DNA of 64,000 nt from Amoebophrya sp. A120 (GCA_905178155.1 CAJINV010000013.1:1202392-1266391); one strand, 5' to 3'; shown: positions 1-64,000, counted from the first letter of the stretch. The notes: a model not told the origin generated them from the letters alone. Made by a program: numbers and translations.

Positions 1-3000
1 TCTGCCCCGCCCCGCCGGCGACATCAAAATACCCGGAGTCCACCGGTGCGTACCCGAGCAAAATGTCACTCTCTGACTTCGCTTTACTCAAATTCGCGGC
101 GTTCGTCGCCTTCAGGTCGTCCAACGTCTGCAATAGCCCTTGTTCAGAGGGCGAAAACACGGGGAGTGAACGGTCATGGTTGATACCGCCTTGGGTGTTG
201 TTGGGCACGTTAACAACTTTCGGACTTTTCAGTCTGCTCGTGTTCTGGTTCAGTAAAACTTTCGTCCCTTGTGCTGCTCCTACTGTCCTCTGTTTAATAC
301 CAGAAGTGAAGCCCTTATTGGTTGCGTTCGAAGGTGTCGCACTTTTGGAGGCTCCAGCGTTCGCTGCGGCCGCGATGCAGCCGCGCATACTCGGCACAGC
401 GATCCCTACGTTGCTTCCGGGCGTTGTCGGCGCGGTGTTTATTTGACGCTGGTGTGCAGTAGTTGTGTTCGCCAAACCGCGACTTTCTGGCGTTTTCCTT
501 CCGAGTGAATAGCTGCTTGTTCCCAAGCCACTCAACAATGCTGTCCCAGCACCTCCCCCTCCGGCCGACACGAGTGGTACATTGCTCGGCAGCCCGTCAG
601 TCCGCGGCTTCGGACCGCCCTGCAGACGCAGCCGCATCGTGCCGGCCGCGGCCGTCGGGGCGCCGGTTAGGAGATTTATGTTGTGGCTTGTGGAAGAAAC
701 CAGAGTCTTAGTCGGCGAAACCGCGTTCCCAACACTGGCAATTCCGCTTTTCATCATATCACTGCGGAAATTTACGTTCTTTTCACTGTGGAAGTTCAAC
801 GCGCTCTCCGGCTCGAAAACGTCAAAATTTCGCAGCTTGTGCGGGGTGGTACGAGACAGGAACTCCTTTTCGCGGGAAACGTCGGGCAGCAGCTTCTTGC
901 TGCGGTTGGTGACATCTTCAGCTGATGCAGCTCCTGCTGCTGTTGAGCCGATCCCTACAGTTGCATTGGTTGTTGAAAAGCCTGTGCAGTTGTCCAGACT
1001 GCGCACAACATAGGCGGTCTCCTGCTTCCAGTAGTCCAGTTTCATTTTCTCGTCGTATTTGAAGCCGAGTCGCGGGGAAAAACCCACGACGTCAGCTTTC
1101 TCGAACAAATCGGGACGTTTCGCGTCCGTGTACCTAGTGAGGAAAGAACTACCTTGGTTCATCTTCGCTAGTGCCGTATTTTCACCTACTTCCCTTGGCG
1201 CTCCCTCCGTGGCTCTTTCGGCGTCGGTTTTGCTGTCGAGGTTCTTTGAAGCGCCCTCTTGTGGATTTTTGTCCGCCTCCGCGGTCGTGGATGAACCAGG
1301 AAAGGTCACCGTAGTTGCAGCTCCAGAATTAATCTTCTCCTCCACCACCACCCGTTGTGACCGGTACGCTGCGGGCGAGTACCGACTCACGTCACCGGTA
1401 TGGCCCTGTGGAAGTTTCGTCCGACCGCGCTTTTCGTCCTTTGCGCGCGCGCTGCCGGACCGGGGGGTGCGCGTACCTTCCGGTGGAAGTTGAAGAAGTA
1501 TGATGGGCATTGCACATCAAGACTACTACGCAATAGAAGCACGATCATGCATACGAAAAACAGCATGAAAATAAGGATAAGTTCTCTAGATCTAAAGTAC
1601 TGGCCGAGCTCATCGCCGGCGACAGCTTCTTCCTATCCGACATGAAGGTGTTGTCCAGCAACCCCGACTCAAAATTCGTCCTGGGCGAGGGCAGCGTCTT
1701 AGTGACGCGCACCGGTCGCTTGTGCCGGCCCGCGCCGATCGCGTTCACGGGGCGGTGGTGGTGCGGGTGGAGGTGGTGATGGTGTTGGTCGTAATGATGT
1801 GGCGCGATTTCCTGTTTTTTCCGATGTTGAGCGGGGTCGCCCGGCCCCCCAAAAGCGCCAACCACGGCGTTCGTCGAGTGCCACGAGGCGCAACTAGCAT
1901 CCAGTGGCACATTTTTCTGTTGACCCTGGGTATAATTTGTATGCATATGCCGATGAAGAACTTCCTCTGCTCGGTAGTGGCCGAAAGCGAAATCAGCCTC
2001 GTCCTCGAGCTTCTCGAGCACTTTCTATCAAATGTAAAAATGTCTGGGTCTGGAAGATTCTGACACTTGTCATGCACGTTTTGGATGAACCCTGATGTCT
2101 GTGATGCATGCCCTAGCAGCACAGATTTTTTGAGAGCTTCTTGATGCCTATTCCGCATGACAAATGCCCTCTCCGCGTAGCAAGAATTACATTCCCTTTG
2201 GCACTCATGCAATACAGATTTTTTTGGAATCCAAATGCAGCATTACAAGTTGGATTCTTCCAGACCCAGACATTTTTACATTTGATACTTTCACCCCGTT
2301 GACAAATTTGGGCAGCCAGTACCCGCTGTCCACACACAGCCACTTGTCGCTTATCCTGAGTAAAAATGTCCCCACACCAGAGTCAAGATGGCAAATCTGC
2401 TAGACAAATCTACAAGCTTTGGCTGTCTTGCATAACAAATTTGGACTCATAGCGTAGTGCTGTTTGAACTACCTCAGAAGCATCACAGATCTAACACATC
2501 ATGCTGATTGGAGCATGGCAAATTCCAAAACACGACTAGAAAATGCTTCTCATGGGGATCCGCATGAGAAACATTTTCAGCATGAGCATGCAGATTTGCA
2601 TTACAACTATGGTGTGGGGACGTTTTTCAATACGATATCGCTCTTGTCGAACATAGCCGTGACAATTTCGTTCCGCTTCACCCCGCACTTCTCCGCAGAG
2701 TCTTCGTTATCAAATGCAAATATGTCTGGGTCTGGAAATTTGTAATGCTGAGTTGTGAGGAGTGAACTCTCTGTAATGTTGCACAGCCAAGCATGAGAAA
2801 TTAATATTTGCGCTGCTTAGTGTTGATGCGCTTTCCGCATGACAAACTGCGTTCTGCATAACAGGCAACAGGGTCTCTTATTGGACACGCATCACAAACT
2901 TTTCAGTCATGTTGCCAGAGAAGCATGACAAATCTTGAATCCGTCCAGACCCAGACATTTTTGCAGTCGATATTCGTAGCTCGCTTTCAGTTTCCGCGGG

Positions 3001-6000
3001 TCGACGAGCAGCTGGGTCTCGTCCGGGTACTTGTAGTAGGGAATTGGGGTTATGGAAGTGCAAATGTACTTCCGGTTCTGGTTGCAGGATATCAGCATCT
3101 GTTTTCGCTGCTCAACAAGCTCGTTAGTATCAAGACTAGGCGACGTGGCCGCGCTGTGACTTGAAGAGGAAGGGTTGTTTGATATCGTAGGTGTTCCAGC
3201 TCCAAAGTGCTGGTAGTGAAATTGGTTCTTATGCAGGTCCCGCTTCGACGACGCAATCCCGCCAAAAACCTTCTGGCAGTAGCTTTCCAGGTGCTGTTTC
3301 GACTTCTGTTGGAACTTTTCGTGGTCGCGCGGCGTCACGTAGGTCAGGTAGTTTCTGTTCGTGTAATCCATCTTCCTGTTCATGGACTTTGTCTGCAGTA
3401 AGAACTTTCCCGCGGAATCGAACGCCCGCGACGCCTTGTACTGCGTCAACAACGTGCGGCAGTACAGCGTTTTGAAGTACCCCTGGACGCCCGCGATCGC
3501 TTTGGCCTGCTGCACTACGCGCAGCTCCCGCGCGGCCAGGACTGCTTTGTATCGCTTCCAGTTTCGCTGGAGTATCAGCGCCGCCCGGTTTTTCTTCACG
3601 TCGATGGCTAGCTTCCGGCAGTGCAAAACCTTGCACATCACGTTCAAATTCGTCATCGCCTTTTTTCTCCTTTCTTTCTCTTTGGCGAGCTTCAATTCCT
3701 TCAGCAACTTCCTTGCTTTCCGACACAAAATCGCGTTCAGAATCACCTCCTTTGCCCGCCGGATCTTCTTTAAGTACGCCCGAACGTTCCGCTGGATTTT
3801 GATCGCGGAAATGCGGTAAAACCGGAACCGCTCCTGCGCCCGGCCGAGGCAGCTGGTGAACAGGAAGAGAGATTTCAATTGCCGCACCCGCTTGATCTGC
3901 TTCTGGACCTGCTGCATCCGGATGAAGGCCTGCATCTGCCGGACCTTCTCGACGTCGCTTTCGAATTTCGCGATCACTTTCCGGCCCCGCAAACTGGCCT
4001 GAATCACGTTCGCCGCGGGCCGGAGCTGCTCCAACGCCAGCCGTTTCTGTTGCAGCAAAACCCGCTGTGCCGCACGGGTGAAGAAAACCTTTTGTGAGAT
4101 CAAGGTAGGGTTGAAGAACCAACGACGCAGAGGCGACCCCAACCAGGTACATAAAGCAACAAGAACGAAGAATGTTGAGCATTGGGATTCAAAAACTGCA
4201 CATCAGAAGCTGAACATGAAATTCATCAGTGAACCCAAACCTTTGCGCTCGCTGTCAAAACAGTGTACTCCTTTGCAGTAAGTACCATGGTCTTCCCCAC
4301 GAAGGCTGGTGGGTTTTGCTTCTTTTTGTTCGCCGTATCGTCCACCGAAGAACTACCCGCTTTTTCTTCCCCGACCAGCCCAGACTTCAAGAGCCATGCG
4401 ACGATGTCTTCGGTCGCTTTTTTACACATCGCGTCATCCATTTTTGTTGGATCGAGGCCACAACTTCGACTGGCAGTGGTGGTGCCTGCTTCTGTTCCGC
4501 TCTTCGTACTATCTCCCGCTTGATTCTGTTGTTCCCCAACAGACTGACAGCTGACGAGCAATAGAGGGAAGAACTCCTTTTCCGAAACGAATTCCCGGAA
4601 GCTGGTGCGGTAAGCATAGCCTTTTCTCCTGAGTTGTATGCTATCCAATATCGACAACGACTGTAACTGCTGCAAAACCATTTTTGGTTCGAACAGCAGC
4701 GGTTTTTTAAGCCGGTTCGGCTTGATGCAGCGCACGAAGTGTCCCCTATCAAATGCAAAAGTGTCTAGGTCTGGAGACTTGTGATGCTAAAATGTGCATG
4801 ATGAAAACACTTCCGAATGCAGTCCGGCATGACAACCTCCCAAAACGCTTTCTCATAGGCAATCCGCATGAGAAACTGCGTTTTTGCATGACAAAAGAGG
4901 CTGCGACTTTTGTTGGTTATGGAATACAGATTTTCTCGGTATGCGTATAGAACGCTAGCATTACAAGTCCCAACCTTCCAGACCCAGACATTTTTACAAT
5001 CCATATCCCCGCGCCTGGTTCAATTTCGTCATCAAATTTTCCATCGACCGCGAAAACTGTGCCCCGATGAACGACGGCTTCGGCTCTTTCTTGGAGGCTA
5101 ATGCGGTCGTAGAACCAGCCTGCTGTTCGCGTTCAGCGAACGTGGATTTCGTTGCGTCTCCTGCCGCGGCGTTACTCATCGTCCCGTTCTCGTTGAGCTG
5201 AAAAGCCTCTTTCAACAGCGTGTTTTCACTCATTTTCAGCAGCTGCAGTAGACTCGGGTCGAGCAAGTCCATATTTTTGTTCCGAAAATCTTTCGCTGTG
5301 TAAGAAACCACAGCCGAGCCGTGCAAGATCGTGAAGCACTCGCGCTCGCGGGCGGAAAATTTTGGCTTCAGCAAGTACACTTCCGACGGCGGTGCAGCTG
5401 CACCACCAGCATTACTCCCACCTCCTCCGCCAGATGAAAACGTCTTGTTCACTTTGTTGCAAAAAGCTTCGTCAGACCCTTTCGACAGCAGGCACTGCTC
5501 CTCCAGAAACTGTAAAATGCCCGGATTTTTCTTCTCCTTCGGGTTATCCATCAGTTTGATGATCCCAGTGTTGTCTTTGTACAAGGACTGCGTTTTATTT
5601 CCGTCTTCGCCGCCTTGATCAAACACGATCGGGCAGTTTTCCCGTTTCAACAGCGCAATTTCCTCCTCAAAAACGTGTTTCAAGAAGAATTGCTGCAGCC
5701 TTTCGTTTGCAAAGTTGATGAAAAACTGCTCCAGCGAGTTTTGTTGGAAGTATTCGAAGCCAAAAATGTCCAGAATGCCCACCCACTTCTTCACTTCCTT
5801 CGTCTTCGCGTCCGGCTGGATCTTCTCGTTCAACTTGTAGATCAAATGTTTGAACAGCTGTTCGTACACCCCCCTCGCGACAGAGAGAATCATGTCTTTT
5901 GCGGACTCCTGGGTCCGCGGCGTGTAGGTGACGGAGCCCGTCGGCATCTTCCGCATCTTCAAAGAGATCGCTTTTACCGCCAGGCCCTGCGAGCAAGCAG

Positions 6001-8346
6001 TGGGAAGATCATTCAGAATGAGAACCCTATAATGAATTTTTCATGCTAAGTGCACAAGATGAGAGTTTTGCACTTCGCAGGGAGGATTAGACTGACTTTG
6101 TGATGCAGCTGCACACCGCACCAGACAAAAAAAAACTGCACAATACCTTGTCAATCCCCAGCAACTCGCAAATGTCCTCCAAGTCCCTCTCGTTGTCGCA
6201 AATTGGCGGGGAATCACTGTCAGTGTCGTCGTCGTGAAATTTCACGTTCCCGCACCGCAGCACCGCAGAGAGTAATTTCCACAGCTCCGGCAGATCCTTC
6301 TCCTCGTCATAGCCGATCGCGGAGAAGGCTGGTAGCACCGACCGGAGGAAAATCTCGCCGTCGTCCATGCCGATGACTTTCGTGGCTGAATTCTTTAAAA
6401 TCTCGTACTTTTCGTAGCAGTCATTGAGCAGCTTCGCGGATCTTTTTTCCGAATCCTCCAACCCCTCGAGGATTTGGTAGAAAATGTGGTAGCACCGCTC
6501 GTTCGCGGTGGTGGTTGAAACCACCCGGGACTTTTCTAGCAAATAGCACTCCACGTACCCCGCTGTGATGCCGCCCGAGGTGGCTGAATGTTTAATATTG
6601 TGCAGCTGTTCTCCTTCTGCCGTGCCACTGCAGCTTTTGTTGCGCGTGCGGCGATTGGCTTTCGACGGTCTGTTCGCTGAAGCGGCACTGTCAAAACTGT
6701 GCAATTCTTCTGATCCCACGTAGAGCTCCACAAACCTCCCAAAGCGGCTGCTGTTGTCGTTGCGCTCGGTTTTCGCATTCCCAAAAGCTTCCAAAAGGGG
6801 ATTGGCGCGCATGATTGCGTCCTGGATCGCGCTGTAGTGTTCGGACTTCTTCTGCTTCATTTTCTCCAGCTCGAGATCCTCTGAGCCGCCGTCGGAGGAG
6901 GAGTCAGAATGCTCTTCCTCCTCGTCGCTTTCAGCAAGTTCTGCTCCGTTTCCAGTCGTTCTGTTGTTTTCCTGTTCATCTTCCGGCTCCACGTCCTCCG
7001 CAACGTACTCATGTGGCTCGTGCGTCAGGTCCTGTGATGCGAGGAAAGAGAAACGGCTGCCGCGCATCAGGTGATTTTTCTTCGATGCTTGCTCATCTGC
7101 CTCTTCATCTTCGACCCCGTCTTCCGCTTGATCCTTGATTGCCTTTGGAACGTTGCTTCCGCTGTCTTGCTCCTTGTCTTTTGCCGCACCGCGCCCGGCG
7201 ACGGACTTTCGCTCTCGTCCAGCAGCTGCCCCTGTGCCCTGCAATGAATGAGGACTTTGAAATTTGATACATGTGTCCTGTCAAAAAATCTACATCGTGT
7301 ACATACGAGAGATAGCACCACAGCCTTTTGGGCGGCAAAAAAACGACGCAACACGGACACTGATCTAACAAAATAAGTACCAGAACCATCTCAGTGGCGA
7401 AGTATTTCATGATGTGTTTCGTCGTTTCCGTCTTTCCCGCGCCGGACTCGCCGGAAATGATGAACGAAATGTTGCAATTTTCCTGCAGTTGCGCCTGCCA
7501 CGCGGTGCGGCACAGGTCGAACACATGCGGCTCGACGGTCGACAGGTCTACGGCACCTTCACCACCTCTCGTCCCCCTGTGGTCATCATGACTCCCTTGT
7601 TTACCAGCCGCTGAAGCCCGCCCAGTACCCGGTATTACATTCGCGTTCGGAGCTGTAGGAGCACTGCTCAGTTGATGGTACTGCTGGATAATCTCGGTGC
7701 TAGTGTTGTTCAAATTTTCATACGGGTTCAGAATCACAACCATGGGCTTCACAAAACTGTAGATCTTGTTCTCGTAGTAACGCTGCCGCAAACAGTCCAA
7801 AACTGCAGCGTCGTTCGCGAACGGCAACTTCAGGATGTCGCCGGTATTTGCCGCGCCGGCAGCGAGTTGCAATTTGCCAGCCGCATCGTCGGCACCACCA
7901 GCTTTAGAAGATTTCGACGCCGCGGCTACAGGACTTTCGTTGACATTCCGGCAGTCCCGGAGGTCAAAATTCTCGAGAATTTTCGAGCTGGACGATAACC
8001 CCCCGGGGACCAAACCCGCATCCCGCGGGTAGCATTCCAGTGTCGCAAGGATGGGCTTCGAAACAGAGAGGTCCTCGAGGGCGAAGTCTTGTTGACTCGG
8101 TGGAGCGTAGTTCTTAGCGTCCTGCTGCTCTCCTCCAGCGACATCATTCAGTTCGTTCAAGCTTCTAATCACCGCTTTTTCGAAAGCCTCGCAGGTGATG
8201 GAGTCCTTCTCGTCCGCGATGGGTACCCAAACCTCGGTACCGACAAGTTCCCTCCTCGTGGCAGCCGAGTCCAGCCCGAGGAGGAACGAGTGCCGCCGGA
8301 TCTCGGCCGACTTATTCGAGGCTTTGCTCTGCTGGAGGTGCGACAT
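1..8346 (-). CDS. Myosin heavy chain (motor, several IQ motifs, long tail); multi-exon, probably runs off the left edge
   Basis: Motifs GESGAGKTETTK, ANPLLEAFGNAKTERNDNSSRFGRF, YLLEKSRV, ILDIFGFE, NSLEQFFINFANERLQ, HFVRCIKPN (restored after removing 4747-5005), and IQ motifs IQASLRG, IQRNVRAY, LQRNWKRY. Predicted GT-AG introns at 7239-7380, 5987-6146 and 4089-4285. Four TIR elements interrupt it. It either stops at 1545 or continues through a GT-AG intron (1477-1600) into a stop-free frame reaching position 1. Confidence 0.93.
2026..2287. mobile_element. Family A TIR intronic element (introner-like), 262 bp
   Basis: Perfect 32-bp TIR TATCAAATGTAAAAATGTCTGGGTCTGGAAGA; TSD CTTTC at 2021-2025 and 2288-2292. 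Removal gives WLPKFVNGVKVLEKLEDE. Confidence 0.95.
2352..2637. mobile_element. Family B TIR intronic element, 286 bp
   Basis: Imperfect TIR TATCCTGAGTAAAAATGTCCCCACACCA / TATCGTATTGAAAAACGTCCCCACACCA; TSD TCGCT. Removal gives VTAMFDKSDKWLCVD. Confidence 0.92.
2708..2972. mobile_element. Family A TIR intronic element, 265 bp, inverted relative to 2026-2287
   Basis: TIR TATCAAATGCAAATATGTCTGGGTCTGGA; TSD TTCGT. Removal gives PRKLKASYEDSAEKCG. Confidence 0.92.
4747..5005. mobile_element. Family A TIR intronic element, 259 bp
   Basis: Family A TIRs; TSD TCCCC. Removal restores the myosin motif LNQARGHFVRCIKPN. Confidence 0.95.
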
Positions 8347-9230
8347 TTTGTCACAGGCAGGCTAGCTTAAACTCGAGGTCCTCCTGCTGACATCAGGTCG
8401 ATTTTAGACAAAACATCGGTAACGTAGTACTATCCAGTGTCGTAATCGCGGCAAGAATGCTGCTTTTTCTTGCTTTTCATGTTCTCTAAAATGAAAGCCG
8501 CAGAAGTAAGTAAGCATCCTCAAGTGAATTGTAGGCTAAAATCGTGATCAGTCTCCACACGACGCCGCGCACTTGCAGTGATGTGACACAACTAAGTACT
8601 TTCTACAAGCCGAAACCTTCTACTTCATTCAGTAAGCACTACCACACCAGCATTATTGGCTTTAATACAACTGCAGCTTTCGCAACGACTCACAAACACA
8701 ACCTGCTGCACCGGCCGCGAACACATGAGCAGCGAAAGTCAGGACTGCACGATGCGAAAGACGAGCAATGAATGTCGTCTGTACGCAACACCCCAAGGAG
8801 CTTGTGCGGTGGATATCTTCTGAGGCACATCCACGTTGCGTTGGAGGAAGGAACTGTCCCTAGTACGCATGTGCATTGCCGAAATTAGTACCATCACCTT
8901 GTTGCGAGCTCGGCGGAAGATGACAGTTTGCACTTGAGTGCGTCAGCGTCAAGCTCCGCCTCAAGCTCTGTGTTTCTTTCTTGATGGAATGAAACCCAGC
9001 TGTACTTTGTCTGTGCTACAGCAGAATGACATGAGCCTTGTCTGTGCATCCTAACTCGCTGAGTCTTCAGCAGGTGGAAAAAAGAAAAACGCGACTTTTG
9101 CAATTCCGAAAGAAACCGTTCATATGAAACATACTTCATAACGACAATCTCCGCCCCAGTATGAGGACTTTGAAACCCGAACGAGGTGAATATCAGCGAC
9201 CAAAACTAGGAAAAGGTCCCTCTTGCCGTA

Positions 9231-10409
9231 TCATACATTATCCGCACTTGTCCTCGCCGTGGTGCTTGCTGTCGGTGGTGGCGATGTAGTTCCTGCCGTC
9301 GCAGCAGCGCCGTAGCTGTAGTTTCCCCGGTTTTCGTCATCCACACCCATTGCTTTCTCCAGCGCACCGGACTCATCATCGTCTTCGTCAAAGACGCAAG
9401 CACAACTATTCGCCAAATACTCCAGGGAAAACCAGATCGGCAGCCGGAAAGCAAAGAAGATTGCTGCACAGAGGAACGTGTGCCACTTCAGCCACCAGAT
9501 AAAACTGACCGGGTCCCGCTGGTTCTGCAGGGACTTCGGGTACAGGTAGTAACTCAAGTACAGAAAAGCGGCCAGGTTCAGGAGGCCGGAGCAGGATTCG
9601 ATCTGTAAGGAGTGGTTTGCTTGCGCTTGCGATCATTTCTGGCGAAGCATGGATTCTCCCTGCAGAAAGTGCACAAATGATAATGAAAAAATCAAAGGTT
9701 AAGTAAACGATGATCAGGAGAAATCAACATCATATTCCTTTTATTGTACCAGCATCGTGTTTTTGCTTTCTTCGTGGTACCGTGTAAGAACCAATCGCAG
9801 AAAGGACGCCTTTTTGTTCCCAGTCGCGGTCTGCTGACTCTGCGCCTCTAGTTCGTCTTCTTCGTTATCCACATCGGCACCCCCGGGGAGGAAGGAAGCG
9901 AGCAGTTTTTCCCGAAAGTTTTTCTGCTTCTCCGCCTCCGAACTGGAATTTTTTGCAACCCCCAACTTCTTCTCGGCCCACTTGTGAATATGATTGCCGA
10001 AGAAGGCGTAGAAACCGAGCAGCACGACGGCGATTGAGTGGAGAATTTTCGCAGACACGCTGACCTTCGGAAACAAGCCCATCGCAGCAAAGATTTTCAG
10101 GTGGTGCCAGAAGAGGAAGGTGAGGAAGTAGCATATCCCGGCAATGACCCAGACAAGGATTAGCAAGGCGGCAGAAACCAGGGTGATAATTGCCGTTGCA
10201 AAGAAAATCACGAGAGCGGTGCGAGTGGTACGATCGACAATCACGTCTTTCAGATCTGCATTTAATCCTGATATGCCAGAAGTCCGGGTCGCTGCATTGG
10301 TTGTACTATCGTCTGCACTTCTAGTTTGCTCTCCATCGCCCGTCGCAGACGCAAGGAGCTCGGCGCTGGCCTTGCGCAAAAGCCGGTGGTACGTAGACGT
10401 TGTCGCCAT
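9231..10409 (-). CDS. Multi-pass membrane protein of unknown function, 2 exons
   Basis: ORFs 9741-10409 and 9231-9557 join in frame through a GT-AG intron at 9603-9749 (ESKNTML|IESCSGLLNLAAF). Several hydrophobic segments. Confidence 0.65.
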
Positions 10410-10931
10410 TTCCCTCTACTGACGAGGATGAACCACGGAGTGCAAGAAAACGAGGAGGAGTTTTTTGCACTCCCGAAAACGAGGAACGGTCACCTCTTCA
10501 TCAAAGGCGGCATCTTTTTTGGGAGTTTTCAGCCGTTGTAGGCAACGGCTACGGCTCGGCCACCTGCATGCAGTGACGCATCTGAAGAGGCACAAAGCCA
10601 AAAAGAATCACTCCTGTGCGACTCACCATTTGTGGTCAACACGAGTGCGAAGTGGTTGGTCCAGCATGATTGAGTGAAACGACCATTCCCATATGCAGCT
10701 TTTCTGCTCTACAACTTTTAATCACCTGTCACGATTTGCTGGCCGATAGATACCAGATAAACCGCCATTCCGGCGTACTGATTCAAGATATAAGAGTCGT
10801 CACAAGTGGAACAAGATCGAGTGAAGACTCAATACGTTGAACCTCGACATCGGTACCACAGCAGCAGTCTGCAAACCGCCTGCCGCTAACTTATTCGGGA
10901 AAGACGAGTGAGGTAATAATGTTTCTTTTCA

Positions 10932-11049
10932 AGCGGTTTCTGTAAGTACGAACCAACTCGTGATAAAAAATCAGCGAATTGTGTACTTTTGAGTAGTCTT
11001 TTTTACAGCGGTTTCTGAAAATACGAACCAACTCGTGATAAAAAATCAG
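10932..11049. repeat. Intergenic direct duplication of about 43 bp
   Basis: AGCGGTTTCTG(T/A)AA(G/A)TACGAACCAACTCGTGATAAAAAATCAG at about 10932 and 11007. Confidence 0.8.
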
Positions 11050-11341
11050 TAAGTTGTCGTGTACTTACTTGCTAGTAACCACTCCCAAACAAAGTACTTA
11101 AGCAGCTCACGACAAGGATGGCCTTGTTCTGCTATGGAATGCATCACCTTGTCTGGACCACCAGACAGGCGCTCGTCGACCACATATCACTGCAACGCCA
11201 AATCGCTTGCTTGAGCTTTTCTTGTTGAGCAGTGGTTGAGATTTCACGCTCTTGACAGCCAAGACTTCATCTGTCGTAGGCAAAACAAGAGATTGGTCGG
11301 TTCTGTCCTAAAATGTTTTTCACAGGACGAGCGGATCAAAA

Positions 11342-14300
11342 TCAGTATCTCCTCGTGTTGATTCCAGCACCGCCCTTGTGATACTTTCCCCCGCCACCGC
11401 CGACACCGCCCGGTGGCGGCGGCTTTCCGCTCTGTTGATTATTATATCCACCTTTGTTGATGATCCCCTTTCCCCCCTTTCCCGCGTCTTGATCTTTGCT
11501 GTTCCAGCCCTTCGCCGCGCGCAGACGTAACTCCTTTTCGATGTGGCTCCGGATCAAGTGCGCCGGGTTGCCCACCGCGCCCCCGCACCGCCGCGGCACG
11601 TACCCCCGGTGATTATCCTCTGTAAAAACGTTCCCGCCCCATACTTGCAACGCAAGTCTGCATGTTGAAGATATTTCTCATGCGGAACCCCATGAGAAGC
11701 ATTTTCTAGTCGTGTTTCGGATTTTGTCATGCCTCAATCAGCATGATATCGTAGAGCTGTGACGCTGCTGAACTAGCTGAACAGGATTGCACTACGATGC
11801 CAAACTTGTCATGCGCACCAGCCAAAGCTTGTGGATTTGTCTAGCAGATCTCCCGTCTTGACTATGGGGTGCGGACGTTTTTACACAGGATAGTGATCCC
11901 TGTCCAGCCAACGAGCTATAGACACGTCCACCTCGTACAGCGGTGCCACCTCGTCCTCGTCGAGCATGTTCTTCTCCCGGAACGCTTCGATCACACGGAT
12001 TTTTTCCTCGTCCGCGCCGTCCGCCAGCCTACTGCTGGAGGAGCCTGGTTTTTGTTCAATTTTTTAGCACGTGATGTTTCCGACCTTGAATTATTTGCTG
12101 CACTGGCGAAAGATTTAAATTTACAGCACACGCATACAACATCAAAAGATGGCGCTGCAATACGAGCTGCACAGAGACAGACATACAGCATACTAGCCTG
12201 TGCCAAAGACCTTTACCCGCACTCATCCCCATCCCCAAGCCCTGCACAGTTCCACCGAGTGGAGCGACCCCCGGGAGTTGTGGGTTCAAAATGCCTCCTT
12301 TGTTCATACGAGCCGTTCGATTCGTCTCCTGGTCGAACGAACTTTTCTTCGGCCCTGCTGCACCTCCCCGCGCTTGACTTTCCTGTCGACGGTGCTGAAC
12401 GAATTGCAGCGGTTGTGAAGTCAGATTGCTCGCAAAAGTAGAACTCGACACCGCAGTCCCGCCTCCGGTGGTCGTGTTGAGCATATTACCTGTCGAGCCA
12501 GCCTGCGCACCCATTAGATTGTTCACATTCGGATTTAACGAACCTCCCAAAAGAGAAGAGGTTGGTGGATTCAGCGGTCTTTGTACGAACGAGGTTGCAC
12601 CAGACAGCACAGAGCTACTGCTGCTACTGCTCCCCGCCCCGGGCTGTTGCGCGCTTCCGGTTTGAGTCATCTTCTCGATTTCGGCCTGCGCGTAGAAGCT
12701 GTTACCCGTTCCCGGCCCAGAGGAAAGGTTATTCGCGACGGTCGGATTGAGCAGATTTGCAGTTGAAGCTCCTCCAAAGATGCTTTCATTCGTAAGCCCA
12801 GGTGGATTTGGAGGAGCGGCGTAGAAAAATTGCTGTTGCGGTATCGCCGTAGCTCCGGGTGCCGCGACGGGGGCGGATGCTTTGCTATGATATCCCGGCG
12901 GAGGCTCAAACTTTACCACGTAATCCATGCCGTACCGACGCTGACAAACGTCGCGGAGCGTAGTTTTGATCCAGCCCAGGGGATTCTGGATCCTTCCCTT
13001 GCCATTCCGGTCCGTGCCGAGCGGTACCCAGCGCTGTGTAGTTTGACGGGATTTTTCTTAGCTAGTCATCTCAAAGCCACAACACAAAAGCAGTCGCAGA
13101 GCAGGAGACTTTATTGCGACGCCTGCTTTTTCGCCGCACATGCTTCCGTCCAAACCCAACTCAAAAAAGATGCGAAAGCCAGCAGCTAAGGGCAGTCGCA
13201 CAACAGGGGACTTTGCGACGCCTTTTCTGCTTTTTCGCCGCACATGGTTCCGTCCAAACCCAATTCAAAAAGGATGCGAAGGCTAGCAGCTAAAGGCACT
13301 CGCGGAGCAGAAGACTTTGCGACGCCCTTTCTGCTTTTTCGCCGCCCATGGTTCCGTTCAAACCCAACTCAAAAAGGATGCGAAAGCTAGCAGCTAAAGG
13401 CACTCGCAGAGCAGAAGACTTTGCGACGCCCTTTCTGCTTTTTCGCCGCCCATGGTTCCGTCCAAACCCAACTCAAAAAGGATGCGAAAGCTAGCAGCTA
13501 AAGGCACTCGCAGAGCAGAAGACTTTGCGACGCCCTTTCTGCTTTTTCGCCGCCCATGGTTCCGTCCAAACCCAACTCAAAAAGGATGCGAAAGCTAGCA
13601 GCTAAAGGCACTCGCAGAACAGAAGACTTTGCGACGCCCTTTCTGCTTTTTCGCCGCCCATGGTTCCGTCCAAACCCAACTCAAAAAGGATGCGAAAGCT
13701 AGCAGCTAAAGGCACTCGCAGAGCAGAAGACTTTGCGACGCCCTTTCTGCTTTTTCGCCGCCCATGGTTCCGTCCAAACCCAACTCAAAAAGGATGCGAA
13801 AGCTAGCAGCTAAAGGCACTCGCAGAGCAGAAGACTTTGCGACGCCCTTTCTGCTTTTTCGCCGCCCATGGTTCCGTCCAAACCCAACTCAAAAAGGATG
13901 CGAAAGCTAGCAGCTAAAGGCACTCGCAGAACAGAAGACTTTGCGACGCCCTTTCTGCTTTTTCGCCGCCCATGGTTCCGTCCAAACCCAACTCAAAAAG
14001 GATGCGAAAGCTAGCAGCTAAAGGCACTCGCAGAGCAGAAGACTTTGCGACGCCCTTTCTGCTTTTTCGCCGCCCATGGTTCCGTCCAAACCCAACTCAA
14101 AAAGGATGCGAAAGCTAGCAGCTAAAGGCACTCGCAGAGCAGAAGACTTTGCGACGCCCTTTCTGCTTTTTCGCCGCCCATGGTTCCGTCCAAACCCAAC
14201 TCAAAAAGGATGCGAAAGCTAGCAGCTAAAGGCACTCGCAGAACAGAAGACTTTGCGACGCCCTTTCTGCTTTTTCGCCGCCCATGGTTCCGTCCAAACC

Positions 14301-17300
14301 CAACTCAAAAAGGATGCGAAAGCTAGCAGCTAAAGGCACTCGCAGAGCAGAAGACTTTGCGACGCCCTTTCTGCTTTTTCGCCGCCCATGGTTCCGTCCA
14401 AACCCAACTCAAAAAGGATGCGAAAGCTAGCAGCTAAAGGCACTCGCAGAACAGGAGACTTTGCGACACCTTTTCTGCTTTTTCGCCGCACATGGTTCCG
14501 TCCAAACCCAACTCAAAAAAGAAGGAGACGCTAAACTTCTACTTACTCGTCTTCTAGGCTGAAACTATCCAAACGTTAATATTACCTTCTCCCCATTTAT
14601 AAAGCGGTACTCGCGCCACACCATATCTTCGATGATTTCAGGTGTCTGCCCGCGAATCGGCAGCACCTCCTGCTCCGTCAGCTTGGACTCATCGCGCCAC
14701 TTCGTCAGCAGCTCCTGTGCCTGGATGTGCTTGTTCGGGTCTGCGACCTCGAGTGGGTGGTGCTGCAACATCATCACGGGAACGTGCTGCTGCGCAAGAA
14801 CACCAGTACCTCCTATTTGCCCCGGCGATATCAAGTTCGGGAAACACGCATGCGCGGCCAAGCTCGAGGCGAGCCTTACTTGCTCCGGTTCGGCGACCCA
14901 GGTCGTCGGTTTTTTCTGGTTGTACACCCAGTTTTTGATCCGCGCTTCCACGGTCTGTTTGTAATTCGTCAATTCCAGTCTTTCCATGTCTGTCGCCAGC
15001 AACTGGCGGCACTTCTGCAATTTTTCCGCCACGGGTCGCAACTGCTCCAGGGTGTCCAATGTTGCGTAGTGCGTCTCCCAATAGGCACCGAAGTCAATCG
15101 TGTGCTGGGTGCCAGTGGTGAAATCGTTCAGGTTAATATTTTCCTTAGAAGTACTATCATCGGCTGTTGTGCTGACCAACGGCTTCACGGTCGCCGCCTT
15201 CCGCTTGGTCGTGTCGGTAGTTCCCCCAATCTGGTGCAAGGCCTTGTTGGCTTCATTTTGCTTGCGGAGGTTCTCCTCCTCCTCCAACCGTTTCTGCTCT
15301 TCCTTTTGTTTCTGCAGCTCCAGCTCCTCTTTCAACTTGCGTTCTTGCTCCTCCTTCTCCCTTCGAATCGTGGCCGCGGCCTCGATTTCGAAATACGGCC
15401 CCGTGTCGGCCTTTACAAACTCCCGCAGGCCGAGCGGGATTTCGTCCAGAGTGATCACCGGCATCGTCGGCTGTGTCAGCTCCGCACAGGTAGTGCAAAT
15501 CCGTTTCACCTGTATAGAAAAACGGAGTTTTTCAGTCATCGAAGTCATCTTCATTCGGAATTGGGCTGCTGCATCACTAAGCAGAAAAATCCTGACGCAG
15601 TCTAATGCTTGTCCACAAATGTAGGTATCTTTCCGTTTCCAACGATTCATGCTACTACGCTTGTTATGACATCCACCTTGACAAAAGAATGAAGATCGAC
15701 GTGTTCTTCATACATAAGTAGTACCTTGGATTCATCTTCCCCTTCCACCCAATACTGGCAAAACTCCCACCAAGTCGGCCACTTGCAGCAGTATTGCTTG
15801 TTTTCCTGGCAATAGGGGCACCCGTAGTCGTTGAAGTAGGTCCCGGGTGGTTTGATGTTGGTGATGAAGGACGGCTGCGTCATGAACATCCAGCAGGTGC
15901 GCAGCATTGCGAAGAGTTTGTCTCGCTGCAACTCGTTGGCCTTCAGCTTCTCGGCTAACTCGGCTGCGTTCGAGATTTTCGCTCTCGCTTTTTTCTCCTC
16001 CTTTTCGAAGAAGTTCTCTACCCATTCCAAGTAGTCCACCATTTTCTGGTCTTCGTAGTGAAAATCGCCGCAGAGGTCCGGGTTCCGGCAGTAGAGCTGC
16101 TTCATGATAAATATCGACGGCCACTCCTTCAGCCGGTATTTCGGGTCCTCCTGCAGAAACTTAAACCACTTCCACGCCTTTTCGTTCTCCCGCATCCGAA
16201 ACACGAACCGCTCGAAGTCGCGCAGGAAGAGAATGTAGTCGGCGTAAACGCGGCTTTCGATGTGCCCCATGCAGCGCAGCTGCGACTGGGTGATGCAGTC
16301 GGGGTGCACCTCATGGGCCTCGAACAGGGACTGCCAGAGACAGTTTCTCAGCGGCTTCTGGAAAAACTTCCACGAGTCGTCCGGCCGCCACCGCTTTTCG
16401 CGCAAATACTCCGGCGTTGCCTTCGGATTGCTGAAGGGGTTCAGAATGCGAGGAACACTTGCGATGTTCGCAGCGTTGGTTTTTGTTGCTTTCTGAGTGC
16501 GGGGGCCGAGTTTCTTGCCCACAGCTGCACCATCTGCGGCGGATTTCATCTTGAGGCGCTTCTTCGGCCTCTTCTGGTGCGGATGAACACCAGCTTCGTC
16601 TGACTGCAGCCCGCGACGTTTCTGCGTGACACGCTTCACACCTTCCTCTACTTTCGCACTCTTGTCGAGAAGCGTTGCGTCAATGGCTAGCGGATTTTCT
16701 TCCCGCTTTTCTGCCTCGATTTTGGCTAGCTTTGCATTCACATGGGTCGCGAGTTTATCTTCCATTTTGCCGAACTGAAAGGGCAGCGGACGAGCTTTCG
16801 GCTTCTCCTTCATGCTCGGCATAGAAGTTATTTCACCCTTGCCCTTTCCTTTCGGCTTTGCCTTAGCCTTCGCACTCGCTTTTGCTTTTGCCTTGGCTTT
16901 CGCCTTTGGCGCAGCGCCGCCGTCATCTTCTTCTTCACACTCGTCCCCCAGAACTTCTTGGACTGGCCGCACAAGGCTCTCCTCAACAACATCTGAATTA
17001 TTTTCGCCACCGCTTACATCGCCGTCTGACTTGTTGTTCGCTTCACTAGCATCGATTTTGACTCTTTTTAATTCATTGTTGTTTTCATCTTGTCCCAGCA
17101 CATTTTTAGCCTCCTCTTCCTCGTCATTCCCTTCTACATCACTGCCAAGCTGCTTTTCCACTCTCTGAGCTTGTTCGTTCCCGGCCTCCGGACTCTGCTC
17201 TACTTCACGCCGACGCTTCAAACCGTCCAAGTTCTCACGGTTCTTGCGCAGGCCCAGAGTATCAAAAACGGATGTTGACTTTTCCTCTTGTAGGAGGTCG

Positions 17301-20300
17301 TCTGATGGCTCTTGTACTTCCTCCTGCTCCTCTTGCCTCGTCGCACCGTTTGGTTCTTCCGACCCTCCCACCTGCAGCGCAGTCTTATTTGTCTTGTCCG
17401 ACTCTTTTATTTCCTCTTGACCTCCATGATCTACTTCTCCGACTAATGCCTTGACTTCCTCGGACGCAGCCCCTTCTTCTTCTGCGTCTGACTTTTCGAT
17501 CTCGTCCTCTGAAGAGTCATCTTCTGGTGGCAACAGCGTTTCCTTTTTCGGAGGTTTCGATGGCTTTTTCGGGATCGGGGACTTCACCTTTCCTCCAAAG
17601 GTTGTGCCGTGCTTCCCCCGAACCCGGTCGCTCCTCGCCACCGCCAGCAGGCGCCGGCCCACATCCGGGTCGACCGGCGATTGCGGGGGCAGAAGGCGGT
17701 CGCGGTCCCCAGGATTCACGTCCTCGCTGTCGTCCTGCTCTAACAACTCAGGCGGCACCTCATCATCCCCAATGGTGAGCCCCTTAAGTCCTGCAAAGAA
17801 CCCGAGTGGGTCGAGTTATGGAGTGGAAAAAACTCGAATGTCATCTCGACCTATTGCCGACGCACAGACAGACAGGAGCTGCGATTTGCGGCTTCTGCTA
17901 CGTCTTGCTGCACATCTAATTACCATGTTGACGAATCAGACTTTCATATGCTCCTGCACGTCTTGCATACAATAACTGCGGAAATTATCATGATTCTGTA
18001 CACAAATAGTCCTTCTGCAACATGCCAACAAAACATGACGCTGTTCCGTCTGGCTCGGCAATAAATGAGACCAAGATAAGTAGCAGTTTGTTCTTTCCCC
18101 GGGATACCTCGGGATCGCCGGAGTAGTACATTCCCTGCGTGCACTTCAGATCTCTCTCGATAGCGAGCTGCATGTGCATGTTTAATTCCTCGTCATACTC
18201 GATTTTTTGGTCCAGGGCACCGCCAACTACATTGAGAGCGGGAATTTGCTCTGCCCCCTCTTCACCTTCTTCAGACGAACCATCAACAACATCATCGTTG
18301 TCCGAATCTTCATTCTCCTGCGCACGAGCGCTTTCATCATGTTCCTGTCCGTCCTCCCCTTCTACTTCAATGTCGCTGTCGTCCTGGATTTTTGCGGCAA
18401 GTACCTCGTCATCGTATTTCTCCTGCTCCAAAATAGCCCACTTCATGTCGCAGTCCTCTTTCCCGGCAATGGGGAGCTTTTGTTCCTGTTCCACTTTTCC
18501 TTTCTCAAGATGACGGTCTTCCCCCGCCAGCGCCTCTTCTTCGTTCTGACTCTTTTCGTCGAGGTCCTGATCGGAAATTTCCTCGTTGCTGTTATTTTGC
18601 CCTTCGCTTTTCGTTTTCTCGCCCTCAATAACGATATCATCTTCTTCAGAGAGAGCTTCTTCGTCGTTTTCGAAAAGCCCCGGCAAGAACGGCTCTCGCA
18701 TCCTCTCGCTGTCAAACACAAGGCTCTGCATCCTCTCGCTGCTACCCCATTCTGCAATAATTTCCGCATTCTCTTCATAGAATTTCATTATTTCGTAGTC
18801 GTCGTCGTCTCCTTGTAGTTCACTCTTGTCAGGAGCATTCTTTGCTTTCCCTTCACCTCGACCTCCATCGTCGTTTTCGCTGACAACATCGTCGTGTTCT
18901 ACTTCCGAACCTTCCGACATCGCATGATCTTCGGAAAAATTTCCAGCTTCGAGTTGTGCCGCAGCGTCACGATTCCGTGCTTCCTTGGACGGTTCATCAA
19001 AATGATCCTCGTTGTGGTCCTCTCGTGATTTTTCTTCTGACTGTTCCTCCTCAACGTGGTCGGCGCTGGGTTCCTTATCGATATCGCTATCGTTTTCCTC
19101 CTGTGAAACATCATCCTCGTTGTCGCTTTCATTCACCGCAACAGCTGCATCTGAATACATTGAAGGGCAACTTCCAATAAATCATGATGTAGGCTACAAG
19201 TGCTTCTACAAAATGTCACTCTAGTTTTTTCTCATTTCACCCTTAACTGCAAGTGGTCGGAACATCAAGCGCCGAAGAAAAGATGATGAAAATGGCAGGA
19301 CACAACATCAGACGACAAACGTTGGTCGAGGACATCAGGGACCATCAAAAGTAGTAAGCAAGTACCATGATCGGCTCCCTGGAGGTCGTGTTCCTGGGAC
19401 ACAGAACCTCCCTCCGCATCCACCTCCATCGGGTGGTCGGAACTAGGCTCCTCCTCCTGCCCGCCGATGGCCGGGGTTCTCCCTGCTTCCGCTATTGAGA
19501 GGAAAAATCTCCCCTCCCCATATTGCAAAGGTATGTCTCCGATAATTTCTCATGCTGATTTGTGACCACAAATCACGCCTGTCTTGCAAGACGGCAAATG
19601 GAAAGAATCCGCCGCCTTGTGAGGGCGGTTTGTAATGCTGTTTCACCAACATGGCAGATCTCTTCTATGCTAAGCGCCTACAACAAAACACCCCTACGCA
19701 GGCTGAGGCTTTGCCTGTAGTGCCTCACTGCAAAGCTGATTTGTCTTTGTGTACACAAATCCAGCAACAGAAGTTTCCGTTTCAATATGGGGAGGAGGGA
19801 TCTTTCACTTGGATATCCGCACGACCTTCTTCATCCACCCCAAAATCGGAAAAATAGGAGACTGCTGTTCGACCCTGAGCTTCCAGACTCACACTCACAT
19901 GGTGTGGACTTTGTTTCTGAGTGTGTCAGGATCGAAATCGACGAAGTCGAAAGGTTTGTGATGCAAAACATGTAGGGCACTGAAGGCCTGCCTTGGGGAC
20001 CAGGTAAATGAGACCGATTGTGAGCCTGCTTCGGGGTATACAATGTGCTGCCAGGGTAGCATAACAAGAGCAGTCTTCTTTGCCCAAACAGTATGACGGA
20101 TTGGATTTGGGTTCTCCCGAAATTTGTCATGCGCCACGTAGAAACTGAGGCTCCAACTGACATCGATTTTATGCGTCACAAATTTTTCGATTTTGTCAAT
20201 TTCGATTCTGACACTTCCATATTGTTCGCTGTATTCGTCGGAGTCTTCCACTCCTGAGTGGTGGGGCATCGCATCCTCACTTGACGAGGCCTCATCCACC

Positions 20301-20794
20301 GCGAGAAGCTTCTTTTTCTGATTCCTCGAAGATTTAGCCCCTTTGTTCGCTGCCGGAAGTTCTTTGTCTTGTTTATCCTTCTCTTTTTGTTTCTGCGTCT
20401 GCCCCCCGGCGGCCGAAGAGGCGGCTGCGGCAGGCGGCGCATTCTTACTGTTATTCGCACAAGAGGACGAGGAAGAGGACGAACCACCCGCAGCACTCCC
20501 AGCTTGTTTATTACCTTTTTCCTTTTCCACCTCTTCCTTCACAAGCGGGGCCAACCTCGTGTAGATCCGCTTTGCGTTTTTGTTCTGCGCCAAAAAGTCT
20601 TCCATCGCCTGGCTGTTCCCCTCCAAGTAATTGTGCACGTTCTCAAAGGAGTGGAGCAAGTCTTGCTCCTTCCAGTGGGCCAGTATCGTGCCGCGGAGCA
20701 CCTTCCTGGTGCCCTTCAAGACGGACTCCAGAAGGGCCCGACAGTCCGACTGCCGGTTTTCCCAGATCGTTCTCGCCTCCTCGGAAGTGGCCAT
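11342..20794 (-). CDS. Very large multi-exon acidic, low-complexity protein with a Cys/His-containing central domain; function unknown
   Basis: ORFs 19895-20818, 19265-19528, 17988-19160, 15647-17758, 14565-15650, 12056-12928 and 11342-11650 chain in frame. The joins use GT-AG introns (e.g. 15510-15676, 13034-14585, 12045-12216, and two around a small exon near 17924-17975) and removal of TIR elements 19916-20221, 19493-19815 and 11614-11892. Contains CPYC...CC...H...CTTC and an AKAKAK tract. Confidence 0.65.
11614..11892. mobile_element. Family B TIR intronic element, 279 bp, inverted relative to 2352-2637
   Basis: TIR TATCCTCTGTAAAAACGTTCCCGCCCCATA / TATCCTGTGTAAAAACGTCCGCACCCCATA; TSD GTGAT. 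Removal gives IARWLDRDHRGYVP. Confidence 0.92.
13095..14521. repeat. Tandem satellite, about 14 x 104 bp, inside a predicted GT-AG intron (13034-14585)
   Basis: GTTCCGTCCAAACCCAACTCAAAAAGG recurs every 104 bp (13351, 13455, 13559 ... 14495). Internal units are nearly identical and edge units are diverged. Confidence 0.95.
19493..19815. mobile_element. Family C TIR intronic element, 323 bp
   Basis: TIR TATTGAGAGGAAAAATCTCCCCTCCCCATATTG / TATCCAAGTGAAAGATCCCTCCTCCCCATATTG; TSD TCCGC. Removal gives GVDEEGRAEAGRTP. Related to 63119-63439. Confidence 0.88.
19916..20221. mobile_element. Family D TIR intronic element, 306 bp
   Basis: Imperfect TIR of about 50 bp (core TGTCAGGATCGAAATCGACGAAGTCGAAAGGTTTGTGATGCA), with TC instead of TA at the left end; TSD TTGTT. 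Removal gives EYSEQSPHHVSV. Related to 63486-63793. Confidence 0.88.
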
Positions 20795-21057
20795 TTCGCT
20801 ACTCCAGATTATTCTCAAATTGCGACCCGGAAAAGGATTGCAGTGTAAGCGAAGGGCCTTAATGTAGTTTCACAACTTTCTAAAAACACTTCAGACAGGG
20901 TAGGATGTCTGTTTCGCGTTTCGTTTCAAAACCCGTGGTCCGCCTCCGCTCCACTAGCAGGGGGACAAAAATAAAGTAGATCAAGGTGGTTGCTAGACAA
21001 CAGACGCATGCAAATCTAGAAGCCAAATAATCTTTTATTTGTTCTAAAATGATGTAA

Positions 21058-21350
21058 ACAAATCTCCATCAAATTCAAAAACTTGAAAAGTATTTTTCTT
21101 GAGCTCTAGAATCATCAGAAGAAGGAAGTACACTAAAAGTTGTAAAAGTAAATGCGTATGGCCAAAAGATAATACGATTCAAATATGAGCTATCGCTATG
21201 TATTCCCAAAATCAAAAAAGGTGCAGTCCCTTCCGCAGATGGAGCTGGAGGACATCTAAACGTCATGATAATATACACAAATCTCTATCAAATTCAAAAA
21301 CTTGAAACGTATTTTTCTTGAGCTCTAGAATCGTCAGAAGAAGGAAGTAC
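21058..21350. repeat. Intergenic direct repeat pair of about 74 bp
   Basis: ACAAATCTC(C/T)ATCAAATTCAAAAACTTGAAA...CAGAAGAAGGAAGTAC at about 21058-21130 and 21277-21350. Confidence 0.85.
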
Positions 21351-22328
21351 CTCCACCCGCATACTGCGAATCCAATTACAACAAACAAACAAACAATTCA
21401 AAAACTCTGCTCGGCGTTTTCTTTTTGCTGTAGACCATTCATCTTCATTCATCAACTTTTTCTGTTTCTCTACACTACTGGCAAAACGAGAGCAAAGCGA
21501 AAGGCACTTAGACTTACTTTCGACCGAAGCCGTAATAAAGACAAAGCTGTGGTAAGACCAAATTGAAGCAGATGCGACAAATACAGTCTCAGTGAGCTCT
21601 ATGCGTTTTTTTCGCTGCTGATTGTTCACGAGAAAACTTCTCGGTTTACATGTTTCATAAGCTTATTCTAACTCTTTCGCCGCCGCTACTTCTAGGGAAC
21701 AGCAGCGTTTGCAATGTTCTCGTTTCGGTCAAACCAAAACATCAAATGCGGACGAGTCATCAAACAAGGCGTGCGCTTTTCACCTGTAAGTATCTTCTTT
21801 TGTTCCGCAGAACCAGCCTCTGTTGAGCAGCTTCAGTTTGCAGTCGTTTTCGTACCGTTTTTTTACATGAAAGAGCATCATCAAGAACAAGGCAACTACA
21901 TCAACGGCTCTTTGTGTCTTGTTAAAACAGTGGAGCAACTACTGTGAAAGAACCAACAGCCGGTTCAAGAAGCGTGGCGCGGCGCGCATCATGGATCATC
22001 CTTTTCCCAGACTGTATCGTCATCGCTTGGAACTACAGAATTACTTCCGCTCCCTTGATTGCCGTAAGCGGGACAGCGAAGAAGGAACAAGAACAACATG
22101 ATCTTCCTTGTGCAGCAATAAAATGCACAAGACAACTCCCGCAAAAAATCGAAACTGCGGCAGAATCGCGAGTTTTTTTTTTCCTATTCAAGACATCAGA
22201 AACAAATGAAGCAGAGGCCACGGCAATACTCCGCCAGAATTCCAGATCTTGATCGTGGTGCTGAAGGTTGAAGAAGCAGAAGATCCTTATATCAAGAAGT
22301 GCTTTTAATACTATCTTCACTTCCATTA

Positions 22329-25300
22329 CTACAGAAACTTCGCCCAGAAATCATCGCTGGTCAACCCATGCGTCGCCAAACTGCTGTCGTACACCGGGAT
22401 GTGCAGGTTTCTCGAAAAAACATCCCTCGAAGGTACCTTTTCTTGCAGCACGTCCACGGGTATCAAGTTGCCGAAAATTTTCCGCTCAATCAGGTCGTAG
22501 TTCTTCTTCTCCTGCACAGAATCGGTTTCGTCTCTACTTCCAATCGGCACCGTGAGCTCGTCCGCAAACCGGCATTCTTGTGGCTCAGAAAGGTCGAGAA
22601 AGCCATAGTAAAACTCCCGGCGATCCACCACGTCGTTGCAGAATAAGTTCGAGGCGTTAGTTGTGCTGCTTGCTGATTCTGGAGTTCCACTACGATCATG
22701 TTGACCAAAGCCGCCTTCAAATACGCGGAAAGCGGAATCCAAGACCGACGTGCGAGAATTATCGTGTGCAGTGGTAGTTTCCAACGTGCTTACAGGAACA
22801 CCTGCTTCCGGTGGAGGTGCTGCTGCTGTCACATTTGTGATAAACTCCTGCAGTCTTTCCTTCATAATTTCGTCTACGACCTTCACTTGTGCCGTCAGAA
22901 TACGCTGTTTGCGGCGAGAATTTTTCCTCCCTTCACTCGCAGAAGAAGTACGCGCTGTGCTATCTGTTATTTCATCCAGTTCACTTTGCAAGAGCTGCAG
23001 TTGAGCCGCCGAGACACTGGTTGCAGAGCCATCGTCTTGTGGAGAGAGAAATTTCTCTTTCCATTTCGTTATTTCCGTGGGAAATGAAATTTCGTAGCTG
23101 TATACGCGATTCTCAGCCTGTTGCAATTGGTTCTTCGGCACGTGCATCTGTTTTCCGAAGCCAAGAGTGCGGAGGAGGAAGGCTTTGTGCTGCCCACCTT
23201 TGCCGGCATGCGTACTTGAACTAGATTCGAGGCTCAGTTCAGCCTGAGGAAGTCCTGCATCGCCGCCATTTATCGTAGCGGTACCATCATTTTCCGCTGT
23301 GTTCACCGCCATCACCGAAATGTAGGCACGCTTACGTCGTGCAGATCTGCTTCCAGGATTTCCCCTGCTCCGGACGGACCGCTGAGTTCTTGTCTTAGCA
23401 GATAAATTCCCTCGCGGACACAGGCCAGCATGTTGGCAGAGATACTTCCAGTCGCGAATGGGGCAGGGGAGAAAACAGACGCGCTTTTCGGTCAAGTATC
23501 TTCGATAGCTACCCCGGAGGTCAGAAGCGATTTCGCTGGAGGTTGGGGGAATGCTGCTGGACTTCGTGTGCCGGCGGTTCTCGTACTCTTTCGAGAGGTA
23601 TTGCAAAAAGTCCGACACAGAAACAAAATCACCGTTTCCATTTTCCTTTTCATTTCTCGTCAGCGTGTCATCCGAAAAGAGCACACTGTCAAAACGACGA
23701 GCGCTTGTTCCTGGGCTGAACCACTTTCCTCCAGCGCGCAGCGCGATGGCGGTCGCGAGATCTGCCTTCTTCGAAAGCATCGACGCGTCCTGCTCTCGAG
23801 GAGCCTCTGGAGGTTCTGGGGTCGCTGCTCCAGCTGACTCCGCTTTCGCGGCCAACAGCCTTCGCACCAGCTCATCACTGTCCACTAGCAATTCCGCAGC
23901 CCGCCAGCTATTTTTCACCTGCAGTGACTGCGAATGATAAGCAACGCTCTTTTTATTGTCCTTCCCGTCTTTAAAAGCGGCTGGCGGGATAACGCGGCTC
24001 GCTTCGTCGCGTACAAGCTGCGCAGTCACACCTTCGACGTCGGTGAGTTTCTGACAGCCGAGCTTGGGCTTGCCGCCACAGGAAACCACCATCGGCGCGT
24101 GGTACCGCACGACGTTCACTTGTTCCATTTTCAGGAGTACAAAGCCCAGCAATGCCTCCATCGTCACCTCGCCGTCGCCCCATTGCTTTATCATGCCGTC
24201 GTAGTGTTTGCGAATAGACAGGTTCCAGAACGTGCGACGGAATTGGGCGGAGTCTAGCAGAGCAGCTGCTAGTCGTGAGCCTACAGCTGATCCACCAAAC
24301 GGGGTGGATTTTCTTTCACCGTTGCTACTAGTGTTTTTGAAATAGGGCTTCGCGGCGAGTTGAGCTAGAATTTGGGTGAGCAGGGCGGTATCTTGCGATG
24401 CAGCAAACGGATTGGTGTCTGCTTGCCAGGAATTATGCGCGAAGATATTGCGGCCCGCCATTCTTGACTGCGACCATACTTCTGGCACCAAAAAGCGTTT
24501 TGCGCGTTGCGCCCAAACGGTCGCGGCTCGGCGGGTGCACACCGCGTGGTGGTCACAAATGCCGCCCCAGTCGTCCCGGATGCACGGGATGTAGCAGGTT
24601 TTTTCTCTGTCCACCACATGTTGACGCCGATTGCGGCGGTTTCGGACATCAACAATGTTTCCCGATGCACGTCCAGAAACAGCGAGGACGTCCTGCGTCA
24701 TCTGGTCCACCCCCGGAAAGGGATCATCTCCCAGCCACAGGTGCTCTGGTTATCGTGAAGAAACTTGGACGAGTCACGCGAACAGATTTTGCAACGAGGG
24801 CCTTGCTGTAGTGGTCCCTACTGCCCATAGCAAAATCTATGTGCCTTGACTCAGCTGCATTTACCTGGAATACTGCTCGTGAGAACGTGATGAAACCGTA
24901 CGTCTGATTTCTTCTCTGTTCCTCTTCCGCGATCCTCCTATCGCATGGAAAATTCTGCCAGAGCTTTCAGACTTGGGTCACTTCAACATTGATTTCTGTT
25001 CCACCAAGAATCACAAGCACAACAACGAAAAATTAGAAAGGAGCGAGCCAAGTGAGGATCCAAGTCTGAAAAAATCAGCGACGAACAGACCTGTTTGTTC
25101 ACGATACATCTTCTCACACACGTAGGCATCGTACAGTTGAAAGATTGCCGACAACCGGACACCCAGCTTCAGCTCGCGGAGACGCACCGTGTAGGTGTCG
25201 TTGTGAAAGCGACTGCTGAGAGCACCACCATTCGCGGCGAAAGCAAGATGTTCGCCTTCATCTTGTTTCCCCCCCTCATCATTTCGCTCTCCGCCACCAG

Positions 25301-26201
25301 TGCGCCTCGCTCCCCCTACGCTGGTCCTCCCCCAATCTCGATGAAAGTTGAACTCTGAATCCTCGAGGCCCTCCAGGTCCCACAAATGGAAGCTTTTCGC
25401 CTTCTTCTTGATCTGTGTCTTATCAAATGTAAAAATGTCTGGGTCTGGAAGATTCTGAGACTTGTCATGCATGTTTTGCCTGGCCCATGATGTCTGTGAT
25501 GCATGCCCTAGCATCACAGATTTTTCGAGGGCTTCGCGATGCCTATTCCGCATGACAAATGCCCTCTCCGCGTAGCAAAAATTACACTCCCTTTGCTGCT
25601 CCTGCAATACAGATTTTTTTGGAATCCAAATGCAGCATCACAAGTTGCATTCTTCCAGACCCAGACATTTTTACATTTGATATGTCTCAAAGTACGGCGA
25701 TTTCTCCCATAGCTGCCTCGAACCGCTGACGAATACCAAATGTAAAAATGTCTGGGTCTGGAAGAATGCAACTTGTCATGCTAAATCTGAAGCACGTAAA
25801 AATCTGTGCTGCATGATTGCCAAAAGTCGTCCAGTTTTGACCAAGTCGGGATGGAGTTTCTCATGCAGGATAGGCATGAGAGAGATCGCACAGAATCTGT
25901 CATGCTAGGTCCCGCATTCCAGGCCTCATGGGTCATGGAAAATCTGCGTGACAAATCGCGCACTCTTCCAGACCCAGACATTTTTACATTTGATAACGAA
26001 GAGATCGATGCTATTTCTGGCGCGACGGTTGCTCGTTGCATCGGACTCGGTGTCGCTCTCGCTTCCGTTACTATGTTGCTCATCTTCAGAGTTGTTTTCG
26101 TGTAGCAGGTGCCGCAACTGCGACCTGGTCGCGAGTGGGTGCCCCGGCGCGCCGAACAAACAGACGGCATTTTGGAGCGTCGCTGGAACAAGATGGGACA
26201 T
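22329..26201 (-). CDS. Hypothetical protein, multi-exon
   Basis: ORF 25926-26201, the micro-exon 25683-25733, exon 25091-25420 and the 793-aa ORF join in frame after removing two family A elements and a GT-AG intron at 24746-25090. No recognisable domain. Confidence 0.65.
25421..25682. mobile_element. Family A TIR intronic element, 262 bp, close copy of 2026-2287
   Basis: Perfect 32-bp TIR; TSD TGTCT. Removal gives SPYFETQIKKKAK. Confidence 0.95.
25734..25995. mobile_element. Family A TIR intronic element, 262 bp, inverted orientation
   Basis: TIR TACCAAATGTAAAAATGTCTGGGTCTGGAAGA; TSD ACGAA. Removal gives SIDLFVSGSRQLWEK. Confidence 0.93.
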
Positions 26202-26570
26202 GGCGTTTGGTTCAAGCTACTGGCTGCACTTCCGGTCCCAACAACTCCTCGACGTCCATTTTCTACTGTTTTCGCGCAGACAAAAGGATGCACAAGGAGT
26301 AATTTGTGCGGACGTTTAGACGACCGGAGAAATGCCTTCGGCTGTCACACACTTGGGGGAGAAAATTGAACACTGTTGATGGTGTTCATGGATTTCAGAT
26401 AGGCAAAAATGTCCGCTCCATATAATCGGCTTGTAGTTTTTCATTGTTTGTTCAGGCAATATGCAACGCCCCTGGCGTTGAAAGCTACGATTATCTCCCC
26501 AGTACTTCAAAGTCCACCTTGACCACCAATTCACTTAATCTTTGTCCCGAGCAGCGTAAAGTTCCAGCTA

Positions 26571-27904
26571 TCACGCTGGAAAACCTGCGGGGAAACCCTG
26601 CCCCTGCAGTTCACCACCACCACCATCTCCTCCTGCGTGCATCAGGTGGTTGGTTGCCAGCTGCTCCTGCAGCTCCGATTTGACCCGTTGCTCCTCCCGG
26701 ATCAGCCACAGAGGCTTGATGTACCGCACGATGCAGCCCCGGGCTTTCATCTTCTCCAGGTAGTGGATCCGCTTGCCCGGGCGGCTCATCTTGGGCAGGA
26801 TGTCAAATCGCTCTGGATGTAAATGCGCACGTAAGGCCAGCTTGGAGTAGTACACGATGGTCACGGTTCCCCCGACATTTTTCACCTGCTCGATCGTGCT
26901 CTGGTCCGCGCAGGCGACTTCGAGGTCGATCTTGTAGGGAAAAGGATAGTCATTGACGTTGAACACTTGGACCCCGGACCGCACAAACTTCACACATCCC
27001 GACTCCTTCAAATGCCTCTGCGTGATCGGAAACCGGGCGTCCAGCCGCCCGGTTTCGATGAAGTAACGGATCCGCGCAAGATTCAACGTTTCGAACATCG
27101 ACTTCGTGCGGGTGCGCGCGAGAACAGCGGCCGGCCACTTCGCGACCTGGACGTGGTTTGTTGGCGAATTATGAAACAATTATGGTTGTCATGCTCAATG
27201 AGCAAGCGCAAGTTGATGTGCACTTCTGCAGAATACATTCATTGGAAGCATTGCCATTAGTTACTTACTCTCCTCCACATCGGATTTTTCGTTTGCCCCT
27301 CCCACATGCGCTCGTCAGACCCACACTTTCCGCTCGTTCCGATCAAATGCCAAAGATTCCCACGACTCCCACTCCCGCGCGCGCGCTTCGCTCGCTTGTG
27401 CACCGGCCGCACCGGGCCACGCAGGTTTTTGGACATGATCGGAAAAAAGGGGCGGCGCTCTTGCGTCAGCCGGATGTTGAAGGGATTTGGCTGCTTCGGC
27501 CGGGGGCACTTGCGGTAAAGCTTCTCCAGAAGGGAGGGCGTGATGATTTTCGTGCTCCTCGAAGCCGCTCGTTGCGAAGCACTTGCACCATTTCCTTGCT
27601 GCGGTACCGCTAGCGGTCCTGGTGCCCGTGATGTCTTTGTGCTAAAAAGTCTGCTATTCGCCGTCGCGGAGTGGCGGGGGAGTCGGAAAGAGGAGCTGGG
27701 CGACAGGAGAAACCTCTGGCTGCCAAAGTCCTCGCCTATCGACGGAAATGCACGTGATGGATCTGCAGATGCATATAAAACGCATGTACTCCTGCTGCTT
27801 GCTGCGCGCCCTGCCCCGATGCGAATTTTGCAGAGTATCTCTGCTGCCAGTGGCCCGCCGCTCTTCGTGAATGGAGTGAGCATAGAGGGCGATACCACGA
27901 CCAT
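26571..27904 (-). CDS. MRPL15: Mitochondrial ribosomal protein uL15m, 2 exons
   Basis: NLRG...KRARGSGS...EGQTKNPMWRR|VAKW, LNLARIRYFIETGRLD..PIT..L..SG, IDLEV..AD..TIE.VK.VGG.V..VYY. GT-AG intron at 27147-27268. Ser/Arg-rich N-terminal extension consistent with a targeting peptide. Confidence 0.85.
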
Positions 27905-28130
27905 GGTAGGTCGTCAAAACAAAACTTCGCGAAAAAAAAACTTTGCTGCAGCAAATTGAAAAATGTATCTACTTATCTCTAGGCCGCGTGCGGAACAAGG
28001 TTGATCAATTCTGGGGGAAAGACATCAGAGCCATCAAGGTCACAACCAGGAGCTGCCAAGATCTACGAAGGATCATCTTGCACAAAGGTTACAGCATCGC
28101 AAGACCAGCTTGTATGGCAGATCCTTGCCA

Positions 28131-31100
28131 TCAAGACCGAACCATCGCGCTAAAGATTGAACGTGAAACACAGCTCTGCTGTACTAAACAATCCCGAGTC
28201 GGGTTTGCGCAGTTGCGTTTGCCGCGATCGAGATTAGATTTTCTTTTCCGATTCGAACCGCCTTCTCTTGCATTTCCATGCATTCTTTCAACGCTGTGAC
28301 CAGTTGTGCCGGCCAGTCTACTGAGGTATTGAATCCGCAAAGACCGAGCGAATTTCTCGGCGCTTGGGATAGCCCTACCTGCGGCCGAGAAACTACGCGT
28401 ATTGGAAGTATGAGTCGGGAGAAACGTGACTTCTTTCGTGGTATTTCCAAAAAGGAGAAACCCGTTATCCGAGAAGACGCCCGATGGGAAAACGTCATGC
28501 ATCTTTCCCGACAAAGACAGCGTCACGTACAAAGCCACTGCGTCGGCTTGTAGCGTCACGCGGTACAAAGTCAAGCTGCGAGTAGAAAGCGGCTTTTTAC
28601 TGGTGGGGCCGTCGCCTCCTTGAATCCGCCTCTGGTTGTCGTTTATCTCCGAAGTGACCGAAATGACGCGCACATTGGGCTCAGGCGGTAAATAGTGGAT
28701 CCACTGCTTCGGTGGGGCAAAGAGTATGACACGTTCCGGCAGCAAGATGGGCGAGACCCTCGCATTTCGTTCTTGCTCCTTTTCGTCAAGATTAACGTCC
28801 TCGATTGCCGACAGTGACGCTAGTAGAAGCGTCGTCTCCAAATCGACTTGAGGAGATGACACCTCGAGTTGCTCCTGCTGAGTTGTCTTGCCACGTACTC
28901 CAGAGGCCGCGGCCTGCGTGCCAGACCTGCCATCGATCTTCCTGTATTTCCCAAATTTCGGCTTCAAAACCACCAAAGCCCCTGGCCCGGCGGGAAGACT
29001 GAACTTCAGCCGTTCATCCGGTGGAGGTACAAAGGCTTGGTCTCGAAAAGAAAACAAGCGCAAGTGCAACAGACCGGTTACAGGCTCCAGGCTGTCGTTG
29101 CGGACATAGCAGATGACCTCCTTCTGAACATCTTTTACTTTGCTTGAAGGTGCCAGAGCAGGCTCCTCCTTTGAGTCTTTCGTGTTTTCGTAATCTGCTT
29201 TCGATTCGCTTTCGCCTTCTTTCCCAGCGGCCACCCCGCAAGCCACAAAAACGTCCCGGAACGCAAAATTTTGCAGCCAGTGATGCAGAATTTTCCACCC
29301 CCCACCGTATTCCAGTGAGCCCCACCCGCCCGTCGGCCAGATTTCGTTGAGTTGCCACAAGAGCATGCCATTCACGCTTTTATCGAACCGGAGCTGGTCG
29401 ATCCACGTGGTAACACGCAACGCCTGGCCGAGCGCGCACAAGTAAAGTTGAAGCCGAAAATTTTGCTCTGTCCGCTCCGGTTCTTCCGTGGAAAGAGCGA
29501 CAACCGGAGATGAGCGGGATTCTGTTTTGCCATGCAACTCGAGGCGATCATTTCTGTCGCCGAAGTATCCCTCCAACAGGTTCCGGCAGGCGTAGTTCCG
29601 CTGGCTCATGGGATTCTCGCCCGCACAGGCCGGCCGCACGCGATCGGTGACGTTGCAGTCCGAAGATGATGTGCCATTTCCTCCCTCCAGGGACCAGTGC
29701 TCTTTCCTGAGCAGCGGACTGAGCGTCTCGAAGCTGCTCATCGTGGAGGAGCCGAATTCGGAGACAAATCCAGGAGGTTGCGAAGGTTGGTTCGTAAGCG
29801 CCTCGGGCAGCGACAATGTTCCTGCCGCACCACGACAAGAATCCCCACCTTGAGCAAGAGTGCCGTGGTCCTTCTCAGCGTCACGGCACAAGTGAATGAC
29901 CAACGGTATTCCCACGTCGAACTCCACTACAGCGGGCGACTCCGCGTTGATGGTGTCGAATCCACTTCCGTGGAGATACGGACCGTGGGATTCGAGAGGA
30001 GTGTTGGCAGGTCCATCAGCTTTTGTTCTTTCCGCAGACTGAACTACGTCCCCTCTACGAACTTCCAGCTTCTCCCCAAGCACCGGCCTGGACGTGTCCC
30101 GCTCCACGCCCGCGGCCCACCCGTACTTGCTGGGACTCGACGGCCAGATTGCCCGGCTGGGGTCGGTGGCTGCCACGATCGTCATGGCAAAATCTATGTA
30201 GCGGTGGATATTGGAGGACGACGATCCTGCGCTTCTTGCTGCGGGTTGCGACTCCGACTGCGACTGGCCAAGCAGACCACTCTGGTCATCAGTAATATCA
30301 AACACGCATTCGTTACACGCGTTCCAGATCACCAGACTTGGATGCCGAGAAAGTCGGCGCACTTGATATTGCAGTTCCTGTTTCACGGACGTGCTGGCGT
30401 TTTTATTCTCGTCGCGCAAAACCGGACAGTGGTTGTCCTGGTCCACAAACATTAAATCGTGATACAGCAGCAATCCCAACTCGTCCGCGTAGTCGTAGAA
30501 CCGTTGGGGAAGAAACACGCCGCCACCCCAAATGCGCAAAGTATTCATGTTTACGGCCACGGCAGAATCCAGAAGACGAAGCAGGGGATCCTTGTCAGGA
30601 CGAAGCGCGCTCAACTCACGGGAAGGGCCTCGGAGTTGACGATACGCTGTCTGTTCTTGTGCTTGCGCGTCTGTAGTGGCAATCTTGGAGGGCAACGCGC
30701 CTGAGGAGTCGAACGAGTCATCAACGGTAGCCTGTTGCTCTTCTTGCATTTCATCTTGGAGACCGCTTGTAGCAGTCCTGTCGTATCTTGCTCGATCCTC
30801 CTCTTCGATCGCACGGGAAGGTGAAAACGCATTCAGCTCATCTGCGCCGCTCGTCTTTGACGCGAACTTCAGCCTGCTCTCCAAATCTGCGCCACAAGGG
30901 TTCCGCTTGCCTTGTACGCAAGACAAAGCATCGCAAATTTTCCTCTCGATGTGGGGACGGGGGTGGATTTTTCCTTACGATACGCGACTCGCTTTCTCCG
31001 CGGCCTGCATATGAACTGCAAAAGTATCGTATAAATGCATGACAAATTCCCTCAGCATGAGATTGAGCAATTAAAATTTGTAAGTATATGCGTATGTGAC

Positions 31101-34100
31101 TTAACAAAAAGATTTGTAATGCATGACTGCAATACGAGTACGATACTTTTGCACAGGATTGCTTTCTATAGTTAGAACTCCGCGCCAGCTCCTTCACGAC
31201 GATCGAACTGTCCTATCCTGTGCAAAAGTATCGGATTCGTATTGCAGTCATGCATTACAACAAATCTTTTTGTTAAGGTAAATCAGCATTGCAAATCAGT
31301 CAGGGTAGAGGAGCAATCCTCGGGCACATAGATAACAAAACGCTGCACATCTGAAAGAGTTTTTTTGAAAGAAGAAAAGAACAGACGTGCACCATCAGAA
31401 GTGTAGTGCTGGCGGTAGCACTTGTGCTGCACCATCAGAAGTGCGTAACTCGCATGCCGGGCGTGCCATGTCAGGATGTCAGGATAACGCAGAAGCTCAG
31501 TCAGTCAGTCAGCATTGCAAATTTTATCTCTCATGCTGAGAAATGCACTTATACGAGTACGATACTTGTGTAGTTCATATGTCCGGCGGGAAAATATCGA
31601 TATGAGAGTGCATAAAAACAACTCGATCTCCACGTACTACCCAGCTGCAGCCGCCCGGGACGAGAGTGCGGCTCTACTGCTGAGCGCGGAAGATAACGCA
31701 GTGGGACAGCACGTTGAACAGGAGACGGAAAATGTTGAAAAAACCCCCGCCCACGGGGGCTGTTGCCAAGACTGCTGCACGAAAAAGTGCGTGCTCATCC
31801 TTCTCCTCATATTTCTCGTTCTCGCAGGCGGTGCTTGCGTTTTAATTTTCGTTCCCTGGTTCGACGTATCAAATGTAAAAATGGCTGTGCGCAGACATCC
31901 CAGGAGTTAGTATTTGATGTGGCGAAAATCCTTGCGAACAAATTGCTGGAAGTCACCTGCGTAAGATTTGTGGTCCGATCGGCAATACCTATTGGAGCAC
32001 AACCCCTACGCAGGTGAGTTACGGATATCAGCTCATCTGCGCCGCTCGTCTTTGACGCGAACTTCAGCCTGCTCTCCAAACTTTCGGTGGGGACAAAATT
32101 CGCCCCTCGAGCCACAATCTTTTTCCCGTTCACCTCGAGGAACATAGGTCCGCGCCCGCTCCCTCGCGGGGGTGGTGGGGCAACAACCGCAGTTCCTTCT
32201 GCGGATGAAGAACTGGGCCCTTGCTCTTCCTCTTCCTGCTCAGTGCGCAATGCAAAGTGCCGGAAGCCGAATCTGCGGCGGACTTGCAGATTGACGTTCC
32301 CGGAAACTTCGAAATGTAAGTCGTACAGGTTTGCTTCACGTTTCTCCGAGGATTTTTCCCCCGTTGAAGCAGTTGTCCACAGGGCGCGCGGCCACCACAG
32401 GTCCACGTCGGTTGCGAAGAAAGAGTAGCGACAGATCCAGAGTCGGTTTTTGGACAAAATAGTCCTGTTTGTTTTGTCTGCACCGTTTTCATCGCGGCTC
32501 GGGACGCAGTGTCCTTTCAGGGTCAGCGAGCTTGCATCTTCGCGCACTGCCGTCGCCTCAGCTGTGGAGACGCTCTTGCCCACATCAGGCCGGCGCGTTC
32601 CAATCTCCTCGAAGTCTTGGTACAGTGTTGGCCGTTTCCTCCCTGTCTGGAGCTCCCTCGGATGAAGACCGTGATCCTCCTTGTAAAAAGAGCTGGCGGG
32701 CCCGCGGTTTTCCCCAGCTCCGACCGGAATCACCTGAACTCGCGCCTCGAGGCTCCTATTTTCCTCTGTGTGGTTGACCAAATCTTGGCCTGCCCTGGAT
32801 TCGTTCCAAGGCGTTTCTTCAGAAACCCAAAACCCGGCTTCGACCACAACCTGAAACGCGAGGTCCGACGGTATCTTTGCCCAACGAGCGGTCGTAGCAG
32901 CTGTCCACTTCAAAACCTTTCCTACGCCCTTCTGGTGCAGAAAAGTCGTGGGAGCGACAAAATCCACTGCAAAGGGACGAAAGTCACCGGCAGAGTTTGC
33001 CCTCTGCTCTGTGGCTGCCAGCTGTTGCTGCATTGCCGCATCGCTGATTTTCTGCTTCTCCTCGTTTGTACCGATAGCGATTGCAGCACTTCCCTTCGGA
33101 AAGAGATCGCCCACCTCGTGCACCAGATACACCGCCTTCCACAGACCAAAAGTGAACATCGCGGAGTCGGCTTCCCGGTTCACGGCGTTGCTGCCACAGA
33201 CCGAAGCACCATTGTTTGCTCCTCCACCATCAAGCGTCGGGTACCCCGTGAAGGTTTGCGAATACGGTGCCCAATCCCAGCCGCCACTGCACGCCATAAA
33301 GCGGCCATGCACCGCACCTCGCTTGCTCTTCGGGAAACGAACCTCTACGCGGAGAGTTATGTTGCTCTGGTGACTGTAGTTGTTGTGATCTCCTTCGTGA
33401 ACACTGGCAGTAGAAGTAGGCATGGTATTGTTTACGCAACCTTCATCTCCACCGGACGGTGCAGTTGTCTTTTTCGACGAACTATGATCTGCATGATATA
33501 GTGTTCCTTGCACCTCCGCAAGAATCACGTCCTGCAAATCGACGACATACCGCAAAAACTGATTTTTCGCCTCCGCGAGTTTTCTCCCGTTCACAAAAAT
33601 CTCCGCGAACATTTTGATGCCGTCGAAGACCAGCAGGGCTTTCGGAGGAGAGAAAGACGCAGTTCCTGTTCCACTTCGGCTTGTTCCAAGACCTGGGAGC
33701 GACAAAATCACGTCCTTCTGGTACACCCAATCCTGTTCCGTCCACTGCGCTTTGTGCACCAGCCAATTTCTCTCGAAGAAGATATTTCTATCGTGGCCAT
33801 GCGTCCAATTTTTCTTGGCGACTTCACTGACGACGTCGCTGGGGAGGGATACGTTCTCAATGACGAAGGATTTGTCCTCTGCTTTGATGGGACCGGCAGT
33901 GCTGTTATTTGGGTCTGCGCTGACGAAAAGTGTCCAGTTGTGGTTGAGAACCTCGTAATGGTCTTGGTCAACATCTTCGGGATGACTGTTGTACAACTCG
34001 CCGCCATGCACCAGTTGATGGTGGTTCTGTCCACGTGCAGCAATGATCGCATCGTCTCCATGAAGCGGGTACCGACGCGAAGGACTCCTTCCGTTGCGAC

Positions 34101-34254
34101 AGTCTTGTAACAAGAACTCCTTCACTTCTTTTTCCCCATCTGCCATGGCGGGCGAGGCGATGGCGAAAAAATCGAAATATACCATCCTGAAGACGAGCCA
34201 AGGCGCGAGCGCAAAGGCAGGGCGAGCACGGACGGAAAAGGATTTATTGCTCAT
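28131..34254 (-). CDS. Glycoside hydrolase family 2 beta-mannosidase-like protein, interrupted by a 1.14-kb insertion
   Basis: LVFDGI..FAEIFVNG, GWDWAP, GLWK.VYL, LWWP, RFGFR, EVNG..I.ARGANFVP, NMNTLRIWGGG.F, YDYADELGLL, QVRRL..HPSLVIWNACNE (acid/base Glu), FVSEFG (nucleophile), WQLNEIWP..GWGSLEY..WK.LH. Hydrophobic N-terminus. Confidence 0.92.
31010..31159. mobile_element. Family E TIR element, about 150 bp, with a degenerate TSD
   Basis: Ends TATGAACTGCAAAAGTATCGTA and TACGATACTTTTGCACAGGAT. Inverted homolog of 31214-31579. Confidence 0.7.
31175..31866 (+). pseudogene. Captured fragment of a membrane-anchored protein gene, antisense to the host gene
   Basis: Plus-strand frame ...GGCCQDCCTKKCVLILLLIFLVLAGGACVLIFVPWFD ends at a truncated family A TIR (TATCAAATGTAAAAATG at 31867). 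Confidence 0.55.
31214..31579. mobile_element. Family E TIR element, 366 bp, with a nested insertion of about 226 bp
   Basis: TATCCTGTGCAAAAGTATCG...CGATACTTGTGTAGTTCATA; TSD TGTCC. Removal restores the plus-strand frame RQLLHDDRTVRRENIDMRV. Confidence 0.85.
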
Positions 34255-35187
34255 TTTGAGTTACTCTAGATGTTGTACTAAGTTTGTTCTCGAGAAGATC
34301 CGGCGCACCATCGCCGGGTGACGCGAATGTACATGACGGGTTTTCCACGATTCGCCCGCGTCGCGAGTAAATAAGAAGCTCAAGCTTCCCACATTGTAGG
34401 ATCTCATCTTTTCGGCGCGATGCCGAATCCAAAGGGAGTAGGCGCAATAAATAGAACACCTTTCTTGTACTGCCAGGAAGCCACAACTTTGGCAAGGTGC
34501 TTCCGCTGTGCTGACGGGGTTTTTTCAAATTGAGGAATTTCATCTGTTCATCTGCCCGCTAAAGAGCGAAGAACGTGTAAAAAAAGTATCTATTTAGAGG
34601 GAGATAATCTTTTCCTACTACTAGTACTAGGTTATGTGCAGAAAATTCGCTGATATCATGTACTATTACTAATTTACGATTATATGATACAAGAAAAAGT
34701 ACTAATTTTTGTCCTTCGTAGAGGTCACTAAAGATTTTGAAAGGGGAAGGGAAAACAAGGAACTCTTACGGGAAAAAAAAGCAACATGATGCGCGCACGC
34801 ATCTGAAAAAAATAAACGTCATAGCTATGGGGTCGTGTAGCTTCCGCGCCTGTCAAGACTGAGAGAGGAAGAGAAGATCGATGAGAATCTGATAATCAAG
34901 TGAAAACGATTTCGAGTAGCCCGCTCGCTGTTGTTTCTTAATGCTTTGCATGTAAGTGCAAATTGCCTTTCAAAAGAAACAATGCCCCAATTTCATTCTG
35001 CATGCAGCAGAGAGGAGCGCCACAAATAAAGTTGGTACTTCTAAGTAGTCATGTTTTCGACGGCTAGATCAAACATGACACCAGCAGTAGTCAACCCCTA
35101 GAGTCGCAAGAAGCTATCTCGCCACTTGAAGATCAAATCCTCCCGATACTCCGAGAGTACCACAGTCAAAGGCCGGTCTGAATAGTG

Positions 35188-36759
35188 TCAGTGCGTGGCC
35201 CCCCCGGAGGGGTCCACGCCGTGCTTCTTGAGGAGTTCTTGTACTTTTTGCACGTATGTCTTTTCCGCCTCTTCTTTGGGCATTCCCTTGTGTTTTATCC
35301 ACGCGTTGTGCTTGGCGACGTGGTGGGATCCTAGTCTTGCGTCGGCTTTTCCAGTGGGGTGGTCGCCGAAAAGGCCCTGCTTGAAGTACCCATAGAGCTC
35401 CAGCTGCTCCGGGGGAGTCACCTTCCGCCCGAGGCCCTGTATCAGCTCGCAGGCCTCCTCAATGTCGTCCCCGTGGGCCACATTCCATGACTCGTCGCCT
35501 GCGGTGGATGTGAAGTTCAAGTTTCATCTTTGACAATAACTACTTAGCTTTTAACGATGGCAGAAAAAAAAACGCGCCCTCCTCCTACCTCCGCTGCTCT
35601 ACTTCTAGCTACTTCTACACGCAGTAGGTACTAAGACAAGATCATGTTTTTTCTGTCGCCAAAGCAAAACTAAAAACAGCAAACAACTATAAACATACTA
35701 TCTGGCATCCCGATTCGTCGCCAGAATCTCCTGCAGGTGACACCGTCGTAGGTGATCTCCCAAATGATTTCTTCATTGTCGGGCGAGACGTGCCGAATTT
35801 GCTGGATCTCCTGCCCCCATCGTGTGTAAACGAGTAACTCCAGCTTCTTATCTGTCCACTTCGCCTTGCAATCCAGCGGCCCGTCGAAAGTCATCAGCTT
35901 TTGCGACACGTAGTCATCTGTTGAAGTCATGGATCAAAAAAGTTTTTAGCATGCTGAACTCGGGATGATTGAAGGAAGCTAACATCCTCCCGGCAAAAGC
36001 AAATTCATTCCGTGCCACTGGGTAGCTAATGTTGGCTGCGTCTTTACGGCAAGCTTCAATTTCTTAGCGGCACGAAAATCAAGATTACCATCAAATTCAC
36101 CTATGATATTGAATAACGTCATTTCTGAATAAAAGTAAAAAATCTCCAATACCGACGCCAATTTTGATTTCTTGCTTGACGCTTCTGCCCATGCCGAAGG
36201 TTTCGATTTGCATGATGTTCGTGTCTTTGTCGTCGAGCGAGACCTTCATCATCGATCGGCCCGCACCGTACTTGACGGCCGTCATGGCCTGCTGCTGGTA
36301 GTCGCTGACGCCCACCTGCTCGGCGAGCTCCTTGGCCTTGACCACGCCCTGCTGCACCCAGAGCCCGGAGAACCGCTGCGCCACCTCCTCCAGCGTGTCC
36401 ACCACTATCTCCTTCGCCTTCCGTCGGTCCGCCAGCACCTTTCCGGGCGACCGGTGCTGCGTGGTGAGGCGCTCCCGGAGCGACTTCGGGGCCTCCACCA
36501 CCTCCTCCTCCTGCACCGGTTCCTCCGCGGCGGCCTTGCCGCCGCCGCAGCAGCCCCCGCCCTTCTTCTTCTTCACCGGGGCGGCCGCGGGGGCGGCCGG
36601 CTTGGCGGTCTCCGCCTCATCCGCGGGCTTGTCCAGCTCCGTGGACCCGCCCAGATTGGTCTCCGCGACCGTGGCGGCGGCCTCGTCCAGCAGCTTCTGC
36701 GTCTTCTCCAGCTCCTGGATATCCACCTGGTTGGGATCCACCGGGGCGTCGTCCGGCAT
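35188..36759 (-). CDS. Acyl-CoA-binding protein (ACBP domain) preceded by a FABP/calycin-like domain; 3 exons, about 378 aa
   Basis: ACBP: QLELYGYFKQG..GD...KHNAW...KGM.KEEA...YVQKV. FABP-like: RFSGLW...LAEQVGV...EITYDGVTCRRFWRR. Phase-1 GT-AG introns at 35918-36152 and 35499-35698 give a 1137-nt CDS. Confidence 0.8.
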
Positions 36760-37972
36760 CCTCCTGGTCGTCGCGCCCGCTGTACGCGATGGGGAAGCAA
36801 TCAGCAAAAATCTAGTTGTTTCGACTGAAAAGTTTCTTGTTACAGCCCTGTCTTTACCGAGAGGGCCTGGGTCGTTTAGGGAGGATTATCCCCTACGTTA
36901 CGATCATCATAAATCAAGTGGGGGACGAAGAGGCACCGCACTCTGCACAGAGAGTTGCGGTACAAATTCCACTCGCACTGTAGCAGTACTAGGACTAGCG
37001 CAAATAAAGTAGTCTTACTGGGGAAAATAACAGACACGGGGAAATCCTGTTTCGCGAAGGTTGTATAGTGTATTTGTAGTCGATTCATTGCAGCATTATT
37101 TTGGACGACATGCTTGTTAGTACGATAGTCTACAACCAAAGGAGCATCGCGCTACCTCTGTTCATCACGAATCACGTAAATCGCTACTTACCGAGGTTTT
37201 TTTGTCAAGCTGTCACTAACTCCGGTGCCTGTTCCGATTAATGTGTACTTATCATCCGGGATGAAATCTTCTGCACGATAGTACAATCTGCTGCACGATA
37301 CTTTGGCTTTCAACCGAGCACTGACATTCACCTACAAATAGAATCTACGTACCGATCAGTGATTGTTTTTTTTCTGTACGAGAGATGTCCTTGTTGCACG
37401 AACCGATGAGAGTTGTTTTTCTTTCTCTCTAAAACTATCGATCCGTAGTAAAGTCGGAGGATGAAAGTGTGTGAGAGTTTAGAACGCGAAGAATCACGCT
37501 GACCCGCCGTCTAGCGACTCTTCGTCACAAGCATCGGCCAGGTCGTATCTGCTTTTGAATAATCTCTTCCAGTCTTTTCATTTTGCAGTCTAGGCTTACT
37601 TTGCTACAACATCTGACCAAAAGTTGAATTGACATCATGCTTGTCTCTCTTCTTCTGTGTGAAATCTACAACTCGCATACGACAATTGTTGACACCAATG
37701 AATGTTCTTACACAATGTTGACCTAAAGAACTTGTACTTGAACCAACTTGTTACATAAACGCAAAAATATACGAAGCTTTTACACTTCGTATCGTCATGT
37801 CGCTAGATGTAGGAGTACTACATCCTGCGGAGACAAGGATAGAGTCCGTGAAAACCAATACTAAAGCTGCTGAAAAATGAAGACATACAGAGAGTTTCGT
37901 TTTCTTTTGCTTGAAAAAATTCAATAATATCTAGCTACCAGGCATTTCACACGCATGCATTTGGAGGACTTT

Positions 37973-40900
37973 TCAAAGCCCGCCCCCGAAACAGCCCCCG
38001 CCGCGAAAAAATAGCGATCGAAGCAGGGAATGCGGCGACCGCCTCCGTCCGGCGTAGCAGGCCAGCACCGGCGTCGCAGTTCCCGGGCTCCCGGGTGGTG
38101 TGGCGTTGGGGCTGGAGCTGGGACTCGCCGTTGCGCTGGAGCGACCAGAGGGTCGCGTGGCGGTGCTGCTTCGCGACGAAGCTGCGTCACCATAATTTAT
38201 TCGACGAGGGGAACCCGCCGACGACGAGGGACTGCCGCGAGAGCTGGGCGTCATCGAAGAAGGTAATGGAGGAGAGGAGCCAGGCACGCTACAGGTAGTA
38301 GAACGGCCTCCCGAAGATGACGCTGCTGGGGAGTTGTAGGACCCATTAGCCTCTCCCTCGTCCCTTTGGTGGCTTTCGAACAAGTCCTGGCCGTCGCAAT
38401 AGAGCTCGTATTCGCAGCTGTTCCCCGGTAGTCCCCCGTAGTTCCTTGTCGTTTCTTCTATACCGTTCTTTGAATCTCTCGCTGCGAGCCCCGCACTGGC
38501 TGCCGCGGTGGTGGTCCATCGCGGTGAACCGTCAAAAACGCGGTCGGCTCGGTTTGAAGACAGAAAAATCGTCATCTCGCTTTCGAGAGGATTTTCCGCC
38601 TTGACGTGCCAAAAAACACTGAAATACTCGTCCGCGGCATGTGCACCATCATTCGCCGTTGTTCTCGTCCTCGTGCTTCCTGCTTTGCTGTTCCGTCGCT
38701 CGAGTGAAGATCCAGTCCGCATGGGTATCGGCAGTCCGCCAGTGCGGCGCAAGTGTTTTACCTCCGGCACGTCGGTACCTCTTTCCGCCGTCGACGAGGG
38801 CGTGAATCGGATTTCCTCTGTGAAGCCCGCGAGTGGTGAGTTGATGTTGTGATCCCTACCGTGGTGACCCTGAGCAGCGTGGCGAAATAAATTCAGCGTT
38901 ATTTGGAACGCGGTTCGCCGATGGTACTTCTGCAACCAGACATAGGTTCGCTCCAGCGTGGTCTCCTGCGACGTCCCATCGTTCTGATGTGCGCTATAAG
39001 TTTTTGCCTCGTCGTGGCTTGTTGTTGTTTCACGACTTCCCCCAGTAGCTCCATTTGTTCTTCCTTCACAAGAAGAAAATGCAGGCACAGTACATCGCCC
39101 ACCACTTCCGCACCGTGGTGCTTCCACGGGGCCACCCTCATCTGCCCCTTGTCTCGCTTTGCGCCGCAACAGCTCCCTTCCGATCCACTTCGCCAGAAAC
39201 CGCCCCGTCAAGACCCGGTGCACCGACACTTGGTCTTCGGATCGCGTCCACCGCTTCAGCTCGCGCTGTCGACGAAAGTAGAAGGTCGACTCGATGCCGT
39301 CGCATTCCGCGGACTCGGGCGGAGGCACGCCTCTGGGCCGGTGGAACGCGCAGCGAGGATCGGTTTTGTCCCAGGACGTTGCGGGATCCTCGTGTGGTTG
39401 CCTGCTGCTGTGGGTGAGCAATGTAGGCTGCTGTCGGGACAGGCTTTCGACCGCACAAGAGCTGGATGACGACGAGGACGAGGACGATCTCTGCGCGTGG
39501 TCGACGCTGCTCGTCGGGCCTTGTTCAATTTCTTCACTACACGTGTTCCTCTTCACCCCCCCGCAGCCAGCATCTGGTCCTCGTCCATAATGCGCAGCAG
39601 TAGTGGAAGATGCAATGCAAGTAGAAGCCGTAGATACTGTTTCCGACGAAGTCGTGTTCGTAGCCGTAATAGTACTCATCCGCCTGTTGCAAAAGGCATG
39701 GTCCCCATGATTTTTACCATTGGTACTAAAGAATTGGAAGCCCTTTGGCAACAGAAAGGAAGATATCCCGTGGTTCGACGCCGCGTGGTATTCTTTGCCG
39801 CGCCACAGCACATACGAAGGCCAGCGCGGCTCCAGGGTAATCTGCTCACGGCCGTCGGCAGTAGAAGCGGTGCCACCACTGCTGGGCGAAGAGGGCGAGG
39901 AGGTTACACCCCCGTTGCGGCTTTTTACCCAATATGTGTCCTCGAGCTCGTCAAACATCGCTTGAGGTTTGCCAGTTGGATGCACTAGCGGATTAGTAGT
40001 GAGTTCCGGGCCCGCTGGCCCCAGGTCTTGGTTGCGCAGATGAAGATGATCATGCGTCATCAGATTACCGTAATGGTTTCTCGGCCAGTGAAGTAGCTCC
40101 GCATTTTGCCGCTGCTGCACTCTGGCTTCGTTCCGAGCGTGCGCCCGGGCGCGGCTAGCCGCGTACAACTTTTTATCGAACAGATCATCAAAGAGAAACG
40201 GATAGTAGCCGGAAACGCAGCCGCGGTCCGTGGAAGAATTGCTCTTGGTTCTTTTACCGCCACTCTCGGTGGATGCAGTGGAAACACTACCGCTGGCGGG
40301 GGCAACGCCGCGAGCACGATCCTGCTCGTTGCCTCTTTCTCTTGAAGGTACTCCGGCATAATGTAGTCCGCTAGCAATCCTAGCTGCTGCTGCTGCTTCC
40401 GATGTGCCATTTCCTGTTGTGCTCTCAACACGACGCGGCGGCGGCGCAAATACACCGTCGGAAGTCGATTGAGAATCATCTTCCCTTATTCCCAGTGGCG
40501 GGCGAGGCGCCACGGCTTCATCTGGTCGCGCTGCTGCTGCTGGCACGTCTGTCTGCTGGATTTCGATTTCATCACTGCTGCTGGTGCTTTCCGTGTCTTC
40601 GATTGTGTCCTTCCGAAAGCGGAATTTCGAAAATTGCCGGATCAACGAAAGCACATTGTCGTCAAAGCTGCCGCGCTTTAGCTGTGGAGGGAGGAGGGAA
40701 TTTTCCGACATTGTAGTTTCGCCTGCTCCAACAGTTTTTTCGTCTTTATTTTCATCTTCGGGGGATGACAAAGCCGCAGCAGGTCCCGAAACCGCACTGC
40801 CATCGAGGAAGAACCGTTTCTCATAGTACCTTTCTGGTCGTGTAATCGTTGCACCATTGAGCTGGGACTGATTTGGTTGCTTTGCGGATGAGAGCCCAAT

Positions 40901-41443
40901 GATCGCCTCGGCAGGTATACTGTCGGCAGCCGCCGCCTGAAGATCCTGACGCAGCTTAGTGTTTTTAGCGACGAGAGGTGGGACGGCCTCGCCGCTGCCC
41001 ATGTCTTCATCGTGGTAAGAAAAGTCCCGCAACGTCAAGACTGCGCCTAGATCCAGCGGCTGTGTCTTTTTCGCTTTCGTCGTTGTCGCGAGAGCAAGCG
41101 CCGATGGGTGGCGACGACTAATAACGGCCAGGGCAACGAAGCAAAAATGACACCAAAGCGATGATGGTGGTTTGGCCGGTGCGCTGCGCCTTCTTTCTCG
41201 TGGTCCACTACTCAGAAACATTTGTGCGCGCATCGCAAATCTGACGTAAAGTTTGAAGGAAGAAAATAGGATACTTAGCTTGTGGACAGACCAAAATAAA
41301 CGACAGACCAAAACTACATTTTTGGTGCTATAGGAAGTAGACAAAGCAAGCACGTAGTGGAGAGCAATCATTGGGCTTGCGTCTGGGCGCGTGAAAAAAA
41401 GGAAAACATGAGTACAACCAACGCGTGCCCGATCGTCATTCAA
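37973..41443 (-). CDS. Hypothetical Ser/Thr-rich protein, possibly secreted
   Basis: 1156-codon stop-free ORF; likely start near 41233 (MRAQMF), followed by a hydrophobic segment. No recognisable domain. Confidence 0.6.
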   Translation of the reverse strand: MNDDRARVGCTHVFLFFTRPDASPMIALHYVLALSTSYSTKNVVLVCRLFWSVHKLSILFSSFKLYVRFAMRAQMFLSSGPRERRRSAPAKPPSSLWCHFCFVALAVISRRHPSALALATTTKAKKTQPLDLGAVLTLRDFSYHDEDMGSGEAVPPLVAKNTKLRQDLQAAAADSIPAEAIIGLSSAKQPNQSQLNGATITRPERYYEKRFFLDGSAVSGPAAALSSPEDENKDEKTVGAGETTMSENSLLPPQLKRGSFDDNVLSLIRQFSKFRFRKDTIEDTESTSSSDEIEIQQTDVPAAAARPDEAVAPRPPLGIREDDSQSTSDGVFAPPPRRVESTTGNGTSEAAAAARIASGLHYAGVPSRERGNEQDRARGVAPASGSVSTASTESGGKRTKSNSSTDRGCVSGYYPFLFDDLFDKKLYAASRARAHARNEARVQQRQNAELLHWPRNHYGNLMTHDHLHLRNQDLGPAGPELTTNPLVHPTGKPQAMFDELEDTYWVKSRNGGVTSSPSSPSSGGTASTADGREQITLEPRWPSYVLWRGKEYHAASNHGISSFLLPKGFQFFSTNGKNHGDHAFCNRRMSTITATNTTSSETVSTASTCIASSTTAAHYGRGPDAGCGGVKRNTCSEEIEQGPTSSVDHAQRSSSSSSSSSSCAVESLSRQQPTLLTHSSRQPHEDPATSWDKTDPRCAFHRPRGVPPPESAECDGIESTFYFRRQRELKRWTRSEDQVSVHRVLTGRFLAKWIGRELLRRKARQGADEGGPVEAPRCGSGGRCTVPAFSSCEGRTNGATGGSRETTTSHDEAKTYSAHQNDGTSQETTLERTYVWLQKYHRRTAFQITLNLFRHAAQGHHGRDHNINSPLAGFTEEIRFTPSSTAERGTDVPEVKHLRRTGGLPIPMRTGSSLERRNSKAGSTRTRTTANDGAHAADEYFSVFWHVKAENPLESEMTIFLSSNRADRVFDGSPRWTTTAAASAGLAARDSKNGIEETTRNYGGLPGNSCEYELYCDGQDLFESHQRDEGEANGSYNSPAASSSGGRSTTCSVPGSSPPLPSSMTPSSRGSPSSSAGSPRRINYGDAASSRSSTATRPSGRSSATASPSSSPNATPPGSPGTATPVLACYAGRRRSPHSLLRSLFFRGGGCFGGGL

Positions 41444-42688
41444 CCCTCAAAACCAACGAGACGCTTTGCGTTCCATAAAGATCCAGCCATGATTTCTTCT
41501 TCTCCTCTTGCGCTACTTGAAACAGAAAACGACCGCAAAAACACACACACAACTTTACAGCCCGTTTCCGGATGCCTTTGTTGCACCCCTCCATAGCGGT
41601 CTCTTTCGTATCTCGTTTTCCGTTCCCCACAGGAGACTAAGTTTTTTGTTACAACGAACGGATCCTGCCGCGTGAGAAATCCTGCTGCTGCTTGTCAAAA
41701 TTGGATGCTAGAAGTAACGGGCTGAAAAAGTTCTATTTGGCGCCGACGTGCCTGTGCCGTCTGCTCCTCTGCACGGGCTTTTGTCTTGCTTTCGCATAAT
41801 AAATTCATCTTCTGCTTAATAAAATACAATCTGCTTTTTATAAGTACAAAACATTTTCCGAAACTGCTGGCGAAATACTTTATTCTTTTCACGATAATCG
41901 GGAAGAGGCAGTGCTGTGCCTGCCTACCGTCCACCTGTCGGTCTTCGTAGCAATAGCTCGCTGCGTGATAAAATTACCTGTACTGATCAAATGCTCTGCT
42001 GCTGCTGTACTGTCTAGTAAAATTCGTCTAGTGAAATTAAACATGAAGGTGCTGAAACTGAAACGCTTTATTTTTGGAAGCTGAAAACATTAAAACAGGC
42101 GTGGCAAGAATTTTTGCCACGAGGAAGTTGAAACCGGCTTTTCTTCTGTGCTGTTGCTATCTCCGAGCGCCGCGTGACGATTGCAACAATTTTAGTGTAA
42201 ATGACAAAATAGAAGGAGAGTTGCTGTAGAGTGCGTATCTCTAGTTAGCGAAAAAGTACGATCGATGTTCCTTCTTGTTTTGCCAGTGCCGAGGCAGAAA
42301 TAAACAAGGTAGGATTTTTATAGCATCAAATCGTTCGTCCACAACTTGAGATGGGAATATGTTCGCAACACCGTGGCCGCATCTTGATTCTACAGTCTCG
42401 TTTCCTTTCTGTTCTCCTTCTCATCTTGTCGAAACAAAATTTTTCTCGTCTGCTTGTTGAAAATTTTTCTTCACCCACTGAAATACCTGAGACGAATTTT
42501 CACGACATATTTTTCTTCTCATGCTACTTTCTGGACACGATGCAACAAGAAGGAACTCCCTACTTCCGAACATGTTGGTTGCAACCTAATGACATCAGGA
42601 CCAGGAAATTCCAATTCTACAATGTCAATGGTACTAAACAACCACCGGTGATGAACGAAAAACAAAAAAAACTGTACCACAAGCAGCT

Positions 42689-43736
42689 TCACGCCTTCTG
42701 CATGTTGAGGGTGTACTGCAGGCAGTCCAGTCCTTTGGGCGTGAACCGGGTGGCCGGCGGGGGGTAGGCGTCCTTGGTGGTGCTGCTGCCCTCGATTTCG
42801 CCCGGGGGCAACCAGGACACGTAGCTGGACGCGGAGTTGAACCCAGTTCCCTCGCCGTAGATTGCCGGGGTGTAGGGCTTTTCCTTTTCTATCGCCGATC
42901 CCACGTTCCCGTGTACCGAGTTCAGGTACGCCGATGTTTGCGGAGTGAAGGTGCTGAAGGTTGATATTATAAATCGATGTTGTCTTGACTCTTGAGAAAA
43001 CAAGTCGTGGTGATTGCTTCACTCTGAAGATGAGTCACAGACATAAGAGACCTCCAAATAAGACGCAAAAGACACAACAACTCATGGAGATTTCACCATG
43101 CTGCATGCTTACCCGAAATTCAAATCATAGGTGCAGCTGCAAACGCATTTATATATACCACATTTTTTCGTCCTCTGCGGTGAGCGATTCCGCCTGTGCC
43201 TCGACCCCCCGGTAGTTCAGGACCGCCTTTGGCGGTGGTGGTGGCGCCTCGTTGAGAATCAATTTCCTGTTTGGCAGGGGTTCGTACGTGACGTGCTTGC
43301 CCACACGGTAGTTCACGAGTGGATCCTCCGGATTGATGGCTGTTTTTTTTTCATGAACAAAATCAGACTCCTGCTTGAGCAGGTTTCGCTCGGTCGTCGA
43401 CCCACAAAAATGTCCTTCTGGTTCTAGCTGAACTGAATGACGCATGCCAATAGATGATGCGTACACGTAGTTCTGCCCTACTGAAAAGAAAACACGACCA
43501 TCTTCTCATTAACAAAAGAACGAAAGCTTACGTTCCTTCGGCAAGGCATTTGGTGCGGGGATCGAGTAGCCGAACTTTTGCTTGGCGCCGTGCTCGTGAC
43601 CGCTGTAGCCCGGCGGAAATCGGCTGCGCGGGTGGGTCTTGCACTCGTTCATCTCATTGTAGGTCGACTCAAGCGTGCCCTGCGGGTTGTTGCCCACATT
43701 GGGCACGAAGCCCTTCGGATAGTACCGATCCGTCAT
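42689..43736 (-). CDS. Pro/Tyr/Gly-rich protein, possible flagellar microtubule inner protein; 3 exons
   Basis: Three GC-rich ORF blocks (43509-43736, 43149-43466, 42689-43003) separated by AT-richer gaps. Motifs PPGYSGH, GTGFN, STTKDAY. Exact splice sites uncertain. Confidence 0.55.
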
Positions 43737-44798
43737 GGCTTGTTCTTACCACAAATTCCCACTTCTGTAGTGTCCTTCTACACGCGAAAAAAAAACTACA
43801 CTTATTTTGTTGACGACTTCTCGGTTGTTTGCCCGAACGATATTGCCGCGTAGCGACTTTTGCGACGCTACCCTTCTGCCGCGGCAACAAACGGTGGTGA
43901 TGCTACGAAACAGCCGGGAGGGAAACTGAGAATAAAATCAACAATGTTGCGCAACTACTAGTGAGACCGTTCATGATGCGCCAAGTACGCTAGTACTGTC
44001 GGAGCCGGAAGAACGAAGAAAAAGTCATTTCAAGCTGCACGACGGGGGGTTGTACGTACTTCTACCTTCTACCAACGACAAAAACTCCCTTTACTTGACG
44101 TGGTACGATGTTGCTCTATTCAAACTAAGCGTCGCACGATCGGTATTTTTCTCTCTTGCATCTCCTCTGACAGCATGCTAGTCCGAGAAGGTACGTCACA
44201 GGAACGACCCTGTATAGTAACTTCTTGCTCTTGGAGAACTAGAGAGAACGAACTGCAGGCAGCGTGTAGTAGTCATGTACGAACGTACTACGAGGACGGA
44301 GTGTACAAATTCATTCCCGACCTTCGATAATATTGTACCTCTTTGAGCCCTGTACTCATTTCTGCTCTCTACCTCGGTTTTTTTTTTACTGCGTGCCAAA
44401 TGAGCTCAACGAAACGCGACTTTTCTAAAAATGAATTACGTGCGTACAAGTTCGGTCTTTCAGTTTTTCTTGAGCAGCGGGCACGACGTCGAGTCTCGAT
44501 AGCAAAAAGAGGCGCGACCAGAGAACAGCCATACAAGAACTGGTACGACGCTGCCGTTGGCTGACCAGACATATCTGCTCACTTTGCATCTGAACGAAGA
44601 ACGAAGCTGCTGCTGGTAGCGTGAGCAAATAAATCGGAGTGCCTTAAATAATCCTAATTTCTGGGAAAAAGTCAAAGTGGGCTTGTCGTGATGGTCATGC
44701 CCGTACGAGAGGATTTGTTCGTTTCACGGGCTTGCGTGGTCATGCAGCATTTCCTGTAGCGGTGCAAAGTCGTAAGGCACATCCGCAAAATCGACGCC

Positions 44799-46189
44799 CT
44801 ACTGCAGTACTCGCACCAAGGTAAGGCCGTCTGCGATGCCCACTGGTATGCTTGGAAAGCCGCATTTATTTGTTCTGGCGTTTAGTCGGACATGCATGGA
44901 CATGCAAATAAAAATCTAGTCGGACATCGAATTTCTTTGTCGCTGGATACATTCTTGCTACGCCCACCATCTTTCTTCATACACGTCATCGACAGCTGCC
45001 ATCTAATTTCCTTACTCAAGGCTAAGATCGGAGTTTGACCAGGCCGAAAAAAATACTGCTTTACTGTTCCCCGATGGATACGCAGGACGATGTCGACCCG
45101 AGGATCACTCGCGAGTTTCTCGTTTACCGCCTGGATTCCCTTTGCGTCCGCGGTTTTTTGGTCCTCGGGGGGCAAGATGAATTTGCCGAAGTACAGAGTG
45201 TTATCTATGGCGATGATCCCGTTCTTCTTGACCAACTGGAGTGCGCACTCGTAGTAATTTGGGTAGTTCGCTTTGTCTGCGTCGATAAAGCAGAGGTCGA
45301 GCGATATTCTGATTAAAAACGACCCTGCTCCGTATTTGTTGCACAAATCTGCAATGGATCATGCACAGAAAAGAATGAATGGCTTCTTATGCGCAGCCCC
45401 ATGAGGAGCACTTCGTAGTGGTGTTTCTGAAATATTTTCAATCATGTCCTAATCGGGATAAGTAAAGCGGTCAGGAAGTTGTGATGCGACATCTCATAGC
45501 CACGAACGGCTGCACTACGCGTCGGAATTATAAAATGCGGAGTTCATCACAAAGCTGCCTCTGGGTTTGTCTAGCAGATTTCCCTTCTTGCCTACGAGAA
45601 CGTGGGGACCAGGTCATGTATTTTTACTCAGCGTAAATGATTTTTTGTAGTTTTCGAACCTATCGTTTAACATCTCCTGCATCTTCTGTAATGCAGGGCC
45701 GACTCGGAAATCAATCTTGCTGCTGACGTTCGCCTTTTCCCAGAATTTTTTTCCGGTCGCTGCGAAATCTGCGGACACGTCCAGACCAACAACCAGTCCG
45801 TCTTTCGGCAGCGCCTGCGCGAAGAGCAACGTCGTGCTACCCCGGAACACCCCGACCTCGAGAACCTTCTTCGCGTCTATCAGCTTGCACAGCCAGGAAA
45901 GAAACAGCGCTTCGTCGGGCGATCCCATCATGTTGGCCTGCGGTAGCGCAGCGATTTCGTCCTCCATGGCCTTAAATTCCGACGTCACAAAGTTACTGTT
46001 GTAATCCAGTAGGTAGCTGTAGGTCTCCGGCACCTGCGCAACGGTCGGCGGTAACTGGTGCTTTGCCACGTTCTGGATTTGCTTATGGCGTTCGTTGGTT
46101 TGGTTTGTTGACAGTTCCGGGTTTAACCCGGCACCCTGGTCACAACACGGCAGGGTTTTTGCGAGCGTGGAGAGGAAGGAAGACAGCAT
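44799..46189 (-). CDS. SAM-dependent O-methyltransferase (caffeoyl-CoA OMT / Methyltransf_3 type)
   Basis: AKKVLEVGVFRGSTTL.FA.ALP.DG, KIDFRVGPAL, DLCFIDADKANYPNYYE, GIIAIDNTL, and a last exon GIADGLTL. One family B element and one GT-AG intron. Confidence 0.92.
45305..45635. mobile_element. Family B TIR intronic element, 331 bp, degenerate
   Basis: Internal similarity to 11614-11892 (TTTGTCTAGCAGAT...CTTG). TA termini. Flanks AGCGA and AATGA match at 3 of 5 positions. Removal gives NYKKS(F/L)DLCFIDADK. Confidence 0.8.
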
Positions 46190-49100
46190 TTTTGTTTGCT
46201 TCAGCCAAAACTTCTGGAGCATAGGCTAAGAGAGATCTTTGCTCGGGATCGGATAGTACTAGTGCAAGCAGCTCGTATTTCTGGAAGTTGTATGTAACTC
46301 CTGTGAGTGCAGCGTGCGAGACCGTTTTTGTACCGCGTTGGGAGTGTCGCAAAAACTGTAGCACTGAGTGCCGCCAAATACACGCTACTTAGGGCGATAC
46401 TGTGCTGTCAATACACGAGGCGAAGCGCTTTCGCTAAGACACTAAGTTCTAGCAGAACGCTTTCCAGCACTTCGTAAAAGTAGAGCACACGTTCTGAGCC
46501 ACTAGCAGGTACTCCAACTTCTACTTACCGCGCATCAACGAGCTGCGTACAGTCTCTCAAAGCAGCAAAATTTGAGATAAGCATGGCTCCAGCTAACACT
46601 CCTGGTCCCACAGCTGAGAAGCCCCGGCGGCCCTGGAGGACCGTGGATCATTTTCTTCCGTTTCCCCCCTTATCCGAACTCATCTGTTGCTGAGGCTGCG
46701 CGGCAACGTCAGCGGTCTGTGGACAAAATGCAAACCACGCTGTTTCTCTTGTTCCGGAAAGTACTGGGAAACGAAGTTGGGAACCTTCTGTGTGTAAGAA
46801 GCCCTAATGAATTCGCAAAAGCCAGTGATATGTTGAGAGGCTCGAGCGTACAACTAGACCCAGATCCCATAGCTCACTGGGCAAAGACCGCCACCCTGAC
46901 GCTCTACTCTGTGGCCGCACCAGCATCCGCGGGGTGCGCGGCGACGCATCTCCGGGTGCGTGGCGGAGGTGCTGTGGGTGCTTCCAACCCGCAGGGGAGG
47001 ATCCCGAAGCCCTCACTACGCGTCCTCCATGAACCTGGTCGACGCGCGGACCCGGACTGCTGAACGGGCTGCCAAGTAGTTGGCAGCGCAGCCACTCAGG
47101 GTGGAAGTTCACTCGCAGCGAATAAACGCTTCGAAGTACGTCCGTAGTGGCGCTTTTGTCCTACCACCTTCGCTGTTGTGCTTATCAATTTCCATCAAGT
47201 GAAATGGCTACAAAAATCAAAAAGTACCAGCAGCCAGCGGAGCGCTTGCGCTAATGGAAACCTATATATAAAATGCGGCTCGAAGTGCCCATGTGCCCGG
47301 TCGACAATATGCAAGTTCGTTGAAGTATGCCCATTGTTTCGTATCGAAGTACGAGGAAAGAACAAAGTAGACGCTATCAGCTTTTCAATCCTTCTCCTCC
47401 GCTGGCTTGGTTTCTAGCTATACTTTCCGTTCCCAACAACAATATGAAGCTTTTAAAAAAACAAACTGAATCTGTTTATTGAGTTTGCCTTGCCTCATGT
47501 GCTTATTGCTTTATTTGCTAGCATTGCTATTGAACAAGTAGCAAAGCCGATTGAATACACTGAACCTTGTCACGCGTTCGGGCAGAAAAATGTATGAGGT
47601 CGGACGCAGCGCCACCCTCGCATGCATGAATGCAACTTGCAGTATCCTACCTTGAAACTCAAACATCAACATAAAAAACAGGCGATAACGCGATCAATAT
47701 ACCTATCGATACTATTGCATTTTCTACGTACTAGACCCAGAACCACAGCCCATCGCCATCCAACCAAACCGAAAACTCTCATAAAAAAGCTAAAAATATA
47801 TTGTCAAAAAAGACATAAAAGCGCAATGCTGTATGGACGATTCACAGAACCTGTTTCAAGGGAGAAAATACTACGCAAACATTGCCATCGAGCCAGCTTC
47901 AAAATCAATGGACTGCTTTGTTTTCTTTTCCATCGATAGACGAAAAGTGTAGCCGTGGTGCAAAGTTAAATGCTCCTTTTCCTGCTAGAGTTTCAGGTCT
48001 ATCCAGGTTTCTGCGATTTTGCTTTCAGGTAGTTTTCGCCACTTGTACATTGGTCCTTTGTTCCGAAACATGTCCATCAGCTTGTGTGCTAACGACTCCA
48101 TTTTTCTCGTATGATACGCAGGCAGCGTGTACGCTTCACGGTAGTCTATCTGCGCGTTTTCCACACCTTTTAAAATTTTCCGGATGAACGGGCTCGCGGC
48201 CGTCCACAATCGCGTGTATCACTCGCCAGCAGTAGGGGAATGCTCGTAACTAGACAAACAATCCTATTGTTTTTCGTGCTGCGCTGCCATCTTAGTAAGG
48301 ACAGGGAGCCTGCGCGGCGAAAAAAGAATACCCCGTGGCGTTTGCAAACAATCTGCAGATGTCCCGCTTTGCTTGTTGCGGCATTTGTAGTGTTTCTTGC
48401 CCAGCGAGCAAAATTGTGAGGGTTTTAGAGGTCGACCGAAACGAGGCCTCGCGCGAGGATGTGTGCTTTCTTCATACCGGCATCGCGGCGTGCCCGGCTT
48501 GCGAATCCGGCACCCGAGTGCGAGTTGATGCAAGCCACGCTCCGGAAGGCTACGTAGGAGTGGCAAAGCGAATCTGCTGCAACGCAGATGGCAAGAAACA
48601 GCGCAGCATCGAGGATTTTTTCCCCGGAAAGACATCCAACCAGCGCCCTTGCCTTTTGCCAACTGTTTTGTAGCAGGCCTCTTCTCGCCACTCCGTTTTG
48701 CCCACGGCGCCTTTTGGAAGGGGAGGGCGGTTGCGGAAAAGACGTGGCCATCCCTGGTGAAGCACGAAGCGCACCACGCGGTGCTTTTCTTTCAAAAAAA
48801 ACAAGCAAGCAGCTCTGACGACCAATGCATCCGCGGGTCTAATTCCCAGCAATAATCTAGAATGGGGGCGGCCGTTGAAGCAATGAAAGAAAAAAATCAC
48901 ATGGAGTGGCGCTCGCACCTTTCCGATCTACTCGTCACACAAGCGGCCATCCTCGCATCCCAGAGACCTGAGCCCGGCTGCACATCAACACAATCAAGGG
49001 TGCACAGCTCCCGAGTGCAAACAAGATGTCGGCAATCATTGATTAAGCACAAGTGCGGCATTTTGTAGCTCAACATGACTGACCTGGCGTGTCAACCCGC

Positions 49101-49605
49101 CCTAAGCGCGTGTTAAGGGTGCTAGTGGCGACTCTGTTCGAAATGCTGCTCGTCTCAGCTGTGCTGCGCACTGAGCGCAGTAAGTGGACCAGTTTTTATC
49201 TTATTGCGAGTTTCCCGCCTATGGCTGGCGTACCCCATGGTCGAGGAGGAACCGTCCGAGTTTCCAAGTCGAGCTAGCTTCGATGTGGATGCTTTCGAAT
49301 TTTAAGTCCTGTACTACCTGTTCTAGCCTTCTGCCTTTGTTCACACTTTCCTGCGATGCTGCTGTGATGGCTGGCTCTTTATAGATAGCGACTGCATCCG
49401 TTTTTGTATTCGTGAACTGTGATATGCGCTCCAACCCCTATCCAAGAAAAAACTTGTGCTCGGGTAGCTCTGCCTTCTTTCGTTCCTCATCCTTTCTCTT
49501 TCTGCAACGTTGCGCTGCTTTGCATACAGAAAAAGATCGAGCCAGATAGCCCACAACAACAATTTGCAAAAGTACCACACAGCGCGCGCCAATCACAAAA
49601 CAACC

Positions 49606-52600
49606 CTAAGTGGCTCCTTTGCTCAGCGCAAAGACACGTTGCACTAATCCAGTTTTTTTCTTGAGTAGCTCCTGGTATATCTGCACAACCAAGGCGCGGT
49701 AATAAAGCATGTTCGGGCTCTCCGTACCATCATCATCATGTTCAGCGCATTGTTCCGCTGACCCTTTATGCTCGTTTGCACAAAGAGAGCGCGCAACCCT
49801 CCCCACCTCCTCCTCTGCCTCAACTCGCTTCTTTTCGGCTTCCTTCCACCTCGCGACAGCCTTTTCTGCCTTCTCAACGTTCGGCACCTCGCCGACGATC
49901 TCATCATGCGTCCAAAAATCCATGGGGTGTGGATGCTCCCTTGCGGGGTCCTTGCCTAGTTTGATGTGGCGTAGATCTGTAAGATGCTTCCTCCACACAG
50001 CAAACGATGCCTTCTTACGCAAGTCGTTTATTATGCTTTCCAGCTCCTGTGGTAGTCCTGCTCTTTTTAGCTGTGCCTTGTCATGCGTAGCGAGCTGGTC
50101 CTTCAGCGTGTGCAAATAGCGGTAGGCAAAGTAGTACTGGTCGGTCGTGGGCGTGTCCAAGATGGAGGGGTGGATCTGCGTGTAGTACAGAACGCTCATA
50201 GCCAAAACGCGGTGGGCAAGGAACTTTCGGCAGTGATGCCACAGCTTTTGCTCCGCACTCTTTATGTTAGCCGAATCAAGATGGGCAGGCAGCAGGTCTT
50301 CGTTCTGCAAATGCGTAAACTCGAGTTTCAACTTGTTGACACCATGCATCTTGCCGATGAAGTACTGAAGTGCATGATCAAACTCATGCCTTTCGTGAGT
50401 CAGGCGCCCTTCCTTGTGGTCCCTCTGCAACTTGTCATCTTTGTCGGCCAAGTGATGGTAATAGGCTCCTTGTTTCTCGTCATGCATGTTGAGACCGTGA
50501 AGTAGTTTCTTGTCATGCATGTCGAGACCGTGAAGTAGACCAAAACGGAACTCGTGCACTGTCGCCGCCGCAAAATCCGAATAAAAACGCTCTTCCGCAT
50601 CGACCTCCGGCTCTTGGCCCATTTCGAATAACCTATACTGATCTTCCACCGCACGAAAGATGCGATCGCTCTCCACCTGTTCCGGGAGTTTCAACTTGTT
50701 GAAGAGTTCCTCTCCTAAAGTGCGTAGGTGGGCATTCCTGTCCGTTTCTTTCCTATGCACGTGGTGGCGCTCCTCCTTCCTTTCTCTTTCCGCTTCCTCC
50801 TGCTTTTTCCGTTCCCTTTCTTCGCCCTGATGCTTCGCTAGCGCTTTGGCTTTTGCGTTGTCCAATTTCGGAAGGAGCTTGTGCTTGACAATATGCCAAA
50901 CGAGTCTTGGCGCCGCATGCTCTGCCGTCCACTTCTCGTACCTGAAAGCCAATAGTGCGTTTTCCTCCTGCATCTTCTGCCTCTGTTGCTCCGTTGTGGT
51001 CATCTGCTTCTTGTGCTCCTTGTTCCACGCGATCCATTTATTAACCTGGCCGCGCCAGCCAGTACGATCAGGGGACAGAATCCCGCGAGCGGCGACTTCC
51101 AGGGATAGAAACGAATACGGCTTATGTTCGTCAACGCCGGACTTGTGTACGAGGCCGTCAAGCGATTCGTCCTCGAGGTCGGCGGCAATGATCTTACTGA
51201 TCCCGTCCAAGATCGTCGACAGGGCGATCAGCCCTCCTTCCTTGTCCTCCTTCCGCTTCTTCGCATCTCCGGAAATCCATTCTCTGACGGTTTGTGCCCT
51301 TTCGGCCTTCTACTTTTTCCACGGAAAATACACATATTGATATTCGTCCCTCTGCCCTCGGTTGCCACGGACCTGCGATTTATATTGCAGAGTGGCGCGA
51401 GCGGCCGCGTCCGTACTGCTCTTATAGAGGGCGTCGCCCGTCTTGTCGAAGTTGTCCCCGTCTAAGTTGGCCTTGCCGGTCAGCACAGGTAAGCCGTAGG
51501 ACTCGAAAACATTCCAGCCAGTGTCATCTTTTAAACTCCTCTTTGCCAGGTGCTGGAGGACTTCCGCATCGACAGGACTGAACAAAAAGTGAGGCGCCAA
51601 TCGACGTGCGACCAGATTTTCGTGGTGAAGATTGTTGTGACTTTCTAGAAACTTAAGGAAGGCCTCGATCTTTTCATAGAAGTGGATCAACAGCGCATGC
51701 CCGCGGTGCACTGTCTGCCATAAATGTGCTTTCCGGTCCGCGGGTAGCTCTTCTATGAGGAACCGCAAGGCTTCTTGGTCCTCATGAAGCGGCCCTATAC
51801 TTTTGTGGCCGTGCGTTTGTCGCGATTGACCCTTGTGCTTCAGCAGCTTGTCGATATCCTTGCTGATTTGTTCGCGCCGGTTTTGCAAATCGAGTCCACT
51901 AAGTAGACGATGCTTGCCCCCCTGCCAGTCGCAGTCTTCCTTTTCCTCGCCGACCCCCGCACGGCTCTCCCTCTGCAGCGCGGAAAACACCTGATCCTTC
52001 TTCTCGTTCGATCCGAGACCAGAAAATTCCGGTCCGACGCTGATGGCAAGATCGTAGGGACGAGAAGACTCGTGTGCAGCTAATCCTTCGATTTCCGGGC
52101 CGAACGGCCCCTGTGACACTGCGAACAAACTACCACGACCCGTCACTTTCCGGTAAAAGCAATCGAGGAGAAAGAACTTCGACAATCCGTTGTTCACCAG
52201 GAGGTCCATAATAAACGGCTCGCACACCGTTCCCACCTCATACACCGCAACTCGGGCATCTGCGTTCAGGTCGAAGATGCGCGTGAACCGCCGCGTCTGC
52301 GACGAGCGGATCTGGTCCAGGCTACTTCCTGCTGTTTCACCACTTCGAGAAAAATTCGACGACTGGGATGAAAACTGAAGGTCAGTTACTTCCTCACGAT
52401 CACCGACCACATTCCCGGCCCCCGCAGGCGTCGGGTAGTTCACGGTTGTCAGCATTTGTGGGTAGAAAATCGGCGAATCCTCCTGGTCGTCGAACAGCTG
52501 CATCTCCGGAAAAAAGTCCGGTTCCGCCGGCACGTCGAGTTCGCAAAGGGCTCGCGCGCGCATTTGCCGCCGGGCGAAGTCCTCCGCGATCGCGAACCGG

Positions 52601-53950
52601 ACGGTTGGGTTCGTGAGATTCCGAAACCGGCTCATTTCCGCGAGGTGGTCTTCGTGCAACAAATGCTCGTAGATGTAGCTGATGCACCCCTCCACGCGCT
52701 CGTCCTCCGTCCGTTTGGCCTCCAGCCCGCGCGCGAGCTCGGGCGCAAAGTCCATCGTGCGGTAGTCTGGAAGATGTTCCAGAGATGCATACGCTCCTGT
52801 GCGTTGCCCTTCCTCCATTGCGGAATCGTGTTTATGATGCCCGTTGTGCTGCGCCGGAGATGGTGATTGCTGCCCGATTTTTGCGCTGCCATCCTTCATG
52901 TCAGCGCCACCTGGAAATTCATCAAAGTGGAAGGGGCCCGTGACGCGAATAATCCCCTAGAAACCATAAAATCCGAGGACAAGATGCCAATTTCTTGTTT
53001 TTGTTTCTGCTTCGGATGGAAATGAAAATGCAACATGCGTTTTTAGTTGTTTCCGCAGAAGACCAGACTTTCTCGCGCGAAACGGGCACAGAGCTGAGCA
53101 GCCCTAATTGTACTTACGCTTGATATTCCCCAAAGAAATAACGGGGTCGCGGAAAGTTATGCCACAACGTTTTCCTTCAGAAAGAAGACCACACAGACGC
53201 TGAAGTTTGCAAAATGAATCTCCTCGAGAGTCAGTGGTGGCAGCGATTTCTTGCCAAACAGTGCTACGAACTGGGCGCAACTGAGGCGTCGTGCATCAAA
53301 AGTTTGCGCAGCAAAAACCGCTTCCAATCAAAATATCACTTACCTGACGCTGCTGCAGCCGCAGCTCTGTGCTCGTTGTCCGTCTTGAACCTTGCAACTT
53401 CGTCCCGATATTCGGGTCCTTCAGCGGGCGATCCAGCCTCCGCGTCGTCGTGCTGGATAAAGGTGGATAGACTCTCCATGCCCAGTTCCTGCGGTCCTTC
53501 GATACCCACCTCGACCTGCCGGCTCCCTCCTGCAGCCGCACTCGGCTGCTCGTCTGTGAACTCATCAGCGTCCACAGCTGCGTCCTTATCGCCGTCCTTG
53601 CTGCTGTGTGTACCATCCTGACGCTGCACAGGGCCACGCTCCGAACCCGAAGCGCGGGCGAACTCCTCCGGCCATTGCCGCTCCACTAGCTCTGCGATAG
53701 CCGCGCCGGCCAAGCAGGACAGCGATGGCACAGCCCGGAAAGGGCAGGTGGAACGGGCGATATTTAGCAATGCGTACCCAACATTCCGACCCCGCCTCTC
53801 GCGCTGTCGCGCACGGGGCCGCCGCATTTTCGGCGGGTCGTCAATAATTAATGACAACCGCTGCTCAACTTTTTCCTCATAGTGCTGACACTTCCTCACG
53901 AGCGAGGTAGTTAATTTGCTACGTCTCCGACGACCGTCAACGAGCTCCAC
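49606..53950 (-). CDS. Large His/Glu-rich helical hypothetical protein, multi-exon; 5' end uncertain
   Basis: ORFs 51310-52899 and 49606-51210 share a frame and are separated by one TAG, which a 63-bp GT-AG intron (51310-51372) would remove. ORF 53336-53950 ends at a GTAAGT donor phase-compatible with an acceptor near 52911. Confidence 0.6.
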
Positions 53951-54593
53951 CGGGGTCTCGAGGGTCTTTCTGTAGTGCCCATGGTGGCAGACGCTATATT
54001 GTTTTTCTTTTCAGAACGAAGTAAAATCTGTGAGAACGAGTAGTGGAGTCTGTACTTCTGCTTGTCTATATAAAAATGTCTCACATATCACACCTCGCAC
54101 TCGTGTTTGCTCTTTCGTTTACAGCCACGCAGGCAGAGCTCTTGCTTCAATTAGGTATATCCGCACTGCAGATCAATGGACTCTGCACAGTTTGATGGCA
54201 CTGCGGGAATGAGTAGCACAAAGTCTGTACGTTCCTGCGCGCCATCGCATCTCGAGAAATCTGTGCGACAGTGCTGGCTTTTCCGCTTTTAGCGTTGACC
54301 ACGCACTTCTACTTCAAGAGCGCATACTATTTTGATCAGGATCATAGATCGCGGAATTGTTCATGTATCATGTGTGTATCACGACAGGATTTTTGGGTCC
54401 CCGCGCCCGGCAGCAGCGAGCCATTTATAATGATATGACGAGTTCGCCCTTCCTGGATGAGAAAAAACACTTCCCCAGGGGGCACATACGAAGCCAGAAA
54501 CTAGGGGAAGCGCATAGCCTGCGCCGAAGTAGGTTGTAAGCCAGCATGTTCTGCGTTGTCCCTGACATAAGCGTACACCTACGCACTTCTATT

Positions 54594-57500
54594 TCAGTGC
54601 CGTCGTCCACCGCTTTCGTACCACTTCCAGAGCAGATAGAAGCCGGCGTAGGTGCAGCTACTCAGGAGAACGGGGTCCTCGTTTCTGCGTTTGCCCAGCT
54701 CCTCCCGGAAGGGCGAGTTTCGTAGATATTCCGCAAGGTTCGCCGGATCTCGGAGCCCAGCGCATCGGTATGGACTGGGAAATCTCTCACACAGAGACCA
54801 ACTCGTCATGCGCATCACGATTCAGTGAAAAATTCTTATGCGTCAAACTCGAACAGCAACTGCAAAAAGCTAGCACTGATTCAGTAAAAGCAGAGAGTAA
54901 TACATACAGAGCATATCAATGTCTGTGCTAAAGATTCTACAGCGGATACTAGAGGATTTACGAACGACACCCCCGCCGTTGTGCCGTTTTGGTCCGGATA
55001 TTCCACAGCGCCAGCGGCTCCATCGGCGGCGACATCCGGGAAAAGTTTACCCCAGACGATTCCCGTGCTTTCTTTCGCTATGGCGGTTTCAACGAGGGTT
55101 GTTTCAAACCAGAAACGCAATGTTGGATACGGCTCCTGATTAAAGACACACGCAACAAGAGTCTGTGGCCCACGGAAGATTTTTGATTTTATTGTGCTGC
55201 CGACGTTAACGTAGGTGGCAGTCAATTTCAGCGGCGATAAGTGACGTTTCGAAAGTCGCGCCACTTTCGAAGAATAAATGTGAAAACTACAACAAACAGG
55301 ACAAATGCACCTTCGTCGAGCTTTACCCAAAAAACAAGCTAAGAAGAGATGTGTGTACATAGTGCTCTTGAGAAGTAGCAACAGGAAAGAGGCTAGCCTT
55401 CTCATGTGTATCAAAAGCAGATAACCTGAGCTTTCTTTGTACAAAAAACGCTAGTTCTTTCCTGCCATGCTTCAAACCACTAATATCCTTAGGTCGCTCC
55501 CAGTTTGGGAGCAAAAATCTTTTCTGATTTGAAATTTCCTGGACGTGGACACGCCATATTCGCATCTTCGTGCGGATTTCTTTTCCACAACTCCAGTACC
55601 CTGTCACGCGACACACTGAATTATCGCAGAAAAAAACTCGTGCTTATCAAGATAAGGATGGCGAGATTCTCAGCACTTTTTTTGCTCAGCAGGTGATGCG
55701 GGCTTCTGATTCATGCAGCGTGGTGCTCGTTCCCTGAACAACTCACTGCTGTGGGTATACGCAGATCCTATTTTTACAAAAATGTCCCCGCAATACCAAG
55801 ACAGTGACAACAAAATTTTCTTCCAGGATATGACCCGCACCAGGTACACGAAGAGTGGCAACCCGTCGGCCCGTTCCGTGAGGCCAAAGCACTGCTTTTC
55901 CACGATCAGGTCCTCGGTGATGCCCACTTCTTCGGTCACTTCCCGCACCGAATAGAATTCGGCGTACAGGGTCCCGACATCGTCTACGTTCGTCAACTTG
56001 GGTTCGTGAAAACCGCCCCAGATCGAGTAGAACTCCGGTAAGTTCGGCGTGTTCCTCGCGCGTCTTGTGCCACTTTCAGGTCGTGGGAAATTGTCAAAAT
56101 ACACACAAGTCACAATTCCCGATTGCAATGCGAATCAGGGCGGTGTGGAAAAATGCCTTTCGGCCGTGACCGTGAGTCGTCCTTTTTGGCTTTCTGAGTG
56201 CCTTTCTAAATCTGTAACCGAGACAGACACAACTCTGTTTGTCACCAGAGTGTTTCAAAGAGCATAATAGCCCACTGCGTTTGGTAATTACCATGATGCC
56301 CGTATTTTATGACCGTAGTCAGCCGTGGACTGCTGTTTGCTTCAGTTCCCTGATGCAAAAGAGTATTTAGGTTTTGCTTTTGCGTCCGCCTTTAGTAGAG
56401 TAACAAATTGCAAGATGAATCCAGTACAAGTTTATGATTCGAATCTCGATCGATTTCCCACCTGCCACTCATCCCATACGCTTCATCAGGGCCGTAAAGT
56501 TGTCCGATGTTTCGATCAGAATCAGGTGTTATCACCTAGAAAAAAGCCAGCATATCACATTTGAACAAATTGCGATGCCGGGATAATTCTAGCAGGAGCT
56601 ACTGCTAGTGCTCGGAGAACAATTGTTGTTCTTGCGAACAATATTTTTACCAAGTGATAAATTACTGCTCGGCTGCGCAAGGAAGGACCGAATCCCGAGA
56701 GTTCCGTTTGGACCAGCGCCGGGTCTTCGTGCAGCAGCTGCAGCCTCTTCTTTGGCGTGTAACCCGGAACGTCCATCGCCCAGAACGGTATTGTCAACGT
56801 AATGCTCTCGCACGCAGCTCGTGAAAGTCGCGGTACCGCGGCCAGGCTCCGCAGGACAACCGTCCTTAAGATCGTCGTGGTCGTGCACACGATAAAAAAT
56901 TTTCGTCGCCTGTATCAAGAAAAAATCTCCTTCCCGGAGGGAGCAACAGCCGGGCCTACACCTAAAAGCAAGTAAGCTGACTGTATGAACTGCGCACGAT
57001 TCCCTATCTTACTTTCTGATGCGCCAGGACAAAGCACGCCGTCGTAAATTGCGCAGTCTCTTCAGCGACCAATGATCGTAATTCCGTAGATTAAGTTCAT
57101 TCTACTAACCTCATACATAGGTCGTAACTACCTGCTCCGGCGCAATATGACGACCATGCGATTTAGAATGTCGAATAAGGAGCAGGCGCATCTACTCAAA
57201 CCTTCTTTCTATTGCAAGTCGTTCAAGTATTGCCAACACAGCTAAACGATGTTGCGCCACTTCTAGAAGCACTGCAAGTCTTTCGGTACTGCTACTCACG
57301 TTGTCTTTCAGTTTGTTCGCAACTGACCTCCCAGAAGTAGACGCACTAATTTGCAATGCTTACTGGCTTCCAAGGTGCGCGGTATTGGCACGTCCACACG
57401 ACCGGGCTGCAACACAGCGAGAGTGGCTTGAATGCACTGCAAAAGGATCGACCCTTCTCAATTTTTATGCGGAGTTACAACCAACGGCGACATCTGCACA

Positions 57501-58182
57501 CAAGAAATTTGGTTTTTCCCCGCTCCGTCGGTACTTACACAAGGAGACTGCTCTGCTAAGTATGATGTGAAAGCACATGCAGTGCAGAAGTTCTTGCCGG
57601 ATCATCTTCTTGCCCCACGAATAACCACATGGAATCCACTGTGGAGACTCTAGTACCAGGCTACTTGCAAGAATTGCGGTGGCCGTCATTATTTTCGGGT
57701 CTATTACAACGTAAGTCGAAAAAGACGAAAGCATGCAAATCCGCAGAAGAACTTTGTATTAATGCGACATCACCTTTTGCCGCACTGATACTGCCGACAA
57801 AGGCTCGAAAATCCGTCAAGCCCACCTGGATGGTTGGTATGGACGCCCCCCCGCTTGGTTCAGCGCCACTTGCAATGTGCTCTGTACCCTCTCCTCCATC
57901 CCCGCTTTTCTCGTCGCCGTCCGCAACATAGTACCTGTGAAACCGGAACTTCGTGCCGTTCCAGCATTTCGGGTTCTCCGAAAGGCACTTCTGCCATTCC
58001 TGCTCCACGAACTCCTCGATTTTTCCGCCGCCCCGCCGGTCAAAAGAGCCGTCGGCCTGGAACTCGACGCGAAACCTGGATTTGAAATCCTCGAAGGAAT
58101 TGCAGGGGTTACAAGACCAGTCCAAATGGACGAAGAAAACGGCAGGCAGGTCGTTGTGGACCTGGACAGGGACGGTTGACAT
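54594..58182 (-). CDS. NUDT22-like Nudix hydrolase, multi-exon
   Basis: N-terminal W...L..NP..WNGTKFR...VGLTDFRAFVG (57661-58182) and a Nudix-like box WGGFHEP...SVREVTEEVGI (55670-56128). Internal exon boundaries unresolved. Confidence 0.7.
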
Positions 58183-58829
58183 GTTGATGCGTTACCACTG
58201 CAAATGCAAATATCTCTCGTCTCTCTTGGACCGCAATTTCTCGTGATCCAGATCAAGGACAGTGGTCTGCCACTCATTCTTCTTGCGTATCTTTCATTCT
58301 TTCACCCGTGGCTTTCCGTACGAGCCGCAGGCGCAGCAGAGCAAAAGAAAAACGGAGTGAAAAATATTGGTAAAAGCAAATATCCGCTGTAGGAACGAAA
58401 ACACAAAAAACCAAAACGAACACGCGAGCGAGCGATCTTTCAAATATCCAAGAAAGTGAGGAAAGCAAAAGGTGCAGCAACAGTGCTTCTATTTCGGGCG
58501 ACCAAACGTATCGATCCCCGACTCATTTTCATCGCAACCATACGTGCTCTCCTCGCTCGCGCTTCAGAGTTGCACAGGACGTTGCAGCTTCGCGCTTGTT
58601 CTTTTGCAGCGCAGCTGCCACACTATCATGAGTCGTGGACCTGCAGAAGAAAGTCGGTTCGCAAGTATTAGCATGTGGCAGGAGGACACACGCCAGCCGT
58701 CCTCCAGCCCAAACAGCAATGTCCCTGCGCAACTGCCGGAATGGGGATCTGCAAGCGCAGGGTGGATCGAAAATTACTGCCTCGATCCAACAATATGGTA
58801 CAACTCACACTTCAAGTTTTTCTCCACAG

Positions 58830-61800
58830 CTACATCTTTTTCTTCCCTGTCTTCGTACTACTCCCTTTGCCTTTATATCCCTTTCCGCTGCCATTCGCCG
58901 CCGTCGCATCGTGCCGGAATGGACAACTACCCGCTCCCTTCGTACACTTCCCCTTCAGGAAAAAGGTGCACACCGGCGCCTGAGCCTTGTCGTGCAGGAA
59001 GGGGCACTGGGCGCCCCGGGTACAGGTGCCGCGGAGGAAAAAGCTGCACACGTCGGCAGTACTGACGGTGGTGCTTGTAGAAGAAGTCACTGGCTGCGCA
59101 ATTGTTCCACCTGCTGAGAAAAAACCGCCACTGGCTCCGCCGCGCGCGGCCGGAACGAATTCGGGCACTGCAGCGCTCAAAGTAGCTGCGTTCGCACCTT
59201 GGAAAAATGCGGGCCTAGCTTTTGCTTGTGAATCATCACGCTGTGCTGAGAAAACTGTCTGTTCTGTCGGACCGTGCGAAATTGAGGACGACAGCAGCGC
59301 CATTTGGCTCACCACTTTGAGCGGAAAAACCTCCGCGGCGGTCTCGTCGACCAAAGCAGTGAGCGTTGTTGGACGTGTAGTCGCACCGCTTCCTGAAGTT
59401 ACTTCCTCGCTCATACTCTCCTCCGAACAGCCATCCGCTTCCCGCAGCTGCGCGGCGAGGCGGCGCAGGGCCGTCAGATCGTTGAACTCCGCACGCGTGT
59501 CCAAGTCGTGTAAGCTGACGGAACAGCATGCGTTCCAGATGGTGCGCCACAGAAACGACTGCGGCGCTCCGCCAAAAGTGCCCGATTGTGCGCTGGAGGT
59601 CCCTGTCATCGTCCGCAGACAGCCGACCACGTGGAGTCCCTGCTTGCACCGGGAGAGCGCGACGTTCACCCGGTTCAAGTTGCTCGTGAAGCCGATTTTG
59701 TTTTCCCAGTTGGCCCGGCAAGTAACCAGAATCACAAAGTCCGACTCCGAGCCCTGCGCGGCGTCCACCGTGATCACGCGGATGGGCCTGCGGAGGTAGT
59801 TGGTTTTCGACCCGGCATAAATCTTCGGTAGCAGCTGCTTGAGCACCTGTGTCTGCGGTTTATACATGCAGATGATCGAGATTTCGGCGGTGGGTTTCTT
59901 CAGGTCCGGATGGGTCAACAGCAACTCGCAAACCAGCTTCGCCTGCGCCAAGTTCACGTACGAATTCCGACACGGCTGCTCCAGGGTGCGGACGTCAGGC
60001 GCTGCGAATGATGCTGAGGGGCCCTTGTTGTAGTAAACGCCCGACTTATTTTTTCCACCGTCAAAACTCTGTTGAAAATCACTGCTTCTAAGTTGCGCGA
60101 AGTCGTGCCACACAAGCTGTAAATTTGCGGCAGCGAAAGAAGAGCGTCCTTCTGAGGCATTGTACTCGTGTTGCGGAGGGCCGTGCGGGTGCTGCTGTTG
60201 GGGGGCGTAATAACTTGTTGGCGCGGACGAGGACCACTTCTTGTTGTTTCCATAGTACTCTATTTCCTCTCTTTTCAAAACTGGCACCAGTTCCTCCTTG
60301 CCCGCGAAGGTTTCCAGTTTGCCGGAATAGCTCAGCTTGGACACGTATCAAATGTAAAAATGTCTGGGTCTGGAAGAATGCAACTTGTGATGCTGAATTT
60401 GGATTCCAAAAAAATCTGTATTGCATGAGCAGCAAAGGGAATGCAATTTTTGCTACGCGGAGAGGGCATTTGTCATGCGGAATACATAGGCATCGCGAAG
60501 CCTTCAAAAAGTATGTGATGCTAGAGCATGCATCACGGACATCATGGCCAATGCAAAACATGCATGACAAGTCTCAGAATCTTCCAGACCCAGACATTTT
60601 TACATTTGATAACACGAGGTCGCACACTTTGCGTGGCATGCGGTACTGGACGTCGAGCAGGGAAAACCGTTTCCCGCTATCCACGCAGCGCTGCATGAAG
60701 CTCCGGGTCACGCACTTCTTCTCCAGGGCAAACGGGGGTTCGACGGACAACACCAACGGCCCCAGCTGCTTGTGGTCCCCCAGTAAAACGAGGTTCTCCG
60801 CGTGCAAGTCCAAAAGCAAAGGCAAGTTTTCCTCCCCGGTCGCGCCGGCCTCGTCCAAAATTGCGGCGGCAAACTTTTCCGGGAACACGTTCGCTTCGAT
60901 GAAATTGTTCTCTGAGGGAGCATTGTTACCCGTGAAAAGTTTCTGCTGCTGGTGCTGTTCCGACGATTCATCCCCTTCTTCAGAATCAGTATAATCCGCA
61001 AGCTGCGTTATTCCAGTGCCTGGAAATAACAACTTGTCCGTTTTCGTCTTCCCCGCCCCACGTGGTGGCGCGTCAGTCCCGACTACCTTCCTCTTCCCGT
61101 ATTCACGCTTGAGCAGAGCCAGGTGGTATGTGCTTGCGATGGTGCACAGGAACACATTGGCCTCCTTGACCACCCGCAGCTCTGCGCCGGCCATGGCCTT
61201 GGGTAGATACACCAGCTCCAGGTACTGCAGGGCGTTTTTTAACAGTTCGATGGTTCTTTCCGTCTTCTGGTGTACGAAGCTTTTCACCGCAACTCTCGCC
61301 AGCAAGTACCGAAACTCATCCATCTTCTGCTGGAGCCGCCGTTCAGGGGAAATGTTCATCATCTGTGCCTCCGTAATAGTTCGCCCAGAAAACTTGCGTA
61401 CGCCTCTTCGTAACGTCATCAGAGGGCGCAATTTGTACATACTCGGGACAATACCGCTGCTGCTATTACCGCTGCATGCCAACCCTGATACGGCGGGAAC
61501 AGGTTCTTGCGATTCCGATTTCAACGCCGTCGTAGAATTAGTAGCACTATCGCCGCTGATGTCAACAAGCCCAGCATGATCTGAATTGCTTTTACAACCT
61601 CCTCCTCCGAGCAATCTCTGTATCCGCCGCTCTTGCAGTTCTTCCAACGCCTGGACCCACTGTCGCAATTTCGCTTCCACCGAGTTCTTCAAAAAGTTCA
61701 CGAACGAATCCCGCTCTCGCGCTTTCTTCTTCAGCGTGAAACTTCCCGCGACCGGGCCCAGGCGCGCCGGGTTGCCAAGCACCAGGGTGTTGACCCCCTT

Positions 61801-64000
61801 GTTTTCCAGCGCGCACAGCTTCTCCGCGACGGACTCAATCGCCACATTGGTCACCGCAGTGATGATAACCGCGGGCCGCTTGCTGGGGTGAGGCGGGGTA
61901 GTAGTTTTCGACACGACAACTTTCTGTGCGTCTACAAGATCTTCATTTGCCGCTGGTATAATTTTCCCTCCGCCATCTTCTTGCAGCGGAAGTTTGTCTC
62001 GATTTTTTCTGCTTTCGTCCGAAATTGTAGCACTTATTTGCTGCTGTTGTTGTACCTCGCCCCGCGACAGGAACGCACGACAGACGTGGAAAATCGTGGT
62101 GGACTTTCCGGTTCCTGGCGGGCCCTGGATCAGGTGGAGTTTGGAGTGCTTTTCCTCGTGCAGCTTGTCCACCGCCCGCTTTTGCGCCGCATTGATCGGC
62201 ACAAGGACTTCTGGGTAGTTCGGGTTCGCTGGGCTACTAGATGTAGTAGTGCTGGCAGTCGACGTAGTTCCGGCCACCGCGGACGAAACAGAAGTGGAAG
62301 GAATTTTCAGACCACTAATACTTGGGTCAAAATTTTCATCTGCTGGTACTGCGACTGCCGCTTCTACACTCCCTTGCAGCTTCTGGTGCAGCATTCCAGG
62401 GTTCAGGACGAAATCTTCCAGAGTTGGGGGTTTATCTTGTCCAGTCTCTTGTAGCGCAGCATGCGCTGCCGCTCCGCAAAGAACATTCGCCTTCTCCGCC
62501 ATCGCGAGGCGCTTCATAATCGCAGTGTACTGCGACACCAGAGTACCCACGAACGCCACGACGTGAAAAACCGTGCCCACCCCGCCTTTCAGCCCGGTAA
62601 GAAACACCGTGTCCGGGCGGGACGGGAACTTTATTCTTCCGTTCTTCCGTGGTCCTATCGTCTCCCGCACGGTCTGGATGTGGAAATACTTTTTTTTCCC
62701 GACGGAGCCTTCCTTGTCCGGGCCCGAACTTTTGGTAAACACCACCCAGTCCCGCAGCCCCAGTAGCTGCAGCCGCCGTCGCTCGTTTTCTACTTCGTCT
62801 CTGGTTGCGTTTTCCACCATTACATTCCGCGTGCGTCTCGCGATCTTAGCTGCTTCTTTCCGCTCCGCCTTCGACATACTATTCTGGGCTCCCGCGCCGG
62901 GATCGTCTGCTTTCCCTTTCCCCTGCATCAACGCACTTCTGGGTGGAATTTGGGCGGTGGGTCGCTTGGACTGCAGCTCCTCCTTGTTCGCGGTGCTGTC
63001 GTCCTCTTCGTTTTTACCCTTACCACCACCGACGGAAGCACTCGCGTCCGCGCTGCTCGCGCTTGCGTTGGACCCCTTGAGCAGCTCGAACTCGTGGTAC
63101 CCCGTGGATTGGTCCGTGTATCAAAGTGAAAAAAGCCCCCACCCCATATCGGAAACGGAAGATGCGCGAATTTGTGATGCTGTATTTGAGTACACAAATC
63201 AACTTGTATTGCTAGAAGGCCAAGAGACGAAGCTGCGGCCTAAATTGCAGGTAATCTGTCATGCTGTTTCCCACTTCCAGTTGCCTTCTGTCATCCTGGA
63301 GCTGCAAGGCTTTCCCACGCTAGACAGCACTACAGTCCGCATCTTTTGCCTTCTAGCATCACAAAGCTGATTTGTGACCACGTATCTGCATCACAGATTT
63401 CCGTTTTGATATGGGGAGGGGGCATTTTTCATTGTAATACCGTGTGCGTCTTGACCACGCGGATCTGCAGCAGAAACTCCTCGAATATGGGAGTGTCAAG
63501 ATTGAAATCGTCAGAGTTGAAATGATTTGTCATGCATAAAATGCAATACAAAAAGTGACTCTATTGCAGAGGACGCACGGGAGGCAGATTATAGTCCTGG
63601 TAAGGGTCAAACGTTGGACTGCTGACTAGCATGACAGAAGGCAGCTCTTTTGCCCTAAACCGCATGACAGACTCGCTTCCAGGACCGGGGAAATTTGTCA
63701 TGCACCGACTACAAACTGTAGGTCTAACTGGTATCCGTTTTATGCATGACAAACTATTTCAACTTTGACGATTTCAAACCTGACACATCCATATCGAACG
63801 CCGGGTGCGTAGTGGTCACGGCGGTCAGATACTGCTGCTTCACGTTGTGTCGCAGGGTGCTGTAGTAGTCCTTTTTGGAACTGTAATTGGTCTCCATCGG
63901 CTGAAACACGATATCCGTCTGCGGATTTACCAGCGCGTTCGCCTCCGCGAGCAGCTCCTCGTGCGGCTGCGTCCGAGCAGCGCGAAGGTTCTGCTTCCGG
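58830..64000 (-). CDS. Superfamily 1 (Upf1/SEN1/DNA2-NAM7-like) helicase with two C-terminal CCCH zinc fingers; 5' end beyond the window
   Basis: LIQGPPGTGKS, TAVTNVAIE, ILDEAG, LLGDHKQLGP, LDVQYRM, SIICMYKPQ, TVDAAQGSE, IGF...NRVNVALSRCK. Fingers CSFFLRGTCTRGAQCPFLH and CTFFLKGKCTKGAGSCPFRH. Three TIR elements interrupt it. Confidence 0.93.
60346..60611. mobile_element. Family A TIR intronic element, 266 bp, inverted close copy of 25421-25682
   Basis: Perfect 32-bp TIR; TSD ACACG. Removal gives QYRMPRKVCDLVSKLSYSGKL. Confidence 0.95.
63119..63439. mobile_element. Family C TIR intronic element, 321 bp
   Basis: TIR TATCAAAGTGAAAAAAGCCCCCACCCCATATC / TATTACAATGAAAAATGCCCCCTCCCCATATC; TSD CCGTG. 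Removal gives VVKTHTDQSTGYHEF. Confidence 0.9.
63486..63793. mobile_element. Family D TIR intronic element, 308 bp
   Basis: Imperfect TIR of about 56 bp, TATGGGAGTGTCAAGATTGAAATCGTCAGAGTTGAAA...; TSD TCGAA. Removal gives HPAFEEFLLQIR. Confidence 0.9.

Follow-up and report, generated by a model that had tools for sequence, protein, structure and literature searches.

The stretch of DNA analysed here, 64,000 nt from Amoebophrya sp. A120 and called the window below, raised the question of how genes can yield intact products when they are interrupted by elements that look like miniature transposons and lack the usual splice sites. All 13 elements described in the earlier note were found in the window, in place and in the same order, each with terminal inverted repeats and a perfect 5-bp duplication that differed from all the others. 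Terminal-repeat alignment scores for these elements ranged from 14 to 33 compared to 13 or less in the shuffled window (n = 3 shuffles). The elements were 259–366 nt in size and non-coding, and all 13 host positions were in minus-strand genes:

2026–2287, minus strand: family A element, 262 nt, duplication CTTTC, in a myosin tail exon; reference orientation for family A
2352–2637, minus strand: family B element, 286 nt, duplication TCGCT
2708–2972, minus strand: family A element, 265 nt, duplication TTCGT
4747–5005, minus strand: family A element, 259 nt, duplication TCCCC; interrupts the myosin motor domain and adjoins HFVRCIKPN
11614–11892, minus strand: family B element, 279 nt, duplication GTGAT, orientation opposite to 2352
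19493–19815, minus strand: family D element, 323 nt, duplication TCCGC
19916–20221, minus strand: family C element, 306 nt, duplication TTGTT; low-coordinate end degenerate
25421–25682, minus strand: family A element, 262 nt, duplication TGTCT, oriented as 2026
25734–25995, minus strand: family A element, 262 nt, duplication ACGAA, orientation opposite to 25421
31214–31579, minus strand: family E element, 366 nt, duplication TGTCC, weak terminal repeat
60346–60611, minus strand: family A element, 266 nt, duplication ACACG, orientation opposite to 2026; host gene a superfamily-1 helicase
63119–63439, minus strand: family D element, 321 nt, duplication CCGTG
63486–63793, minus strand: family C element, 308 nt, duplication TCGAA

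The elements at 25421 and 25734 were 51 nt apart, which left a 15-codon micro-exon between them. The ends of families A, B, D and E consisted of TAT, approximately seven variable bases and a run of at least three A residues, family C started with TATGG and had no A-run, and a sub-terminal CATGACA-type motif was common to all families. Bases 5–10 of the terminal repeat of 2352–2637 were partly decayed, and its ends paired nonetheless in the predicted fold. Families A and B occurred in both orientations relative to transcription as claimed before, with 2026 and 25421 inverted relative to 25734 and 60346 in family A and 2352 inverted relative to 11614 in family B. In a genome sample, six copies were oriented with the inferred coding strand and six against it. 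One further candidate was identified in the window:

55079–55558, no strand assigned: candidate fourteenth element, 480 nt, duplication TTCGC, weak terminal repeat

Its terminal-repeat score was 15 (13 or less in shuffles) and its ends were like those of a TATGGCG-type family at other loci. Deletion of this candidate restored no long frame and its location in a coding exon was not clear.

The MITE-like nature proposed for the elements was borne out by their terminal repeats, constant duplication length, small size, lack of coding sequence, many near-identical copies and, for one element, an unoccupied insertion site in a related genome. A first look at the A120 assembly (115.5 Mb) produced 4750 candidates of family A, and 40 scored copies were 95–98% identical. 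Perfect 5-bp duplications were present in 37 of 39 young family A copies, while among bystander elements from many families 56 duplications were perfect at 5 bp and lengths of 3, 4 or 6–10 bp gave no perfect case. Overall, 5 nt was the sole length found among 103 perfect duplications; 18 imperfect pairs were examined, with 13 matching at four of five positions and 4 at three of five. In the related genome (L148), the empty site of 19916–20221 was found as a single TTGTT with matching flanks; in this one case, and as far as the two sequences tell, the insertion is specific to A120. The element at 19493–19815 was present in L148 (431–751) at the same site and with the same duplication. A search for integrase cores, directed at a possible autonomous partner with like ends and a transposase gene, showed one LTR retrotransposon and integrase-only reading frames (L001 and L002, of which the frames themselves were covered). 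In the favoured explanation, which as a whole we hold to be very probable, the elements belong to the DNA transposons with terminal inverted repeats, are non-autonomous, duplicate 5 bp of target on insertion and frequently land in coding exons.

Deletion of the 13 elements, each with one copy of its duplication, produced minus-strand open frames of 609, 516, 321, 223 and 1419 codons which crossed 3, 1, 2, 2 and 3 junctions, respectively, as was expected from the claim that such removal restores the frame. At the 4747 junction, the Pfam Myosin_head profile stopped at position 576 and resumed at 579, and helicase domains flanked 60346–60611 on both sides. Deletion of 11614–11892 restored a frame of 145 codons and that of 31214–31579 a frame of 154 codons; for these two elements and for those at 19493 and 19916, the evidence of removal was the open frame. 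When the junction was slid across the duplication on the transcribed strand, no register of any of the 13 elements gave GT-AG, as noted before, nor GC-AG or AT-AC. The terminal dinucleotides of U2-type (GT-AG or GC-AG) and U12-type (AT-AC) spliceosomal introns were therefore absent from the elements. By our arithmetic, approximately 4% of random 5-mers would permit GT-AG. The presence of ordinary introns in the same genes was confirmed with the following feature, which provided an internal control:

4089–4285, minus strand: ordinary GT-AG intron of 197 nt within the myosin gene that hosts four of the elements

Direct coverage of the junctions was provided for the four myosin-gene elements of the 13 by X3, a set of assembled contigs guessed to be RNA, with support from the lack of the GT-AG intron 4089–4285 in its contig. 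X3 record 10 was composed of 5006–5691, 4284–4741, 2973–4086, 125 unlisted nt and 1606–2019 with zero mismatches. Position 5006 was joined straight to 4741 with 264 nt skipped (259 + 5), and the 125 nt corresponded to 953 genomic nt between 2019 and 2973, a loss of three elements and 15 nt. Together with the missing GT-AG intron, five junctions were crossed by this record as one path. Two raw RNA runs contained almost no reads from the locus. Among the annotated proteins, P0001, the window's own protein, skipped 271 nt at 60346–60611 (266 + 5), 326 nt at 63119–63439 (321 + 5) and 313 nt at 63486–63793 (308 + 5). P0043, assigned by NCBI to Amoebophrya sp. A120 and 100% identical to the window exon, skipped 267 nt (262 + 5) at both 25421–25682 and 25734–25995; A25 orthologues were only 28–58% identical. 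Removal as element plus 5 nt, the junction that the earlier note had predicted, was supported for 9 of the 13 elements, four by the RNA-derived contig and five by annotation, and elements in both orientations were removed in the annotated models.

The host genes might instead be dead, so that ordinary transposon insertions in pseudogenes would leave nothing to remove. The stops within the elements agree with such a reading and nothing else does, whereas only exact removal restored the long frames, the domain profiles ran on across the junctions and the exons were 91–98% identical to the related genome compared to 46–78% for the interiors of three intact shared elements. For the myosin gene, the joined form in the RNA contig, with transcripts free of four elements, refutes it, and for the locus at large we give it practically no credence.

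The DNA contig X1 record 4 (2882–4797, depth 25.9) retained the GT-AG intron 4089–4285 and crossed two exon-element junctions, the right boundary of 2708–2972 (91 nt inside the element) and the left boundary of 4747–5005. These results bear on removal at the DNA level, by which transcribed templates would already be without the elements, as with the internal eliminated sequences of ciliates. Those sequences likewise derive from transposons, have short repeats at their borders, lie within coding sequence and need precise removal; a transposase would act on terminal repeats and a duplication, and the clean empty site in the related genome showed that precise absence in DNA exists between lineages. 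However, ciliate sequences are lost from somatic DNA, while in A120 the elements are retained in DNA and missing from RNA: the depth of X1 record 4 (~26) was that of the unique flanks, the listed DNA joints included no empty-site joint, and the joined form was marked as RNA by its missing GT-AG intron. The myosin exon occurred once in the assembly and therefore the joined form is not a retrocopy. The cuts proposed below would also be asymmetric relative to transcription, unlike those of a transposase. Removal from DNA is considered extremely improbable. The earlier suggestion of removal either in RNA or in DNA thus stood in its first part, through X3 and the annotated models, and was not supported in its second, with X1 keeping the elements at flank depth.

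Which bases leave the transcript was examined on copies with decayed duplications. The two degenerate copies of the earlier note, which gave no coordinates for them, were taken to be the first and last of these:

45305–45635, minus strand: decayed B-like element, 331 nt; flanking 5-mers match 3/5
24939–25106, minus strand: decayed element, 168 nt; annotated intron 24934–25106, 173 nt (168 + 5)
24751–24872, minus strand: decayed element-like intron core, 122 nt; annotated intron 24746–24872, 127 nt (122 + 5)
31010–31160, minus strand: degenerate family E copy, 151 nt, in inverted orientation to 31214–31579 and detected as an inverted repeat; no duplication left

The element at 45305–45635 interrupted a family-3 O-methyltransferase directly before DLCFIDADK, and once 331 + 5 nt were removed, 16 homologues, among them the A25 orthologue, aligned locally without gaps. 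The conserved Phe appeared only when 4 nt or more of the upstream copy were retained, and the register at this site would follow from that single conserved residue. At 24939–25106, where the flanking 5-mers matched at three of five positions, CEKMIAEEE in P0043 showed that the upstream 5-mer was retained and the downstream one removed; one register gave GT-AG and this case could be ordinary splicing. At 24751–24872 (match of 4/5, no canonical register), SRAEH in P0043 fitted the upstream copy alone, and in the related genome the downstream copy of the 127-nt intron had two differences while the upstream copy had one change, read as synonymous. These three cases suggest that the upstream copy stays in the mRNA and that the intron is the element plus 5 downstream nt, and therefore the two duplication copies need not be identical. 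The proposal that the direct repeat is itself read was not supported, as elements with copies matching 3/5 or 4/5 were still absent from annotated models, or had to be taken out for the conserved methyltransferase to be intact.

Imperfect repeats also bear on copy-choice across a hairpin between the 5-nt repeats, either as a reverse-transcriptase artefact of the library or by RNA polymerase in vivo. A stable hairpin between short direct repeats is a classic substrate of template switching, and both reverse-transcriptase artefacts and the precise excision of bacterial transposons by slippage are established. Copy-choice would yield loss of the element plus one repeat in either orientation without a splice motif. 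However, the elements bring stops and frameshifts into conserved myosin motor, helicase and methyltransferase genes, and cells therefore have to remove them; the RNA contig threaded five junctions in one path, and repeats matching 3/5 or 4/5, with junction identity down to 1 contiguous nt, were removed in annotated models all the same. Copy-choice is judged very improbable.

The phenomenon is already known. Farhat et al. 2021, BMC Biology (PMC7789003), rightly cited in the earlier note, described two genomes, one of which contains the window, and the present finding is therefore a rediscovery. The A120 inverted repeats described there start with TAT followed by an A-run, with direct repeats of 3–5 nt, and 29,850 repeated introns were reported with RNA-seq support. 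The introner elements of A120 and A25 in that work share with ours the A120 genome, the signature of TAT, ~7 bases and A-run, the direct repeats at the boundaries, the lack of a splice consensus, thousands of copies, RNA-seq support and the hairpin prediction, and there was no difference in kind. Added here are a 5-bp duplication in every family sampled, where the paper gives 3–5 nt, the empty site in a related genome, the common sub-terminal motif and a tentative cut register. A120 is also listed among introner-rich genomes. In the introners known from Micromonas, Aureococcus, Polarella and other genomes (Huff 2016; Gozashti 2022, PMC9860276; Gozashti 2025, PMC12130899), transposon insertion creates an intron as in A120, and the spliced-out part is likewise the element plus one duplication copy, with the exon restored; there, however, the element and duplication supply canonical or near-canonical splice sites, whereas the A120 duplications are arbitrary and offer no canonical register. 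The introns of Fritillaria borealis, in the account of Henriet 2019 given in PMC11282704, also descend from miniature transposons, have borders other than GT-AG and are removed efficiently by no cell but the host's, but that account describes a defined AG-AC or AG-AT motif and the major spliceosome, while the A120 elements have no cut-site motif.

The nonconventional introns of euglenids (PMC11282704; Milanowski, Guminska and co-workers) have non-canonical borders, terminal pairing, duplication-like junction repeats, a suspected miniature-transposon origin and ordinary introns in the same genes as in A120. They differ in CAG at +4 to +6 pairing with CTG at −8 to −6, which was absent from the A120 elements (bases 4–6 of the families were CAA, CCT, TGA or GGG), and in belonging to a lineage unrelated to Amoebophrya. 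In euglenids, these introns are known to leave as a full-length circle, and later than the conventional ones.

In all likelihood, then, these are introner elements of Amoebophrya sp. A120 that are excised from pre-mRNA as exactly the element plus 5 nt. Such removal would recreate the pre-insertion exon and so let the host tolerate the insertions. The predicted end-to-end stems comprised 23–50 pairs and were lower in energy than shuffles by 1.6 to 12 standard deviations, and the predicted stem of the two element ends places the exon ends side by side. The machinery would be positioned by the element's own termini, UAU, ~7 nt and A-run paired with the other end, which would be identical in either orientation, and not by the identity of the two duplication copies. 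From the three decayed cases, the cuts would fall 0–1 nt before the first element base and 5–4 nt after the last in transcript sense. For the chemistry, a non-spliceosomal cut-and-ligate reaction measured by structure, the type suspected in euglenid introns, is tentatively preferred at somewhat below even odds. The evidence presented would suit a spliceosome and another enzyme alike, and lariats, circles or intermediates did not appear in it.

A remodelled major spliceosome, to which the terminal stem presents cut sites in place of GU and AG, is a possibility of lower standing. Nearly all spliceosomal proteins were found in A120 and U1 snRNA was not detected (Farhat 2021, PMC7789003), and in Fritillaria non-canonical introns of transposon origin are taken out by the organism's own spliceosome (PMC11282704). 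The predicted stems, which bring the exon ends side by side, would suit a spliceosome too, and in our reading a 5′ cut 1 nt upstream would start the intron with N-UAU, similar to +2 to +4 of a GUAU-type donor. However, the first and last intron bases were arbitrary in every register. Terminal intron bases pair in known splicing and arbitrary end bases would break such pairing. In addition, introns at positions conserved between strains, the old introns, keep canonical GT-AG sites in 98.6% (Farhat 2021, PMC7789003), and therefore the core of the spliceosome is not generally relaxed. What remains beside the cut-and-ligate reaction and the remodelled spliceosome falls to other or unknown processes.

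Orientation independence says less about the mechanism than the earlier note assumed, because the terminal repeats give the transcript the same ~35 terminal bases either way. Finally, a deletion length of 2 modulo 3 was required in 9 of 12 confident loci in the genome sample (binomial estimate of approximately 0.004, our own).

A repeat scan combined with direct reading recovered 13 elements of 259-366 nt in the window, at exactly the places where the earlier note had put them. All 13 started with TA(T) and finished with ATA, carried terminal inverted repeats (scores of 14-33, compared to 13 or less in shuffled sequence) and were touched at both ends by a perfect 5-bp direct repeat, no two of which were alike. 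Internal similarity separated the elements into families A (n = 6), B (n = 2), C (n = 2), D (n = 2) and E (n = 1). As had been claimed, families A and B were present in both orientations; elements 2026 and 25421 (named by their start coordinates) were inverted relative to 25734 and 60346 in family A, and 2352 was inverted relative to 11614 in family B. In the predicted fold of the transcribed sense, the first base was paired with the last in every element, with stems of 23-50 pairs.

The long open frames around the elements were on the minus strand in every case. When all 13 elements were deleted together with one copy of each repeat, minus-strand frames of 609, 516, 321, 223 and 1419 codons resulted; these crossed 3, 1, 2, 2 and 3 junctions, respectively. 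Domain searches of the flanks, run one exon at a time, showed that the match to the Pfam myosin-head profile stops at position 576 on one flank of element 4747 and resumes at position 579 on the other, and that element 60346 separates one half of a superfamily-1 helicase from the other. The restoration of frames that had been proposed for the myosin and the helicase was borne out. No GT-AG, GC-AG or AT-AC pair was found on the transcribed strand in any register across any of the 13 repeats, in agreement with the earlier reading for GT-AG; by our own arithmetic, a GT-AG pair would be possible for approximately 4% of random 5-mers. The same genes were also said to carry ordinary introns, and the myosin gene does so at 4089-4285 (GT-AG).

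Introns of this type have been described before in A120 itself. Farhat et al. 2021 (PMC7789003) reported with RNA-seq support that >60% of introns are non-canonical, with inverted repeats that in A120 are 8-20 nt long and have TAT at the start and an A-run at the finish, and direct repeats of 3-5 nt at the boundaries. The repeated introns numbered 29,850 (~17% of the genome), hairpins were predicted, U1 snRNA was undetected and the mechanism was left open. A120 is also among the introner-rich genomes of Gozashti et al. 2025 (PMC12130899), and a 2024 review (PMC11282704) placed its introns beside the nonconventional introns of euglenids. The earlier note was right to cite a prior description, and since the same features were reported for A120, the finding is already known and correctly rediscovered. 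The present analysis adds the 5-bp duplication length, orientation and phase in a genomic sample, an empty site, a sub-terminal motif and the folding. The system is remarkable in that tens of thousands of exon-borne transposons are cut out exactly without a splice-site motif.

RNA and DNA were compared over one 6-kb stretch of the window, with contigs rather than reads as the RNA evidence. A 2797-nt contig from run X3, which was guessed to be RNA, matched the window with zero mismatches in blocks 5006-5691, 4284-4741, 2973-4086, 125 unlisted nt and 1606-2019. At the first joint, 264 nt were absent, which is element 4747-5005 plus 5 nt, and at the second the 197-nt canonical intron (GT..AG at 4089-4285) was absent. 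The genome has 953 nt between 2019 and 2973, and the 125 nt are what is left of these once 813 nt (three elements) and a further 15 nt are subtracted. The contig was taken as processed RNA because the canonical intron was missing, and not as a retrocopy because the exon was present only once in the assembly. Junctions that lose an element plus 5 nt, which the earlier note had expected in transcripts, thus fit this contig for four myosin-gene elements. A contig of the DNA-type run X1 (2882-4797; depth ~26 on unique sequence) held the canonical intron and spanned two exon-element junctions, reaching 91 and 51 nt into the elements. Therefore, the elements are present in DNA and gone from RNA. Removal at the DNA level, which had been offered as an alternative by analogy with ciliate IESs, is disfavoured by this pair of contigs and by the cut positions inferred below, which are asymmetric.

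The alignment of P0001, the helicase protein of the window (1426 residues), was in four blocks with gaps of 313, 326 and 271 nt, equal to elements 63486, 63119 and 60346, each plus 5 nt. P0043, a 1012-residue annotated protein (NCBI name Amoebophrya sp. A120), showed gaps of 267 nt at 25734 and again at 25421, two family A copies that face opposite ways within one gene and are separated by 51 nt. In total, 9 of the 13 elements had support beyond open frames, the exceptions being 11614, 19493, 19916 and 31214. A search for related loci in metagenomes with P0001 as query found none. The raw RNA runs X9 and X10, deposited under the same species label, gave 9 and 6 reads on the window, all partial and in element bins; they were taken to be from another strain and are uninformative on this locus. 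At window 2000-2400 a few of their reads matched the family A terminal repeat alone and then continued into unrelated sequence; the organism behind these runs has related elements at other sites.

Where the two duplication copies have drifted apart, the differing 5-mers mean that the mRNA reveals which copy stays. Three decayed elements were used:

24934-25106, minus strand, intron in the P0043 gene: 168-nt decayed element plus 5 nt, 5-mers matching at 3 of 5 positions, one register GT-AG
24746-24872, minus strand, intron in the P0043 gene: 122 plus 5 nt, 5-mers matching at 4 of 5 positions, no canonical register
45305-45635, O-methyltransferase gene: 331-nt element, 5-mers matching at 3 of 5 positions, directly before DLCFIDADK

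At the first intron, the P0043 residues CEKMIAEEE required the upstream 5-mer, and ordinary splicing could account for this case because one register is GT-AG. At the second, SRAEH fitted the upstream copy. In the relative (JACKZZ01 assembly), this 127-nt intron had its downstream 5-mer altered at two positions and its upstream 5-mer at one, the latter change being read as synonymous. The O-methyltransferase register was judged from homologues and not from the window's own protein. Deletion of 336 nt gave a local alignment without gaps to 16 homologues, which at one position have Phe, Tyr, Ile or Val and never Leu; Phe was obtained there only with registers in which 4 nt or more of the upstream copy stay. 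On these three cases, the 5' cut would tentatively fall 0-1 nt ahead of the first element base and the 3' cut 5-4 nt beyond the last, and removal would seem not to need identity of the two copies. The idea that the direct repeat itself is read is not supported, as elements with mismatched 5-mers (3/5, 4/5) are still removed in the annotated models or have to be removed to restore the methyltransferase.

Removal takes place in RNA and is exact, with no splice-site motif and with the element ends lying side by side. The terminal repeats give the transcript the same ~35 terminal bases either way, which explains the orientation independence; this property alone therefore demands no symmetric reader. 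A structure-measured reaction outside the spliceosome is, in our estimate, slightly short of an even prospect. Such a reaction would use the foot of the terminal stem as its reference point, cutting at the first element base and again 5 nt beyond the last before ligation, and its 5-nt offset would correspond to the 5-bp stagger left by the transposase spreading the elements. The joint reading, in which a non-spliceosomal, stem-measured hairpin removal is convergent with euglenid nonconventional introns and has its offset matched to the transposase stagger, is put forward as a rather speculative whole. Removal by a stem-assisted, remodelled spliceosome seems somewhat improbable to us: a nearly complete spliceosomal set is present in A120 and Fritillaria offers a precedent, whereas the terminal bases are arbitrary here and old introns retain canonical GT-AG sites in 98.6% of cases (Farhat et al. 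2021, PMC7789003). A U1 snRNA search of the A120 genome was blank, and the U2 positive control was equally blank, so the search is uninformative on U1. Copy-choice across the hairpin, whether by a polymerase or a reverse transcriptase, would reproduce all of these features and is disfavoured, as the proteins are needed by the cells, five junctions lie on a single path in the X3 contig and annotated models still remove elements with decayed repeats. Drifted duplication copies are a cheap handle on the enzyme, since the mRNA records the copy kept. With existing RNA-seq, the register of the cuts could be fixed across the genome and any role of repeat identity would become visible, which would separate ruler-type from homology-dependent reactions ahead of bench work on an organism for which, to our knowledge, transformation has so far been impossible.

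In the 115.5-Mb genome assembly, 39 family A copies elsewhere (95-98% identical) had perfect 5-bp duplications in 37 cases, all different. A scan anchored on TA ends, covering the flanks of these copies and the window, recovered ~30 terminal-repeat classes and 103 perfect duplications of 5 bp, with zero at 3, 4 or 6-10 bp. Among 18 imperfect pairs examined, 13 matched at 4 of 5 positions and 4 at 3 of 5. A single integration chemistry with a 5-bp stagger thus seems to serve all families. A scan without the TA anchor was dropped due to noise from tandem repeats, cross-element pairs and extension into palindromic duplications. The longest frame across the junction was non-discriminating for the 39 genomic copies because the genome has long spurious frames, and was replaced by the phase of the dominant flanking frames. 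At the 12 loci where the coding strand could be assigned with confidence, six elements were in one orientation and six in the other, and a deletion length of 2 modulo 3 was needed at nine. A CATGACA-type motif was found at 16.7 per kb within 105 elements compared to 1.8 per kb outside, with 3-5 copies in most repeat classes and one inward-pointing copy 30-45 nt from each end in ~70% of elements. It looks like a putative sub-terminal binding site for a transposase or an RNA-binding factor. A 33-nt unit tandemly duplicated at window 50472-50537 includes GTCATGCATG, which is similar to this motif.

Orthologues of the window proteins in A25 showed merely 28-58% identity. Family A ends were present in the closely related public assembly with prefix JACKZZ01, where locus L148 was orthologous to window 19063-27062 at 91% identity. 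This locus carried elements 19493, 25421 and 25734, with the same flanking 5-mers as in A120, and both decayed introns of the P0043 gene. Element 19916-20221 was absent, and the uninterrupted sequence with one TTGTT represents an empty site. The orthologous pairs (window/L148) were 25421-25682/6033-6293, 25734-25995/6345-6596 and 19493-19815/431-751. Five of their six terminal-repeat arms were 89-97% identical and the right arm of 19493 was 71% identical, while the interiors were 68% (25421), 46% (25734) and 75% (19493) identical. Flanking exons at the same locus were 91-98% identical and the two decayed elements 91-92%. The L148 copy at the 25421 site was closest (85%) to the neighbouring A120 copy 25734 in flipped orientation. 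The comparison suggests that copies at shared sites were replaced in place or underwent gene conversion with one another and did not simply drift. The assembly permits genome-wide scoring of element gains, losses and in-place turnover against A120. P0044, the counterpart of P0043 in the relative (793 aa, 54,859-nt contig), starts at a Met just within the large exon of P0043 and lacks the upstream exons that elements separate in the P0043 gene, probably because the gene caller was unable to cross non-canonical introns.

The JACKZZ01 assembly was searched for an autonomous partner through end pairs 600-12000 nt apart, and apart from pairs put down to chance this gave just one family A element of 972 nt. 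This element (L083, JACKZZ010011803.1, 4324-5295) is flanked by a CGCCG duplication, has family A ends that are perfect over 36 nt, and is ~4 times the usual length. An integrase-core match in a 7-kb element was rejected as a partner, the element being an LTR retrotransposon with 368-bp direct terminal repeats. Two loci, L002 (G000 contig 13, 1157487-1160795, ~42 kb ahead of the window) and L001 (contig 180), contain long open frames that encode an integrase zinc-binding domain together with an integrase core. The 320-430 residues upstream gave no match to reverse transcriptase or RNase H. These loci may belong to integrase-type DNA transposons, which would fit the 5-bp duplication.

Finally, a 104-nt unit is repeated in ~15 tandem copies (94-95% identical) at window 13019-14670, and perfect 53-nt direct copies at 30833-30885 and 32028-32080, 1195 nt apart, bracket a pair of family E elements together with a solo end. 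At 31866-31920, the family A left end TATCAAATGTAAAAATG is followed ~35 nt on by ATTTGAT with no duplication, and may represent either a footprint or a remnant left by internal deletion. A single contig, AACY023489543.1 (L125), has an exact 31-nt family A end. If the AACY prefix is the Global Ocean Sampling metagenome, as we presume, A120-like parasites or their elements are present in open-ocean samples.
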